Shown here piece by piece: positions 1 to 64,000 of a stretch of DNA of 64,000 nucleotides. A program made the translations under genes and the position numbers. Numbering within the stretch: the first letter of the stretch is position 1; each line of letters begins with the position of its first letter. The notes below the pieces were generated by a model. The model saw nothing but the letters and a program-made list of their open reading frames with translations, had not been told where the DNA came from and did not search any database. The stretch lies in the NCBI GenBank assembly GCA_958009085.1, contig OY253669.1, positions 930,001 to 994,000 of the forward strand, read 5' to 3'. This stretch comes from Protoeuglena noctilucae. Its lineage: Eukaryota.

Positions 1-408
1 CGAGCTCCGCGGCCGCGTGTCCATGGTCCGCGAGCTTCACGTGTACGGCTCGGCGGTGGCGGTGCACGCGCGGGACGACACCAAATTCCAGCACCAGGGG
101 TATGGGACGCTGCTCATGGCAGAGGCCGAGCGCATCGCCAGGCACGAGCACCGCTCCACCAAGGTCGCCGTCATCTCCGGCGTGGGGACGCGGCATTACT
201 ACAGGTGAGACGCAGGCGGGATCAGCCTGGCAGTTACCACCGCGCGCGGGTGACTGCCCTGCCAGCAAGCGTTGTCCCTTTGGCACCACCCCCTCGCAGG
301 AAACTCGGGTACGAGCTGGAGGGGCCCTACATGGTCAAGCACCTGGGAGAGGAGCCCGTGTCGCGGCGGAGGCGCACCGCGCCTGCGGCTGTCAGGCGCA
401 GCTTGTAG
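1..408 (+). CDS. ELP3: Elongator complex protein 3, 3' end (partial; exons <1-204 and 300-408)
   Basis: C-terminal acetyltransferase motifs RELHVYG...[18 protein letters not shown]...[28 protein letters not shown] intron 205-299 joins them in frame. Confidence 0.95.
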
Positions 409-668
409 TCCGTTGTCGATGTTGCGCAGTTCAAGGAGTCCGCGCCATTACTCGGCAGGAAGCTGGGACGATGGTGAAGAGTCGATGGGTACACACGAGG
501 CTACACAAGACAGGCTACTTGAGCTTAGAGGCGCACATCATGCGCCGTCCAGGCCCATCCCCGGATTCGCCTGCGATGGCCGAGGGCAGGAGGGATGAGG
601 CGGGGAGCCAGCGCGCGCGCCGGGAGCGCACGTTGCGCCGCGAGTAGCGCGTCGCCCGCGGCCGCACC

Positions 669-1593
669 TCAGAGGGAGAGACCGGACTCGTCCGTGGAGT
701 CGCCCCCGAGGTCCTTCTGGGAGTTGTAGTAGAGCGCCCAGATGAGCCCAAAGACGAAGATGAACGCGAAGGCCTCGGCCGAGTTGTCCACGCCCAGGAC
801 CTTGCCCGTCCCGTCGCCGTTAAGGCGCTCGTCCACCAGAGCAAGCGCGGGGTGCGCCTGCACGAGGGCCGTCACGGCCGCAGCGACGGCCGCGAAGTCC
901 CGCTTGGCCACAGCCGCCACTGCGAGCACGCGAACATCTCAGATCGCGGGGCCTTCCCGCGCCCCGGCGGCCCCCGCTGTGGGCGCGAGCGCGGCAGGGA
1001 TCTCCCGCGATGCGCGAGGCCCCCGCGGCGTCGCGGCCGGATCCGCGCGCCGGGATGGATGCAATCATTGCAATCAATCCGTCCAATGACCCCCGAAGAC
1101 CCCCGAGCTCCCGCTCGGGGGCCAGGGCGCCGGCCTAGATTCGGATAGAGGACGCACCGGGGGCAGCACGGACGGTGCGGGCACCTGCGAGGGGCGGAAA
1201 GGGGGGATGCGGTGTCGGAAGCGATCGGAGAAGAGCACTGGAGGACCCGCGACGGGACGCGCGCGCGCAGGGGGGGCCCCAAAGGGGGGAGGGATTCGAG
1301 CCCGACGCCGCGACAGATCGGCGTCCGGGGGACACGACGGGGGTCGCAGGCGCTTCGAGCGGTGGGAAGATATCAAGATGTGAGGCGGCCGCAGCGGAGA
1401 AGGCTCCGCGACGCCTGGGCGCGACATCTGAGCCCCCTCTTGCTGCTGACCCGTGCCCCGGGGTTCGCCGGGGCGACGATGCCCCTCATCGCACGTGAAT
1501 GGACCGATTCGATCGGCGGGAGCATCGCTGGCCCTCACCCTTGAGGACGGAGGCCCGGACGGCCACCGAAGTCGTCGCGCACGCGGCCTGCAT
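669..1593 (-). CDS. PSBW: Photosystem II subunit W precursor (exons 1593-1539, 1184-1158, 919-669; 110 aa)
   Basis: Spliced product MQAACATTSVAVRASVLKGARTVRAAPVAAVAK...AHPALA-LVDERLNGDGTG...FGLIWALY...DESGLSL: bipartite transit peptide, A-x-A cleavage site, PsbW mature N-terminus and TM helix; phases of both GT-AG introns match. Confidence 0.92.
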
Positions 1594-2025
1594 GGTGACT
1601 AGCACTCGAGAGGACGAGAGATACCTCCGAAGATCAAGGACTGCACACCGTGCGCCCGGCAGCGCGAGCGTGTGAGATGCGCGGGGAGGTTGGGGAATAC
1701 CCTTGTGCAAGAAAAAGCGAATCGCGTCCCGCGAGGATTTGTGGAGATCTTGCGCACGCTCTCAGCCAGTCCGAGCCAGCGGCGCTGCGTCTCAGTCCGA
1801 TCCTGCCCTCTGTTGCACACCGCGCCACGTGCGTGTCGACACCTGCCCCACCCACCTCAGCGGATTGGCGCGCCTCCACCGCCTGCCGCCTGCAAGCCCC
1901 GCAGAGCCGCTGCACGACGCCAGGCGTTCCCCGGGGATTGCGGGAAGGGTAGCGTGAACCAGAGCCGCAGAGCCGAGGCGCTGTTGCGACGGGAGGACCG
2001 TGCATCCATTGACTTGGAAGCCGAC

Positions 2026-2730
2026 ATGTCTGGGGTGAGCGAGTCGGGGCGGGAGCGGGCCCCTGGGTGCTGGGGCGGGAGCACAACTTGCAGGCGCCCC
2101 AAGTCTCGCGATGCGTGAGGCAGGAGAGGCGCCTCGTCCTCGCAGGGTCCTGCATCGGAGCAGGACATCATTCTCAAGTTTCAGGACCTTCAAAACCAGC
2201 TCCATTCCATCCTCCAGAAGGCGAGCTAATTCGAGAGAGGGCGCGAGCCAACAGAAGCAGCGCCGACGCTGCCGGTGGCGATCCCATCCCGCGCTTTCCA
2301 TGACTGACACCCATGTCTTCCTTTCTTCCAGATCGCGGAGCTGGAGGGGGACTTCCATGAGCACGAGCAAGTGCTTGCGACGCTTGAGCCGCTCGATGGG
2401 TCCCGCAAATTCTGCCGGCTCGTTTCGGGCGTCCTGATCGAGCGCACGGTCGCGGAGGTCATTCCGGCCGTGAAGGGGAACCGAGACGTGAGTGAGACGC
2501 GGGCGGCTGGCATCGCGAAGCTGCGAGGCTGCGAGGCTGTCGATCTTGACCTGGGCCGCGCTCCCTCGCTGCAGAACCTGGGCCAGATCATCGCTTCCCT
2601 GAAGAACCAGATGGAGGGGAAGCAGAAGGAGATCGCCGCTTTCCAGACCAAGTACAAGATCACGGTCCGGAGTGGGCCTGCGGGCGATAAGGACGGCGCG
2701 GCCCCGGAGAACAAGGGGGTGTTAGTCTAG
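2026..2730 (+). CDS. PFDN2: Prefoldin subunit 2 (4 exons; intron 2221-2331 is GC-AG)
   Basis: EQDIILKFQDLQ...IAELEGDFHEHEQVLATLEPLDGSRKFCRLVSGVLIERTVAEVIPAV...FQTKYKI...GVLV* matches prefoldin beta subunit 2. Confidence 0.92.
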
Positions 2731-2892
2731 GCCTGCCGATGTACCTCGGCGACTGCGACCGCCTATGGAAGATACACACCAGGCATCTCTAGGCTCGTCA
2801 CACCGGCACTGCCTGCCAGCACCTGTGGGAGCGCCAGCCTCCCAGGTATGAAGACCTACGTGGCAATTCTCCGACACAATAATGTTCCCGCA

Positions 2893-5236
2893 ATGGAGGA
2901 GCAGGGCACAGCAACATTGGATGTTCTCCCGCACACTGTGCTGGCCGAAATCGCCAGCCGCTGCAGCCCCCGCGACGCATGCGCCCTCTCGCTCGTATCG
3001 CGGCCCCTGAGGGCTGCCGTATCCGGCAACGACTACTTCTGGGGCGCATGCGTGTCGCGGCGATGGGGGAAGGGACGAACGCCCCGCGATGGGGACGGAA
3101 GGGAGCCGCGCAATGACTTCCATTCCCGACACTCCCGTGGTGAGCGAGGCGTCATTTATTACAGCGTGCACCCGCTTGCACAGATTACAATCACTACTTT
3201 CTATCGACATCGACATCGTGAGAGAACGTCCCCGCATTCGCAGCGGCGGGGTGGCGTGGCCCTGCGCCCCCAGGGACACTTATATGGGGCGTTCCTCACG
3301 TCCTCGAACCTGGGCGGGAGCGCTTGGCCACTGCCGGGGTCGTGCCGCAAGCGCAGCCAGGGGCCGAGCCGGCCGCTTTCCTGAGGCTCGAGCCGGGTGG
3401 GGCCACCTCGCCTGGCTGCCCGGGGCTGCTGCTGGGCGGCATGGGGCCCCGCCTGCTGCTCTGTTCCCTGCGTGAAGGTGGCGAGTGGGGTCCCGCGTGC
3501 ACCCTGCCGCCGCTGCGGAGCGTGGGGAGAGTTACGGCAGCGTGTGCCCTGATGGACAGGCGCGTCGTTGCCGGCACGGAGGCGGGGAGCGTGCACTGCG
3601 TCGAGAGGCAGGCAGGAGGCGACTGGGCCCGGCCAGGCCTCCTTAGCGGTGGACCCAAGGCCCCCGGGCCTGGGATCAGGGCTCTCGTGCCGCTGGGCCC
3701 AGCTGCAGTGGCGGCAGCGGCTGCGGACGGAACCCTGCGCATCCTGCCCGTGCATCCGCGGAGGCAGGCGGACGGCGCCCCATGCGCAGCGGTGCTCCGA
3801 GGACACCCCACGGGCGTCGCTGCCTGCGCTGGCGTGGGCGCCCAGGGGTGGCCCGGATGGGTGGAGACAGGGGCGGCTGCCCCGGAGCGGATCATGTCTT
3901 TGGACGACGGTGGCATGGCGCTGCTCTGGGACACCCGGCAGGGAGCGGCCGTCACTCGTTGGAAGCCAGCGTGAGCGTTGCGGCTGGAGCAGAGCCTGTT
4001 TCCAGACTCGCAAGCGCCAGAGCGGCATGCATGTGTTCATTGGCTGCTCGCAGGGCGCAGGCACGGGCTGTGTATGGCGGTCTCCTGGTGGGGGCGGGGG
4101 AGGGTAACGTGACGGTGGCCGTGACAGTCGAGGGCGGGGCGAGGACCGTGGCACAGGCGCTGGACGCGCGGGACAGGCGCGGGCACGTCCTGATGCAGTG
4201 CCCTGACGCAGCGACGGTCGCGGCCGGGCACGGCTGGAGCCTGGCCCTGGGCGGGGCGGCCGCGGCTCGAGACGGACCGCACGCCGCGTGCGCGGTGTGG
4301 GACCTGCGGGGAGGGTCAAGCGCAGTGGGGCGCGGCGGTCCTCGACTGGTCCTCGAGGTTCCGAAGTGAGAAGAGGCACAAGCAAGCGAGCCATGTGCCC
4401 TTTGCGTGTTGGCAATGTTTGGGTGCTGCAGGTGGCACCTCCGGCATCCACTGATTGCCTTCATTAATGACGCTTTGTCGACCCCAACCCTGCAGGCTCC
4501 CTAGAATGTGTACTGAGCTGTGCATGGATCGACACAAGATCGTTGCGGCGTGCGTGGCGCGGACGGTCAGAGGCGAGCGGCGTCGCAGTCACGCGCTGTC
4601 GCAGCCCAGGAAGTTGCCGCACTTCACACATAAGCCCTTGCTCTTCTCCCCAGCGCTGCGGAGTCCTCGTGGGGTTGTGTGCGTATGGGGACCCGAGACC
4701 GGGCGCCTGCGCCACTGCCTGCCCACGCTGCCAGCCGACACGATCAGGCAGATGGGTGGGGACGGGGCGAGTACGTCACCAGCGGGGCAAGAGATAGGGG
4801 CTCCCTCGGGGGTGCAGGGCGTGGAGGAGGAGGCAGCACCGGTACCTGAATGGGCGCTGCTGTGGCCCAGGAGCAGAGACGTCGAGGAGAGGCTGGGTTT
4901 GACACCAGAGGAGCACGCTGTGAGCTTGTCCGAGACTCCCATGGCACTGGCCGCACACGGCCCGGTCATCGCTTGCGCCACGGCTCACGGCGCGGTGACG
5001 GCGTGGAATTTCGACGAGTGCGTCAGGCAGACGGGGCCGCTGGAGGTGAGGCGCAGGCGTGCGTGTGGTGGGGCTGTGCTTTGTGCCGCACCGTACGCGC
5101 AAGACATCGCTGCGAGCACCGCCTTTCGCAGGGCTCTTCGTATTACGAGAGCAGCGACGGCGAGGGGGACGACGTCGATGCAGGCGAGGCGGGGTGGACA
5201 CGTTTCTGGAGGGCCAGCGACACGCCAGTCGATTGA
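2893..5236 (+). CDS. F-box / WD40-like repeat protein (multi-exon, 3' exon boundaries approximate)
   Basis: N-terminal F-box LDVLPHTVLAEIASRCSPRDACALSLVSR; intron 3140-3273 joins it in frame to degenerate WD repeats (VLRGHPTGV...DDGGMALLWD, AVWDLR, VCVWGPETG, VTAWNF). Confidence 0.75.
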
Positions 5237-5354
5237 AACGCCGGGCTGGTGACCCGGTTGCGTAAAGTGTGTTGGAGTCCGAACTGCCGCTAGTCGTAGA
5301 AACCATATGCTAGGATGGTGGATCGCCTGCTCTGCTCCTAGCCCTCCTGTCTCT

Positions 5355-7519
5355 CTAAAAGATGACCAGTCGTCGGAACATGGGGACGACGACGGGCTCC
5401 ATGACGAGCCGCGTGGAGAAATAGAAGATGACACCCTGCGCATGGAACGACGTGCGGGTATCAGAAAACCGTGTGCTCCTCAGCGAAAGCAGGAGACAGG
5501 CACGGCGGACTTGCGGGAACGGCATGCATCGGGCTGCAGCAGCTCACCAGGGCGATGGAGATGGGCAGGGCCGGGAGGGCTTTCCGCGAGATGGCCAGGA
5601 GCATGAGGGTCGCCACCAGACCGGCAATGACGGCCAGGTACGCCGCATAGACGGTCATCATGTCGAAAGCCGCGGCTCGGCCCACCTGCGGGGGAGGTGT
5701 TAACGCAGGTGGACCCTCGCATGCGTGAGCGTCTCACTGCGACCCCTGCCATGCGGCGATCCTGAAACAGGGCACCAGCAGGCACCGACACACGCAGCTG
5801 TTGCAAACGGGTGCCCGGGGGCTAGCGCCTCACCAGCATGCTGTAGAAAATGAAGTCTCCCAGCCCCAGCTTGAGCCCCGAGTCCCCCTCCTCCTCCTCC
5901 TCCTCGCCCGCCCTCGGTGCCCCGGGCGCGCCTCCGTTGCTGGCACCTCCGTTACTGGCGCCTACCCCGTTGGCCGGACTCGCCCCCACAGGTGGCCGGC
6001 TACGCGCAGGCGCACTCGCCGCAGCGGACGCCGGCTCCCGTGACTGTGGCGGCGATGCAAAGACCGCACGTGAGCGTCGCCACGAGTGCGTTTCGCGAGC
6101 AGCGCGTTGGATGGTGCCGCGCACCCACACACGTCCCACCGCTCACCTCCCCCACAGGCCCCGCGCCCGACTGGCTCCGCGTCTCCCGCGGGTCATCTCG
6201 TAAGGCGCCGATCGCAGAGGCCTCCGCGCCCGTGTGGCTCGCGCGGGGCTGCCCATGACCGAGGCGCGACGCCCCCACGGCCGCCACGGGCGCCCCCCTC
6301 ACGTCCCGCACCGACACGGCGCTGTCGCTCCCCGGGCCGGGCGCCGGCGCCTCGACGTCGCCCCCGTTGCGCGCCCCGTCCGCGCCGCCCCTCCGGCCGT
6401 GGCGCACCGTCCAGGCCTGGCTGTCCGACTGCACGGCGCGCGACTCGTAGACGAGCCCGGGCGGCAGCCCGTGCGACGCCAGCGCCTCCTCGACTAAGTG
6501 CCGCAGCGGCCCCCGCTTGTGCAGCACGGCGTACAGGTCATACAGCGCCATGACCCCAAGGAGGACCCAGGCGGTCCAGGAGGGCACGCGCGTGAAAATC
6601 CATGCCACGCAGATGCCGATGACGACCGTGTAGCCCTGGCGGACCTGTACGGGACACGCGAGGGGGCGAGGTGGAGGGAGCATGGGCACTTGCCAGCCAG
6701 GAGGTCGATCCGACACGCACGTGGCAGGGCGCGGACAGGAAGGCATGGAAGCCCAGCTCGGTGCCGATCAGACGCGCACGCAGCGAGAGAAGAGTTCCAA
6801 CATCGGCGCTGTGTCATCTCTCTCGAGGCAGGGGCGCGCGGGGCTCACCGTGAGGGGCAGGGGGACAAAGTCAAGCATCCCTGCGACCCCAATAGCCGCG
6901 AAATTGTAGAGGAGGAGGACAAGGGATATCAGGTCCCACGTCCAGTCAAACCGGTGCGTGAGCTTGATCAGTATCAGCCCTGTGGAGGTTCAGGCAAGGC
7001 AGCTCGTCACGCCCGGCAGGCCGACGCCTGAGCCGAGCAGACACAGCCCGGCGAGGCGCTCTCACCGACGATGAGGAAGAAGACGTCAAACATGACGAGC
7101 GCCATGTAGCCCCGGATGACCTTGAAGCACTTGAGCTTGTACAGGATGAGGAGGACGACTGCAGGGAGCGAGAAGTGGGGCGCTGGTACAAGTCGAGGCA
7201 GAGGGGGCACCAACGACGGCGCCGTCGTGCGAGCGCTGCGTCGGCCGTCACCGGTGAAGGCGGTGATGATGGCGACGAAGATGAGGGCGTTGACGAGCGC
7301 CCCGGAGGCCTTTCGCTTGGTGGAGTCGGTGCTGCGCTCCTTGTACGCGATGGTCGCGGCCGTGCTCGTGCTCGTCTGCGACCCCGTCGGGTCCAGCGTC
7401 CGGACCAGCGCCACGACGGCGGCGATGCAGATGGTGACGGGCGCCATGATGCCAATTACCTCCTCCCCCAGGCGGTCCAGGACACCTGGCACGCGCCGGA
7501 ACTTGGACCGGAACCGCAT
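5355..7519 (-). CDS. PSEN: Presenilin (gamma-secretase catalytic subunit), multi-exon
   Basis: Catalytic MALYDLYAV and KLGLGDFIFYS, ALPALPISI motif, plant-like N-terminus VLDRLGEEVIGIMAPVTIC and C-terminus GVIFYFSTRLVMEP...VIF*. Confidence 0.95.
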
Positions 7520-7545
7520 CCTGTCCGCGAGCGAGGCCCGCGGCA

Positions 7546-7836
7546 CTACTCCGGTGCACTCCGCGGGTCCGGCGCCTGGCCAGGGCCGAGCTGAGGGCTG
7601 CCTCCGTCCGCCCCGGGGCGCAGGGCATCCGCCAGCAGCTCCTCCGCGATGATTGTCAGCGCCAGCAGCGCCTCCGGGGTCAGGGACTGGATGACCCGCT
7701 TCTTCCGCGCGCGCTCCGCTGCAATTTCCGAGCCCAGGCCCTGGATACGCGCCCCCAGGTCGTGCGTGGAGCCCCTCTGGGGCGCCCCCGCCACCCCGCT
7801 CGATCCGCTGGCCTTCCCACCACGCGGAGCTTCCAT
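7546..7836 (-). CDS. Small intronless 96-aa ORF of unknown function directly upstream of presenilin
   Basis: ATG-to-TAG ORF with G/C-ending codon bias and a helical-looking core EIAAERARKKRVIQSLTPEALLALTIIAEELLADAL. Confidence 0.55.
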   Translation of the reverse strand: MEAPRGGKASGSSGVAGAPQRGSTHDLGARIQGLGSEIAAERARKKRVIQSLTPEALLALTIIAEELLADALRPGADGGSPQLGPGQAPDPRSAPE

Positions 7837-8520
7837 AGATGGTCACGAGGAAAGCTCGCTTTCTCCCACCCGCAGCGCAGGCGGGCGTGTGCAGGTGCGC
7901 CCAGCTGGCGGGGCCCTGGTCTCCCACACTTGGGGCGGCTGCCTTGCGGTCGTAGCTATGCAGGAGAAACACTGGCATCGGCGTGCCCGTCCGAGCGGCT
8001 TCTCGTGCCAGCTAAGCTGGGTACGTGCCCTCGCCCGAAACGTCTGCCAGTTGGAGCGTCGCGGGCCCTATCTGCGCCCATGGCCCGCCGGCAGCGAGAG
8101 AAAGGGATTCGCCGGAACTGACAGTACCGTACCGAGCCAGGTATGTGGCCGCGCGCGCTCGCTCGGCAGCCTTACTCGCTGCCGGCCATCGATGCGCCGC
8201 GCGCGATCCCTCCTCGACGTCGCTTGAACCATCCTGCGATGAAATCGCCGCCGGCGAGGCTTCTACGCGCCCCCATCGGCTCGGGAGCGCCGACCCCCGT
8301 CGTTGGCGTTCCGGGACGGCCCTGCGCCCGGAGGAGCCAGCGGGAGCGCGCTCGTCGCGTCCACTGCGCTGTATGGACCTCCTTCGTCCGGTCCCCGCCG
8401 CAGGAGACTCCGCATACGCGCGAGCCGTTTGCCGTCTGGCTGTCCGCGCCCCCGAGCCCCCCGCGCCTCGCCACCCGGCGCCTGCCCCCGCCGAGCGCGG
8501 AAGGGACGCAAGAGCGCGCC

Positions 8521-10568
8521 ATGAGCGCGTCCAGGAAGCTCCCGTCGTCCAAGGACGACGCGCCCTACATGACGACCAACTCGGGCGCGCCCGTCTTCAA
8601 CAACCAGAGCTCCTTCACCGTCGGCGACAGGTGCGTTCGGCCCTGCTGCTGCCTCGCCGTCGAAGCGCTGCCTGCCTGCCCGCCCCCTCGCTCCGCGCGC
8701 CCGGCCTGCGCAGGGTCGTCCTGACCCTGCTTGTGGTCGCCTTCGCAGGGGCCCCGTGCTGCTGGAGGACTACCATCTGATCGAGAAGATCGCCCAGTTC
8801 GACAGGGAGCGCATCCCCGAGCGCGTGGTGCACGCGCGGGGCGCTTCCGCGAAGGGATTCTTCGAGGCGAGCCGCTGAGCCCACAGCAGACGTGGACGAG
8901 GCTTCTGCCGTCGCAATCCGCTTCCTTCGGGCTGGGGCCTCGCTCCTCCGGTTTCGCTTATGCCAGTTTCACTTCCCCATCGCCACTCTCGCGTCCGTCC
9001 CCGCGCAGGTGACGCACGACATCTCCAACCTGACGGCCGCGGACCTCTTCCGCGCCCCCGGCGTCCAGACCCCCGTCATCGTGCGCTTCTCGACCGTCAT
9101 CCACGAGCGCGGCTCCCCTGAGACCCTGCGCGACCCCCGCGGGTTCGCGGTCAAGGTGAGCGCCATGACGGGCGCTGTGACGTGCCCCTGCACCTGCCGC
9201 TGGCCGCCCAACACGGCAACCCCCGCGCTGCCCGCAGTTCTACACGCGCGAGGGCAACTGGGACCTGGTCGGCAACAACCTGCCGGTGAGTGCCGGAGCT
9301 GTCTGGCCGACCACGGCCGGAACCGTGTCTCTGGCCGGTGGTGCCTGCAGCTGTCTGACAGAGAGCCTCTCTCTCCGCTGCCCCGCAGGTCTTCTTCATT
9401 CGCGACGGCATGAAGTTTCCGGACATGGTCCATGCGCTGAAGCCCAACCCGCGCACCAACATCCAGGAGGGGTGGCGGATGGCGGACTTCTTCAGCCACC
9501 ACCCCGAGTCGTGCCACATGATGACGTGGCTGCACGACGACCTGGGCATCCCGAGCGACTACCGCCACATGGACGGCTTCGGCGTGCACACGTACAAGCT
9601 CGTGGCGCGCGACGGCCGCGAGACGCTCGTCAAGTTCCACTGGAAGACGCGGCAGGGCCTGAAGTGCCTGGTGGGCGACGAGCCGGCTCTCGTGGGCGGG
9701 CGCAACCACTCGCACGCGACCCAGGACCTGTACGACGCGATTGAGCGCGGGGAGTACCCCGAGTGGACGCTGTGCCTCCAGCTCATGGACCCCCGGGACG
9801 AGGACAAGTACGACTTCGACCCGCTCGACCCCACCAAGACGTGGCCCGAGGACCAGTTCCCGCTGCAGCCCGTCGGCCGCATGGTCCTCAACCAGAACCC
9901 CGACAACTTCTTTGCCGAGAACGAGCAGCTCGCCTTCTGCCCGTCCCTCGTCGTCCCCGGCATCACCTACTCGGACGACAAGCTCCTCCAGTCGCGCCTC
10001 TTCTCGTACGCCGACACCCAGCGCTACCGGCTCGGGCCTAACTACCTCATGCTCCCCGCCAACGCCCCCAAGTGCCCCTTCCACAACAACCACCACGAGG
10101 GGCCCATGAACTTCATGCACCGCGAGGGCGAGGTCAACTACTTCCCCTCCCGCGTCGACCAGACCAAGCACGCCCAGGAGTACCCGGTCAGCCAGGCGCG
10201 GCTAGAGGGGCCCCGCTCCAAGGCCATCATCCGCAAGGAGAACAACTTCAAGCAGGCCGGCGACAGGTGGAGGTCCTTCGATCGCGCGCGCCAGCAGCGC
10301 TTCGTCGACAACTTCTGCCAGTGGCTGTGCCACCCCAGGTGAGGCCGGGTGGAGGGTGCGAGATGGCGCAGGCGATAGCGTTGCACAGCGGCAACCTCGG
10401 GCGCCTGACCGACGCCGACCCGCCCGCCCCCGCAGGACGACCCGCGAGGCGCAGCAGGTGTGGGTGGGGTACTGGACCCAGTGCGACCCCGAGCTGGGCC
10501 GCATGATGGGGGCGCGCGTGCAGCAGGCGCAGCAGGCGCACGGGGTGGCGCCCACGGCTGCCATGTAG
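8521..10568 (+). CDS. CAT: Monofunctional heme catalase, plant/algal type (6 exons; intron 8867-9008 is GC-AG)
   Basis: [65 protein letters not shown], heme-ligand motif RLFSYADTQ. Confidence 0.98.
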
Positions 10569-10720
10569 GCGGTTTCTGCGCAGGATGCGGCACCTTTCCG
10601 TTCCGCCATGTGTCGCCTTTGCTTTGCCCTCACGCAGCTTTCGGACGCAGCAGCGCGCCTTGCTTGAACCGTCACATGCGAGATGTTTCAAATGCCCCAG
10701 CTCGCGGGAACAACACACCA

Positions 10721-12521
10721 TCAGATGAGACTTGCCGGCGCGTCCCACTGCGTCTGCCCGTTCGCCGCGTTGTAGTAGTACGGGCGGCCGTCGTCTGTGT
10801 AGTACACCTGCCACCCCGTCGGCGGGTGCGAGGCGGTCGGCGCGTACGACTGGTGGTAGCCCGCGTGCGGCCCTGGCGCGTGCTGTTGCGGGGCGGCAGC
10901 CACGGGAGCGTAGCTGTACTGCGCCGGCGCGGGGCCGCGGAGGGCGTCCACGTTGACTGGCTCGTAGTCCAACGCCTCAATGCGGATCGGGCCGCCCGGG
11001 GCGCTCCGTGCCGAGACGGCCGAGTACGGGTCGTCCCGGTTGCCGCGCCCGCCCATCGATCCCCCGCCTGAGACGGTCGGGATGTCGCCCCAGCTGCTGT
11101 CCACCCGGTCGCCCCCGCCGTGACCCCGCGACCCGCCATTGCTGCTCCTCCTGCAGGGAGCGAGGGGAGTGCGGCGATGGGGCGCATTCAAAACCATCTT
11201 CGCACGCATCCCGCCCGCGCAGCAACGCCCGCGGCGCTCACTCGAAGCCCCCGGAAGCGCTCGGGCCGGGCCTGCGGTTGGCGCTGTGCGACTCGAGCTG
11301 CGCCGTCAGCTTGGACATCCAGTCCGAGGAACCCTGCGGCGCCTTCCGCTCCACCGGCCTGCGGGAGCCGAGGAAGAGCAGGGTCTATTGCAAACCCGCC
11401 TGGCTGGGCGCACCAACCCAATGCCTCACGTCCCCTGCGGCGCGCACCTCGCGGGCGCCGGGCCGCCCTTGATGGCGTTCTCAATGGCCGAAATCCACTC
11501 CACGGCCTCCGTCTCGCTGCTGGTGAGGAAGATGTGCTTGTCCGTGTCGGTCGTGATGCAAATAGAGGTGGACTTCCCTGCAGCACAGGCCAGAGCCAGG
11601 TCGTGCGTGGCGGGGAGCGCGTCAGGGCGCGCCCGGCGGCGCTGCGTCGGGCGTATCTCCGCACCTGTCTCCCGCGACGCGTCCGACACATCGGTGGCCT
11701 TGCTCAGGTTGACGACGCCGCGCGGGCGCGAGGTCGGGTCGATGGTCGCGTTGAGGAAGCGGAACAGGAAGCGGTCCTTCAGCACAAACCTGCGGCGAAT
11801 GATGAAGCGCGGTCTCAGGGAGCCGCGTAGCTGCACAGGCGCAACCCGCGCCCTGCGCCCAGGGCTGCACGCAAGCACCATGGCACGTCGGTCGGCGTGC
11901 CCCTCACCAGCGCTTGCGCCAGGTCTTGATGTGCTCCCCCTGCGACATCAGCCATCCCTCCTTCACCGGGTCCGCCCAGAAACGCACGCCCTGCCCCGAA
12001 TCCCCCACGGGCGCCTTGGCTTCCTTCCGCGGCTGGGGCTCGGGCTCCGAAAGCTCCGCGGCCCTGCAGAGGGGGCCCGACAGCAACGGCATGAGCTCCA
12101 CTCATCCCACGTACCTCTCGCTCGCGCGCGCAGGCCGATGTGCGCCCCCACCGCGGTGGGTCAGCGCACCCTCGGGCCCCGGAGGCCTGAGCCACCCATC
12201 GGCCGCGACTCACTGGACGCAGCACGAGACAAGGGTGTCGAGCAGCTCCGACATGACCCTCGCGTTCCCTGTGAGGACGATTTCGCCCGCGCTCCCTCCC
12301 TCGGGGCGTTTGAGGTCCAGGGTCAGCACGGCACCCCGCAGATCCCACTTGTCAATGTTTTTCAAGCCCACTTCCTTCAGGGCGTGCGAGCCGGAGGGCG
12401 TCAGCAGCTTGAAGCCCGAGAGGCCGACCTCCACGACGATCTTGTCCGAGCTAGCCCCGTCCTGGCCCACCAGGTGAACGTTCTCGAACCTGTCGGTCCG
12501 CCCGCCCATGAGGTGGGCCAT
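10721..12521 (-). CDS. Protein with N-terminal FREE1-type PH-like domain, central PH domain and C-terminal WW domain
   Basis: PH: KEGWLMSQGEHIKTWRKRWFVLK...PRGVVNLS...EAVEWISAIENA; WW: PTGWQVYYTDDGRPYYYNAANGQTQWDAP; N-terminal VEVGLSGFKLL...ELLDTLVSCCVQ. Confidence 0.8.
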
Positions 12522-12764
12522 CCTCGCGGGGCTGCCCGCGCCGGGGCCTGGTGCGCAAGCGCAAGCTTCCACAGAGAGCCGCGAGAGCCTCTAGAAAAGC
12601 GAAGGCTCTTCACAGACGGGCGCAATCGCTAGTCTGACGAGGCGCTCTGCCCCACCAGGGCCGAGGAGCGCCCGGTCCGACCGGCGGTCGCTTGCCAGCG
12701 CAGCGACAGAGCCTGGCACAGGGGGCCCTCGCGCTTGCCGAGAGCTCCTGCCATCGGGACGCGT

Positions 12765-13780
12765 CTAACTGAAAACAATCTTCTTGCCACGCGACTTGTC
12801 CCGCTGTTCCGCGAGCCCCTCGTACTCGTAGTCGATGCCGGCCTCCTGCGAGCGGTGGGGTAGCAAGCATGGTCAGAAGCCTCGCAGCGGCGGCACACAA
12901 GAATCCACCCATCTGCCAGCTTGCCCTCCCCTCAAGCTGCGAGGGGAACCAGTCGCAGCGCCACGGACCTGCAGCTTGCGCTTCCGCACGTTGTCCTTGT
13001 AGACGAGCTTCCGAATCCGCTCCACCTCCTCCTCCGGCGTCCTGACGCGGTTGTGCTTGTCTGCGCTGATCTTCTGCCACGGGACCTTCTTGAACTTCCT
13101 GCGAAAAGAGGAAACGCCCCCCTTGCTACACGAAGCGTCGCACGGAGACCCCAGACTGGGCTTCCCGGGGGTTGCGGCGCGACCCCGCTCCCCCCACGCA
13201 TGCGGACCTGTTCGCCCCCTTCCACAGGTTCGGGTGCTGCTGGTCCGCGGGCACCACTCGGCACACCAGGCGCTGGCCAAACATCATGTAGTTGTGCATG
13301 GCCTCCGCGGCAATCTCGGCCACCTCGGCACTCGCGAATTCCAAAAACGCATAGCCTTTCGAGTTTCCTGCGGATGGCCGGCAATGTGGCGAGCCTCTCC
13401 CCTTGGCCCGCCGACGGCACGCGAGACTGCCTCGCCGCGACCCCCCTGCGAGCCCCGCTCACCCGTCTTCCTGCTGCGCGAGAGCCGAACCTTGGTGAGC
13501 TTCCCAAACTGACTGAAGTAGGAAATCATGGCGTCCTCGTAGAAACCGTGCGGGATGTGCCTGCGAGCAGCGGAGGAAGGGAAAGCGTCCCTCAGCGCCC
13601 GCTGCCGCCGCCTCGCCAAACACGCGCCAACCTCACGCACCCGATATACACCACCCTGCTCGCCGGACCGGGACCGGCCTCGGCGGACCCCCGCAGCGGC
13701 AGGATATCCTCGCCGCCGCCGGCCGCGCCCTTTTTCCCCATCGCCGGCTCCCGCGAGGCCTTGCGCTGTGTCGTCGGCAT
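12765..13780 (-). CDS. NIFK: Nucleolar RRM protein NOP15/NIFK (60S biogenesis), multi-exon
   Basis: VVYIGHIPHGFYE...YFSQFG...VRLSRSRKTG...GYAFLEF...VAEIAAEAMHNYMMFG...HPNLWKGANRKF; start could also be the ATG at 13741. Confidence 0.92.
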
Positions 13781-14076
13781 GCGCCGCCTTCAGCCAATGT
13801 CGTCAATGCTCCCGTGGACCCGCTGTCTGGCGCTGGGAGCGAGCTGGAAGCCCGCTTGACGAAGACGTCTGCAGACTGGCAGGGCAACCCAGCACTTGGA
13901 ACACGCTCGGGCCCCCTCACTTCCCTCTGCACTCTTTCTTGCCATCACTGCGCCTTCCGGACGGCTGCTGTTGTGTCTGCACCCCTTTTGCTGAGCACGC
14001 CCCGTGTGAGCTTGCCCCGTACGCGAGCCCCGTGGGCCATCGCTCATCGCGCCGCTGCCGAGTGGTCGATCTCGTG

Positions 14077-14876
14077 ATGGCTGCGTCCGCGAGGCGGGTC
14101 GGAGCTGCCGCCCTCGGCGCCTGGAGGCCTGCTCTGCGGGGGGCGGCCGGTGAGATCGCCACCGCCGCGGACTGGCGGCCCTAGCGCCGATGCCGCCGCT
14201 CTGACGCATGTTCTTCCATGCATGGTCTGCAGGGCCCCCGTGCGGGACGGGGAGGGCCGTCGCTGATGTGCCAGGGCCCTCCCTTTCAACGCGGCCCCCG
14301 AGCCAGGAGGGTCTCAAGGAGTTTCTGGACATTATGCCGCAGGAAGGCGAAGAGAAGATCCACACGGGTGAATCCCACGCATGTTGCAGCTCGCTCGACG
14401 GCTGCTGGACCTGTGTGGGGCGCAAGTGTCGTCCCGCGTCCACTGCAGGGCGGGCGTGGTTGGCATCCGAGTTGCGGCTTAAGTCGTTCGACGACTTGCA
14501 TCGCCTGTGGTTCGTTTGCCTCAAGGAGAAGAACAGGTTGCTAGCAAGACGGTGAGGGGCATGGGGAGCAGGGCCCCAGCAGCGTGTGAGCGGTAGAGAT
14601 GGAGTGCCACTGGCTCGTTGCTCTCGCAGGTACTCCTACCAGGCGGCTAACGCGAGGATGCCGGACGCCGACCGGCTGTGGAAGGTGCGGAAGACGATGG
14701 CGAGGATCAAGACGGTGCTGACCGAGCGGGCCCTCACATACCAGGACCCACAGCTTAGGATGGCGCTCAAGGTGAGCTGAAAAACGGCCCTGCAGCTGGG
14801 TCACTCGAAGCGCGTGCCGTCTGTGTTGTCACTCTAACTCCGCCCGCCCTCGCAGCGCGTCATCAACGCCGTGTAG
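14077..14876 (+). CDS. MRPL47: Mitochondrial ribosomal protein uL29m (L47), multi-exon
   Basis: GLKEF...[32 protein letters not shown]...[19 protein letters not shown]; Arg/Ala-rich presequence. Confidence 0.93.
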
Positions 14877-15136
14877 GCGAGGCAAGCTGGAGACGGCAAG
14901 TGGTCGCTAGGCTAGGCCACCGTTGCGTAGCGATGTTTCTTGGGTTGTCAACTCAGTTGAAGTGGTCGTGCAGGCTGCCGCCTGGGCGGCGCATGGCTGG
15001 GTACTAGCCAGGCTAGCCGGGCGGGCCCGTAGCCTCGTCCCGAAATCGCTGTGGTCGGAAGGATGGGGGATGCTGGCTCTCCGTCAACGCGCGGCGGCGG
15101 CCTCGCGCGTGGCCGGGTCCCTAACAATGGCTCGGT

Positions 15137-16553
15137 TTACCAGGGGATGGGGCGGAACTCCTCCTTGTCGTCGCGGCCGAGGCTCTTCTGAGCCTCGATG
15201 AACATGGGGGCGATCGACAGGGCGACGACGGCGGCCGCGGCCTCGTTGCCGACCGAGGACGTGAAGATGTTGTTGTTCCAGGGGTCGGCGATGTGGGCCT
15301 TGAGGCACTCGAGGGGGCCCATGCCGCGCACGGCCGCCTGGGAGCAGAAGCCGATGAACGCCACCATGGCGAGGCGGCCGTTCTTGATCTCCTTCACCTC
15401 CGTCTCGCTGGAGCGCATGCCCGCGGGGTCGAACGACGTGCCGTTGGGGTCCGAGCGCCACTGCGCGCGGAGGAGAGAGTGGGGCGGTGAGGATCCTCAG
15501 GGGGACACCCGCCCGCGTGGGTCAACCAGGGGCGCCAGGGGGTTCCAGGCCCGGTAGTAGTGACGGAGCACAGCCGAGCCGCGCGGAGGTCTCTCGCACC
15601 TTGCGGTAGCGGAGCGACTCGACCACCGCGAAGAAGACGACCTCGATGATGATGAGCGTCTGCAGGTCGAAGCTCCCCGTCGCGCCGGGCTTGGCGCCCG
15701 CCGTCCAGAAGTCACCCGCGCCGATCAGATCGGTGGTGAGGATGCCAGCGACGGCCAGCATGGCCCAGCGGGCGTTCATGCGTTCGGCCTCGCGGTAGTA
15801 CGGCAGGGCCTCCGCGTTCACACCCAGGCGCAGCGGGTCGAACCCGTAGTCGCCGGCCATCTCCCCCTTGAGGTGCTTCGGGGCCACCGCGCCGGGGTAC
15901 CTGCGGGGGCGAAGCGCGGCCGCTGGCGTGAGTGACATCCTGCTGGCTCGGGACCGCTCGAGCCGAGCCCCCGGCTGCCCCCCGCGACGACAGCGACTAG
16001 AAACGAGATATTGGAGCGCAGAAAGGGCCTCCTTGCGATGCCCGGCCCTCCGAGAGCGGCGTCGCGAGCCGGCAAAGATCGGTGCCGGGATCGGTGGGCC
16101 GGGAACGCGCGCCGGGGGACCGATGGGGCGCCGGTCACGCGTGCGCGTCGCGACGTAACCCGCGCGTTGTGCGGACGCGAGGCTGGGCGCCTCCGAGCCC
16201 GTGATTCGGCAAGGGGGGCCCCTGCTTCCCCTCGCATATCTCGCCCCGGGCTCGCGGCCCGGCGCCCCGGACGGGCCGAGGAGCTGCCAAAGGGCGTAAT
16301 CGTAAAAGATCGTCCAGTAAAGGGCGGACGGGGGCCTCGACCCGCAAGGGAGAGGGGCGCCGGATGGCCTCCCTTGCGCAAGGCGATCCCGGCCCGGGGC
16401 AGCGAGTGCGTCGGCCCGGGCAGGCCGCCCTCAGGCTCCGGATCGCGCCACGCCGAGAAGCACTCACCAGGTGGGGCGAGCCTCGGCATGGGCCACGACA
16501 GAGCGGCGGGCCGAGACGGTGGCCACGGGGGCCAGGCGGGCGACGGCAGCCAT
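15137..16553 (-). CDS. LHCA2: Light-harvesting complex I chlorophyll a/b protein, green-algal Lhca2 type (3 exons)
   Basis: RPTWYPGA...[43 protein letters not shown], and the extra C-terminal helix [10 protein letters not shown]...PMFIEA typical of Chlamydomonas-type Lhca2. Confidence 0.88.
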
Positions 16554-16927
16554 GGTGTCAGGGACGTACAGCAGCGCGATTGAAATGCCGTTCTCGCAGT
16601 GGGGGGTCCCGCCCGCCGTCGGATTTGCTCGGCTCCCTGTTCTGACGGGAGGGTTTTCCCCCTGCTTCTCCCGGGGGCTCCGCACCCTCACGGCGCAACT
16701 CTCCCTCGTAAGTTCGTGCGGCAGCAAAGCAGCGTGCGGACCTGCAGCGTGGAAGGAGGACGTGTAGCTTTCCCTGGTGGCTATTGCTCAAACAATCCCC
16801 TGCCCCGCTGGTCACGTGTGTCGCGGACCGAGAGGACGACCGGAGGCCAGACCTGCCCGCCCGGGGTTAGGCGCTTTCAGGGCTGCGCCCGGCTGTCTGG
16901 GGTTACGCGAGAGCTCTGGGGAGGGCC

Positions 16928-18146
16928 ATGGCCGAAGATGACTATTTCGGGTACTTCGCGACCCCCCCACCGCGCTCTCTGCGGCGGGAGGTCATACGGT
17001 GGCTGCAGAGCCTCGACCTAACCCACTCCGTCAGGGATCCCCGGAGGCGAGTCCTGTGGAAGTGGCGACGGGGCCGCGGGCGCTCGCTATGGATTTCCTG
17101 CGCCGACAGGTTGCACCTGAGGAAGCAGCGCGCGACCTCGGAGCTTCCCGGGGTCTCCCGCCGCCGACCTTCCGAGGCGCCCAGTGCATGCTCTGGGCCA
17201 AGCCCTAGCCCGGCTCGCTCCGCCGTAGCGAGGCGCAGTGCATGACGCTGGGAACTTCGTGCGTTGCTTCTTCGCTCGCGCATGCCGCGGGCCAGCCGTG
17301 CGGCCACAGAATACCTCGCGCGCACGCCCAGGGACCTCGCCAACGGCTTTCTGGTCGCGGAGGTGGTCACGCGCTACTTCCCAACAGCGCTGGACATGCA
17401 CTCCTTCACGAACGGCCTGTCAATGGCGACGCGAAGCAACAACTGGGGGCAAATTGTCAAGTTTTTCCTCCGGCGGGCAAGTGCGCCAGCTGGCACGAGC
17501 GCGCCGGGCTCTCTTGGGTGCAGTTGGGGCGCCAGAGAGCATGAGCGTCTCACGCCGTTCGCCGCAGGGCACGCCATTGCCGGACGACCTCGTGGAGGGC
17601 ACGATGGCGATGCACTACGGCGCGGCCCACCAGCTCATGGATCACATGTATGAGGTGAAGGGCCCGGTGGAAGCGTGTCGTGTCAAGAGACACATACCTT
17701 CCGGCAGCCCGTGCTTGGCGCAGGCACGAGGTGTCACGAGGCCGCCTCTTGCCACCCACCCGCAGATGCTGACGACCAAGAAGCTGCCGGAGCTCCCCCA
17801 GCCGAGCGAGACGTCGCAGCCGAACCTGCAGGCGTCGTCGAGCAGCGTGGAGGGTATCCCCGCGAGCCAGGTCTTCCAGTTCGCGAACACGAGGAACGTG
17901 GAGCTGCCGGACATGACCCGCAAGCCCCGGCAGACGCGGTCGCGTGGGCAGGAGGACCTCAAAAGCCAGGCGCCGCAGACGAGGCGGGGGCATCGCAAGG
18001 CGGAGCCCCAGGACGCGAACGCCATGACCGGGGCGGCGCCCATCAGCGCCACGGTGAACGAGGGCATCCCCGTCCAGTTCGGGACCATCAAGCTCGCCCA
18101 CCTGGACAACGTGACCAATTTGCGCAAGGCTGTGGCCCAGCAGTGA
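16928..18146 (+). CDS. SPATA4: SPATA4/SPEF1-family calponin-homology-like (CH_2) protein; two GC-AG introns
   Basis: LRREVIRWLQSLDLTHSVRDPRRDLANGFLVAEVVTRYFP...HSFTNGLS...NNWGQIVKFF. Confidence 0.85.
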
Positions 18147-18349
18147 CCGCGAATGGAAGCCTTTTTGAAGAATGTTCAAGTTTGTTATCACGACCCAAGT
18201 GCATGCAAGCGGAGGGGACGCGACGTGCTACAACCCGATCCCCTACGCCTAGGAAGCATGTCTGAACAAGACAGCTGGAATGAGTAACGAATAGTCGACC
18301 TGCAAACATGGTGCTATCGCGAATAGCGCCCATAGCGCACCAGGACTCC

Positions 18350-21300
18350 CTAGTCCCGGTGGGCGGACATCTCAGGGCTCATCTCCGTCGGCGCCCCCTC
18401 CTGCGTGGGCACCGACCCCGTCTTCGAGGATGACGAGTCGTCTCTCAGCCACGCCTTCCGGAGCCCTTTCCTGTCGCCCTCCCCCTCTGCGGCGTTCGTC
18501 TGTGCCTCCTCCGTGCGGGGGACCGTCAAATCGCGCTCCAGGTCCCCATCAGCCGCGACCTCGACGCCCTCCCGCGCCGACAGGCTCGAAGTGCCCTTGT
18601 CGGGGCCCAGCAGGCCGGTTGACAGGCCCGTCCAGCGGCGCTCGCTGACGTCCCGGCCCTCGCGGTCGCTCTCGGGGATGACCCACCCGGACCCGCCGGC
18701 CCACATCGCGGAATCGGGGCCCGCCGGCGCGGCGGGCGGCGCGGCGCTCGTGCGCACGGGGTGCCCGACGACCTTCTCCGCCAGCTTGGCGAGCCCCGCG
18801 TCGGTGAACTAATCCGTGAGGCCGATGTTCTTGCTGCTCAGGTTGCGCTGGCTCGCCATGCGCTGCATGAGCATGGTCGGCGACATGACCGGGGCCAGCG
18901 GGCGTGCACCCAGCGACGCGTGGCGGCGGTCCGCGCGGGCCGGCAGGGAGCCCACGGGGGCGATGACGCGGTTCGAGGGGACGCGAGTGACACGGGCGAT
19001 GGCCATCGACGCGACCGGCGCCAGGGGCTGCGCGTCCGTGGGGCTCCCCAGGCTGACGATGGGGCCCGGGCTGGTGGACGACATGGGTATGGAGGAGCGG
19101 AAGGAGCCCTTCCGGCTGACCTGCTTGAACAACCTGCGGTGGGAGGAAAGGGAGGAAGCTGGTCAGGTTCGTGGAATGGGTCAAACTCGCGAGGGCCACT
19201 CAACGCCACCCCGCACGCAGCCGCGCTCACTTGCTCTGGCCCGAGAGCTGCCGCCGTCGGTCGGTGGGCGGCGCCGTGACGGCTTTCCGCTGCCGGCGGG
19301 CGTGCATGTCCTGCAGCTGTCGGACCAGCGTGCTGGGGGCACCCTCGATGTGGCTTCGCATGGACGGGCGCTGGGCACCGCCGTCGCTGGGCTCTCCCTG
19401 GCTCGACTCCCCCGGACCGTCCGCGACGCCCGACTTGCGGCCCGTGATCCTCCGCGACCGGGCTGCCGTCGAGTGGCGCGACGGGCGGCTGGGCACCCCG
19501 GCCGACGAGGGCCCCGCCCCCGGCGACAGCGGCGCCCTGTCGTCTCCGTCCGCGGTCGACGCGAGCCGCCGCGCCTGCTTGAACGCAATGTCCGCGGCCG
19601 TCGAGTGCAGCGAGCCCTTGCGGTCCAGCCGGTAGAGGTCACCCGTGTCCTCCTGCTCGGAGCCCTCCTCAAGGACCGCATGGATGAGGGACTGGAGCTC
19701 TGAGAGGCAGCCATCCATGGACACCGACTGCGACAGTAGGAGCACAGGCGTCAGATGAGCGAGGCTGGGGGCGTGGGCGCCATACGGGGTTCCAGTGTGG
19801 CGGGGGCAGGTGAGGCGTCAAATGAGCTGCGCTCGGGGCGTGGGCGCCACACGGGCCCGTGGTATGGCAGGTGCCGCGGTATGCCCAGGGACGCGGCTCA
19901 CCATCCAGGGGTGGCGCTCGAGCTCGGCAACAGTGGGGCGGTCAAAGGGGTCGTACTGGAGGCACTGCGAGCCACAGGGAGCCGGGCCAGGTTGGCAATA
20001 AAGGATCCTGATGAATCTATACTGTGCGCAGGGCACTGTGGCTGTCTGTGCACTTGCACCGGCACTGCGCACCTGGGTGATGAAGTCCCGGCACTCGGGG
20101 GACACGCGGGGCGGAAAGTAGAGGTCGGGGGACTCTTTGCCGAAGGGCACCGTGAAGCGGGCGCTCTCTTGGAACTCCTGCACGAGCGGGGGCACCTGCC
20201 GGCCCACCAGGAGCTCGTAGACAAGGCAGCCGAGCATCCAGATGTCGCAGGCGGGCGTCAGGGTGGCGAAGAGCGCGTCCTCGTCGGCCGTCTGCTTGGC
20301 GCGGCCCTTGCCCCGCGCCCCGGACAGCCCGCGCCCGAGCGACTTGGCCCCGATGCGGTAGCCGGTGCGCCCGCGCGTGAGGGTCGGGAAGAGGCGCGAG
20401 AGGAGGTTGCGCCGGGAGCTGAGGTTCCGCCTCCTTGCGAAGTCGCCCCGGGTGGCCACCGCGTTGAGGATGCGGATCAACTCGGGGGGCGTGTAAGCGA
20501 GCCGGACCTCGAGCACCTGGAAGGGCGGCGGGGTCTCGCCCGCGCGACCCCCGACGACATCCACGGTGACGCCGAAGTTGATGAGGTGCGCGGCGCCGTC
20601 GGTGCTGATGGTGACATTGCTGGGGTAGATGCCGCAGTGGACGAGACCCGAGGCGTGGACTTGGGCCAGGGCCGCGAGGAGCGGCTGCACGATGAAGTGC
20701 GCTACGAAGCCCTGTCCCACGAATGGGCCCCGGACAAAGAGGACGTGCTCGAGCTGGCAGAGGCCCAGGTGGCGCTGCACGATGATGAGGTCGCCCCCGG
20801 CCTCGAACACCGAGAGGGTGTGGAGCACGTTGGGCGCTCCGGTCATGCCAAGGGAGTACTTGACGTCCGCCAACACCGACGCAGGGTACAGCTGCGGCCA
20901 GGGTCGCGGGCGCGCGGTCACGGGAGCGCCAGGCGCAGGTCCGCGGAAGAGTGAGAGTGCCCGGCCGTGACATCGGCGCACCTTGCGCGCTTTGGAGCTG
21001 TACACACGGAGGAGGACCAGGCCGCCCGTGCGGTTGCACACGGCATCAAACATCTCGTAGATGGCCCCGACGGCCCCCGGCTCGCTGCGGTACACCACGC
21101 AGCTGAAGTCAGAGTAGCTCTTCCACACCTCCATTGAGTTGCGGCGCATCAGGGCCAAGAACTCGCTGAGCTGCCTGCGTGCAGGGCAAGAGGAGGTTTG
21201 ACGTCAGCCCGGGCTCGATAACACACGCAAAACACCGGCCGCGGCTGGCAACGGGACGCACGTGGCGGGGTTGGACGGGTAGGCCTGCTGCACGGCATCG

Positions 21301-21552
21301 AACGCCTCCTGGAAGTCGCGGTTGAAGAGCCCCTTCCCCGAGAATGTGTGCCGCGTGTCGGCGTTGAGACAGCTCAGCAGGTCGTCCGCGACCTGCAATT
21401 GCGCGGGTGTCGATGTCAATCCCCACCAGCGGGGCTGTGGGGGCGTGCGAGAGGGCAGCCCAGCAGAGCACGCTCGCCTGGTTGTTGGGCACGACGACCT
21501 GCTCTTGACGGAAGACCTGCCTCCTCCCGTCCGCTTCCACTCCAGCAGCCAT
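18350..21552 (-). CDS. Protein-kinase-fold protein, predicted pseudokinase, with long Ser/Arg-rich tail; in-frame TAG at 18809-18811 may be the actual stop
   Basis: Kinase subdomains in order but degenerate: VLLRVY, HCGIYPSN, LINFG, AYTPPE, DIWMLGCLVYELLVG, ECRDFITQCLQYDPFDRPTVAELERHPW. Confidence 0.85.
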
Positions 21553-22490
21553 GTCCCTGTCCGTCACGCGGCGGCCCAGCAAGTCCTTTCCCGACGCCCC
21601 CTCGTTGCCCTGCCTCTGCGGAGCGGGAGGGCGAAGCGCTGCTTCCGTGGTCTCGCAATGCAAGTCCGTCTATAATACGGCCGTCACGGCAAGTCTCAGG
21701 CAGCCTCGACGCCCCGGCAAGCGCAGCCCACCTTTTCTCGTGTCTGCCTCGCTGCGGTCGCCAGCAGGGTCTGCCGAGCGGACACAACGGGCGGACCGAC
21801 TGGCTGTGGAGCCATCGGTACCCAGGTGGCCGCCGAGACGACCGGCTGCGGCCGACGAACGGGAGACGTGGGTCGTCCAAGGCGCATGCATGCACGGCGG
21901 GCTCCACCTCCCCAGCCTGACCCCCAGACCTACCGCCGGGGCTTGATCGTCAGCATTGCCGCGTCTTACAAACACGTCATTGGCATCGCGGGAGTCGAAG
22001 CCCCCCATGGCCCGCTAGGGCCCCCTCCGCAAGTGCGGCTTGCCGACGCAGACGCCGCGCGAGTGTCGTGCAGTATCCGAAGCTTACAACAGATGCGGGC
22101 ACGCGCTTCTGCTCCGAGACCCGATGGGATATGCGAGAACGAACTCTCTCTCCGCGCTCTCTTCTATTCCGGGCTGGACAGCACGGCGTCGCTGGAACAA
22201 GGTCAGGGGGAGCGCAGTGCGCGGTGGGGGTGGTCGCCTCGAGCGCTGTGGGGCGCGCTGGATGGGGACTAACCCCGCAAGTAATCGCGGGCCTGCGAGC
22301 CCGCCGCCGTCCGCGAGCCGAGCAGCAGAGTGAAGTGACAAACGCAACACTGTTGCGGCGTAACGTTTCAAGCGGCCGCCTCGCCGAGCCGAGGCACTCC
22401 GTCCCGCGCCGCGGCCAGCGACGCGCCGCCCGCGCGCTACCCCGCCACAAGCAGGCCCGGCCCCGCGCGTCCCCCTTGCCCTCACGGCCC

Positions 22491-23759
22491 TCAGCGGTAG
22501 CGGCGCATCTGCTTGGCGTTGTTCCGCTTCCAGGTGGCGCGGCGGGAGGGGCGCGCCTTGGTGTAGCGGTGCCCCTTGCCGTGCAGGCCGCGGTGCTTGC
22601 GGCCGGCCGACGTGAGGCCCCGCAGCTCCCGGTGCTTGTGGACGGGCTTGCAGATCCAGTTGATGGACGGGTCGTTCCGGATGGCGCTGTGGAAGGGGTC
22701 CACCAGGATGATCTCGTAGTACTTGTACGTCGAGTCCTCATTCACCCAGTACGAGTTCAGAACGCGAAGCCCACCCTGCGGGCCGAGGCATCCAGCGGCG
22801 GGTCAAGGACGCGAGGCACGGGTGAAGAGACGAGGCCGAGCATGCGTGCCTCCTGCCGGTGGCTACGCGGTTGCGCCGTCCCGACGCACGCCCGGGCAGC
22901 CCCATCGCACGTAGCCCGCTCGGTCAGCCCTCCACCGTTCTCCTCCTCAACCAAGCGCGCCGCTCACCAGCTTGCGCCCGGCCTTCTCCTCCGCCATCGC
23001 GCGCAGGTTGCGCACGGGCTTGAGCTGCGTCACACCGTGCGTCACGGGCTTGCCGTACGTGATGCCCTTGTTGACCTGCTTCTTCCGGTTGCCACGGCGC
23101 ACGCGGACCCGGTACACGACGAAGCCCTGCTTGGCCTTGTAGCCCAGGCGGTGGGCTTTGTCGGGGCGGGAGGGCTGCGGCAGGCGCACCAGGCCCGGCA
23201 GCTGGCGGTACTCCCAGCTCCTCACGCGGAGGAGGAAGCGGAGCACATCGCTCTGCTTCTTCCTCCACAGCTCCTCCACGTACTGGGAGCAGGGGGCGGG
23301 TGGGACGGCTCGTGAGCTGGGTGGGCCCCTGGAGCCGCGGCGTCCATGCGACCGACAGGTGCCGGACCGTACATGCGTCCACCAACTATCCACGCCCGCG
23401 CGGCAGTGCGGGGGCACGCCAGAGGGGCCGGGCAGGGGGTGGCAAGCTGAGCTGCGCGAGAGCCACGCGACAGGACACGGCGGGATGCCGCGGCCGCTAC
23501 GCCGCGCGAAACAAGTCAGCAAGAAGCGAATGGCCAGGCCGGGCGTCCCAGCGCTGCCCCCCAAGCCGCCCGCGAGGGCCGGCTCGCGGCGGTGGGGACC
23601 CAGGCGCCGCGCCCCCCGCCATCCAAACTTTGCGAGATCTCTAAAAGCGGTCTGGCCGACCGCGCGCCCCCGCTGCCTCCGCACAGGGCCGGGGAGCGTC
23701 GCAGCAGCCGCTAGACCCCCCTCGCCCTCCCTCGCGGACCCCACCTTGTAGGCACCCAT
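22491..23759 (-). CDS. RPL15: 60S ribosomal protein eL15 (3 exons)
   Basis: [26 protein letters not shown]...[15 protein letters not shown]...[16 protein letters not shown]...[13 protein letters not shown]. Confidence 0.99.
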
Positions 23760-23894
23760 TTTCGCGCCGCCTGGTTGCAGGAGAGGACAGGATCAGGGCC
23801 GCGCGGGCGACGGATGAGCGCGGGCCCCGGTCGTTTCCCGACAATTTCTGGCGTCGGACGTGGGCCACGGGCTTTCCACCCCCGGCCTGAGGCG

Positions 23895-25170
23895 AGCTGG
23901 CCCAGACGGTGTCGTTCGACACCACCACGCTGTATCGGAGGGCAGGTGGGCGCCGCGCCGGATGCACCAGGGGAAGGGCACGGAGCCGCTAACTACCCCT
24001 CTCGGGGTCACATCGCCCCGAGCCGATCCAATGCCGCTCCCTCTCCTCCGCATCTCCAGTCGCTGGCAGGGGACGAGGAGACCCTCGCAGCCCCAGGCGG
24101 CGGTCACGCGTCGCGGCTGGCACGGTGGACCAGCACTGTGCTCTCCTCCAGGACCACCCAGGGCGTGGACCTCTTGGCCGTCAACCTCATCGTCAGCCTG
24201 GACCACCCCGCCGACTCTGCCACGTGCATACACCGTGTGGGACGCATGGGGCGGCTCAGCAGCAAGGCGAGCAGCTATGCACATTACCAACTCCAGGCCG
24301 GTGGCTGCGAGTGTCCTGCAACGCTGGCAGTGAAGTGAGACCACCGCCCATCCCGTCACCTCCGCGCAGGGCGTGGCCGCGTCCCTCGTCACGCAGGCCG
24401 AGCTCGAGCGCCTGGGAGGTGTCGATGGCGGAGAGTTCCTGCCGCTGCCGGATGCCGTTCCGAGCGATTTTCTGACGAGCCAAGGCCAGGACGGCGACCC
24501 GGCACCCTGGGATCGCAGGGGGGCCGTTTCAGGGGGCTTTGGGACCGGGGGAGGTGACGAGCGAGGCGCCCCGACAGCCGAGGGAGCTGCGTGCGGCCAC
24601 CGCCGGGGTCGGTCCGCCGGGGACCCGCGGGCGACGAGCGCGCTTGACAACGCGGAGGAGCGCGGGGGCCGTCACGTCCCCCGGGAGCTGCGTCGCGGCA
24701 ACTCTCTCCTTAACGACCGGGAGCTGCGGCACGGGAGCGTCATGGAGCGGCTGGTGCAGCGGCTGCAGGAGATCCAGATGGACAACGAGGGGCAGGGCGA
24801 AGGCGCGGGTGGGCAAGGGAGCAAGCAGGGTCGTGAGAAGGGGCACAGGCATGGGCATGAGGCTGTTGGCAAGGACCAGTCAGCCGGGCATGGTAACCAC
24901 GAGGGCACGCTGGGTGCGATGGGTGGGATGGGGGTATGGCCGCCTGTCGCGCCGTTTGGCGGGGTGGGGACTGACAGGCCGGCGGCAGTTTTGGGCGTGC
25001 CGCCTCGTGGCGTCTTTCCTGCTTGGGCACCTCCTGCGTGGGGCCCGTGGGCTGCCATGATGGCCACGTGGGAGTGGGAATGGTACTGGCGGCACCAGTG
25101 GTGGAAGTGGGCGCTGGCGCAGGGGCAGTCGCAGTTACAGCCGCAGTCACGGCGCACGGCAGGCGGGTAG
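23895..25170 (+). pseudogene. 5'-truncated, degenerate DEAD-box helicase C-terminal fragment (DDX20/Gemin3-like)
   Basis: TTQGVDLLAVNLIVSLDHPADSATCIHRVGRMGR resembles helicase motifs V-VI with substitutions, followed by FLPLPDAVP; no room for the DEAD domain before the divergent RPL15 start. Confidence 0.6.
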
Positions 25171-26866
25171 TCGCCGTCCCATTCTTCCCATTGACGATTC
25201 ATTTACCTATGTGTGGCTCTGCGTTCCTAGACCCGGGTGTGTTATCCTTTCAGGGTATCCCGTGGTGAGTAGTATTTTCGAGTCCCCTCCAAGCTAAGTG
25301 AGGTGTAGCGCGAGTAGCGATGATGCCATGTCTATTGTCAGTAGCACAGACAGTATGAGGCGACGTAGCGAAGTAGAGTTAGTTCAGACGCTAGCTTAGA
25401 CGAGGCTTGAAGTGACGCCTCATCTCCTTGTGGTGAGCCCAGGGCCCTTCCTGCAGTGCAGACGCATAGAGTCCCTGGGTGCGCTCGGTGTGTTGCAAGC
25501 AGGCACTGGGGAGAGTGGCCGGCAGGCGGGTCGACCAGTCAGCGTGCTTACCTAACAGCGGAGGTCACAATGGGGGCCAGGATGCCGATTGAGAGGACCG
25601 CGAGGCCGGCGAGATACGCCAGCACGCCTGGCGGCTCCTGCAAGCGGCAGGAGAGTCGGAATGGGCCTCCCTCGCACGAACCATGACATCATTTTCGTAC
25701 TTGCTTTAGAAGCTGGCTCACCGGATGATCCATCGGCGAGCTTTTCTGATGTCCTATGCACAGTGCACGACCCTGGTGCGCGACGGCCCCCGGTTCACCA
25801 CCTATGCAGCCCCACCGATTCAAGTGACAGGAAGCAGCAGGGGAAGAGCAGCAGGGGCAAGAAAGGCGGCGGGTTGCTCATGACTGGCGGGGGTTCTCAC
25901 CCAGAAGAAATCTGGCCTGGCCAGATTTCTCGTTTTCTGCCGCAAGAAAGGGAGCTTCGATTGCGATCTATCGGGATGCCGTGGGGCCTCCCTCTCACTT
26001 GATCGGCTCAGTGCCCCGCCGTGCTGCCCGGCATAGCGAGGAAGACCCTCGCAGTCAAAAACTGAGCTTTTGCCGCTTGTTCTTCGCGTCCCTTCGCACA
26101 AACGGCACCATGGACGTTGCATACGACAGGACTTGACGCGCACACGTGACGGATGGCGCGAGGTGCGAAGTCCTTGCCATCGAGGGTTTTGGGCTCCCGG
26201 TCGTGCGCCCAGGCAGCGAGCGAACACGTTTCTTCGGCGTCCCTGTATCTCCGCAGCAATCGCTAGAGTTCAGGCGGTGCGCAGCGACGAGGATGGTAGA
26301 AGGGCCACGAGGGCAGCGAGGGTCGCCGACCTGGGGGAAAGTGATGTGATGCGGGAGATGCGCGAGGCGCTCGCCGAGAGGTGAGCATGATGATGCGATG
26401 GGACGACTATGCACCCTGCTTCGCGTTATCTGAGCGTGCGTTTGTCGTTCCGGGGTCGCAGCCACTCCACCCACCGCGCGCCCGAGGAGGACCCCTCTCT
26501 GCAACCATCGTCTGAGGAGCAGGCGACGGTGGCCACGGTGGCCAAGTCGACCGAGCTCGAGGGACCGCCCGAACATGCTGCGCAGCGCCAAGGCTGCGGA
26601 CTGTGCCGGCGGCGACGTGCTGCAGTGGCCCCCGAGTGACATGGGCGGACCGTGCACTGCGCTGCTGAGCCGTGCACCCTCTCAGCACCTTGGTTGATTT
26701 CATCCATTCAGTTCGGCCGTTTCCTGCGGTACTGCCTCACGACTAGCACATCACGTTCCAATTACCTCCATCCATCATAGCCTTCCTTCTTGAACATCGT
26801 GGTCTGTCCTAGGGCGGGCGGCGTAAGTGTCAAAGGGCTCGGCGCCGCCCCTGCGGAGCCGGCGCG

Positions 26867-29800
26867 TCACAAGTGGCGAGTGAGGAAGTCAAAGGACGGC
26901 ATGGGCAGGCCGTGGCTGGAGCGCAGCGGCACGGCATCCGCGATGTTGGGCCGCTGCAGGAGGGGCGCGACATCCGAGGGCATCTCCATGGGGAAGCTGG
27001 CCTCCGTGGCCTCCGCGTAGAGAAACGTCTTCTCGTTGGCCATCTGCTTGATCTGGCGCAGGACGCGGGCGTTGACCGTCTGGGTGTTGTAGCTGTCGTC
27101 GTTGTACCGGTTGCAAATCTGAAGCACCTGGGTCATCGACAGGTCCCGGAGGATGTCCCGGACCTCGTCGAACGTCAGCCGTTCCTGCGAGCGCGGAAGG
27201 GGGTCCCGGGGTCTCTCACGTAGCAACCTCGACGCCCCACGCTCCCTTGCAAGACAAAAGCCCAACGGACAGATCTGCCAAGGTACGGCGGCTGCATAGG
27301 AGACAGAGTATAACAGGGAGCGCGGCGACGCGCCTTGTTGGCCGTGTTGAGGAACTGGGCGCTTTGGGTGATGTAGTTGAGCCCGTCCGTCTCGTACCCG
27401 GACCTCAGCAGCCACGACTCCACGTGGTTGAGGCCCTCGTGGAACCGCTGCCCGCTCGCGAACGAGCACAGCTCCTTGCGGATCAGCATCGCGTTGAAGA
27501 GCTCCCGACCCACGAACGCCACCAGGCCGTGCATGATGGTGACGCGCAGGCGGTCTGGCAACCTGCGGCGACAGTCGAGACGAGACGATGGGCGCTGTAC
27601 CCGCATCCACCGCCCACGAGCGGGGCAAGAGACGTTTGTGTGGCGCTATCCCACAGGGCAGCTGCGTCCACGCCCGTTGCAAGCGTCCACATATAATCAA
27701 CAAAGCCCCTCTCGCAAAACTCACCTGCCCTCCTGCATGCCTGCCTGGGCACGCTCGAGGACCTCCGTGATCTGCACGTAGGGCAGATTGCCCTTCCCCT
27801 CCACGTTGACGTGGGAGGTGGCAATCCGATGCGTGATGGTGTGCAGCTCCGCCTTCCCAAGCTCCTGCGGGACCGGAGAGCAACGCGGGGACACCAGTCA
27901 GGCCCAAAGCAACGTCCGCGACGCGTGGGCAATTGAGAAGCGGCTTGGACAGCGCAGCATGCCAAGCTCTGGCGTGCATAGGACGTCGGCCATGCGCACG
28001 CTTAGCCCTCGCCTTGATCTGGTTCCACGCCCCGAAAATGAAGTTGAAGAGGTTCTGCTTGAAGTGCAGCGTGTTGAGCTTGGCGAGCGCCTGCACGATG
28101 GGGCCGTTCTGGGCGCCGGTGCCGTCCACCGGCGCCGGGAGGGCGCGGATGGCGCTCTTGGCCGGCGTCGTCGTGACTTGGCTCCAGGCCTTGCGGATGC
28201 GGCTGAAGCTCGCGGCGATGCCGCCGCCGAACATCCCACGGTTGGGGCTCGTCGGCACCTCCGGGGCGTGGTCCGTTTCTGACACCGTGTGGGCGTTGAG
28301 CAGGCTCAGCATGGCTGCGGGCGGGTGAGCCGAGGACGTCAGTGGGGCGCTGGTGGAACTACGGAGAGAGTAACAAATTAATTAACTGCGGAGGGCGAGC
28401 GCGGCGGCGAGACGGGGCGCCAAGAGCGGGGAGGTTGGGCAAGACGGGACGGCAAGAGCGGGGAGCTTGGGCGATTGTATGGTGGGGTGACGGGCGACGC
28501 ACGCGGCAGTGTCATGCATCGCAAGAGGCCGTCACCTGTGGCCCAAGTCGCCCAGTAGCTGACGTGCTTGACCTGCAGGAACAGGTCTCCCTGCGGGACG
28601 CGCGCCATCTCGTCCTGCAGGGCGACCTGCACGGCCTCGAGGATCCGAGGGAAGAAGGGCGCGGAGTCGATGTCGAAAACACGCAGGTGGAGGGCCGTGC
28701 GCAGGACCACCAGGGTCGACAGCGGCGCGCCAGACTTCGCCACCAACGACCGGTCTCGGACCACGAAGGCCACCACGTGCGATAACAGCTCGTCGTCCGA
28801 CTGCGACCACCCCTGGGGCCGCGCCCCCGCCGCCGCCCCGCTGCCCAGCCGCGCCAGCGCCCCGTCGACCTCCATGGACGCCGCCACGGACCCCATTCCC
28901 GACTGGGACGCCAGGACCTGGACCCTCTGGTGCAGGTCGGCGTTCTCCTGGGCCACGCGCTGCGCCTCGTCCCGCGCCAGGCGCAGCTGCTCCCGCGCGT
29001 CGTCCCGCTCCTTCTGATACCAGACTGCGCGAACGGAGTCGCGGGGGCCGTGGACGGCGAACCGAGAGGCCCGCGTGCAAAAGCGAACAGACATTCCGCA
29101 GGTGCCGCTCACTCATGCGCTCCTTGTGCTCCGCGTCCTTGCGCCGCAGCGCGTCCAGGTCCGCCTCTGCCTGCTCCAGCTGCGCCCGGACAGCGTCCAC
29201 GTCCGCCCGTGCCCTCGCCACCTCGGCCTCCAGGGCCTGGCGCCCCTGGCTCGACGCCTCCAGCGCTGCCTCCAGCTCCCCCGCGCGCGCGAGCATCTGG
29301 CCCCGCGCCGCCGCCACCTCGCTCCGGAGCGCGTCGGCCTCCGACCTGCGGGCGGGCCACACAGGCACGGTCACTCATCGGCCAACACCACGCTGTCATC
29401 GCAGGCACTGCGACCCCAAGCCCGTCACCTGTGCGCCCCGGACGCCTGCTCCCTGGCTGCCTGCTCCTCGCGCAGCCGCCGCTTGAGCTCGTCGCGCTGG
29501 GCCACGACGGCCTCGAGCGTGGCCCGGGTCTCGGTGAGCGCCGTCTCCAAATTGGCCTTGTCCTGGAGCAGGCGGGAGGACTCGCGGGCCTCCACGCGCA
29601 GGCGGCGGAGCTCCTTGCGGGCCAGGCACCCCCGGACGGCCGACTGGACCGCCACGATGGCGGCCGTGTGCCGGCGCTGGGCGTTGAGGCGCGTGCGCTC
29701 GGAGAGGTACGCCACCCGGTCGCGGTGCATGCGGAAGGCCGACTGGATGGCCACCGCGGCGCGGCGGGCGCGGGCCAGGGACCGGACGGCCAGGTACATG

Positions 29801-32800
29801 CGGGCGCAGCTCTGGAGGAGCACGGCGGCCCGCTCTTTCCGCAGGCGCGTCGCCAGGCGCTGGGCCGCGGCCCGCCGCGCGTAGCTCTGGAGCAGCACGG
29901 TTGCGCCGCGGAGCTCCAGGAAGCGGCGGCGGCAGTGCAGGCGCGCCAGGTGAGCGCGGACCCGGACCTGAGGGCACACGCGGCAGATTGCATGACATGA
30001 TTATGACATAGGCGGGAGATGCATGCACCAGCGACTCAAAGACTCGCATCGGGTCTAAAGACAGCGCGCGCCTACGCGTTGTCTTCGCCTTCTGCGCGCG
30101 GTGGAGGCCCCCAGGCGTGCGCGCGTGCCGCACGCGCCCCCGCACCTGAATGGCCCGCGCGGCAACGTCCAAGGCCATCGCCCTCGCGCGCTCGAGCTTG
30201 GCGCGCTCCCCGGCGCGCAAGAAGACCTTCGTCCGCCCCATCTGGTAGTCCTCCACGCCGCAGTGCCGCAGCACCGCCTCCACCAGCTCCCGCGTCGGGG
30301 CGCCCCCGTGCCGCACGGAAGGCACCACGTGCCAGAAACGGCCCGCGAACTCCTCGACCGACAGGCGCGAGGGGTACCCCGCGCAGCTGATGCGGACGGC
30401 CTCCAGGACCCCCCCGCACCGCAGCTGCTGCAGGACCTGCGGGGCCTCGAAAGCGCCAGAAACGCCGGCGGCGTTGGGCTTGATGCACCGCACGTAGTGG
30501 GGCTGCATGGCCGACAGCGCCGCCATGAGGTCCGCCAGCTGCTTCTGGAAGCGGCTGCACACGGAGGTGAACTTGGTCGTGGGCCCTGCGGCGCTGCGCC
30601 CGGGCGCCGCCCCCAGCCCCTCCACCTCCTCCGGCGTCAGCAGCGCCTTGACGAAGGCGTCCTCGCACTGCGCCAGCATCTCCGTGTGTTCCCGCACGAC
30701 CTGGTCCGAGTTCTTCTCCAGAAAGTTGTCGGTGCTGTACATCACGTCACCCGCGTAGTGCGCGATCGTGAAGCCCCGGCGGTCCAGGCGCGGCACGGAG
30801 AAGCGCGCCGCCGCGCGGCCGTCACCCTTCGCGGCCGGGGCGCCGGCCAGCCTGTCCCGAACGTCCTCCGGGGTGGCCTGGGTCCCCAGGCGGCAGGCCT
30901 CGTCCAGGAGCGGGATCAGCCCTCCCTTGCCCTCGATCAGGTCCAGGACGTCCTGGTTGTCCACGAAATCGATGTAGGACCACTGGATGCCGTCGCGCGC
31001 GTACTCCGCCTGCTCCGTCTTGAACACGTGGGTGTTGAAGTGCTGCTGCAGCTTCTCGTTGGCGAGGTTGATGCAGAACTGCTCCAGGTCGTTGCGGGCG
31101 AAGTGCTCGAATCCGTAAATGTCGAGGACCCCAATCACCGCGTCAGCTGTCGGGTCCTGGCCGATGGACTCATTGATGCGCGACACGAGCCACGTGAAGA
31201 GCCGGGAGTAGAGCGTCTGCACGTGGAGGGAGGGGCACAGGGTGTGCGGGCTGGGGCGACAGGGTCGCAGGCGAGCCGTGCTGGCTGCAGCGGGGTCGGC
31301 ATCGCAAGCACACCGATGGTTGCAGTGAGGGCCGGCAGTGCCAGGCGGGCCGCTGACCTTGGCCAGGGCATCCCTGCTGGCCGCCGCGTCGGTGGGCTTG
31401 ATGGGGCTGACGATCTTCTGCCCTGCCGCGAACCGCGTCTTGGTGGTCAGCGCGTGCACCAGGCCCGCCACCGTCGACCCCAGGAGCTGGGCGACGATTT
31501 CGACGCTCTTGTTGGACGCCGCTGCAGAGAGAGACAGAAACGAGACCAGGGTTACACTGTGCTGTGCACATACCGTCCTCCCAAGGCCCTCCCTTGCCCC
31601 GCCAGCACAGCACCGCTACCCCTGCCGCCCCACCGCAGCCGCGGCAGTCACCCGTGGGCGCGCTCGAGTCCGGCGCGGGCCCCTCCTCGAACTCGATGTC
31701 CCCCAGGTGCAGCACGGCCGCCACCACGCGCATGGCCGCGTCCTGGTCGGACTCGGGTATGCCCACGGCCGTCATGTGCTCGCGGGTGCAGGCGTACTCC
31801 TCGGCGTTGGAGACGCCGCGGAGCTCGTGGACGGAGGAGCGCGCGAGGGTGCGGAACTCCCGGGAAGGCTTGAGGTGCAGCCGCGACCGCTCCTCCGCTG
31901 ACGCGCCCTCGCAGAGCTGGTAGAAGATGTGGTAGGACCGCTCCGGGTCGTTGATGCCCGTGACGCGGGAGCGCTCCAGGAGATACGTGCGGATGGCCGC
32001 GCCGACGATGTGACCGTCCCTGGGGGCACGTCAAAACACGCACCGCTCGGCACACGCACTCACACCACTCACCCTCAACCGGAGCGGTTGTGTCTTAGTC
32101 GCGCGCTAAGCCCGCGACACTCACTTGAACTGCACCTCCATGAACTTCCCGAACCGAGAGGAGTTGTCGTTGCGCACCGTGCGCGCGTTGCCAAAACTCT
32201 CCAAGAGCGGGCTGCTCTCGAGGACACGCTCCTCGACGCCGGACACCACGGGCCGGACATCGCTGCCCATGCTCGTGAGCCGGCGCGAGACGGACAGGCT
32301 GTTGTTGAGGCTCGGGGGCTGGCTGGGTGCCGAGGACCGCTGGGCGAGGTAGGCCAGGTAGTGCATGATGATCTTGCTGGTCTCCGTCTTGCCCGCGCCC
32401 GACTCCCCGGAGATGAGGATCGACTGCGATAAGCCCGTCGTCCGCATCTGGCGGTACGCCTCGTCCGCAATCGCGTACGCGTGCGGGGACCGGTCGTCCA
32501 CGTCCTCAAGACCTGGGAGACGCCACGGGCAGGGTCGGTTCCGGCAAAGGGCGCGTGCGGTAACGAGGCCGACGTGCAGCGCGGGGCTCACAGGCGTACT
32601 GCTCCATCATCATGTCTCCGTAAAGGTGGGGCAAGTCGCGGAAGGGATTGAGCGCGATGAGGATGCTGCCCGTGTACGTGTAGATCTCGTCCACCTGCGC
32701 AGAGGGCGGCGCGTGGGGATGTCCAGGGCGCAGGAGGCGCAAAGGAGCGGCTGCGAGGGCGCTGCAGCGAGGCAACACCGATGCGCAAGGGCGGGCGGGT

Positions 32801-33455
32801 GCGGTCGCAAATGCTGCGGCAAGGGAGGGTTCCCAAGGCACAGTCCGGATGCCGCTGCCTCGCCTGGTACCGCAGGTCGAGGTTGTTGAGGACCGCGGGC
32901 TCGCTGAGGAAGGAGAGCTTGGTCATGTCCTGCGGCGAGCGTATCAAGAGCGCGTCCTCGACGCATCTCCGCCCGGTGAGGCGGAGGGCACATCGCAGCC
33001 TATGCATCATTCGCTGGAGCAAGCGCAGCGAGGAGCGCGCGAGGGCGCGGCCGCGCGGGATCCTTGTTGCCGACGAGACGCTACGTGCGCAAGCGCACAA
33101 GCGCTCCCTCCCGGGCCGCGCGGGCCGCAGGCGGCTCCCGATGGAATGCCCTGTCGACGGGTGTGGCGGCCGCGCCAAGAGAAGCTCCCGCGCGCCCGCC
33201 CAGGCGCAGCACTTCAGCGCTGCCCAGCTGGCGAGCGCGCTGTTCGTAATCTGCGCGGGAAGCGCTCACCTCGACGTGGGCGCGCTCATTGGGCTCCCGT
33301 AAGTGGACGCTCCCGGGCGCCACGTCGATCTCCCCACCCCCCACGACGGCAACCCGCAGCGGGTCGAGGGACACGACTGTCGCCTTCTGCCACGCGTCCG
33401 CCGAGGGGGCCCAGACCTTGGCCCCCACATGCAGACGCTGGGCATCAGGAGACAT
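26867..33455 (-). CDS. Class XI-type myosin (SH3-like N-terminus, motor, about 5 IQ motifs, coiled coil, DIL domain), multi-exon
   Basis: [18 protein letters not shown]-loop [40 protein letters not shown] repeats at 29600-29970, DIL-like [15 protein letters not shown]...[16 protein letters not shown]. Confidence 0.95.
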
Positions 33456-33828
33456 GGCAGTTACTCTAGGACGAGCCGGGTCACGGCTTCAGTCGCATCG
33501 GGGCGGGGACCCAGTTATTGTGGGCAGAACCGCGGTCGACACGCCGCGCGATGGCCCGTGCAGACTTAGTTGTCGCTTTCAAAAAGCGCTGTTGTCCTCA
33601 ACTGATCTGTCGAGCGTGCGAGTCGCCGATTCGGCAGGGCCCGGGGGGACCCTGCCAGCGGCCACGCGTTTTCGGGGAATGGTGAACGCTTGCGGGGTGG
33701 CCACGCCTCGCACGTATCGTCGCGGCCACGTGCTATTCACGGCCGCTGCCGGAGGCCCTATTCTGCTTTCGCTGGCCTCGTTTCCGTGCGGAAGATGGGT
33801 GCCCAAGCGTGCCAGCGCACCAGCAACG

Positions 33829-35049
33829 ATGGTCGCCACGCGCGCTCGCAACTATGACGAGGTCGATACGAGCAAGCCTCCGGACGTGATGAGCGGAGAT
33901 AACGTGCTCTATACTCCCCGCGGGAGCACGCCAAAGGCCCGCCCCCGTCGGCGCCCGGCCAACCGGGGCGCCGCCTCAAAGGATGCGCCCAACCTCGCGC
34001 GGACAGCACCTCCAAATCTTGGCCGGGGTCCCAGGAGGAAGGAGGCTGTCCATGACGCGCCAAGCCTTAGCAGTGGGGACCAGCGCAACGAAGGATCCTG
34101 GGTCGCCGCGCCGGTGCTTCTGGTCGTCGCGGTGTGCGTGGTCCTGGTGATAATTGCACTCTTTATGTGGCGCCCTGGTCTGTCGTGGCACGGGGCCGGC
34201 AGTTGCGCCGACCGCTTCGACACCGCGGCGCTCGACGGGACCGTGCTTGGCCGGCAGGCGTCCCTCCTCGGCCTGGACCTCGCCCGCCAGCAGGGACGCA
34301 AAAGTACGGCGCAAGATGCTTTCACGCTGCTCGTGTCGGGCCGGGCGGACGCCGTGGCCCAAGCGGAGGAGGCTTTGAAGGTGTGCTGCGTGGGGACCAT
34401 GCTGGATGGTGTCTCCGGGAGCCAAGCCCTTGTTATGCATGGCAGTCCCTTCTTTTGCGCAGGGCGGGCTGCGGCACTGCAGCGCGGAGTGCGTTCTGAC
34501 GCTGGAGGGCACGGCTTTCGCGGAGGTGGGTGTGGGGAGTGAGTGGGGAGGCCTGCATCCGTATGCACATGCATCCGCATGCCGTTGCTGGACGACGGTG
34601 GGTGACTTGTGCGCGCAGGGTGACCCCGACGAGTTGGCAGCGCGGGGGCAGCTGGCCTTGGTGCAGCTGCTGCAGCGCTGCCCCACGGCGGCGGTCTTCG
34701 TGCGTGACGTAGACAGGGCGCACCGCGCCGTCCTGACGGGCCCGCTGCTGACGCTGACGAGCGAGAGCGGGTCTTTCATGCACATGGGGAAGACGGTCCC
34801 TGCGACAGGGAGCCTCGTCGTGCTGACCATGGGTGGAGAGGACGCGCCCCAGACGGAGAGGCAAGAGCTGCGGCTCCGGAAGAGAGCACAGGTGGATGTG
34901 GACACCTCGCAGCGCACTGCTCATCTCTTCCAAGCTCCGACCTGTGCAGGGAGGCCAAGGCGCGGCTGATGAAGGCTGCGCAAGGAGCCCCCGAGGGGAA
35001 GCAGCGCGCGCTGACGAGGAGGGTGGATTACTTCATCTACGCTGCATAG
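33829..35049 (+). CDS. Single-pass membrane protein with degenerate torsin/LAP1-like AAA+ domain
   Basis: Basic disordered N-terminus, TM WVAAPVLLVVAVCVVLVIIALFMW, then FTLLVSG...LQRCPTAAVFVRDVDR...GSLVVLTMG...RALTRRVDYFIYAA*; last exon assumes a GC donor at 34861. Confidence 0.6.
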
Positions 35050-35361
35050 CACAGGCAGTCATTTCTCTCGATTGATACGGCCGGGATCCAGTTGTCTTAG
35101 CCGCGCAAGTCTGGCGTGTTTTCTCGCAGCCGTGTCGTGCTCATTCGCAGGCCCCATGCGTCCTGCGTGCAATTGGTCAGTAGGGGTTGTTGGTCATTGC
35201 GGACCGAACAACCCAAACCTTAGAAAGGCTTTCTGGGCTCTGAAGAGCTGCATGAAAGTCCCCCTGCGTTTTCAATGGCACTGCGCTCGCCGATGGCCAT
35301 GCGCTGACCTGAGCATGGCTCTGGTCTTCGTGAGAAAGGCTCTCTGACCTTCAGGGGCGAG

Positions 35362-38300
35362 ATGGCCAACATGATGTCCCGCGGCGGGGCTGCGTTGCCC
35401 GCCCCCGTCGTGCTCCTCGCAGCCGATGGCGCATACATCGCCGCTGCTTTGAGCGATAAGGTTCCTCGCGTCCTGGTCTTTCGGCGTGATCATCCCGCGG
35501 AACCCCCGTTGGGTAAGCGAGTTTTGCGCGAAACCTGCCGTGCTGCTTGAATGCGCGGGGCGATTGCATTCAGATTCGCGAGGCGACCTCCCCTCGCAGT
35601 GCTCCACACGCATCTCCAGCGTTATGCGCCCACAGCGCTGGCGTTCAACCCTCGAGGAGTCGAGGACGGGCCTCACACGCCTCGCCTTTGCGTGGGCTCC
35701 CGTGACTCGTGCGTGTTGTGGGACATCCAAGACAGCATCGAGTCCGCCCTGCACGGCCACACGCCACTGGTGATGTAGCCCGACACGAGCGTAGCACCTG
35801 CCATGGACCATGGGACTCCTATGATGCACAGGCCTGCATGATGGTTCACCCGTAACTCTCTGCCCGTTTCCTCTCTTCAGGAACCGCTGGAGCTCACCTC
35901 GGGACAGGGCCGCGTCGATGCCGTGGCGCTATCCAAGCACTGCCAGTGGGCTGCCGTGTGCAGCGGGTGAGAGAGGCGGGTGGCCTTGCACTGCACCCAG
36001 TCCGCCCCACGTGGCTTTCAAGCGACCACGACCTGTCCCCGCAGCGTTCGCGTGTCGGTGGTGGAGGTGGCAACCCTGGCAGAGGCCTTGCGGTTGGAGG
36101 GCCACGGGGGCTCTGTGGTGGCGGCATTCTTCGTGTCGATGCGTCTGGCCGTGGCGTGCGAAGACCGGGCCTTCTATCTCTGGGACATCACCCAGGCACG
36201 TTGGGCTCGGTGTCATTTCCTGAGGCTCAGGAACACGACACGCCCAGCTGCTGCCAGCGATGTCGACTGATTCAACTCTTGTTGTCTCTGGGCCCTCCGC
36301 AGGGACATCTCCTCCATCGTTCGGCCGTCCTCTCCGCCGCCGTCCCCACCGCCGTGACGCCAGACCCGACCTTCCCTCGCCTTGCCCTGGGCTTTGCGGA
36401 CGGGTCACTGCAGGTGAGTGCGACTCACCCCTGCCAGCTGCCAACACCTGTGTTGTTCCTGCGAGCCCTGCCAGCATGTGAGCCTTCCATGCCCTCTCCT
36501 GCTGCCGTAAATGTAGGTGATTGACATTTCGTCTGTCCCCACGGGCGCTGCCCGGACGCTGCACCGCGTCGATGCCGCCAAAGTCGCCGCGAGGTTCCAA
36601 GCACCGGCCAGGGATGCGGATGTGGCGTCAAGTGGCCTCCCGGCACCCACGCTGGTGGTGGACGCAGCGCGCGGGGTCATGGCACCTGGGAGGGCAGAGA
36701 AGACCGAAGCGCCGGGAGCGCCAGTGAGGTGCCGCGCTTCCTGGTACATTGCAGACAGTCTTGATAAGACCAAAACACCAGTGGCGCAACGCTTACAGTG
36801 CCGACGCTGCTTCTGTCCAGCGCCGGGCACCTGTGTATCGCAAACAGCCCACCATGCTCGTCGTCCCTCGCTCGCAGTCCGCCGAGGCCGTGCCGTCTAT
36901 GCTGGTCCAGGCGGGGTCGATGGTGCTGAGCATGGCGTACCTGAGCAGAACGGGCGCTGTCAAAGACACAGCGGGGTGCGGCGAGGCGCTCAGCAGCACT
37001 GCGGGGGAGGGTGACTCAGTGGGGCAGGTTCTGGCGCCGGCACCGACACTGGCAGTCGCGCTTCCCTCGGGCGTGGCGCTCTTCCAGGCCAACACGATGG
37101 AGCTCCTGGGAGTCGAACCGTTTCATGACGGAGGGGCCGCGGCCACCTGCGTCCTGCACGCGGGGCCGGGTCGGGACGGGTGCGCATGCGACGTGCCGCT
37201 CGCAGCATTGCTTGAGGCAAACGTGGCCGATGGACCGTCAGCGATGCTCGCATGCACGTCGCCATGACTCAGACCTCCGCCGCTCCCGCAGTGTCGTGCC
37301 CCAGGCGACGTGTGTGTGCGGCCCGGCCTTCGTGCCCTGTCTCCGCGTCTACGAGGTGGCATGCACGTCGACGCCCGGGACGATGGCATCGTCCGCCGAC
37401 CCCGCGGGCCTCCACGGCGTCGCGACGAGAGTGGCCACCCTGGGCATCGCAGGCCCAGGCAGCGAGGGCGCGGGTGACCCCGACGCAGCCGCCACCGCTC
37501 CCCTGTCCATCTTCCCAACTGCCCCGCTCCCGGACACCTCGCCGCTGGCGCAGCGGCGCTTTTCCGAGCGCAGCGCTTCCTCGTCCTCCTCCCGGAGCGA
37601 GCCGCCCGGCCGCAAGCCCCGCGCGCCGCTGAGCGACCGTCCCGTCACGTTTCACAGCAACGTCAAGAGCTCGGGGTACGGCCTGACCCACCCGAAGCAG
37701 CGGCTGGGGCAGCGGCCCGGCGCGCCCCAGCGCTCCAAGTCTGTGGGTGTCACCTCGCGTGGGCCCAAGGGCGTCGGTGCCGCTGCCCTGTCCCGGCGTT
37801 ACCCCGTGGACTGTGGCGCCATCAGCACGCCGCAGCCGCAGCACGTTTTGCCCAACGGCGCCCCGGTGCACGCGGGGGCAGCCCTGCGCGTGGCGTACGC
37901 CCCGGATGGGTCGCGTCTGGTCTCTTGCGGGACGGACCGTGCGGCACGTGCGCTGCGGCTGCCTATCGCGCGCCACGCAGGCGACGGTTCCACCTTCATC
38001 GGCCACAATGCACCGGTGGTCGCCGCGGTGAGCCATGCCCCATATGCTGCTGGCGACATGCGCGCTGCCCCATCGCCCCACACCGCCTCGCGTCTGAGCT
38101 GAACTGAATACGTCAACTCTCTGTTATTCACAGAGCTGGTCGAGTGCCTCTGACATGGTCCTGACGGGCTCCATGGACGCCACAGCGAGGCTCTGGGCCG
38201 TCGGCAAGTCGGACCCACTCTTAGTCCTCTCGCCATCAACATCTGGGAATGCCAGGGACACTGGGCCTCCCAGCGTCTCGCACGAGGTCACCGCTGCTCG

Positions 38301-39306
38301 GTTCCTGCACCTCGACAAGTTTCTCCTCGTGGCCTCCGGACCCTCCGTGCACGTGTACCGGTGAGGGGCCGCCTACGAATATAGGGTCGCCTGACGTCTG
38401 TCGTTCATCTGTCACCCTCTGTCACCCTTCGTTCTCGCCCTGTCGAGCAAGTCCATCACCCGCTGTGTGGTGCCTTGCCACCAGCTGCACACTGCCTGGT
38501 GCAGGTACGGTCTGGGTGCGGATACGGCAAAGAATGACCTGGAGCGCCTGCGCAACAGCAACCACGCGCGGTGCGTGTGGACGTTTAAGACGGGGTCCCA
38601 GACGGTCCTGGACGCGGCCTGCCCCAACAGCTTCGTCAGCCATTTGGGTGAGAGGCTCGCCATTCGCAGTGCATGCCTCCGCGCTGCAGTCAGCGTCACA
38701 CACTGACTGATGGTCAGACCCACGAGACACACTCACTGATACTGACCAGTATTTTACCATAAATACCGACCCACTCACTAGCCTTACACACCTCCCACCA
38801 CCCCATCGTCCGCCCACGCCGCGCCCGCAGTCATCTGCGCCGGCTCCTCGCGCGCTTTGGACGTCGTCGACCTGGCCGCGGGCCGCACGGCGCGCACCGT
38901 CCCCGACGCCCACGCCCGCCCCCCCGCGAGAGTCGTGCTCAACGAGGTCTCGCCCTTCGCGTCGCATCCCGCGTCCGCTTACAACCTCTTCGCCACGACC
39001 GCCCCCGACGGCTGCGCCAAGCTCTGGGACCTCCGTGATACGCGTTGCGTGCGGTCTCTGTCTGCCCACGCCAACCGGCAGGTGTCTGTGGGTGCTGCTT
39101 TCAGCCCTTGCATGCGCTACCTCGCCGTGGGATCGGAGGACAAGACGGCGTGCGTGTACGACCTCCGCACGGGCCTGGTGTGCGATAAGTTGCGGGGGCA
39201 CGGGGATGCCGTGGTGGATGTCGCCTATCACCCCCTGCACCCCCAGCTCGTGACGGCGGGGCTCGACGGCCATTTGCGCTTCTTTGCCGACACAGACGGG
39301 CCTTGA
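35362..39306 (+). CDS. WDR27: WD40 repeat protein, WDR27-like, multi-exon
   Basis: N- and C-terminal WD clusters with linker DRPVTFHSNVKSSGYG, and AYNLFATTAPDGCAKLWDLR...AFSPCMRYLAVGSED...YHPLHPQLVTAGLDG. Confidence 0.85.
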
Positions 39307-39604
39307 GCAATGAGCGGTGCCTTTTGAAAAGGCACGTCGGCGAGCGTCGAACACAAGGGGACTGGAAGGACACAGAGCTGCTGCGGCCGGCCTAGTACGC
39401 GCGACACGGGCGTGGTAGCAGTGACAACCACAGAACCCTGCTCCTGGCGTGTCCCCCCCAAGCGTGCCAGCATTGGTCGCGTCAGACTTGCACGTTGGCT
39501 GCTCTCAACCGAACGAGGGCGGGGGCGGCTGGTGCTGCTGGGGAGGGTACTGCTGCCCCTGGTAAGGTCCCTGTGCGCAAACGAGAACGGGAGACCCTCA
39601 ACGT

Positions 39605-42600
39605 CATGTTTCCTGCATTGAATGCATCGCATCAGTTGCCGAGAACCAGTCCTGTCGCAAAGCGCCTCACCTGGGCATATCCCTGGCTGTAGGCAGGAGG
39701 GTAGGGCTGCGGGGCTTGCCCGTACGGCCCGCCGTAGTTGGGAGCCTGGGGCGGGTACTGGGATGGGGGGGCCGATTGCCCGTATTGCCCTTGCTGTTGC
39801 CCGTACTGCCCCTGCTGCTGCCCATACTGGCCCTGTTGTTGACCATACTGCCCCTGCTGCTGGTTATACTGCCCCTGCTGCTGGCCGTAGTGGCCTTGTG
39901 CGCCGTAGGGTGCCTGTTGAGACGAGCTGGCGTGTTGCGCCACATGACCCCCGTACGCGTAGGAGGGAGCTTGCGCGGGCGGAGGCGGGGGCGGATAGCT
40001 CTGGCCCGGCCCGGTCAGCGACGACGGGGGCGGGGGCGGCGCACTGCCCAGAGACATGCTGGCCATCTGCGGGACGGGCGGACCTGCGAAAAGACAGCGG
40101 GGCCAGGGCTTCAACAAAACTGGGAGGGCTGCGGGGGCAACAACAGTTTGAGCTCCGCAGCTACAGTAGACCACTGTGTGGTTGACACAGTCTGGGTCAG
40201 CAAATGACAAGCCTGCCATGACGCACAGCAGCTAACTCACCAGCGCCACGCTTGCCCAGGTCCTCGATCAGGTCGTCTCTCTCGGCCTTGCGTGACATGA
40301 GGAAGTCCCTCACGGTCTGCCCCAGGATCTGCACCTCGTCCTGCAGCTGGGAGTAGAAGCGGAGGCCCGCCTCCAGGTTCCCCATCGCGGACATGAAGGC
40401 CGCGATGTCGTCCTGCACCGCCTGGGCCGTCGCACGGCACTGCGACTGCCACTCCTCGAATTGGAACGCCTGGCGGTAGTGCCGCTGCGCCACCTCCATG
40501 TCCGCCAACGCCTGCGGAGCGCCGACAGTTGCGTTATGCTAACCAAGAGGCTCTCGGCTGCGCAGGGATCAATGCCCGCCCCGCCACAGTGCAGCGCACA
40601 TGCGGTAGAGCCGCGACGTGCTATGCGCTATGCGATAGCGAATCCCATGCCCGCCCTCAAGGTCTCGCCTTCTTGGTCGCGGTTGCGTTCGCCTGGACTC
40701 CCTCAACCACGCGGTCGAACAGCGCCATGCCGTCGCGGAAGGCCACGTCCTCCGGAACCCCCGAGGCCAGGCGGTGGCTGACGTCGCTCGCGTCCCGCAC
40801 CCGCTTCAGCTCCGCCTCGAGCTCCGCGCGCTCCCCGGCGAGCCTCTCCGCCTCCAGGAGCAGCGAGCGCAGGCGGCTGGCAGCCTCGGCCGGTGAGACC
40901 TCGCCCACGGGGACCATCGGGGCCTCGAGCGCGGGCATGCGCCGCATCACGGCGCTCATGTTCAAACCGCGGAGGCGGTCCTCGGACGACACCAGCGTCG
41001 CGCGGACCTGCGGACGGCGGTGCGGTGGCCGTTGCTTGTCGCCCGGCATCTGCCGTGGCCTGGTCTCTGCTAAAACAGCAGGGTGCCGCACTAGATGACA
41101 GCAGGGCGCCGCGACTGGATGTATACAGTGAAGCCCCTGGCCTCACCTGCTCGTCGGTCTTGGCTGCCGTGGAGACGTGCCCACGTAGCCGCTCCAGCGC
41201 CCCGCGATACTGCGAGTTGAGGCTGGTGCTCGGCTGGCGCTTCCACTGAGTCCCGAACTTGGCACGCAGGTTGCCGTCGTCCTCTTGCTCCTTGGCCAGG
41301 AGACTCTGCGGGGTGGCTCAGAGGATAGCACCATGCGCTGCAAAGAGCGCTACTGCAGTCGTAGCGTTGCAGCCGGTTCATTCATCGCCCTGCCTGCAGA
41401 AAGCACAGCTGCAGTCAAAGCATGGTCACTGGCGCCATTGGTCCTCTCAGCTGTTCTTCCCATCGCCGCTACTCACCTCGAGCTTGTCCATCTCCTCAAT
41501 CGCGACGGCCTTCATGTCGTCGATCTGCTCGGCCAGCCCATGCAGCGCCGTCACGCCTCCGATGCTCTGCACCTTGGACACCTCCGCCTTGACTGCGGCC
41601 AGCCGACGCAGGCACAGGGTGGCGCAGGGTGCTAGCCCAGCCGCGCCTGCGCCATAACCCTAGGCCGCACGAACACGAACCTTTTCCGGCTCCCAAAGAG
41701 TCTGCCTGCCCATGCCAGCATCTCCGTGCATCTCACTTCAGTCACGTCAACGCAGGATCCGCTATCCTCGCGTCCCTCACCTGTGTCTGGCACCGCAGCC
41801 TCTGACGGTCCCTCCAGTGCCTGCAACGCCTCCGGCAGCTCCCAAAGCCGCATCGCGACGTGCACCTCCTCCGACGCCCCCTCGATGCGCTCCATCTGCT
41901 CCCGGACCAGGCGATCCACCATGTCCGTGTACCTGCATAGACCAGGCACAGTGATCGCCATCATGGCTTGTACCCTACCGACGGTGCGCAATGACGGAGC
42001 ATCGGTGAGCGCTTGCGTGGCACGCACCGTGACAGCGACCGAGCCATGTCCTCCGGCACCACGCTGTTAAAGAGAACGGGCTCCGGGGGTCCGCCCTTGG
42101 GCGTCTGGAGGAGCGCGGTGGCTGGCGAGGACTTGACCAGAGGCGCTCCCACGATGGGAGGCAGGTCCGCATAGGCAGGGACGCGGCACAGGAACACCGC
42201 GCGATTCTCCTTCTCCGCACTGCAAGGCGAGATGAGACACGGGGCTCGGTCTCAGTGCCACAGAGACTTTGCGGGGCGAACATCGTGTGGCGACGGGTGT
42301 ACCGACTGGCAGGCACGGCTGGCGTCGGTGACTGGGCAGCGACGCACCGGTTGAGCGCCGAGGTAACGTCTTCGGTCAGGCGCTTGCCCGACTCGTGGAG
42401 CTTGGACTCGGGGCTCAGTCCCTTGAGCGCCCGGGACATGGCAGCAGCCGTGTCGGACGCACACCGCAAGCGGCTGACCTCTGGGCCGTTCTCGTCCGCC
42501 TCCCGCGCCACCTGACTCTGGTGCAGCTCCGCCAGCGCCTCATACATCCTGCGATGCGATCAAAAGATTACGCATTGTCTGACATGACGGCGCGATGATG

Positions 42601-43954
42601 CCCCATGCTAGGGACCCACAGCGCACGTGCGATGTACAAGTCATGCCCTAGTCCGTGCGTGAAGGTCATGCGCGAGGTACGGGCCGCGGCCCGGGCACGC
42701 ACTTGTTCTTCACGAGGGCGTGCGCGGCCCACGACTTGTCGAGGTGCTTGGCCAAGGGCCCCTCGCGTGCGAGGGCCTCTGCCTCCCCGAAGAGGTCCGC
42801 GCACTGCTTGGCCAGGCGGGCCAGGATGCCACCCTTCTTGCCACCCATCGCCGCACTCTCGTAGCAACACTGCGGGGAGCGGCTTCGAGGGCCCGTGGCC
42901 GCCGCGCTTGGTCTAAGCAGACCTGCACCCCGTCTGCACCCCCGCTCACACAGAACCCGCGGCACCCGGCCAGACCTGAGCTGCGCCCTCGGCCCCACCT
43001 GCTGCGCCTGTGCCAGGCAGAGCTTCTCCAGCATGGTACAGCAGCTGGGTCCGATGTCCTCCGGCCGCGAGGACGCATCGAGCTTCACGGCCACCTGGTC
43101 CCTCAGATGCGCAAAGCACCCCGCAGCGTCCTGGAGGTTCCGTGCTGCGCCGTTGACGCCGTCCGGGGACGCCCGGTCAGCCTCGGACGCCAGCTTGGTC
43201 AAGGCCGCTCCCATGTTGAACAGAACCGCGGACTTCTCCAGGTGCACCGAACAGCTGACCTGCCTCTGGGAGGGCTTGAACGCGTCGTCCCACGAAAAGC
43301 GCACCTCCACGCCTGCGGGGACGCCAGCAGCGCGCATATCCGAGAGCCGCGCGTGCGAGGTCCGTCGTGACATGCGAGCGAAACAGAAATGGCCATCGCA
43401 CCTGTCGCGGAGATGGGGAAGCGAATCTCGAGACCCTGCAGCACCTTGAACCACCGCCTGCGTGCCAGGGATGGATAGATGCGGCCATGGTTCGCCCAAA
43501 CACAAGAAATTCATGCATGGCGATCCAGCGGGGGCCATCAAGCGTCGCGAGGGGCATGCGCGCCATCGCACTAAGCGGCGCTGACCTGCAAGCGTTGACG
43601 CGCGCCTCCGTGGAGAGCGACGAGGAAGCGGCCTCCTCTCGGAGCTTCGCCACGACATCTAGGTCATCGTTGCAGTTTGGGACACCTGCGAGAGGGGACA
43701 GGTTCGCGTTCCCTCGGCTGCCGAAGCAACGGGCTCCGGCGCCGAGGCTCCGCGCGCACCGGGGGCTCGGTGGCCCAGATAGCCGTGATCCACGGTAAGA
43801 ATAGAGGACACACGAGCCGATACCATGCCAAGAGCCTCTCACTATGCACGCCATAGTTGTCTTTGATCCACTTCTCCAGCGGGGCACGCAGGTCCACCGC
43901 GTGGCCGCCCTTGAAGGGCACGGGGAGAAGCACGGTCTTGAAGTGGGCTGGCAT
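39605..43954 (-). CDS. ALIX: ALIX/BRO1 ESCRT accessory protein (Bro1 domain, V domain, Pro/Gln/Tyr-rich tail), multi-exon; 3' end approximate
   Basis: FSWDDAFKP...LEKSAVLFNMGA...AAGCFAHLRD...LEKLCLAQAQ; NLEAGLRFYSQLQ...RDFLMSRKAERDDLIEDL. Confidence 0.92.
39775..39895 (-). repeat. Coding tandem repeat, 21-nt unit encoding GQYGQQQ (about 5 copies) in the ALIX tail
   Basis: Repeated (g/c)ccgtactgcccctgctgctg-like units on the + strand; translation QGHYGQQQGQYNQQQGQYGQQQGQYGQQQGQYGQQQGQYGQ. Confidence 0.9.
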
Positions 43955-44509
43955 GAGTCCAAGGAAGCCACTCGCGGGGGCACCCGCTGGGGCAGCGCGC
44001 GAGAGCGACGCGAGGGCCTCTCTCCTAACTAGCTCGCACCAGGGCCACGGCAAGTGGCTCAGCCGCAGCGAAGTGATGAAATGGAACAAACACAGTGCCT
44101 GGTGATGGAGACGCGGGGAGGGACGCGCGATTCGGGACGAGCCCGCGGCCTAGGGCAACCCCAAACCCTGGCCTCCCCTGGCCAATGCCGCTTTCAGCCG
44201 GCTCTGCCGCTGTGCCACACGACGCCTTGAGCCATTATGCATGACCCACAGGCACAGGGTGGTCACACCTCGCTTGAATTGTGACAGGGGGCGCAGCATG
44301 ACGGTTTGCCCGTTCGACAGGCGTACAGCGGGCGCCCAAGGTAGATGGTGCCAGCTGCGGTCTCCTAACAACACATGCGCACTGAGACGACAATGCTGGA
44401 CTGATAGCGACGTGGTTGGGGTCCCCTGCAATGCTCTGCCTCCTAGGCAGTACCGGCAAAGCACGTAGAGAGTTCGGCTTCTTGCTAACAACCTCCTGAA
44501 CTGAAGCTC

Positions 44510-46109
44510 TCACGAAGTGAAGGTGTCCAAGCCGGCCTCGAAGAACGCCAGCAAGGTGGCCCTGATCCTCCGCATGTCGTGGCTCCCCAGCAGGGACTGC
44601 GAACACCAAAACCTGGCCCATGTCAGTGGGTCCTGTTCCAATATCAGGAGCACCACCCCATCCATGCAATCCCGATCTCACCTGCGCGGTCTGCTCCGCG
44701 ATCTCCTCGATTTCCAGCGAGTCCGCTCGTGGCTTGGGAGCGGGGCGCTTGCCAGCGCCGGCCTTGCTCCGGTGCGGCGACGGCGGCGGCGGCGACTCCC
44801 AGGGCAAGCCGCCCGTCGTGCCCCATCCAGGCCAGCCCGGGGAACCCCATCCCATGTGCGGCATCGGAGGTGGGCTATGGAAAGGCCCGGGTCGCGGACC
44901 CCATGCATGGGGCGGTGGGGGCGGCGGCGGACCCCACGGAGCCTCCCATCCCCCGCATCCGAACCCGTACGAGGTGCTCGGGTATCCAAACGGGCTGCCG
45001 TAGCTCTGGGCATGTGCCGGGTATCTCTCAGGATAAGCCCAGGCGTCAGGGTAGCTGCCCTGATGGGGGTAGCCACCCTCGAACCCTGCCGCATCGTCGA
45101 ACCCCTGGTCTTCCTCCCAGTCGTCCACTCCCGGCTCGTCCTCCTCCCATTGGTCCTGGTCAAAGTCGTCCCCTCCCTCGTCCCAACCACCGCCCCTTGC
45201 AGCACCCGTATGCTCCCGGCTCGGTCCCAGGCCCCCGTCATGCGCCTCGGCCCGGCCGGACATAGGCGGCGGCACCTCCTTTGCCACTCTGCGAGGAAGC
45301 AAACCAGCGGGCTGTCATGAACCAAGTGCTTGGGATCGATGCACGTGTTCCAACTGTTCCAGCCCACGTCGCCTCGTCACCTGGACTTGAGAAGGCTCGG
45401 CCGCGACTCTGGGTCGTTTATGCATCCCTGCCCGTCATCCGCGTGCGCCTGCCGGAACCACTCGACGGCTTCCCCATACGCGACCAACAGCGCACTGTCG
45501 TCCCACTGCCCTGCGTCGTCCAGCGCGCAACGAAGAGTCGCGCTCGTTCGAGAAAAGCTTCATTGTCGACAATGCATATCTCCGGCCGCAACGCACCTGG
45601 ATCGTACACAAATCGGAAATCTGGACTCGACACGGCGCCTCCCGCCACGGCGTCCGTCTCCCCCGCCTCCGCGCCCCCGCCGGTGCCCTTGGATGTCGCC
45701 GCATCCGCACAGAGCGGGTGATCATTCCAGTCGTCCGGAAGCTCCACTTCCGGCAGCTCCCCCGCCGGCCGCCCTTCGACCAAGACAGCACCCGGCCGTC
45801 GTCACGTTCCCGTCGCCTCGCTCACGCCAGGGGCTCAGGCAGGGCGCAAACGATGCATCTGCTCCGACACAGCCTGTGCTCTCAAATCGGGCCTCGCTAT
45901 AAGCTGCGCTCACCCTCCTCGTCGTCAGCCGAAGACCACGCCCGTGCGGTCGTCGGCTGCTCGCGATTCGCGTCCGTTGGAGCGTCAAGCGCGTTCTCGG
46001 GCTCTTCCTCCCGATAGCCTGCGCCGGTGTCGAAGGTCGGACCCACCCGGTAAGGGCCGTCGAGGTCCAGACCCTCCACCATGCGCAGGGTCTGGTAGAC
46101 GGCGCTCAT
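44510..46109 (-). CDS. SMN: Survival motor neuron (SMN/Gemin1)-like protein, about 5 exons
   Basis: Gemin2-binding motif QWDDSALLVAYGEAV (about 45465-45510), poly-Pro region, terminal TLLAFFEAGLDTFTS* aligning to the start of the YG-box. Confidence 0.75.
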
Positions 46110-46471
46110 GGTGCGCGAAACGCGATGAGCGCGCGGGCTCCGCAGCCCTGACGACGGATTTCCACAGCGAGAAGCCCCACGGATCGGTATAGCGTCTGGC
46201 AGCGCCGGTTTGGCTGACTTACACAATGCCAGAGGGGACACCGAAGCGCGAGAGCGGATTTGCCGGCTCTTGGTGTCATCGATCATCAGATAATCCATTC
46301 GATGGCCGCTTCGAGCCGCTCCGGGTGCGCGAAAGGGTCCATAGCCGCTGCAATCAGTGCCCGAGTGCGTGTTTGTCGAAAAGGGCTCAAAGGTCCAGCC
46401 CCCGTCCTCGCCTGTGCGCTCGCCGCGGATGTAGTGTTCCTCGTTGCTTGGAGTACAAGAAGCTTGGCGCG

Positions 46472-47846
46472 ATGGCGCAGGATGAGGTCCCCTTCACGCA
46501 CGTGAGGAGCTTGCGAATGATGCCGACATGTGCTCGCTCCTCACCGTCTGGGTCTCCGGCCGCCCCGCCTTTGCACCGTCTAAAGTCACCAGGTCTCGTC
46601 CTCGCAGGTGTTGATTGACCTGGATGACACTCTGTACGACGAGCCTCGCGTCCCGGAGTGGGTCCGCACGAAGATAGATGAGTACTTGTTGCGAGAGCTC
46701 GGATGTCCGAAGGAGGAGGTGGTCGACAAGCGGACGCAGCTGTTCCTCGAGTACGGCACCACGATGGCAGGGCTCATTGCAACCGGGCACGCGATCTCCT
46801 TCGACGACTGGCACGCCTGGGTGGTGAGTGTGGCCACACGACGCTTGGCAGTCGTTGGTCGCACGGTGACCGACCAGGGGCTGTGTCTTCCCATCTCCCT
46901 GGCCATCCCAGTGCGCCTCAGTACCTTGCACACGCAGCACGGCACGATCCCCTACGACGAGTGGATCCCGGCAAGGCCGATGTTACGCGCGATTTTGGAG
47001 GCCATCGAGGGTCCCAGGAAGTGGGTGTTCACCAACGCCGACGAGGCCCACGCCAAGCGATGTTTGGAGCGCCTGGGAATGGACCAGGGCTTGTTCGACG
47101 GGATCATCAGCTTCGACAGCATCATGCTCAGCGCCCACAAGGAGGGGCTCGTGGCCCCCAAGCCGGGGCTGAACGGCAAGCCGGGGCCGCTCTACCCCAT
47201 CGTGTGCAAGCCCAGGTGCGGCGCGGGCAGGGGCTCGCCCAACCCTCACACAGGATGGGTCACCTTTGTCACCGTGAGGAAGGGCTCTGACTGGATCTTC
47301 CTGCCCGCCAATGCTTGGGCAAGCAATGACGAAAGCTCCCGTGCGTCCGTCTTTCCCGCAGTCGAGATGCGTTCCGTTTGGCCCTCCGCCAGTGCGGTGC
47401 GTCGGACCCATCCCGCGTGGTCTTTATCGACGACTCCCCACGCAACATGCAAGGCGGCAAGGCGATGGGCATGACGACCGTGATGGTGGGGCACGGCACG
47501 CCCACGTCCTCCGCAGACTACTGCATTCGGGACTTGGAGCACCTCCCACGGGTGATGGTGAGCGGGGGATGCGCATGCAGGGGCAACACACACCCTGGCA
47601 GCTTCCTGCGTGCTGACGGATGGCGATGGCTGACCTGCCCGTGCTCCCGTGCAGCCCATGCTCTTCAATCATGCCAAGCTGTCGAGGATACCAGCAGCAA
47701 TGATGGGCAACCCACCAGACCACAATGTTCACCACTCCGCGTCCACTCCCGACCTCGGCCGCTCGCCTGCGGAGCCCCGTGCGCCGGTGCGCGCCCCCAC
47801 TCTGCAGGAGGAGGACTTCGTCGATCCGAGCATGGCACAGGTTTAG
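46472..47846 (+). CDS. HAD-superfamily pyrimidine 5'-nucleotidase (SDT1-like), multi-exon
   Basis: Motif I DLDDTLY, EYGTTMAGL, KWVFTNADEAHA, IVCKPS, VFIDDSPRNM...GMTTVMVG. Confidence 0.92.
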
Positions 47847-48423
47847 ATGCTCCTGTGTAGTGCTAGCTCGAAGGATCGCCAAGTGATAGCTAGCACGCAA
47901 GGCTGGAGATGCCGGGCTCAGATGCGTTTGTCATGACTCCATCTTGCGCTAGGTGGCGCGTATGGGGATTTTCTGAATGGAGTCGTGCCTCATCGGTGCG
48001 GTGACTCGCCGTTGTCAGTTGCGATGTTTGGATGGGGTTTCGGCCGTCGCAAGAACCGCAATGGGGATCAACAGTTGTGGAATCTTTCAAAGACTTTTGC
48101 TGACGGGGGCAGGACGCCTTGGCTTCAGGCGCGCGGGCTTTCCTGCCCGCCATCAAGGCTCTCGCATCTCTCGCCTCCTGAGCAGGCAAGGGCTGGCGCT
48201 CTTCCGGTCATCCAACGCCTCATGCATCGTACATATAAGCACAACATTGTCACGCTCCAATCCTTCTGTTTGCAGCGATCCTGCGCGCTGCTGAGGGTCG
48301 CAATCGGAGTAAGCGTTCCCGGCTGCCGGTTCTGGGGGGCGCCGGCGCCAGGTACGGGTGCGCAGCAGCAGACGTTACGGCGTTTTATCATTCCTTGCAT
48401 CATGGCTGCACGAGGAAGCCGCG

Positions 48424-51400
48424 ATGCGTCCCTGGCCGCAGGAGATGGTCGGCGAAGTCCCTCGGAAGCGAGACCCGCGCTCGCCGAGCCTGCGGGAACC
48501 GGACCGGGACCTGGCGGTTGGGCAAAACAATACCCCTCGTTTTCGCCAAGCAGCCACCAGCAATGGCCCGGAGAAACAGGCCGGCGCTCGGGCGCAGGGG
48601 GAACGGCATCTGACCGGTGTCATGGGACCGACGCTCCAGACTCCGAGGACTGCCCGGCCCCGCAGCAAGGACCAGAAGCTCCTGCGCGGCGCGCTCCTGG
48701 GTCTCAGCGTGCCCAGCGTCGTGGAGATGGCGCAGGAGGTGCTGCGGCAGACGTCAGGCGACGTCAGCAGCCGGTCGCGATCGTCGATGGTCGTGGTCAT
48801 CTCCGCTGATTCCGAAGAGGAGGACGGCATGGACTCGGGCGCAGACATGGAGGGTGGGGACGACGTGCGCAGGTGCGCGGATGGGATGGACTGTTTGCGA
48901 TCTGCACATCGCTCAGCCTTGTAGGCGCGACGCCAGCCAGCCCATGCCCCTTTCCGCAGCGCTGTGGGGGACAACGACGGCGCGACGACCAGCGAGTCAG
49001 GGTCGCACGTCAGGTTTGGGAACCACGTGTACAGTCCCGGCGACACGGCCGGGAGTGCCGTGGGCCCGAGCTCCACGGCTGCCGCTGCAGCACGTGCCGG
49101 GCGTGGCCGGGGTTCGTACTCTCTTCGCGACATGCTCGAGGACGCGTTGGGTGCCTTGAGCATGGAGGATGACGCTTTGGACCAAGGAGGAGAGGTCGGG
49201 GAGGCGGAGAGGGGGTCGTTGCGTGGGGGCGATGAACGGGATGGCTGGGGCGTCACTGGCAGTGCGGGTGCCCTTGAGGGAGGGGGCCCGGGGATTGTGT
49301 CAGGGGCCGGCGTGGGAGCGGCCGAGGGGAGCCGAGGCGGCACGGCGAGTGGGGCGAGCCCGACGGGCACGCGGGCCATCGGCAGGAGCTCGACTGGGGT
49401 CCGGGGCGACGGTGCTGCGGCAGCGGACTTCCGGCGGAGCTCATCGGCGGTGGGCCACTTCGCGTCGCCCGGGCGCGCCGACAGCGGCCGCGCCATGTCG
49501 GTGTCGCGCGTGTCGCCCGCGTCCGGCGCGGCTGCGGCACACGCGTTTGAGGCGGGCGACGTGGAGCGAGGGAGCATGTCCGACGCGAGTGGGTCCGAGG
49601 GGACATCGGGGGAGGACGCACCGCCGCCCGAGTCTCTCCCGACGTCGCCGTCCGACTCCGAAGAGTCGACGAGGTTTGCCGGGTGGGCGTCGCCCTTCCG
49701 CACGGCCAGCGCCACTCGGTCGCTGTCGACCCAGAGCCCCCAGCACCGCTCCGGCGTGGCAGCGCCGGCCTGTGCGGTGTCGAGCGGGACGCCCCGAGCG
49801 AGCAGGGCGCCCAGCCACACGCCCCCGTCCGCCTCGGCCTCGCACACCCATCGGTCCTTCTCTGTGGCCAAGACGGCGAGCATCCAGGGAAGCCCACGGT
49901 CGCCGCCGCTGGCCCAGGCGAGCCCCAACGGCCTCACGAGGGCCAGGAGCACGGCGGGTGGGACACTGGGGAGCGCCCCGTCCGCAAGTCGCAGCCAGTC
50001 CCAAGCGGCGAAGAAGAGTCACGTGGCGGCTCAGAGGGGCTCCCCCAGCCGCGAGAGCACGGGAACGCCCGCGAGCCAGCACGGCGCGCAGCCGGACGGG
50101 CCGGGAGCTGCGGCGGCGTCTCCGGCGTCGGACGGCGCAGGCGCCAGGGACCTGCAAAGGCAGCGCTCTGCGGCGGGCGCTGCGAGGGAGGCGGAGGCAG
50201 GCACGAGTGCGGCGGAGACCAGCGACTCCCCGTACGCCAGGATCACGAGCCAGAGGGGCAGCGGTGTCGTGGCCTTGCTCGAGGTGAGCGCTTGCTTCCA
50301 GCACCTGGATGTCAGTCAGCCACTGTCTGTCCATGTTAAGTATGAACACTGCCAGATATGTCGCGGCGCGCAGGAGCTGGAGCGGGACCAGCCAGTCCCA
50401 GTGGAGGCGTCGCACGCCTCTGTGTCACCCAGAACGTCGCCGAGTCCAGGCAAGCGCACCCCTGGCAAGAACGCGAGCCCAGCGGAGACGAACGCCGTGG
50501 TTGGGACCGCGAGAGCTCCGGAGGACGTCCCCCGGTCGCCTGGCGGGGCGGGAGTGTCGTTCAGGCCTCCTGAAACGACCCCGGCTGGGCCAGGGGAGGG
50601 GCCTTCATCGAGGGGTGTAGCAGAGGGGGTGCCAGCGACCGCGTCGCCGGCCGGGCGCGTGCTGCTGCCCTGGCCGCCCCTCGCCCCGGCGCAGAGCCCG
50701 GCGACGCGGGAGCTGACGGCGCTGTACGCGCGCTTCCGGGTGGGCGAGTGCCTGCGCGCCTGGTGCCACCTGGCGCAGCAGGGGTCGGGGAGACGGGCGC
50801 TGTCCTCTGCGGCGAAGGAGATCCAGCGCATGCACAGCCAAGTGCGGCGGCTGCTGCAAGCCGATGCGCCGTCCGCTCGTCTCCACACCGGCGACCCGAC
50901 TCAGGGTGCCACCCATGGGGACGCCTATGACATGGGGCGCATTGGGGCATTCACGCTGGGGGTGGGCAGCCGGGGGTGGCCGGGGAAAGGGTGAGTGGCC
51001 TGGGCTTCGCAGTGATGCGAAATCGAGGGGCGCGTCCAGCAAGCACCTGCGCCTGCTGGCATGAACATCCCACCGCATGCAGCGTGTGTATGGACTCACG
51101 CATCTGTTGCTGTCGCGCAGGGTAACGGTGGCGCCCGTGCCTGCCACACGGCCGCTCCGGGCACCGCGGAGGCTCAGCGTGGCGGCGACGCGGGCGACGG
51201 AGCGACTGGCGGTGCCCGCCCCGCCGCGGCCGGACTTGGAGCACGCGCGCGCCGAGGAGTTGCGACGGATCCGTGCCGCCACCACCTCCCGTCTCCGCGC
51301 ATCGTCCGCGTCTGCTGTGCGCGTCGTCTCGGGCATCCACGTCGCCGTGCCGCACGCCCACGCCAACTTCCGCACGGGCCTCTTCGCCAACCCCACGCGC

Positions 51401-51664
51401 CCGCCCCGGGTCACAAGGCGGGTCGGGTGGGGCGGAATCCGGGCTCCCGGGGTCGTGAAGGGCAGGGCCAGCGCGGCAGGGTTGGTCAAGAAGAGCGCCA
51501 CGGCAAGCGGCGCTGCTGCGGGCGCCGGCAAGCCACCGATGCCACCAGCAGCGAATGGGGCGCAGGCAGACATGGCTCAGTCGGTGCAGCGGATTGCGGA
51601 GAGCCTGCCGCTCTTGGGGCGTCTCCTGGGGGGCAGCCTCAGGGCTGGTTATGGACGTGCGTAG
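48424..51664 (+). CDS. Large Ser/Ala/Gly-rich low-complexity hypothetical protein, multi-exon (boundaries approximate)
   Basis: Long + strand ORFs (48358-48924, 48964-50994, 51077-51664) with plausible GT-AG sites; no recognisable domain. Confidence 0.55.
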
Positions 51665-51858
51665 TGATTGGGAGCTCTTAGTTCATCTCGTGAGGCAACG
51701 GCACCCTGTTGCCTCGTAGTTTTCTCAATCTTTTGTGAAACTTGTGACTGTCACCGACGGTCTAGCTCTACAGTGTGTGCGTGAAGCTGGAAGAGTGGGG
51801 GAGCTAGAACTGGCGTGCGTAGGAAAATGGCGAGGGCAATCCATCGTTAAGGGGTCGA

Positions 51859-54800
51859 TTACTTGAAGAGCTTCTTCCTCCCGGGCCTGCGCGCGGTCGA
51901 GAGTCGTGACTCGGATGTCGCGTCTTCCTCCACGCTGACCTGCAGCAACGCCGATGCAGCTGCGCCCACGCCGCCACTCACTGCCTGCCGTACTGGTTCT
52001 TGCGGTACGACTCCAGGGCCGCCTGGATCCCCATCAGCGCCGTGCTGTGCCGCTGGGCGCTCTCCACGTGACGCTGCGGTTTTGAGGAAACACGTCGTGC
52101 TGTGCCTCCGGGAGCCAGCAACCGTCCCACACATGCACGCAACTGATACAAAACCAGTGCAGGGCTTCTCTGAGACTCAAACTTGCATAGAACCCCTGCA
52201 TTGTCAAAACCCCATTTGTCACCACAAGGTGGGTCACCTTGGCGTGCTCCTTCCCAAACCAGGTGCGCAGGTCGCCGTAGGACACCTTGCCGCGCCCGCC
52301 CGCGTCGATCTTCCGGAACAGCACCCGGACCAGCTTGGGCTCGACCTCGGGCTGCGACTTGATCATGTCGTCCAGCGTAATGAAGGCCTGGTTGCTGTCC
52401 TGCCGCCAGAGGTTCCAAAGCACGCGCAGAAGCATCTCCTGTTCCTCCGTGAGCGGGGGTGGTGGGGGCACCTGAATGGGTGAGGAACGCAGCGAGCGGG
52501 GTCAGATTCCCGTGGTTGGAGAGTGTTGGGAGTGGGTGTGCACCGGTGGCGTTTTCAGCAATAGCCTCGTCTCACGGCCTTCCCCGCAAACACCCCGCAG
52601 CATCCCAGACAATGCCCTCACCCTGGGGTAGGCGTACTCGACAATCTCGTCGATGTCACGTTCGGTGATGTGCGGTGACTTCATGAGCCCTCCCGTGAAG
52701 AAGACCTTGACCATGTCGCGGAAGTGGATATGCTGCCGGCGACCCAGGCCCGACTTGACCAAAAGCCTCCCGAGCCCGATGCCCACGCCCTCCGTGTGCC
52801 CGTCGCCCGCCTCCGCATCTCCCCCCGCTGCGAACTCCTCAGTGAGCCCCGACTCCAGGAACAGCTCCAGCTCCGCACGCGTGACCGTCTGGTCCCGGTC
52901 CAGGTCGATGCTCTCCCAGATGCGCTTCACGGTGTCGACCTGCTTTTTGCTCCACCGCAGTGCGTGGCGGCGGCGGCCGTACCGGATCACATCCATGTCT
53001 GCGAAAAAGAAAGGGGGCAAAACGGCTGTCATGCGGCGGGGGTGACTGGAAGCAGAGGGAAGGGACGGAGCAGCTACGGCTGTCGTGGATGCCAGCAGGG
53101 CGGGCGGACGTCGGGCTTGCAACCATTGAATGTTGCGAGCGAAAATTGGACACAGCACAGGAAAGCTGCAGCCGGCAGCACAGGTTTTCACTAACAGTGA
53201 GAACCAAACCAACAGCAGCCCTCACCGACAGGTCGCAGGGTTGTGTCGGGCGTCATGCCGCTCTGGGCCCTCGTCAGCGTTCCCGGGGCCCGGTGCTTGC
53301 TTTGCGATCGGACGACCTGTAGTGCACACAAGAATCGGCACGTGCTTTGCCAGAGCACGGGCCAGCCACCCCGCACGCTGCGTTGGTAGCACAGTATCTC
53401 CGCCACACCCATGCTGTGGGTCATCGCACATCCCACCACCCTCGCCTCATGAATCATCTTGATGTAGTCGTCCTCTCCAGCCTCGCCGGAGTCAGGGCGG
53501 CTCGCGGGCGCCTCGTCCCCGGGGGTCCCAGGCGCCGCCACTGCCTTGGCAGCCGCCTTGGGGTCCGGGCTCGCGAGCCGCTCAAAGGGCACCATCAGGC
53601 GGAGACTCTGGTCACCCTGCGCTCCCTCCGGGTGGAGCGGCGTGCCCTCCGGCACCGGCACGAGCCAGCTCAGCCGACGGAGCAGGGACTCCCGGGGGGT
53701 GTGGTGGCCCGGTCGGTCCAAGTGCCTCGCCCCGGCCGCGTCGCCCTCTTGCTTCGGCGTGGCCGTCAACGAGGGCTGGCTGGGCGCCGAGCGCAGGCCC
53801 AGGATGGCGCGCTTGACCTGGGGGGAGGGCGTGGAGCGGGTTGTGATCTGCTGAATGTTGCGGAGGCAGCTGTGGCTGTGACTGCACACACAGGCGTACC
53901 TGGCTCACGCTCGGCTTGCCCTCGATGTGAGGGGTGTCGAGGCCGACCATGTGCAGCACGCGGAGGGCGAGGGCGGCGGGGGAGAGCTTGGAGACGTCGC
54001 CGTAGCCCTCCCACCTGCAAGGGACCCACATCAAATCTCCATCCCCCACCACGCATCGCACCCAGCGGCCCTTAGATGTTGAGCAACACAGTGCCTCACC
54101 ATCCGACCCCGGGTTCCCTCTTCATGTAGGAGTCGTACACGTCCGTGACGCTCAGCTGCTCTGCCTCGTCCTCCTCTCCCTCCTCGCCAAGGAGACGGTC
54201 TAGCTCTGCCAAGGCACGGCCCCTCTGCGGTGACGGAGACGCAAAGCCATCTCTAACCATACTGGCCTCACCAGACACGGGGATTCGAGCACATTCACAC
54301 TGCAACCGCTATGGTCAACACGCCATGGCTTGCCCCGTAGGTGGGCGGGGCAGTCTGGCAGACCCACAGCCTTGTCCAGACACACCTCGACGTTCCCGCC
54401 GGCCTTGCGCGCCCGCCGTGCCTCTTCCGCCTTGGTTGCCCTCGCCAGGTGATCCATCTGAACCTTCGCGTGCTCCAGCCGAGCCAGGAGGCCATCGCGC
54501 CCTCCAGGCACCGCATCCTTGGCCATGCCGGCCATCGCCCGCTTGCGCCGGGTCATGACCTGGGTCTGGAACGACAGGGGACGGGGAGCATGTGAGTGCA
54601 ACCAGTCAGGGTGATAAAGCGGCTGCATTGCCACAAGTTGTGACGGGAGAAACCACCTCCTACGCGGCTCGTGCTTAGTGAAGGTGCATCGCAGCCAGCC
54701 ATGGGACGTGCCGGCAGCAGGGATCCCTCGATGCTCACCGGCGACGACACGCGGGCCCCGCCTTCCGCGTTCTTGCCCTCCGCGATGAGCTGCACCTTGT

Positions 54801-55816
54801 GATGCGACTCGGTCCGCCACTCCAGCACCACCGCGGGGTCCGCCTGCTTCGGCAGGGGCTCCTCTGCGGACGCGGAGCGGTCGCACGGGTCCCATGGCGC
54901 AGCATTGGGCGCCCCTTCCGTCGGGGCGCATTGTGAGCAGTATGGCCCAGTGACGGGGCAGAGCTTCGGCGCTACCCCCCACAGACCTGGGGGGCTCTTA
55001 TCCAGGGAAACCGGGGGAGGCTTCAGGCGCATGACGGTCCCCCGGAACTGCATCTCCCGCTCAATGCCCTGGGCCTTGTCCTCCACGCGCGCCGCGAACC
55101 GCTGCGAGCGTCCGTGCGCATTGCTGGGTCTTTTCAAGCGTCCTGCAGCTGCACCGCAGAGATTAGGCCACGCACAGCGCGGCGCAGCGCTCACCCGGCC
55201 GAGCAGGGAAGGGAGCTTCCGTGCCGCGGCAAATTCGTTGTCGCTTGATTCGATCAAAGAGTGGAACTTGGACGCCTTGCTGTCCACCAAGCCCTGACTC
55301 AAGCTCTGCATCCTCCGCTGCTCCTCCCTCCACTCGCTCTGCAAGAGGGGCCGGTGGGCCGTCAGCCAATGTGCACTCCAGCACCAGCACTGCAGCTGCT
55401 GCGCGAGAGGGGCCTCACCGCAGATGCCGAGGGATGCACGCGCATGTCCCCCTTCCTGGCATATTCCGACATGTCTTGGGGCGGCCACAAATGCACTGGG
55501 GGAAGCTGGGCTGGCGCAAGGCGCGCCCGCCGCCGCGGCTTGGAGGCGAGCTCCGAGCTGCTCTCTGCTCTCACCCCGGGAGGCCTCACGGCACCTGCGG
55601 CGACAATATGTGCCATCCGTGGCGCCAGATGCGCGGCACATGGCCACTGTCGTGCGCATCGAGGCAAATACCTGTGGCGAGGACCCCGTTGGGCCGGAAC
55701 AGCAGCTTGGCCGGGCTCGATCCCCGCTTGAACAGGTCCGAGATTTCCTCGCGCGACAGCTTCCTCGGCGGCGCGTCATGCCGCCCCGAGGAGGAGGCGG
55801 AAGAGGAGGGCGGCAT
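51859..55816 (-). CDS. Multi-exon protein with C-terminal EF-hands (may be more than one gene)
   Basis: EF-hand loops IDLDRDQTVTRAEL and IDAGGRGKVSYGDL; a chain of upstream minus-strand exon-like segments with GT/AG ends back to MPPSSS at 55816. Confidence 0.65.
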
Positions 55817-56363
55817 GCGAGGCCGCCCATGGCCTGCGCGACGCCCGCCGCCAGTCCCCACCGACGCCCAGCTTCAGAACCAGACTTGATTAGCAGGTGG
55901 CTCGAGTCTTAGGAGATTTGCGGCCCACGGAGCGTCCGTAGGGCGCCCGTCACCTAGGATATTGCGTTGGCAGCCCTACTTATGGCTCCTGCCGTCAATG
56001 TCTTGCGTTCCTCGGCACATGCATGCAGCGTCAGGGTGCGGCATCTGCCCAGATGGCTCAACAAAAGTTGCGGACCAAGCGTGTCGGCGCAGGCCGTGTC
56101 TGCGCAGGTCTGCCATGTGAAGCCGATTTCCGCCGTGTTCAGGATCGCTGACCCATCAACCAGGTTATCACGAGCAAAGAAATGGCGAATTTGCTGAGAA
56201 CGTCGTAGAATAAGAGCGTTTTAAGACTTTAGCTGTTGCAGGGCACCATACTGTTATCCTCTCGCGGCCACGCGCATCGGAAACAAGACTATTGTTGTCA
56301 TCTGGCGAAGGGTGCGGTTTCCCGCGGCCTGGTCAGGCCCGGGGCGCAGCGGCGGGCAGGAAG

Positions 56364-58887
56364 ATGCCTGCACCCATTGCAGCCGACTACACGGTCGAGG
56401 AGCTCACGAAGAAGCTATATGACGCTGCATGTGCGGGAGATATATCGGCAACGAAGGCCCTGCTTAACAGGCATGTCTCCTAGGCGGCGGGATGTTCAGA
56501 TGCAAACGCGCAAAGGCATGTGTGAGGGGCGAGGCTGGTACGGAGAGCTTCTCCGGGGCGTTCGAAGCAGCCTCGCCCCTTACACAGAGGCATGCGACAA
56601 GCACGAACGGTAACCGTCACCTTTCCCACCGCAGGGACAAGAAGAACAAGCCGAATGTGAATGCCGGTCATGGGTTCCGCCATCTCACGCCCCTGCACGC
56701 TGCGTGCGCCAACTCGCACGAGCTGGTCGCGGCCTCTCTGGTGGATGCCAAGGCTGAAATCAACGCCCTGGACGCGAGCAACATGACGCCGCTGCACTAC
56801 GCCGTGGCTGCTGGCAGCATCCGCACGGTGGAGATGCTGCTCAGTCGCGGGGCGGACGTGGGCGCCGTGGACAAGTTCATGCGCACGCCGCTGCTTACGG
56901 CCATTGAGATGGCGCACGGGCACGAGGGCCGGTGAGGCTCACGGTCAGTGGGATGCTGCTGTCTGCAGTATCAGTCACTGCATGGGGTGGCTGACGTACC
57001 CATCGCTTCACTGCGCATCCAGGGCGGCCCAGATTTGCATGGCCTTGGCAGGGAAGGGCGCGATCCTCAACCCCAAGCCTCCCACGGCGGCGCCCCTCTC
57101 GCACGCCATCGTCCACTCTCGGGACGGCATGCTGGTGCAGAAGCTCTGGTGACGCGCGTGCCTGCGGCAAGCGGGGCAGGCAGGCAATGCGCGCCCGCAG
57201 CTGACGCGGGTTGGCCCTGTCGCACCCGCAGCGACCTTGGAGCGGACCCCAGCGCGGCTGACCTGGCGGGGACGACACCCGTGTACAATGCGCTTGCGAT
57301 GGGCAAGCACCGTGCGCTGCAACTCCTCTTGCGGAGCGGCGGGACGGTGCGCCTGCAGGGCCCCCATAGCGATGGGGTGGGCGCAGGGGTCACGTGCGCG
57401 CACTTGGCGGCGCTGCAAGGCGACCGCTTGGCGATTGAGATCATAGCTAAGGAGAGCAAGGAGGATAGGGTCCTCGGGGCTGCGGACGCTGACGGGCGCA
57501 CGCCGCTGCATTACGCGGCGGCGATGGGCCACACGGGGGCGGCGTCGCTGCTCCTGGGGTCGGGGCAGGTGCACGTGGACTGCATGGACGCGATGGGATG
57601 CACGCCCCTCGTGTACGCGCTTGCGGCGGGGCGTGACGGCGTCGTGGACGTGCTGCTGGCCAAGGGGGCTTCGACGCGGATCGTGGACCGATTCGGGAAC
57701 GTCGCGCTTGCTGCGGCATGCGCGTCTGGGCGACTCCCTTTGATAGAGGAAGTCCTGCATGCCACGCCGATGGCAGACATGGTCGACAAGCGCGGCCGGT
57801 CGCCCATGCACGTGGCCGCAGAGCGGGGGTTCGTGGACGTCCTGGAGGCGCTTGCAGAAAAGGTGCTCTTGCAAATGCCGTCCTGCATGCGGGACGACCC
57901 TGACCTGCAGTGCGGCAGCGTGGCATGCAGTTCAAACGCCTTTCTTGCAGGGCGCCGACCCTCTCCTGTCAGACGAGGAGGGGCGGACGCCCGCGCATGT
58001 GGCGGCGGCAGCGGGGCAGGCGGGTGCGTGCGGGCTGCTGATGGACTTGATGAACGCGAAGGGTTCGGACCCCCTGACCGTCGTTGACTGCATGGGCCGC
58101 ACGCTGCTCCACGCGGCCGTCCTGGCGAGCTGGGCGGAGGTAGCGGCGGTGCTGCTGGACGTGGGGTTCGAGACGGCAATTGGCACGATCGACCTCGACC
58201 GCATGACCCCCCTGGTACGCCTGCGCATGGTGGCCGTGGAGAGCCTGCCCTGCTCCGGTTGTCGTTGGAAAGCGCATGCTCCTTCATTCGCCCGCAGCTG
58301 TGCGCAGCCATGGCGGGGGACGCCGACTGCGTGGCCCTGCTCTTGGATTGCAAGGGCGTGGAGGTGGACCATCGGGACTTCGCAGGTCGCACAGCCTTGA
58401 TGCTGGCTGCCGCGGGGGCGCACGTGGGGTGCGTCAAGGTGCTGCTGGAGGCGGGCGCTGCGCCCGAGGCCACGGATGCCAAGGGCTGGGCCGCGCTGCA
58501 CCACGCGGCCCTCAGCGGCAGCGCGCAGTGCTGCGGCGTGCTGGTCGAGGCGGGCCGCTTTGGCGCGGATATCGCGGCGGGCAAGAGCAAGCTCACGCCG
58601 CTGCACGTCGCCGCGTCCAAGGGGCAGGTCGTCGCCGCGCTGGCTCTCATCCGTTTGGGGGCTAGCCCAGTGGCCAAAGATGCCAAGGACCGGACGCCCG
58701 TGGAGGTTGCAGCCATGGCTGGGCACAAGGTGCGTTGCTGCGGGACCCAGGCACAGGCGAACACATGATTTTGTCGCTGCCGTGTGGCACATGCGGGGTC
58801 TATTGTCGCCGCCGATGTGCGCCGCAGGCGTGTGCCAAGGCCATGGAAGACGAGGCCGCCAGCAGAAAAGGCGGTCAAGCGGCGTAA
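56364..58887 (+). CDS. Ankyrin repeat protein, multi-exon (intron 56471-56634 is GC-AG)
   Basis: Many ankyrin repeats: LTPLHAAC, MTPLHYAV, GRTPLHYAA, GRSPMHVAA, GRTALMLAA, LTPLHVAA. Confidence 0.93.
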
Positions 58888-59217
58888 ACCTTCGCCAAAT
58901 TGCTTCTTCGCGCTTGCTTATCGAACTGGCGGGTTTGACCCTGCCTTGTTGCAGCTTTGCCGGCAGATGTCGAGCGTTTCCCGGGGAGGTGCATTTGTTT
59001 GGCTAGCCGTGAGCCGCGGGCGCAGTAGGGCCCCGTTTCTGCGATCGTGAGGCCTGACCGCTTGAAAGCGCCCCCACGTCGGAAGCGCGCGGCTCTCGGG
59101 GCTTTCTTTGTTTAAAAAAGCACTTTTGCGCGTCAGGAGCACGAGCACGCGCGCATCGCGCCGCTGTGGGGATTCCGCGACCTGCCCTCCGGGCCCTCTC
59201 CCGATTCCCCGTCCACA

Positions 59218-62200
59218 ATGCACCTCAAGACTGTGGACCGCTCGGCGAAGCTGGCCTTCTGTCCGACGGGGCCGTACATGGCCTGCGGGACGCTGGCCGG
59301 GGCCGTGGTGAGCAGGCAGAGCTTGCTGTCGCGGGTTCCACCGCCCCTCGCCCTCCCTCGTCGCTCCCTGGGCCCGCTCTGCCGCTCACCGCGATGTCTC
59401 CTTCCTCTGGCGTCAACATGGCCTCGCAAGCTTATAAAGCGAGGCCCAGCCCCTGCGCTAGTCCCGGACCTCCACACCACAGCGCCCCGGGCAGATCGCC
59501 GCGCCCGGTCGGCCCTTCCGACCCCCCTTGCCCGCCTTCACGCAGGATACGGACTTCAGTAGCTCGTCGCAGCTCGAGATTTTTGGCCTCGAGCTCTCGG
59601 ACTCCTCGCGGGTGATGCCACTCTACGGGCAAGCGCTCACGGCCAAAGACCGCTTCCACGCCCTTACCTGGGGCGCCGGGGCGGACGCGGCGACCTTTCC
59701 GCGCGGGATCATCGCGGGTGGCCTTGCGGACGGCTCCATCTGCCTGTGGAACCCGGAGCGCCTCATCTCTGGGAAGGGCGAGCCCTTGGCTTGCCACCTC
59801 AAGAAGCACACGGGCCCCGTCAAGGGCTTGGACCTAAACCCCTTCCAGGCCAACCTCTTCGCGTCCGCGTCCGGGCCCGCGGAGCTCTGCATCTGGGACG
59901 TGTCCAACGCGGCCATGCCGAGCCTCTACCAGGTGCGCGATGCCGCTGGGGCCTGTGAAGGATGACGGGCGCGCTCACGCTGCCCGCGGAGCAGCGGGAC
60001 ACGCAGCTAGGGTCGTTATGGACTAGAAGCCGCGCCTGTTGCTCGCTGCCGCAGACGCCGCAGAACGAGCGGGCGGGGACTGGCGAGGTGGTGCAGTTGT
60101 CGTGGAACTACAAGGTGCAGCACATCCTGGCCACGACGGCCAGTGGGGGCCAGACGGTCGTGTGGGACCTGCGTCGCGAAAAGCCCGTCATCAGCTTCAG
60201 CGACCCCACACGCGGCCGCAACAGCGCCTTTTCGTGGCACCCATCCGTGGCCACGCAGCTCATCGTGGCCTCCGACGAGGACCGCGCCGCCGCGCTCCAG
60301 CTCTGGGATCTCCGCAACTCGTCCGGTCCCGTGCGCGAGTTCGCGGGCCACGCCAAGGGTGTCCTCTCGCTCTCCTGGAGCCTCCACGACCCCCGCCTCC
60401 TCCTCTCCTCCGCCCGCGACGCCCGCACCATCTGCTGGGACATGGACGCCGGCGTCCCCGTCACGACGCTCTCCACGGAGCCCAACTGGTCCCGGGAGGT
60501 CCTCTGGTGCCCGTCCGCCCGCGGCGTCTTCGCCACCGCCACGCTCGACGGCAAGGTCTCCCTCCACAACCTCCTGGCCTGCACGGCCCCCAAGGTCGTT
60601 CAGGAGATCGGGCCCGACTTCCAACCGGTCTCTAAGGTCGTCGGGGCCCCGCGGCCCCTGGCCGTCGCGCCGCGGTGGCTCGAGCGCCCGTGCGCCGCCA
60701 CGTTCGGCTTCGGCGGCCGCCTCGCCACCGTCTCCACCGCCGTCGGGCAGGCCCCCGCCCCGGGCGTCCCGCACCCCGCCTCCGCGGCCGTCTCGGTTCG
60801 GCAGGTCCAGGCGGGCGGTGCTGCCCAGGGCCTCGCCGCCGACCTCGGCCGCAACGTCGCGGACCGCTCCCCGGTGGCCCTGCGCCGCCTGGCCAAGGCC
60901 AGCCAGGCCGCGGACCCCTCGGGCGCCTGGAGCGTCATCCGCGCCCAGTTCGAGGTCGAGGCGCGCGTGGCGCTGCTCCGGCAGCTGGGGTTCGCCCTGC
61001 CGGGGGAGGAGGCCCCCGCGGACGGCGCCGCGCTGCACGGCGACGGCGCGGGGTTCTTCGACGAGGACCGCGCCTCCCCGGAGCCCAAGGTCGAGGACCC
61101 CGACGCGGTCATCGGGCGGCTGCTGATGCGGGGGCAGTTCGAGGAGGCGGTGGTGGAGTGCCTGCGGCGCGGGAGGGTCACGGACGCCCTGCTGGTCGCC
61201 TCCATGGGCGGCGCGGAGCTCCTCGCCGCCACGTGCGACGAGTGCGCCGACCGCTCCCGGCGCCCCTACATGCAGACGGTGCTGGCGGCCTCGGGGGCCG
61301 ACATGGGCAATGCCGTAGAGCAGGCGGACCCCGACTCGTGGCGCGAGACGCTCGCGCTGCTGTGCACCTACGCCCCGCCCGAGGCCTTCTCCGGCCTCGC
61401 CGTGCAGCTGGCCACCAAGCTGGAGGCCCTAGGCGAGGCGCGCCCCGCGGCGCTCGTCTACACGGCGGCGGGCGACGCAGAGAACGCCGTGAGGCTCTGG
61501 GCCGCCGAGGTGCCCGCGGACGCCTCTAGCGACGACCTGCGGGCGCTCGTGGAGCGGTCGGTGGCGCTGTCCGAGGCGTCCGGGGCCGGGGTGGTGCCGT
61601 CGGCGCTGGCGGCGCGCCTCTCGCGGCTGGCCCTGGACCTGGCCTCCCAGGGTCGCATGGACCTGGCCGTGCCGCTGCTGGAGCTGGCTCCTGGAGAGGA
61701 CACGGCGGCCCTCAAGGACCGCATCGACCGCTGCTGGGACCCCGACATGGCCACGGGCACGCGGCCCTTCCCTTACGCCGTGGAGGATGTCCAGGCGGTC
61801 CCTGAGGCGCCGGAAGGGCCCGTGCGGCAGGAGAGCTTCGGGGCTGGGGGGCACGGGGGGCAGGGGCAGGACGCGTATGGGTACCAGGGGCAGCAGGGTG
61901 GGTACGGTGGGCAGCAGGGTGGGTATGGTGGGCAGCAGCAGAGTGGATATGGCGGCCAACAGCAGGGTGGGTACGGTGGACAACAGCAGGGCGGTTATGG
62001 TGGGCAGCAGGGCGCTTTTGGCGGGCAACAGGGCGGCTACGGTGGGCAGCAGGGTGGTTACGGCGGGCAACAGCAGAGTGGTTACGGCGGGCAGCAGGGC
62101 GGGTATCAGGATGGGGGTTACCAGCAGACGCAGGGCAGTCCGGCGGTCAATGGCGGCTACGGCGCTACGCAGCCCGCGTCTCAGGTGGGACTTGCTTGAT

Positions 62201-63797
62201 GCCTTGCCTGAGGCCTGCTGAGACCCACCAGCGGCCGACGAGCTGCGCACGCCATGTGCACATCATAGGACTATGCGCGTTGTAACATCTGCAAATAATG
62301 CATTTGATACAGCTCTCATAGCGTTCTCACTCCGTCTCGCAGGCGTACGGCTATGGGGCGAGCCAGGCCCAGGCCCCCAGCTCTCCCTACGCTGCGGCCG
62401 CGCCAGCACAGCTCCAGAGGTGACGACCGGGAATGCCGATGCTCACATGGCGCACGCATGCTAGCGTTTGTCTTGCACCCAGCGCAGCCGCGCACCGCAC
62501 TGCGCGTTGCGTCTCTCTCCCACCGCAGCACAGCTGTACGATGCCCTCGTCAGTGTTATGCCTTATCGACAGCTGCTCGCTGATCCCCGCAGCGTGCCGT
62601 CGATGGCTGGCCGCAACTTCAGCCCGTCGGCTTCGGTGAACGCGGCCCAGGGCCCGGCTGTGCCTTCCGCCCAGGCTCCCGCCGCTGCCCCGACCTCCTT
62701 CTCCCGCCACGTGTACAACACGGGCGGCAACTACAACGCGGGCCGCGCGGGGGGCCAGCCGGCACCTGGGGCCCAGGCTGTGCCTGCTTCAGGGGGCTAC
62801 GCTATGCAGGGTCGGCCGCAGCAGCAGCCGCAGCTGCAGCAGCAGCCCTCTATGGGCGGATGGGGCGGTGCGGGAGGCATCGGGGCGACGCAGGTGCAGC
62901 CCACGGAGCCGAGTGGTGCCATGGGTGGGTGGGGCGCCAACGCGCCAGCGATGGCGACGCCGGCCATGCCCGCGGCAGTGCCCCAGGCGCCCTCGATGAT
63001 GGTACCGGGGCAGGGCATGGCCCCTCCGCAGCCGTCGCAGAGCCCCCAAGGCCCTCCGCCCAACCTCGCGCTCAGGTGAGCCTCACATATGCTGTGGTGA
63101 TAGAGACGACTGGTCTCGGCCTCAGTCATGGGGTCTGGGTCGCGTGTGTACGTCCGCCCCGCATCTCAAATGTGCCGCGGACGCGCTCTGCACCCGCCAC
63201 TCCACCGCCGCCACCCGCAAGCGCACGTGCGGTTGGGTGCACGCTGACACGCATTCCCCGCCACTTCTCTCTGCAGCTCGTTTGATGAGAAGGCTCTTCA
63301 TAACCCCAAGTTCATGGACTTCCTTCGTCCGTTCAAGCGGCTGCTCGAGATGTGCCGCCACAGCGCCACCGTGCAGGGCATGCCAGCGGCGAGGCACAAG
63401 GAGCTTGACGACATCGACAGGTGATTAGTTGCCGTCACGAGAAGTGCACCAGGGTAATGTGGGAATGCGCAACCTGCAGATGGCTGCAAGACTGGCGTTG
63501 GGAACGCGTGAAATTCGCCTGGCACGGGCCCATCCGTCAGTGGGCTCATGCGTCGCCCTCACTGTGCCCACTGTCACCCCTGGTCGCAGGAAGCTGGGGC
63601 AGCAGCTGGTGTGGCAGCTCATGCAGGGGTCGATGCGCCCTGAGATCCAGCAACTCCTATTCGTCCTGGGCTATGCCGTCGAGCGGCAGGAAACGGAGAG
63701 GGTGACGCACTTCGTCACGTCCCTCGTCAAGGGATACTTCGACGAGTGCCCGTGGATCCCGTCGCTCAAGCGCCTCTTTAAGCTCTCCGGGCTCTGA
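59218..63797 (+). CDS. SEC31: COPII outer coat protein SEC31, multi-exon
   Basis: MHLKTVDRSA...ACGTLAGAV, KHTGPVKGLDLNPFQ.NL.ASA, WNYKVQHILA, WHPSVATQLIVAS, APRWLERP.AATFGFGGRL, WRETLALLCTYA, Gly/Gln/Pro-rich linker, C-terminal helical domain ending WIPSLKRL. Confidence 0.97.
61878..62125 (+). repeat. Coding tandem repeat, 21/24-nt units encoding GGYGGQQ(Q) (about 10 copies) in the SEC31 linker
   Basis: Translation [76 protein letters not shown], with synonymous variation between units. Confidence 0.92.
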
Positions 63798-64000
63798 GGA
63801 TGCACGCATGGCAGGGCCTCACGGAGCTGTCGCTCCCGTGGCGTGCTGTTTTCACACAGCAAGGGTCGTTAAGGGCTTCCGTGGGGTATCGTTCGCTGGG
63901 TCTTTTGTTAGTTGTGAACTTTCAGAGAATATTACTTACAGCCATGGTCTTCAACGGTGGCAGCTCTGACGTCAAGAACACATGCACATCGGCGCAAGCA

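Follow-up and report, generated by a model that had tools for sequence, protein, structure and literature searches.

Between about 10 and 20% of the introns in a 64-kb stretch of Protoeuglena noctilucae DNA begin with GC instead of GT. They are very probably ordinary U2-type introns carrying C at position +2, the product of base composition and a tolerated mismatch in a 68%-GC region of a green-plant-type marine alga. We refer to this whole stretch of 64,000 nucleotides as the window. A preliminary description of it had claimed 12 GC-AG introns. All 12 intervals start with GC and end with CAG at the coordinates listed here, and their lengths are 85 to 285 nt. Three are confirmed by RNA and six by homology; the remaining three (pseudokinase, WDR27-like and ankyrin) come from our own gene model.

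2221..2331, plus strand: PFDN2 intron 2, GC-AG (AG|GCGAGC...CCAG), placed by homologue alignment
8867..9008, plus strand: catalase intron 2, GC-AG (GFFE|VTHD), colinear with homologues
17047..17331, plus strand: intron 1 of a SPATA4-like gene (CH_2 domain), GC-AG, 285 nt skipped in RNA contigs of X1, X2 and X3
17477..17567, plus strand: intron 2 of the SPATA4-like gene, GC-AG (GG|GCAAGT), 91 nt skipped in RNA contigs of X1, X2 and X3
21393..21477, minus strand: claimed GC-AG intron in the N-terminal region of a gene with a protein-kinase domain (the pseudokinase), from the self-trained gene finder
27185..27333, minus strand: myosin XI DIL-domain intron, GC-AG (AG|GCGCGT), placed by homologue alignment
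27865..28012, minus strand: myosin XI tail intron, GC-AG, ungapped at NQIK|ELGKAE against P0125, P0136 and P0137
32695..32863, minus strand: myosin XI motor-domain intron, GC-AG (LRYQ|VDEIY), placed by the PF00063 profile and P0123
34861..34949, plus strand: GC-AG intron of a gene labelled LAP1-like in the preliminary description, 89 nt skipped in RNA contigs of X1, X2 and X3
36196..36302, plus strand: claimed GC-AG intron (AG|GCACGT) in a WD40-repeat (WDR27-like) gene, from the gene model
40512..40668, minus strand: V-domain intron of an ALIX/BRO1-family gene, GC-AG, placed by continuity of the PF13949 profile
56471..56634, plus strand: claimed GC-AG intron (AG|GCATGT) near the 5' end of an ankyrin-repeat gene, from the gene model

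The two SPATA4-like introns and the LAP1-like intron are precisely absent from metatranscriptome contigs of marine origin (runs X1, X2 and X3; two samples of one study). At each of these joints GC..AG was the sole GY..AG placement within the joint ambiguity (3 nt at 17047..17331). None of them admits a GT placement, which answers for these introns the question raised in the preliminary description of whether nearby GT donors are used instead. The contig pieces beside the three joints contained no other letters, and their shorter sides measured 146, 86 and 242 nt, respectively. Exon 2 of the SPATA4-like gene corresponds to positions 20-65 of the PF06294 profile; the LAP1-like gene matched no Pfam family. 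Contigs from run X4 pass unspliced through known introns, so contiguous cover by X4 is uninformative on splicing. An unspliced X4 contig extends over 34488-34939 with no differences, and the LAP1-like GC donor is therefore present in that sample also. Three loose ends of RNA contigs were searched against the window for extra junctions and gave no match each.

The six junctions fixed by homology lie in the catalase, PFDN2 and ALIX genes and, three of them, in the myosin XI gene. For these and other introns we also give the ban drop, the log-odds cost of forbidding a donor in a self-trained, two-strand HMM gene finder. Joined across its GC intron, PFDN2 matched P0242, a homologue taken from MMETSP data, over residues 2-131, ungapped at HSILQK|IAELEGD; exon 3 began at PF01920 profile position 21 and at approximately residue 44 of human PFDN2. 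The ban drop was 13.4. The 25 aa of exon 2, searched by themselves, matched nothing in PDB and no prefoldin Pfam family. The PFDN2 locus of a relative (L001, 64% GC) carries its introns at other positions and hence offers no homologous donor for comparison. In catalase, KGFFE and VTHD adjoin in P0002 and P0006 (tblastn), the six-exon coding sequence is open through to the stop codon and there is no GT within the last codons of the exon preceding the GC intron. The remaining four catalase introns are GT-AG, and the 100%-identical JGI catalase fragment found by protein search crosses the last GT intron only.

The motor-domain junction of myosin XI falls between PF00063 positions 24 and 25, the upstream exon matching positions 3-24 and the downstream exon, from its residue 2, positions 26-56. 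It is colinear with P0123, and its ban drop was 10.3. Both tail junctions (27865..28012 and 27185..27333) are ungapped against P0125, P0136 and P0137. At the former the ban drop was 8.4 and the GT alternative removes six codons. The latter, in the DIL domain, is ungapped against FLVIHQK|SKKSLTEI of P0125, P0136 and P0129, and its ban drop of 31.7 was the highest of all. A metagenome contig scan with the myosin DIL exon returned 221 pattern matches, no relative among them, and a protein search for same-organism transcripts of PFDN2 or myosin found none. In the ALIX gene, residue 153 of the upstream exon corresponds to PF13949 position 211, the exon ends at residue 158 and residue 2 of the downstream exon corresponds to position 218. 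The junction is thus continuous at about PF13949 216|217 (ban drop 4.6).

How frequent are GC donors? All rates given here refer to one 64-kb window. GC-AG introns accounted for 3 of the 15 RNA joints listed (15 of 40 joints), and for 4 of the 20 verified introns (95% CI 6-44%), a share that differs from a rate of 1% with p=4e-5 and from a rate of 3% with p=0.003. The pseudokinase, myosin and WDR27-like introns have no joint among the 15 listed. All 20 verified introns, the four GC introns included, end in AG. The gene finder predicted approximately 150 introns across 25 gene models. Among model introns with a ban drop of at least 3, 14 of 111 were GC-AG after cleaning (12.6%, 95% CI 7-20%); among all model introns the count was 24 of 148. 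The earlier figure of roughly one in ten introns was therefore about right for the window, the value being 10-20% depending on the class of evidence (4/20 verified, 14/111 model).

The gene finder kept calling GC donors over a range of priors: 35/155 at convergence from a prior of 0.5, 30/155 from a prior of 0.03 and still 17/147 with a prior of 0.01. A GT-only HMM scored 3671.2 versus 3834.3, that is, 163 log-odds units worse, and recovered 14 of the 20 verified introns versus 18 when GC was allowed. The two verified introns that the HMM missed both have GTAAGC donors. It also made false calls. A 3-nt exon at 30089-30091 created a spurious GC intron at 29968-30088, and contiguous RNA contigs contradicted a gene called on the plus strand at 23814-25469 as well as introns called at 35023-35599.

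As judged by their donors, the 12 introns are U2-type: G occupies position -1 in 12/12 and position +5 in 12/12, and A occupies +4 in 9/12. The U12-type donor consensus is RTATCCTT, and no likeness to the U12 box was seen in any of the 12 GC donors. For the U12-type donor, ATATCC is quoted in a passage of PMC3033335. The preliminary description had noted an exonic AG ahead of nearly all the GC donors, and indeed 11 of 12 have AG at -2/-1, versus 43 of 97 GT donors (p=0.002); against verified GT donors (9/16) the same test gave p=0.09. The full AG|GYRAG motif was found in 8/12 GC donors versus 17/97 GT donors (p=0.0007). Consensus matches averaged 5.5 out of 7 in GC donors versus 4.8 in GT donors (p=0.003). 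These comparisons may be biased, good-looking GC donors being easier to find for the earlier reader and for the model alike. GC donors in the window thus lie in stronger AG|GYRAG contexts, in support of the compensation proposed earlier. GT donors are themselves strongly constrained (G in 86% at -1, 91% at +3 and 89% at +5). Donor sites in the window are not relaxed.

Base composition is uniformly biased. The window has 68% GC, and the fraction lies between 0.64 and 0.71 in all 16 4-kb bins. In intron interiors C/(C+T) is 0.64. A rough estimate from composition alone gives an expectation only some 2.5-3-fold above AT-rich genomes. Introner elements, the repeat-derived introns found in Micromonas, were also sought: an all-versus-all blastn of 156 verified and predicted introns gave no non-self hits at E<=1e-3. 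We infer that both compositional pressure and U1 pairing have a part in the frequency of GC donors. Under a strongly GC-biased composition, C would replace T at +2, and U1 snRNA would tolerate this mismatch in donors that pair well elsewhere, such as AG|GC(G/A)AG. Acceptors would remain canonical.

Several features of the window are shared with other GC-rich algae. In Aureococcus anophagefferens, Micromonas pusilla and Chlorella sp. the GC-AG share is 39.6, 22.2 and 7.7%, compared with an average of 1.3%, and passages of the same paper tie it to G+C content (Iwata & Gotoh 2011, PMC3033335). Their genomes have 64-70% GC versus 68% in the window, their GC-AG shares of 7.7-39.6% compare with about 10-20% here, and canonical AG acceptors and short introns are common to both. 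The comparison is between different species, and between one window and their genomes. The genes of the window are intron-rich (about 150 introns in 25 models), whereas Micromonas has 0.5-0.9 introns per gene according to the supplement of PMC6310983. In Emiliania huxleyi, likewise a GC-rich marine alga with common GC donors and AG acceptors, about 56% of introns are GC-AG and GT-bound predictors mis-model genes (Feldmesser et al. 2014, PMC4028052). GC donors predominate in Emiliania (56-60% in PMC4028052), whereas 80-90% of donors in the window are GT; that alga is a haptophyte, whereas the proteins of the window are of green-plant type. Pelagophytes are described as having 14-17% GC-AG introns (bioRxiv 10.1101/2024.10.30.620910). 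The classical U2-type GC-AG introns of animals and plants (approximately 1%) have identical termini and the same compensating AG|GC(A/G)AG donor, their remaining consensus being stronger on average and offsetting +2C (Kralovicova et al. 2011, PMC3167603). Compared with these, the frequency in the window is approximately 10-fold higher and +3 is mostly G, as in the window's GT donors. Catalase had a best protein identity of 72%, myosin one of about 50% and PFDN2 one of 47%, and no close annotated relative emerged. A literature search pairing GC-AG with the names of prasinophytes turned up no paper on lineages of this kind.

The preliminary description had taken the high rate as a sign of relaxed or altered 5' splice-site recognition. 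The rate of about one in ten and the compensation hold, but that explanation is not needed, given constrained GT donors, AG acceptors and precedents in GC-rich algae, green ones among them. A lineage-specific alteration of the machinery (the U1 5' end, the U6 ACAGAGA box, U1C or Prp8), by which +2C is read nearly as well as +2T, strikes us as unlikely, although it would accommodate the excess of the observed 10-20% over the approximately 3% expected, as a rough estimate, from a change in C:T mutation bias alone, with selection against +2C at the level of AT-rich genomes. The abundance of GC-AG introns in Aureococcus and M. pusilla has been called 'an enigma', for which U1 snRNP proteins or base modifications were proposed, and the correlation with G+C content is described there as weak, with mention of 'other factors' (passages of PMC3033335). 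Yet T is retained at +2 in 80-90% of the window's donors though C is 1.75 times commoner than T in its introns. Conservation is also high at the remaining donor positions, and a GC donor requires additional consensus, a pattern that marks compensation of a mismatch with a normal U1. In Aureococcus and Micromonas, the GC-AG-rich algae examined in that respect, the putative 5' end of U1 snRNA is the same as the consensus (PMC3033335). An Rfam scan of the window gave no matches and no snRNA.

The distribution of GC-AG introns is uneven: they make up 8 of the 30 well-supported introns in 16700-36699 and 6 of the 81 elsewhere (p=0.02). This clustering hints at an enrichment in weakly expressed or long genes. 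The central 20 kb and the small verified sample, with its wide interval, could also mean that the window is a local outlier in a genome with only a few per cent of GC-AG introns. We consider this highly improbable: the share is 7% (6/81) even beyond the central region, GC-AG introns occur in at least nine different genes and 4/20 would be improbable at a rate of 3%.

For the three introns taken from the gene model, forbidding the GC donor cost 9.2 (pseudokinase), 5.3 (WDR27-like) and 3.6 (ankyrin) log-odds units. The best alternative for the pseudokinase is a GT donor that removes seven codons. Past joint 21173/21261 the X1 contig block measures 131 nt, the length of exon 21262-21392, which suggests that the block stops where the acceptor of 21393..21477 was claimed. 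In the WDR27-like gene the GT alternative removes 14 codons; the exon has a weak WD40 match (E=0.21) that extends to profile position 39 at LWD, which lies three residues short of the end of the exon. The ankyrin intron is the least supported of the 12. In its downstream exon the Ank_2 match begins with residue 11, at profile position 27, and the tail of the upstream exon, LYDAACAGDISATKALLN, looks by eye like the first half of an Ank_2 repeat. The model also proposed two GC-AG introns absent from the preliminary description:

48129..48275, plus strand: extra candidate GC-AG intron, from the gene model, ban drop 5.3
48468..48553, plus strand: extra candidate GC-AG intron, from the gene model, ban drop 3.0, low confidence

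The donor of the former, GCGCGC, is weak, and the enclosing gene model is of low confidence. That GC donors are modelling artefacts, with true junctions at nearby GT or no introns at all, is scarcely credible and already refuted for 9 of the 12: three of the claimed introns do come from a model that yields some false GC introns, but the three RNA joints exclude GT, in six others GT would delete or insert conserved residues, and an in-frame TAA lies two codons past the PFDN2 GC donor.

The frequent GC-AG introns of this alga are thus a habit already published for other GC-rich algae, to whose short list they add an intron-rich alga of green-plant type. The finding alone reveals no new splicing mechanism, and compensation in the donor context is as expected. 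Its main use is a caveat for annotation: gene prediction for this genome must admit GC donors. A GT-only model loses 4 of the 18 verified introns otherwise found and breaks catalase, prefoldin and myosin, a kind of trouble already documented for Emiliania (in PMC4028052). There is a small chance that in this unannotated marine green-algal lineage, which has no close sequenced relative, the 10-20% share, several-fold over composition, comes from a lineage-specific change in 5' splice-site reading through U1 snRNP proteins, snRNA modification or U6/Prp8 contacts. If that were true, the alga would offer a tractable intron-rich system in which to ask why GC donors have accumulated in some GC-rich algae and not in relatives of equal GC richness.

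GC-AG introns are frequent in the window. The preliminary description had listed 12, and each of these intervals starts with GC and ends with CAG (12/12). Nine are supported independently of any gene model, and misplaced GT junctions are ruled out in at least nine cases. The introns of the pseudokinase (21393-21477, minus strand), WDR27-like (36196-36302, plus strand) and ankyrin (56471-56634, plus strand) genes are candidates predicted by the gene model.

Sampled words from a 10-kb stretch were present in marine metatranscriptome runs (42-67%). We aligned contigs from four such RNA runs (X1 to X4; at most three samples, one study) to 16700-36699. Forty joints were obtained, and splice resolution comes from the 15 of these that were listed. 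Each was shifted within its stated ambiguity in search of GY..AG placements and had only one, giving 12 GT-AG and three GC-AG introns. The GC-AG joints (17047-17331, 17477-17567 and 34861-34949) were all among the 12 described previously and are present in X1, X2 and X3; their shorter sides measure 146, 86 and 242 nt, respectively. Since the contig pieces beside them carry no mismatches, the RNA comes from the same organism as the window. In X4, an unspliced contig matches 34488-34939 without differences, which rules out an assembly error confined to the window as the source of the GC donor. X4 contigs (17670-18259 and 34488-34939) are unspliced across 17655-17765 and 34526-34618, both of which are removed in X1-X3, pointing to retained introns, nascent RNA or carried-over DNA in the X4 library. 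At 32140-32180, several RNA contigs match just ≈ 30 nt of the conserved myosin motor, with unrelated sequence on either side, and probably represent myosins of other organisms in the metatranscriptome. The closely convergent SPATA4-like (16928-18146, plus strand) and kinase (18167-22008, minus strand) genes have both 3′ ends in one 3,958-nt RNA contig.

Protein homology gave further evidence. In catalase, tblastn of homologues showed that ...KGFFE and VTHD..., on either side of 8867-9008, are adjacent residues; the remaining four introns are GT-AG, and the six-exon coding sequence is complete from ATG to stop. In the myosin motor, the exon before 32863 covers positions 3-24 of the PF00063 profile and the exon after 32695 enters it at position 26 with its residue 2, which places the junction between 24 and 25. 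The joined 14-exon myosin model aligns over ≈ 1,200 residues with four class XI-like homologues, and its tail junctions (...NQIK/ELGKAE... and a second of 15 letters, not shown) are gapless in this alignment. A Pfam DIL match into the 27185-27333 intron was a chance read-through (NK-ARR) and no true exon extension. Across the ALIX intron (40512-40668), the PF13949 profile is unbroken, with the join at ∼ 216/217. PFDN2 joined over 2221-2331 aligns at residues 2-131 with an MMETSP-derived homologue; the junction (...HSILQK/IAELEGD...) is gapless, and two codons past the donor the intron has an in-frame TAA. In a relative, represented by a metagenome contig (64% GC; its 2040-2470 compared with 2026-2490 of the window), the PFDN2 exon is 67% identical to that of the window. 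The contig has its PFDN2 introns at other positions: a single GT intron follows ...RFQQ, and the site matching the GC intron has none. Hence, intron positions have changed between the two relatives.

Among 20 introns verified by RNA joints or catalase homology, four were GC-AG (20%; 95% CI 6-44%), more than expected at a rate of 1% (p = 4e-5) or 3% (p = 0.003). As a window-wide denominator, we used a two-strand hidden-Markov gene finder, self-trained on the window, in which the coding model was of order 2 and 3-periodic, donors and acceptors were scored by weight matrices, and intron lengths were explicit. It converged on 35/155 GC donors from a GC-donor prior of 0.5 and on 30/155 from 0.03; a prior of 0.01 still left 17/147. 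Barring GC donors lowered the model score from 3834.3 to 3671.2 and the recovery of verified introns from 18/20 to 14/20. The run from 0.03 recovered all 12 introns of the preliminary description; that from 0.5 recovered 11, giving SPATA4 intron 1 a wrong acceptor. Each predicted donor was then forbidden singly and the loss in log-odds units noted: 3.0-6.5 for verified GC introns and 3.6-31.7 for the claimed ones. Calls in conflict with RNA contigs were discarded before counting, namely, a plus-strand gene at 23814-25469, where a contiguous transcript runs on the minus strand, and a GC intron at 29968-30088, an artefact of a 3-nt exon (30089-30091); the true donor there is GT at 30145. In the cleaned set, GC-AG accounted for 14 of the 111 introns with a loss of at least 3 (12.6%; CI 7-20%) and 24/148 at any loss; the 14 comprise the 12 introns and two weak candidates, 48129-48275 and 48468-48553. 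These frequencies are estimates. The gene finder fused adjacent genes, predicted three introns in 35023-35599 where an RNA contig has one GT-AG intron, and missed both verified GTAAGC donors. The earlier figure of about one in ten lies within the window estimates and is sound, and the observation of frequent GC-AG introns is confirmed.

The two introns with GTAAGC donors, 25451-25551 (minus strand) and 35513-35599 (plus strand), are RNA-verified GT-AG introns lacking coding continuation in the model, and the exon before the former possibly ends with TAG; both may be UTR introns. GC-AG introns with a loss of at least 3 were concentrated in the central 20 kb (8/30 in 16700-36699 versus 6/81 elsewhere; Fisher p = 0.02), in the SPATA4-like, kinase, myosin, LAP1-like and WDR27-like genes. 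At this threshold there were none in the gene models for ribosomal protein L15e, LHC, PsbW and MRP-L47. The uneven spread may hint at a link to expression level or gene length.

The GC donors follow the pattern AG/GC(G or A)AG. Exonic AG had been noted before nearly all of them and is indeed found in 11/12, compared with 43/97 well-supported GT donors (p = 0.002) and 9/16 verified GT donors (p = 0.09). The complete AG/GYRAG motif is present in 8/12, compared with 17/97 (p = 0.0007) and 3/16 (p = 0.019), respectively, although these comparisons are perhaps somewhat inflated because easily recognised GC donors are listed more readily. The +2 mismatch is offset by the remainder of the donor site, as in the GC 5′ splice sites, otherwise stronger in consensus, described by Kralovicova et al. 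(PMC3167603). The proposal of relaxed 5′ splice-site recognition was not supported: GT donors are well conserved (-1 G 86%, +3 G 91%, +5 G 89%) and acceptors of verified introns are unusually uniform (CAG 20/20, GCAG 19/20, the next base mostly G), which, together with the stronger GC-donor context, argues that recognition is not loose. GYRAG donors rule out U12-type introns, and an introner origin was rejected, as 156 introns had no mutual similarity.

The simplest reading is standard U2-type splicing under GC-biased composition, an explanation already published for other algae. The window is uniformly GC-rich (0.64-0.71 in each 4-kb bin). C/(C+T) is 0.64 in intron interiors, so T-to-C changes at +2 should be frequent, and a +2 C would be retained where other pairing with U1 is strong. 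Iwata and Gotoh (PMC3033335) report GC-AG at 39.6% in Aureococcus, 22.2% in Micromonas pusilla, 7.7% in Chlorella sp., 2.7% in Micromonas RCC299 and 1.3% overall; they tie it to G+C content, with other factors also required, and give putative U1 5′ ends as consensus. GC donors are reported for 56% of hand-curated Emiliania junctions (Feldmesser et al., PMC4028052) and 14-17% in pelagophytes (preprint, bioRxiv 10.1101/2024.10.30.620910), and the supplement to PMC6310983 gives annotation-based values of 5.6-8.5% major non-canonical sites for C. sorokiniana, M. pusilla and O. tauri. By a rough estimate, composition alone would raise GC-AG only ≈ 2.5- to 3-fold above AT-rich genomes, so an additional factor is possible. 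Altered splice-site recognition would fit only in the excess beyond composition, where it is an unsupported possibility.

Both strands are tightly packed with intron-containing genes. Among coding-like ORFs of the window, Pfam scans found these families:
PsbW, chlorophyll a/b-binding protein, prefoldin
presenilin, catalase
WW/PH protein, RRM protein
MRP-L47, ribosomal protein L15e
kinase-domain protein
myosin with DIL tail
WD40 proteins
ALIX/BRO1 protein
SMN-like protein
ankyrin-repeat proteins

The predicted Sec31-like WD40 protein (∼ 61000-62200, plus strand) and ALIX-like protein (39505-40083, minus strand) have long low-complexity tails in translation, G/Q/Y-rich with GGYGGQQ and QGQYGQQQ repeats. 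Catalase is nearest to green-algal and plant catalases (top match a pedinophyte, 72% identity, then trebouxiophytes and chlorophyceans), the myosin is class XI-like (≈ 50% identity), and PFDN2 is 47% identical to its top transcript-derived homologue. These matches indicate green-plant-type genes without a close annotated relative. The abundance of GC-AG introns is a known phenomenon of GC-rich algal genomes; this example comes from an intron-rich, unannotated alga whose proteins are of green-plant type, and the chief consequence is for annotation.

Follow-up and report, generated by a model that had tools for sequence, protein, structure and literature searches.

The presenilin gene of Protoeuglena noctilucae is co-transcribed with an upstream open reading frame of 96 codons (ORF96) on the same strand, as supported by RNA contigs that run from the presenilin exons into ORF96. 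From our RNA mapping and sequence analyses, we tentatively read the presenilin mRNA as bicistronic, with ORF96 as its 5'-proximal cistron and with presenilin made by leaky scanning, and we put the chance of this only a little short of even.

The window analysed here is a stretch of 64,000 nt of P. noctilucae DNA (assembly GCA_958009085.1, contig OY253669.1, positions 930,001–994,000 of the forward strand) with a GC content of 67.5%. Its long open frames gave Pfam matches to catalase, an LHC protein, myosin, RPL15, ALIX/BRO1, ankyrin and WD40 proteins, and this Pfam-matched gene set is green-algal. Presenilin exon 1 has its closest relative in the protein collection in Tetraselmis striata (58% identity), while the top non-self match of the catalase is from a pedinophyte (72% identity); numerous matches to green algae and land plants come next, at 66–73%. 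Judged by sequence identity, the nearest sequenced relatives of P. noctilucae are at class-level distance. The RNA data comprise four marine metatranscriptome runs (X1–X4) from three samples of one study, in the form of assembled short-read contigs with 100% identity to the locus. The features of the locus are listed below, with positions counted in the window.

5355..7519, minus strand: presenilin coding region in seven exons, delimited by splice joints in RNA, open reading frames and Pfam; stop codon TAG 5357–5355.
~7159–7251, 6979–7064, 6643–6846, 6044–6146, 5683–5830 and 5435–5546, minus strand: presenilin introns (each ±3 nt), from RNA splice joints.
7252..7519, minus strand: coding part of presenilin exon 1, from Pfam PF01080 and the splice joint 7252/7158.
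7520..7545, minus strand: spacer of 26 nt from the ORF96 stop to the presenilin ATG, with RNA contigs across it in all four runs.
7546..7836, minus strand: ORF96, 96 codons from ATG 7836–7834 to TAG 7548–7546, with RNA contigs over it in all four runs.
7621..7767, minus strand: ORF96 core (codons 24–72), predicted to form two helices and exon-like in codon usage.
7626..7628, minus strand: second upstream ATG (cggATGc), in weak context and out of frame with both ORF96 and presenilin.
7834..7839, minus strand: start context of ORF96 (tctATGg), with T at −3 (weak) and G at +4.
7837..7949, minus strand: 5' part of the leader present in RNA, free of ATG; contigs 7718–7949 (X1) and 7706–7939 (X3).
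7950..8110, no strand assigned: uncovered stretch of ~160 bp (in all four runs, RNA depth is 0–0.11 over the bin 7948–8081), containing ATG 7978.
8111..8627, plus strand: 5' end of the catalase gene, with a short exon 1 (to 8137), a 5'UTR intron at 8138–8400 (GT..AG) and the ATG at 8521.

A first-pass annotation of this DNA, made from the sequence alone, had placed the ATG of ORF96 at 7836, its stop at 7548–7546 and the presenilin ATG at 7519, and had assigned ORF96 a single methionine. All of these were re-read as given, the methionine being at position 1, and the 26-nt gap, the difference in frame and the one intervening ATG (7628) were likewise borne out at each coordinate. The starts at 7836 and 7519 are offset by 317 nt, which places ORF96 and presenilin in different frames. 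Between 7949 and 7519 the only minus-strand ATGs are those at 7836 and 7628, and AUG 7836 is the earliest AUG in the RNA-covered leader. The frame opened by ATG 7628, which has C at both −3 and +4, extends over 149 codons in the spliced mRNA and overlaps the presenilin start. Two ATGs in a 430-nt leader do not amount to a significant depletion, as simulated leaders contained on average 2.1 (Markov-2, P(≤2) 0.66) or 4.8 (Markov-1, P 0.14). At −3 and +4, the ORF96 start has T and G and the presenilin start (aggATGc) A and C; the −3/+4 rule by which we compare them is that given in PMC11291117 and may not be the rule of this alga. No paralogue or repeat of ORF96 was found within the 64-kb window, and no tandem repeat.

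The co-transcription of the two frames is best seen in a 1,220-nt contig of run X1. Its minus-strand GT..AG joints, at 6642/6847, 6978/7065 and 7158/7252, link presenilin exons 4 to 1. From 7252 it continues unbroken to 7743, a stretch that includes the presenilin ATG, all of the spacer and the larger part of ORF96. In the three further runs the spacer is bridged by contigs at 7456–7858, 7463–7808 and 7508–7719. With RNA cover extending to 7949 (X1) and 7939 (X3), the entire ORF96 lies inside the presenilin leader, which has a length of at least 430 nt; 7949 is the extent of cover, as short-read contigs mark neither transcript starts nor whether all presenilin transcripts carry both frames. 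The presenilin introns, positions 7950–8081 and the catalase 5'UTR intron are essentially uncovered, which indicates that the contigs derive from RNA and not from DNA carry-over. A TGTAA poly(A) signal is absent from the minus strand at 7200–8000. The spliced contig, the bridged spacer and the absence of this signal corroborate the earlier claim that ORF96 and presenilin are co-transcribed, and they speak against the separate monocistronic mRNAs that had been considered alongside it.

On the RNA evidence the start of presenilin can be fixed at 7519, and the frame from this ATG matches the Pfam Presenilin family (PF01080, E 1e-14). The same frame is free of stops back to ATG 7978, for which reason the first-pass annotation had raised an N-terminal extension as a caveat. 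We confirm that the frame is open, but its translation is disfavoured on three grounds: ATG 7978 lies in the region 7950–8081 that lacks RNA cover in all four runs, the presenilin frame has non-coding codon scores of −0.4 to −1.1 between 7830 and 7620, and the presenilin homologues from Tetraselmis and metagenomes start 5–21 residues ahead of the LGEE motif, which favours the start at 7519. Such an extension is therefore very improbable, and so is the related possibility that ORF96 is a separate monocistronic gene, which is at odds with the contigs across the spacer and the missing poly(A) signal. Improbable too, although somewhat less so, is that most presenilin mRNAs start within or downstream of ORF96, in which case the long leader would belong to a minor isoform and ORF96 would hardly affect presenilin expression. 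In X1 the contig over the exons up to 7743 has a depth of 14.9 and that over 7718–7949 one of 7.4, and contigs break between 7719 and 7858 in three runs, as would be expected of shorter transcripts. However, leader and exon contigs are of similar depth in the other runs (4.3 and 6.6 in X2, 3.0–3.2 and 4.1 in X3, and 6.0 and 4.0 in X4), declining cover toward 5' ends is normal, and loose ends or pile-ups in the leader were not reported.

The ~160-bp uncovered stretch upstream of the leader is presumed to be a divergent promoter common to presenilin and catalase. The joints of the catalase 5'UTR intron were found in X2 and X4, and the gene was identified by a Pfam Catalase match. Whatever ORF96 is, the presenilin start at 7519 and the presumed compact divergent promoter with catalase are useful for annotation. 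A scan with bacterial promoter and terminator models, irrelevant in a eukaryote, found nothing.

The length of ORF96 gives no evidence beyond chance, since 25–30% of simulated 430-nt leaders of matched composition hold an ORF of at least 96 codons. Within the window, 218 of the 742 ATG-ORFs are of this length or longer. Codon usage was scored with a model built from 1,901 codons under Pfam matches in the window, as log-odds versus these stretches read in their five wrong frames; this training set is small and consists of conserved domains only. The whole of ORF96 scores 0.16, whereas true 96-codon windows score 0.85 ± 0.21 (minimum 0.46). ORF96 is thus 3.3 SD under Pfam-supported coding sequence, which argues against a coding reading. 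Its frame is the best of the six (the other five score −0.10 to −1.04), and ORF96 is therefore not the shadow of a better frame. In a sliding profile, the positive signal of this frame is confined to ORF96, with peaks of 0.84–0.89 that equal the score of presenilin exon 1 (exon 1 being excluded from training for that comparison).

Composition-matched random ORFs of 85–110 codons score −0.40 ± 0.16, and ORF96 stands ~3.5 SD over them. A score of 0.16 is reached by none of 482 and none of 471 such ORFs, nor by any of 1,513 ORFs from an intron-trained random model. Compared with random ORFs, both the synonymous part (P ~0.005) and the amino-acid part (P 0.002–0.009) of the ORF96 score are raised. 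Local non-coding DNA, an RNA-defined set of 1,522 nt made up of eight introns, the 3'UTR, and intergenic DNA together with the 5' part of the leader, has a top 30-codon score of 0.22 (1,276 windows in six frames) versus 0.89 in ORF96. The top stop-free scores in the wrong frames of real genes are 0.69 over 30 codons and 0.52 over 60 codons, versus 0.89 and 0.55 in ORF96. By its best 60-codon stretch, ORF96 ranks 11th among 157 ATG-ORFs of 70–140 codons; the 11 other ORFs that reach at least 0.52 comprise eight with a solid Pfam match, one with a weak match and two with none, and include no known wrong frame. Ranked by mean score, ORF96 is 15th and stands behind two known shadow ORFs, one antisense to the LHC gene and one off-frame in myosin.

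The synonymous score of ORF96 is 0.11, versus 0.41 ± 0.09 in real genes and 0.35 in the disordered loop of presenilin (GC3 0.93). The mixed score of the whole ORF arises from an exon-like core and non-coding-like tails. The core (codons 24–72) scores 0.65, with a synonymous part of 0.26, an amino-acid part of 0.39, a GC3 of 0.88 and a GC2 of 0.45, while true 49-codon windows have synonymous and amino-acid parts of 0.38 ± 0.13 and 0.39 ± 0.21 and a GC3 of 0.94 ± 0.04. The core is inside the range of true exons, from which it is not distinguishable in amino-acid score and GC2. The tails, which account for 47 of the 96 codons, resemble non-coding DNA (N-terminal −0.37, C-terminal −0.33); the windows of core and tails were chosen by predicted structure after the data had been seen. 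The coding-like codon bias that had been attributed to ORF96 is thus real in that it goes beyond random ORFs and local non-coding DNA, but it is weaker than in real genes.

An exhaustive HMMER search of 1.84 billion cluster representatives and a word-indexed search retrieved only ORF96 itself, the members of its cluster being the identical sequence with other start calls, which offers no allelic variation. Pfam returned no family at E up to 1, PDB sequences gave no match at E up to 10, and Foldseek gave no match in the PDB (two rows, E 6 or above). The ESM Atlas held no homologue either, its feature scores of up to 0.84 being at chance level, and the Atlas model of ORF96 has a pLDDT of 0.52. 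With the single sequence as input, AlphaFold2 predicted helices at residues 24–51 and 54–72 with a pLDDT of 92–95, and disordered tails. A pLDDT of at least 90 was assigned to 36 residues of ORF96 and to none of the sole control, the out-of-frame 126-aa ORF from ATG 7628. Alanine, glycine, proline and arginine together make up a fraction of 0.49 of ORF96, compared with 0.31 in supported coding sequence. A loose resemblance to Rrn10-like proteins, suggested earlier, found no support in the Pfam and PDB sequence searches. PEN-2 is a small gamma-secretase subunit with two membrane-spanning helices, and was considered for its size and for the neighbouring gene. It was rejected, as a Pfam match is absent and the predicted helices of ORF96 are amphipathic and charged, not membrane-spanning. 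A link between ORF96 and gamma-secretase is speculation.

A metagenome scan with presenilin exon 1 as the query yielded 11 loci with 51–57% identity and ~50% GC. None of the 11 has an ORF96-like sequence upstream of presenilin (the best tblastn hit, E 0.3, was antisense inside a presenilin exon). The gene next to presenilin on the upstream side is another one at these loci and has the same strand, and their own presenilin uORFs are not conserved among themselves. Conservation of the gene pair in related algae, which had been proposed as a check, was thus not found at these distant loci. With relatives at 51–58% identity for presenilin exon 1 and 72% for catalase, this comparison has little power. 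Judged from these sequences, the ORF96–presenilin pairing is not ancient, and absence at such distance says nothing more.

The main alternative to a bicistronic mRNA is that ORF96 is a long uORF without a functional protein, a chance product of a GC-rich, stop-poor leader of 430 nt. It would then at most attenuate presenilin translation by capturing scanning ribosomes, perhaps exposing the mRNA to nonsense-mediated decay, and its partly coding-like statistics would reflect local heterogeneity. We consider this a serious contender, at somewhat less than an even chance and just behind the bicistronic reading. ORFs of this length are frequent in simulated leaders and in the window, no homologue of ORF96 was found in any collection searched, its synonymous bias and GC3 are well under those of real genes, and its tails are non-coding-like. 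The second upstream ATG inside ORF96 and the unrelated, non-conserved presenilin uORFs of relatives point in the same direction. Moreover, about three quarters of Chlamydomonas genes have uORFs, and polycistrony has been described as forming a continuum with uORFs, according to Gallaher et al. 2021 (PMC7896298). Against a chance product stand the codon score, which no random ORF attains and whose 30-codon peak exceeds all local RNA-defined non-coding DNA, the match of the core to real exons in amino-acid score and GC2, and the fact that ORF96 does not shadow a better frame.

Under the bicistronic reading, ribosomes scanning from the cap would reach AUG 7836 (uCU-AUG-G, in which the −3 purine is missing), and some would initiate there. 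From its T at −3 and G at +4 we infer, by the scanning model and the −3/+4 rule, that this start is partially bypassed. The product of initiation at 7836 would be a lineage-restricted protein of 96 residues, in which disordered Gly/Ala/Pro tails flank a two-helix core (residues 24–72). Ribosomes that do not initiate there would scan on, through the weak out-of-frame AUG 7628 as well, and reach the presenilin AUG at 7519. Reinitiation after 96 codons and a 26-nt spacer is unlikely, and presenilin output would therefore depend on leaky scanning. ORF96 would lower this output regardless of any function of its peptide.

A more specific proposal is that the presenilin mRNA of this deep-branching marine green alga also encodes a two-helix protein that is young, restricted to its lineage and still on the way from uORF to gene, with a dosage inversely coupled through leaky scanning to that of the gamma-secretase catalytic subunit. 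We regard this as doubtful. If true, nuclear bicistrony would be known from a further lineage, one for which it has not been described before, and an exon-like core with non-coding-like tails is what a leader ORF becoming a gene would show. Should ORF96 be translated into a stable protein, presenilin would be the downstream cistron of a bicistronic nuclear mRNA in an unstudied lineage of green algae, and the locus might exemplify the continuum from uORF to gene that Gallaher et al. propose (PMC7896298). If ORF96 is not a protein gene, it is an ordinary long uORF that would still limit presenilin translation.

Plant conserved-peptide uORFs are leader ORFs defined by cross-species conservation of their peptides. 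As in these, the peptide sequence of ORF96 may matter, although the plant class rests on conservation and ORF96 on one species. ORF96 is a uORF by definition, since from start to stop it lies ahead of the main start codon in the mature mRNA. It resembles inhibitory green-algal uORFs, such as that of the long CTH1 isoform of Chlamydomonas described in PMC7896298, in that it lies wholly in the leader and ends shortly before the main start, and in that it is expected to lower translation of the main ORF. It differs from typical uORFs in being far longer (96 codons), in the coding-like codon usage of its core and in its confidently predicted helical core.

Nuclear bicistronic loci are known in chlorophyte green algae, for example TOM22-SDHAF3 and OST4-FAM32A in Auxenochlorella (Gallaher et al. 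2021, PMC7896298; Duenas et al. 2024/2025, PMC11291117 and PMC11892635). This agrees with the statement of the first-pass annotation that polycistronic nuclear mRNAs with leaky scanning occur in green algae. P. noctilucae is only distantly related to the algae of these studies. Presenilin is mentioned neither in the main text of PMC7896298 nor in the supplements of the two papers (seven files each), in which lists giving only gene IDs could hide it. In PMC11291117, high-confidence bicistrons were required to have conservation and ribosome-profiling support, and spacing is stated not to tell bicistrons from uORFs. ORF96 differs from these high-confidence loci in having no homologue and in being known here from short-read contigs and sequence alone. 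It also differs from green-algal bicistrons in the out-of-frame ATG 7628 within it and in a 5' leader part of at least 113 nt, compared with published medians of 54–83 nt. The other medians given there are 291–357 nt for ORF1 and 40–183 nt for the spacer, and the published bicistrons have a weak Kozak context at ORF1 and few ATGs ahead of ORF2 (PMC11291117). ORF96 resembles the green-algal bicistrons in its length of 291 nt and in its position on the same strand and in one RNA, 26 nt ahead of a larger conserved ORF. The −3 positions (T at ORF96, A at presenilin) would fit the published pattern, while the +4 positions (G and C) run the other way, and the two ATGs before presenilin are few but not significantly depleted. 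The proposed mechanism, leaky scanning, is that of the published bicistrons.

Presenilin (minus strand) and catalase (plus strand) are divergently transcribed (window 7950-8137 and 8138-8400), and the gap between them that is free of RNA cover spans only about 160 bp. The first exon of catalase is short and non-coding, and it was seen only in the contigs of X2 and X4, two of the four marine metatranscriptome runs. The features concerned here are:

5043/5130, plus strand, GT..AG joint just past the presenilin 3' end (window 5000-5230), X4 only
8138-8400, plus strand, catalase 5'UTR intron of 263 nt, X2 and X4 only
12213-12521, minus strand, ORF of 103 codons with an exon-like codon score, best 60-codon score 0.76 (log-odds against five wrong frames)
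63465-63794, plus strand, ORF of 110 codons with an exon-like codon score, best 60-codon score 0.69

RNA cover at the presenilin 3' end extends down to 5152, and from this and the plus-strand joint at 5043/5130 we conclude that a convergent gene abuts or overlaps the presenilin 3'UTR. Within the presenilin loop exons, RNA contigs depart from the window sequence at 5883-5887 and 6366, leaving loose ends of 155-255 nt; alternative splicing, chimeric assembly or sequence from a related organism could account for this. The presenilin joint 6043/6147 was found in one run only. The ORFs at 12213-12521 and 63465-63794, neither of which had a Pfam match, are probably exons of uncharacterised genes.

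The presenilin neighbourhoods of the metagenome relatives (loci L001-L010, about 50% GC) showed no synteny with the window. In these loci, the gene that precedes presenilin on the same strand stops roughly 500 nt short of it (for instance 2610-3502 in L004), and a reading of its translations suggests putative MORN-like repeats.

Follow-up and report, generated by a model that had tools for sequence, protein, structure and literature searches.

A green-algal protein family with a membrane-anchored, LAP1/LULL1-like predicted AAA+ domain and an invariant Arg-Arg pair

Introduction

The lumen of the endoplasmic reticulum (ER) and nuclear envelope has no known AAA+ system besides that of the torsins and their cofactors, which is linked to nuclear-pore biogenesis, lipid metabolism, and human dystonia. 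LAP1 (TOR1AIP1), an animal inner-nuclear-membrane activator of torsin ATPases, and LULL1 (TOR1AIP2), its paralogue in the ER and outer membrane, share a nucleotide-free design that has so far been described only in animals. According to PMC4358337 and PMC4999309, Arg563 of LAP1 and Arg449 of LULL1 are the arginine fingers, and the latter source places Arg449 at the base of helix α5, assigns LULL1 a disulfide at its extreme C-terminus (C310-C468), and describes torsins as having no arginine fingers of their own. In the literature consulted, torsins and their cofactors are treated as an animal invention, and PMC4358337 and bioRxiv 10.1101/2025.11.07.687155 describe torsins as absent from plants; PMC10903960 reports torsin homologues outside animals, in kinetoplastids.

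Here we describe a gene of Protoeuglena noctilucae for which a LAP1/LULL1-like torsin-activator architecture had been predicted from the DNA letters. It lies in a stretch of 64,000 nucleotides that was analysed as a whole (hereafter, the window). Literature searches found no earlier description of the algal family to which its product belongs.

Results

The coding sequence (33829-34380 + 34463-34525 + 34619-34860 + 34950-35049) yields a product of 318 amino acids. The features of the locus are as follows.

33729..33828, plus strand: 5′ untranslated region; three RNA contigs begin at 33729, 33730, and 33733
33829..34380, plus strand: exon 1, residues 1-184 (RNA contigs, predicted structure)
34099..34170, plus strand: single transmembrane helix, about residues 91-114 (hydropathy; helix 2-19 of the model)
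34381..34462, plus strand: intron 1, 82 nt, GT-AG (RNA contig joints)
34463..34525, plus strand: exon 2, residues 185-205, with a C-x3-C pair and strand β2 (RNA contigs, alignment, model)
34526..34618, plus strand: intron 2, 93 nt, GT-AG (RNA contig joints)
34619..34860, plus strand: exon 3, residues 206-286, last codon split (RNA contigs, alignment, model)
34861..34949, plus strand: intron 3, 89 nt, GC-AG with a non-canonical donor (RNA contig joints)
34950..35049, plus strand: exon 4, residues 286-318 and the TAG stop (RNA contigs, model, family HMM)
35050..35200, plus strand: 3′ untranslated region; RNA contigs extend beyond 35200

RNA evidence came from contigs of three marine metatranscriptome runs (X1-X3) of a single study. 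The joints 34380/34463 and 34525/34619 (both GT-AG) and 34860/34950 (GC-AG) are common to contigs of all three runs. The joint of intron 3 was read as 34858 to 34948 with three ambiguous letters, and 34860/34950 was chosen because it gives GC..AG and the frame of P0004 (Logan) and P0025 (JGI/IMG), two database proteins with the identical spliced product. Run X6, which is of DNA, matches the window colinearly at the locus. Taken together, the contig joints and the P0004 and P0025 products indicate that the predicted GC donor at 34861, borne out by spliced contigs in each of the three RNA runs, and the frame ending in RRVDYFIYAA are real. A GT donor near 34892, which would have led into another frame, is not used in the RNA contigs of X1-X3. 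We also searched the 1071 ORFs read from the window in six frames with a family HMM from which the window's own protein had been left out: it matches the frame of exons 2 and 3 (E 1.3e-28) and the RRVDYFI frame of the last exon (E 1.2e-4), and gives no match to the alternative last-exon frame among these ORFs. RNA contigs and family HMM therefore both place the last exon in the frame originally chosen, and each of the strings quoted in the original prediction is present in the sequence in the frame claimed. A pseudogene or chance ORF is ruled out by splicing, expression, and family conservation.

In the product, a basic disordered N-terminus is followed by one membrane helix and then a C-terminal domain of about 200 residues. 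Exon 1 covers the disordered residues 1-90 and the membrane helix and reaches into the C-terminal domain, with strand β1 FTLLVSG at 34321-34341. Exon 3 contributes an RCP motif, a degenerate Walker-B strand AAVFVRDVD (34688-34714), a β-hairpin of the pattern SE-G-F...G, and the sensor-1 strand GSLVVLTM (34808-34831), and exon 4 contributes helix α5, Arg309-Arg310 (35017-35022), and the last strand YFIYA. The N-terminal 95 residues carry a net charge of +7 and no cysteine; five of the first 25 residues are acidic, and there is no signal peptide-like segment at the N-terminus. Four cysteines follow the membrane helix, in the C-terminal domain, and none precede it. The best 19-residue window of the helix has a mean Kyte-Doolittle hydropathy of 3.34, and in 12 of the 13 longer family members a single strongly hydrophobic helix separates the N-terminal part from the domain. 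Charges flanking the helix leave the topology undecided; we infer a type II arrangement, with the C-terminal domain in the lumen, and a location in the nuclear envelope or ER.

An AlphaFold2 model of the C-terminal domain, built from a 17-row family alignment, has a pLDDT of 90.0 and a pTM of 0.83 (a single-sequence prediction was uninformative, with a pLDDT of 47). According to this model, the domain is an AAA+ large subdomain. When 990 Foldseek candidates were re-aligned, human LAP1 ranked first (4tvs_B, Z 18.1, rmsd 2.4, 180 aligned residues of 222) and human LULL1 second (5j1s_B, Z 17.3, rmsd 2.9, 184 aligned of 235), followed by ClpA, ClpB, and Skd3 with Z of 15-17. A Foldseek-independent scan of 48,161 chains was also topped by 5j1s_B (Z 17.3), followed by CLPB (16.2), ClpB NBD2 (16.1), ClpA (15.4), and PTEX HSP101 (14.9), with other AAA+ chains at 12.6 or below. 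The lead of LAP1 and LULL1 over the Clp D2 domains amounts to only about one Z unit, so that the two groups are nearly tied. The chain stops at the last strand, leaving no residues for a lid domain.

The elements assigned earlier from the DNA letters recur in the model. FTLLVSG, taken to be a Walker A strand without a P-loop, forms strand β1, which is followed by a helix with no P-loop between them; AVFVR, in the region read as a Walker B without its catalytic Glu, is the Walker-B strand; LVVLTMG forms the proposed sensor-1 strand; and YFIYA, the proposed terminal strand, is indeed the last strand. The predicted structure likewise agrees with the proposed AAA+ large domain (pLDDT 90, LAP1 and LULL1 as top matches), and we regard this structural description as very probably correct.

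Comparison of sequences gives a different ranking, in which the D2 domains of Clp/Hsp100 proteins, above all Skd3, are the only clear relatives of the algal domain. Searched against the PDB, the family profile matches the nucleotide-binding domain of human CLPB/Skd3 with an E-value of 1.1e-8 (38 bits) and the D2 domains of ClpC, ClpB, and Hsp104 with E-values of about 0.006-0.01. The likeness to Skd3 and Clp D2 is colinear, extending over the helix that precedes the Walker-B strand, the β-hairpin, and sensor 1, and is accompanied by Z of 15-17; in contrast to these ATPase domains, the algal domain is membrane-anchored and has no P-loop, Walker-B Glu, pore loop, or lid. Judged by sequence, it appears to be a decayed module of the Clp-D2/Skd3 type. 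Pfam AAA_2 (PF07724) does not appear among the results for the window's protein; P0013 and P0017 score 14 bits for it, short of the cut-off of 27. Indeed, no Pfam family matches the window's protein, Torsin (PF06309) included, and no LAP1 or LULL1 chain is found among PDB sequence matches at E up to 10, whether the query was the single sequence or the profile.

Similarity to torsins is weak, with an hhalign probability of 27% and HMMER scores of at most 12.5 bits against 10 true torsins. Torsins belong to the same AAA+ clade, probably reside in the same compartment, and give a weak colinear profile match from β1 to sensor 1. They differ from the algal protein in possessing a GKN P-loop, a lid domain with a Gly-Cys-Lys sensor II, and a signal peptide, whereas the algal family has an Arg-Arg pair at the arginine-finger position, for which torsins have no finger. 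By eye, the torsin consensus NLID can be placed opposite RR-[IVFL]-[DE] of the family, a pairing without statistical support; a C-terminal family sub-profile gave no meaningful alignment with the 10 torsins. Language-model features, which we treat as leads only, place torsin clusters among the nearest named neighbours (0.83-0.85); apart from one unnamed Chlorophyta cluster (0.91), no feature neighbour reaches 0.9, and the neighbours include two Streptophyta clusters in which 12-18% of members carry AAA_2.

Within the family alignment, the Walker-B position is Asp-Glu in none of 17 rows, and a GxxxxGK[ST] P-loop occurs in none of 16. The aromatic pore loop has also been lost. With P-loop, Walker-B Glu, pore loop, and lid all gone from sequence and model, the domain would be expected neither to bind or hydrolyse ATP nor to thread substrate. 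What is kept is the Arg309-Arg310 pair (Arg214/Arg215 of P0004), invariant in all 15 relatives that reach the C-terminus, which falls eight residues past Arg310. Both superpositions stop at model residue 223, aligned to residue 572 of LAP1 and residue 458 of LULL1; going by these alignment ranges, and provided that no gap occurs in the last ten residues, Arg214 (Arg309 of the protein) falls on Arg563 of LAP1 and Arg449 of LULL1. After the Arg-Arg pair, the most conserved stretch is the SE-G-F...G hairpin. The first two cysteines are both present in 13 of the 14 rows that cover both sites, and P0023, the lone exception, has neither; being kept or lost together is the pattern expected of a disulfide pair, and the C-terminal domain probably contains two disulfides, with Cys126-Cys190 and Cys194-Cys226 as candidate pairs. 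The last cysteine of the window's protein is Cys226 (C131 of P0004), so that none lies near the C-terminus. The end branches of the family tree have a median length of about one change per site, and strict invariance of Arg-Arg despite such long branches is as predicted by a catalytic role in trans.

Six or more named green algae, the streptophyte Chlorokybus among them, carry relatives that are annotated as hypothetical or merely as SAP domain-containing. The Pfam SAP domain (PF02037) is found at the extreme N-terminus of P0009, P0014, P0017, P0030, and P0034 with 29-44 bits (cut-off 23.9), and P0010 scores 20.6 bits, under the cut-off; the N-terminus of the window's own protein gives no SAP match at E up to 10. 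In orthologues the domain occupies residues 4-37, and its presence in several of them points to the inner nuclear membrane. A search of representative proteins returned 20 at E up to 0.001, of which four were set aside: P0012, a bacterial repeat adhesin; P0008, of 7077 residues and matching in 19 short stretches, which was treated as spurious; and P0005 and P0006, unspliced ORF calls of the same locus. Word-indexed protein searches gave three matches with the family profile and one with the Chlorokybus luminal domain, and are uninformative on land plants. An AP2/ERF label attached to the Cymbomonas protein by one source was not reproduced by Pfam at E up to 0.01.

A partner ATPase was sought in two places. 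Within the 64-kb window, there is no second AAA_2- or torsin-like ORF. Metagenome contigs were scanned with a Walker-A/Walker-B pattern of animal torsins, which hit at least 120 loci, with 36 in-frame ORFs among the matches listed. About 17 of the matches listed are true torsins, animal-like by appearance and with a GC content of 0.36-0.58; no GC-rich green-algal torsin is apparent among the matches listed, which is weak evidence since the motif is animal-derived.

Discussion

The LAP1/LULL1-like architecture put forward in the original prediction is upheld in that LAP1 and LULL1 lead the structural matches, Arg-Arg is invariant, the lid is missing, and some orthologues carry SAP; as a whole, the reading as a torsin activator is partly supported. 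Like LAP1, the algal protein combines a disordered basic N-terminus, nucleoplasmic in LAP1, with one helix and an AAA+-like domain that would be luminal if its topology is type II; both are devoid of nucleotide-binding motifs and of the small lid domain, and both have a conserved Arg about nine residues before the end of the aligned fold. The two differ in that identity in the superposition is 13%, with no detectable sequence similarity, in that the algal chain stops eight residues after the Arg pair instead of about 20 as in LAP1, and in that LAP1 has a lamin- or chromatin-binding region where algal orthologues have a predicted DNA-binding SAP domain; moreover, the algal family comes from green algae, which have no torsin on record. 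With LULL1, the algal domain shares fold and truncation, and Arg214 closes helix 208-214 of the algal model much as Arg449 sits at the base of its helix. Identity is 11%, and the N-terminus of LULL1 is cytoplasmic and not DNA-binding. The cysteine pattern is unlike that of LAP1 and LULL1: the C310-C468 disulfide of LULL1 has no counterpart in the algal protein, and the conserved cysteines of the family lie elsewhere. The SAP-bearing orthologues also invite comparison with the HeH/LEM proteins (yeast Heh1/Heh2, Lem2), which join an N-terminal helix-extended-helix, SAP-like DNA-binding module to a membrane anchor. In those proteins there are two membrane helices, the C-terminal domain is a nucleoplasmic winged helix, and a luminal AAA+-like domain is missing.

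The explanation we favour, with a probability of roughly 0.45 for the whole, is that of a type II protein of the nuclear envelope or ER whose dead luminal AAA+ domain would act as an arginine-finger activator of a luminal ATPase. Its basic, disordered, phosphorylatable N-terminus, with SAP in several orthologues, would face the nucleoplasm or cytoplasm, one helix would span the membrane, and the C-terminal 200 or so residues would lie in the lumen. By model and sequence, these residues form an AAA+ large subdomain of the Clp-D2/Skd3/torsin type that is catalytically dead and retains the core fold, two likely disulfides, and, immediately ahead of the last strand, Arg-Arg at the arginine-finger position. 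As in animal LAP1 and LULL1, the domain would dock side-on to an AAA+ ATPase of the lumen, one without an arginine finger or in need of one, and Arg309 and Arg310 would enter the partner's active site. ATP hydrolysis would thereby be switched on, and the activity would be fixed at the inner nuclear membrane and chromatin. Taken by itself, the activator mechanism is a tentative proposal; the partner ATPase is presumed, both in its existence and in its identity, and the protein may be a torsin cofactor.

Dead enzymes commonly serve as scaffolds, and the domain could be a mere binding module with no ATPase partner, binding itself or other proteins of the perinuclear space, SUN/KASH-type bridges or pore-assembly factors for example, while the SAP domain or basic tail ties chromatin to the envelope. 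Arg-Arg would then be kept for folding or protein contact and not for catalysis, and the highly conserved SE-G-F...G hairpin could be structural. That no partner ATPase was found in the 64-kb window or among the matches listed in the metagenome scan, and that torsins are placed outside plants in PMC4358337 and bioRxiv 10.1101/2025.11.07.687155, would fit such a scaffold. It accounts less well for two adjacent arginines that stay invariant at the finger position in a family diverging by about one change per site, or for a domain that stops where LAP1 and LULL1 stop and has lost everything an ATPase needs save the Arg element. We therefore consider a pure scaffold rather unlikely.

An activator that works by the same mechanism could also have arisen without descent from LAP1: the green lineage may have derived it on its own from an Hsp100/Skd3-like ATPase, so that it activates or caps an ER-luminal Hsp100-type ATPase instead of a torsin and its LAP1-like design is convergent. 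The sequence similarity to Skd3, ClpB, and ClpC D2 (38 bits, E 1e-8), far above that to torsins (at most 12.5 bits, hhalign 27%), points this way, as do a β-hairpin equal in length to that of Skd3 in the alignment, the absence of sequence similarity to LAP1 or LULL1, and the differing cysteines. LAP1 and LULL1 are nevertheless the best structural matches, and they have diverged so strongly that missing sequence similarity says little; furthermore, the kinetoplastid torsin homologues described in PMC10903960 make an ancient torsin-cofactor pair possible. On balance, a separate origin seems improbable. Skd3 itself is a protein of the mitochondrial intermembrane space, which raises the question of another compartment: the inner membrane of the mitochondrion, from which the domain would project into the intermembrane space, or the general ER or Golgi, with no nuclear role. 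The window's own protein has no SAP domain and the charges around its helix do not settle the topology, both of which leave room for this; a SAP domain folded at residues 4-37 of orthologues is, however, incompatible with an N-terminal organelle presequence, and five acidic residues in the first 25 are unlike presequences, which makes such a location very improbable.

If the activator reading is true, an inner-nuclear-membrane protein of green algae, in a range that spans prasinophytes and the early-branching streptophyte Chlorokybus, might be the working counterpart of animal LAP1, tethered to chromatin and supplying an arginine finger from a dead AAA+ domain, a generalization that we put forward with considerable reserve. 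The perinuclear space of the green lineage would then house an ATPase system, torsin-like or Hsp100-like, that has gone unrecognised and that was either inherited from the last eukaryotic common ancestor or invented twice. A green-algal family that combines a membrane anchor, an AAA+ domain cut after the arginine finger, and a chromatin-binding N-terminus would reopen the question of when and how many times torsin systems originated. The family would give the green lineage a candidate inner-nuclear-membrane protein, and it would offer a concrete bait for a luminal ATPase in organisms without a known one.

Gene structure and transcript

The gene has four exons and encodes a product of 318 residues. 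It lies in sequence with a G+C content of 64–74% along the whole window, in which the introns of genes are short; its own three measure 82–93 nt.

Gene structure and Pfam-matched neighbouring ORFs
33829–34380 (+), exon 1
34381–34462 (+), intron 1, GT-AG; spliced out in RNA contigs of three runs
34463–34525 (+), exon 2
34526–34618 (+), intron 2, GT-AG; spliced out in RNA contigs of three runs
34619–34860 (+), exon 3
34861–34949 (+), intron 3, GC-AG, donor AG/GCAAGA; spliced out in RNA contigs of three runs
34950–35049 (+), exon 4
29396–31615 (−), myosin ORF, Pfam Myosin_head, E 4e-101
31170–32030 (−), myosin ORF, Pfam Myosin_head, E 3e-30
42666–43658 (−), BRO1-domain ORF, Pfam BRO1-like, E 1.9e-35

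About 72% of the sampled words of 33700–35200, corresponding to its exonic portion, are present in four marine metatranscriptome runs from one study, and 100% in four runs labelled as single organism. Alignments to the window were made for three of the four RNA runs and for one of those with 100%. Each RNA run gave one contig with zero letter differences and exactly the three introns skipped; the 100% run was colinear with the window. The RNA contigs start at 33729–33733 and their 3′ ends lie past 35200. The spliced product is reproduced by P0004, a protein from a 1125-nt Logan contig, and by P0025, from a JGI/IMG contig, which carries the full-length product plus 33 residues of read-through 5′ leader.

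All peptide strings quoted in the original prediction were found in their frames in the four exons, and the GC donor it proposed for the third intron is borne out by the RNA contigs. It had allowed that a GT donor near 34892 might put the last exon in another frame; this is refuted by the RNA joints, the database proteins and a family HMM that left out the window's own sequence. Among 1071 window ORFs, this HMM matched the frame ending in RRVDYFIYAA at E 1.2e-4 and gave no match to the alternative frame.

The transcribed leader contains a 20-codon ORF at 33795–33857 (+), with its ATG at 33795 (A at −3, G at +4) and stop TGA at 33855–33857. It runs across the main ATG (33829) in a different frame and could damp translation of the main ORF. 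Upstream and in divergent orientation, a myosin gene occupies 29396–33488 on the minus strand. Its first exon was read as starting at about 33455, so that some 275 bp separate it from the RNA start, and the two genes look as if they share a bidirectional promoter region. The BRO1-like ORF suggests a gene for an ESCRT-associated protein; Pfam was run on 23 ORFs lying at 26.8–45.3 kb, and the remaining 20 had no match.

Family and distribution

An HMMER scan over 1.84 billion representatives returned 20 proteins at E up to 0.001. Leaving out the query, two unspliced ORF calls of its own locus, one bacterial adhesin and one 7077-aa protein, 15 relatives remained, to which a separate family-profile protein search added one. 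Judging by the names that members carry, the family occurs in the Trebouxiophyceae Botryococcus braunii, Coccomyxa subellipsoidea C-169 and [Myrmecia] bisecta, as well as in Tetraselmis striata, Cymbomonas tetramitiformis and the streptophyte alga Chlorokybus atmophyticus; every named member bears the label hypothetical or "SAP domain-containing". The remainder lie on environmental contigs of up to 107 kb. In the family tree, the window's protein clusters with two environmental sequences (support 94/92), and a median end-branch length of about one change per site points to fast evolution. Among Atlas language-model neighbours, the nearest named are two Streptophyta clusters of 264 and 307 aa (similarity 0.86–0.87) with AAA_2 in only 12–18% of members; these may be land-plant relatives.

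Fold of the C-terminal domain

Modelling from the single sequence was poor (pLDDT 47); a 17-row family alignment gave a model with pLDDT 90.0 and pTM 0.83. This predicts a membrane helix and, after it, an alpha/beta domain of five strands (FTLLVSG, VLTLE, AVFVR, LVVLTMG and YFIYA), with a beta-hairpin ahead of the fourth. Foldseek returned 320 PDB matches with E no higher than 0.001; Skd3, ClpC1, ClpB NBD2 and Hsp104 headed the list. When 990 Foldseek chains were structurally re-aligned, the torsin activators human LAP1 (4tvs_B; Z 18.1, rmsd 2.4, 180 residues) and human LULL1 (5j1s_B; Z 17.3, rmsd 2.9, 184 residues) ranked first and second, followed by ClpA, ClpB and Skd3 at Z 15–17. A Foldseek-independent scan of 48,161 representative chains likewise placed LULL1 first (Z 17.3), ahead of CLPB (16.2), ClpB NBD2 (16.1), ClpA (15.4) and PTEX HSP101 (14.9); RuvB and other AAA+ proteins follow only after a sharp fall to 12.6. 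The lead of LAP1 and LULL1, about one Z unit, is a near tie by the tool's reckoning. What can safely be said is that the model falls within the Clp-D2/LAP1-LULL1 structural group and matches LAP1 and LULL1 at least as well as any working ATPase. The AAA+ large-domain fold originally predicted was recovered by model and scans alike.

A decayed ATPase with an invariant arginine pair

The family profile matched the nucleotide-binding domain of human CLPB/Skd3 at E 1.1e-8 (38 bits) and the second-ring domains of ClpC, ClpB and Hsp104 at E of about 0.006–0.01; a search with the single sequence gave E 0.013. The profile match is colinear, running from the pre-Walker-B helix through the Walker-B strand and beta-hairpin to sensor 1, and sequence comparison argues for descent from a Clp-type ATPase. 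The catalytic signatures are gone: no P-loop lies between strand beta1 and the next helix in any of 16 rows, and Asp-Glu at the Walker-B pair is absent from all 17, the window's protein having Arg-Asp. In place of the aromatic pore loop of Skd3, the alignment has Asp-Glu-Leu-Ala. The chain terminates with the final strand of the large subdomain and so has no lid.

Just before this end, Arg214-Arg215 of P0004 (Arg309-Arg310 of the full protein, codons 35017–35022) shows no variation in the 15 rows extending to the C-terminus. The superpositions on LAP1 and LULL1 both end at model residue 223, which pairs with 572 of LAP1 and 458 of LULL1. Assuming a gap-free alignment over the last ten residues, these end points put Arg214 on LAP1 Arg563 and LULL1 Arg449. 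The same reckoning on ClpB chains puts Arg215 on what we take to be the ClpB second-ring finger. LAP1 Arg563 and LULL1 Arg449 are arginine fingers according to PMC4358337 and PMC4999309, the latter placing Arg449 "at the base of helix alpha5". Modelled Arg214, the last residue of helix 208–214 directly ahead of the final strand, agrees with that placement. On this reckoning from alignment ends, both arginines are candidates for the finger equivalent.

N-terminus and membrane topology

A Pfam search found no domain in the window's protein. An N-terminal SAP domain scored above the Pfam cut-off in five relatives (P0009, P0014, P0017, P0030 and P0034) and below it in P0010; AAA_2 was sub-threshold (14 bits) in P0013 and P0017. 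A single strong hydrophobic helix separates the N-terminal part from the conserved domain in 12 of the 13 longer members. In the window's protein, residues 1–95 carry a net charge of +7 and zero cysteines, with 11 prolines in residues 1–90, two Ser/Thr-Pro sites, and five acidic residues among the first 25; the part after the helix contains four cysteines.

Across the family, C31, C99 and C131 (P0004 numbering) and a C-x(2-4)-C arrangement are conserved. The first cysteine and the first of the C-x-C pair occur together in 13 of the 14 rows spanning both sites, and the exception, P0023, lacks both. This joint presence or absence leads us to predict two disulfides, Cys126-Cys190 and Cys194-Cys226, and placement of this part in an oxidising lumen. 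Orthologue sequences have a SAP domain at residues 4–37, which rules out an organelle presequence there and argues for the nucleus. The predicted topology would be a nucleoplasmic tail, a membrane helix and a perinuclear domain.

By eye, members with no Pfam SAP match start with a Met-x-x-(Thr/Ser)-Arg-x-x-Arg type of sequence: MVATRAR in the window's protein (33829–33850; P0025), MVTTRSSR in P0021, MPVSTRSGR in P0013 and MPPRTRKG in P0022. P0023 has an internal MAPRTRTTR. Such a start may serve as a short motif related to chromatin or import. In P0016 and its 20-member environmental cluster, the helix lies at residues 7–25 and the tail is nearly absent; this could be a tail-less variant or, because one cluster member has 517 aa, a start called too far downstream.

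Torsins and the search for a partner

Torsins are described in PMC4358337, bioRxiv 10.1101/2025.11.07.687155 and PMC7175109 as animal proteins absent from plants and fungi that co-occur with their cofactors in all metazoans. PMC10903960 reports homologues in kinetoplastids, so torsins are not strictly animal. A second AAA_2-like ORF is absent from the 64-kb window. Scanning metagenome contigs with a torsin motif turned up at least about 17 true torsins among the matches listed, and five that were tested matched Pfam Torsin at E 1e-38 to 1e-48. All those listed have low to middling G+C and appear animal-like; as the motif is itself animal-derived and only the matches listed were covered, the scan says little about algae. 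Three marine transcript-like contigs (loci L006, L024 and L054) encode full-length torsins ending in KDEL, KDEL and HDEL. These may come from non-animal eukaryotes, since according to PMC10903960 such retrieval signals are missing from animal torsins.

Against an alignment of ten torsins, the family profile gave a weak match, colinear from beta1 to sensor 1 (hhalign probability 27%, E 6.7e-4). By HMMER, torsins reached at most 12.5 bits, versus 38 for Skd3, and the C-terminal sub-profile had no match in torsins.

Discussion

The gene is expressed, spliced and conserved, and encodes a single-helix membrane protein. The C-terminal part forms a nucleotide-free AAA+ large subdomain of Clp type, cut off after an invariant Arg-Arg; in the model it is structurally nearest to LAP1 and LULL1, in a near tie with Clp D2 domains. 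Several orthologues carry a SAP DNA-binding domain on what is predicted to be the opposite side of the membrane.

We favor, at a probability of about 0.4, a reading in which an inner-nuclear-membrane protein would supply a luminal ATPase with an arginine finger, in the manner of LAP1 and torsin. The domain could instead act as a scaffold that has no ATPase partner, a reading that we hold to be somewhat less probable. Less probable again is an independent origin with an Hsp100-type partner, toward which the Skd3 and ClpB matches would lean; its mechanism is that of the arginine-finger reading, and ancestry is the only difference. Neither sequence homology to LAP1/LULL1 nor the C-terminal disulfide of that family was found, and we do not claim membership in it.

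In the literature, we found no LAP1-like or SAP-plus-membrane-helix nuclear-envelope protein described for plants or algae. The algal protein has its design in common with LAP1; what sets it apart is its algal lineage, a recognisable Clp-type ancestor and a different chromatin-binding module.
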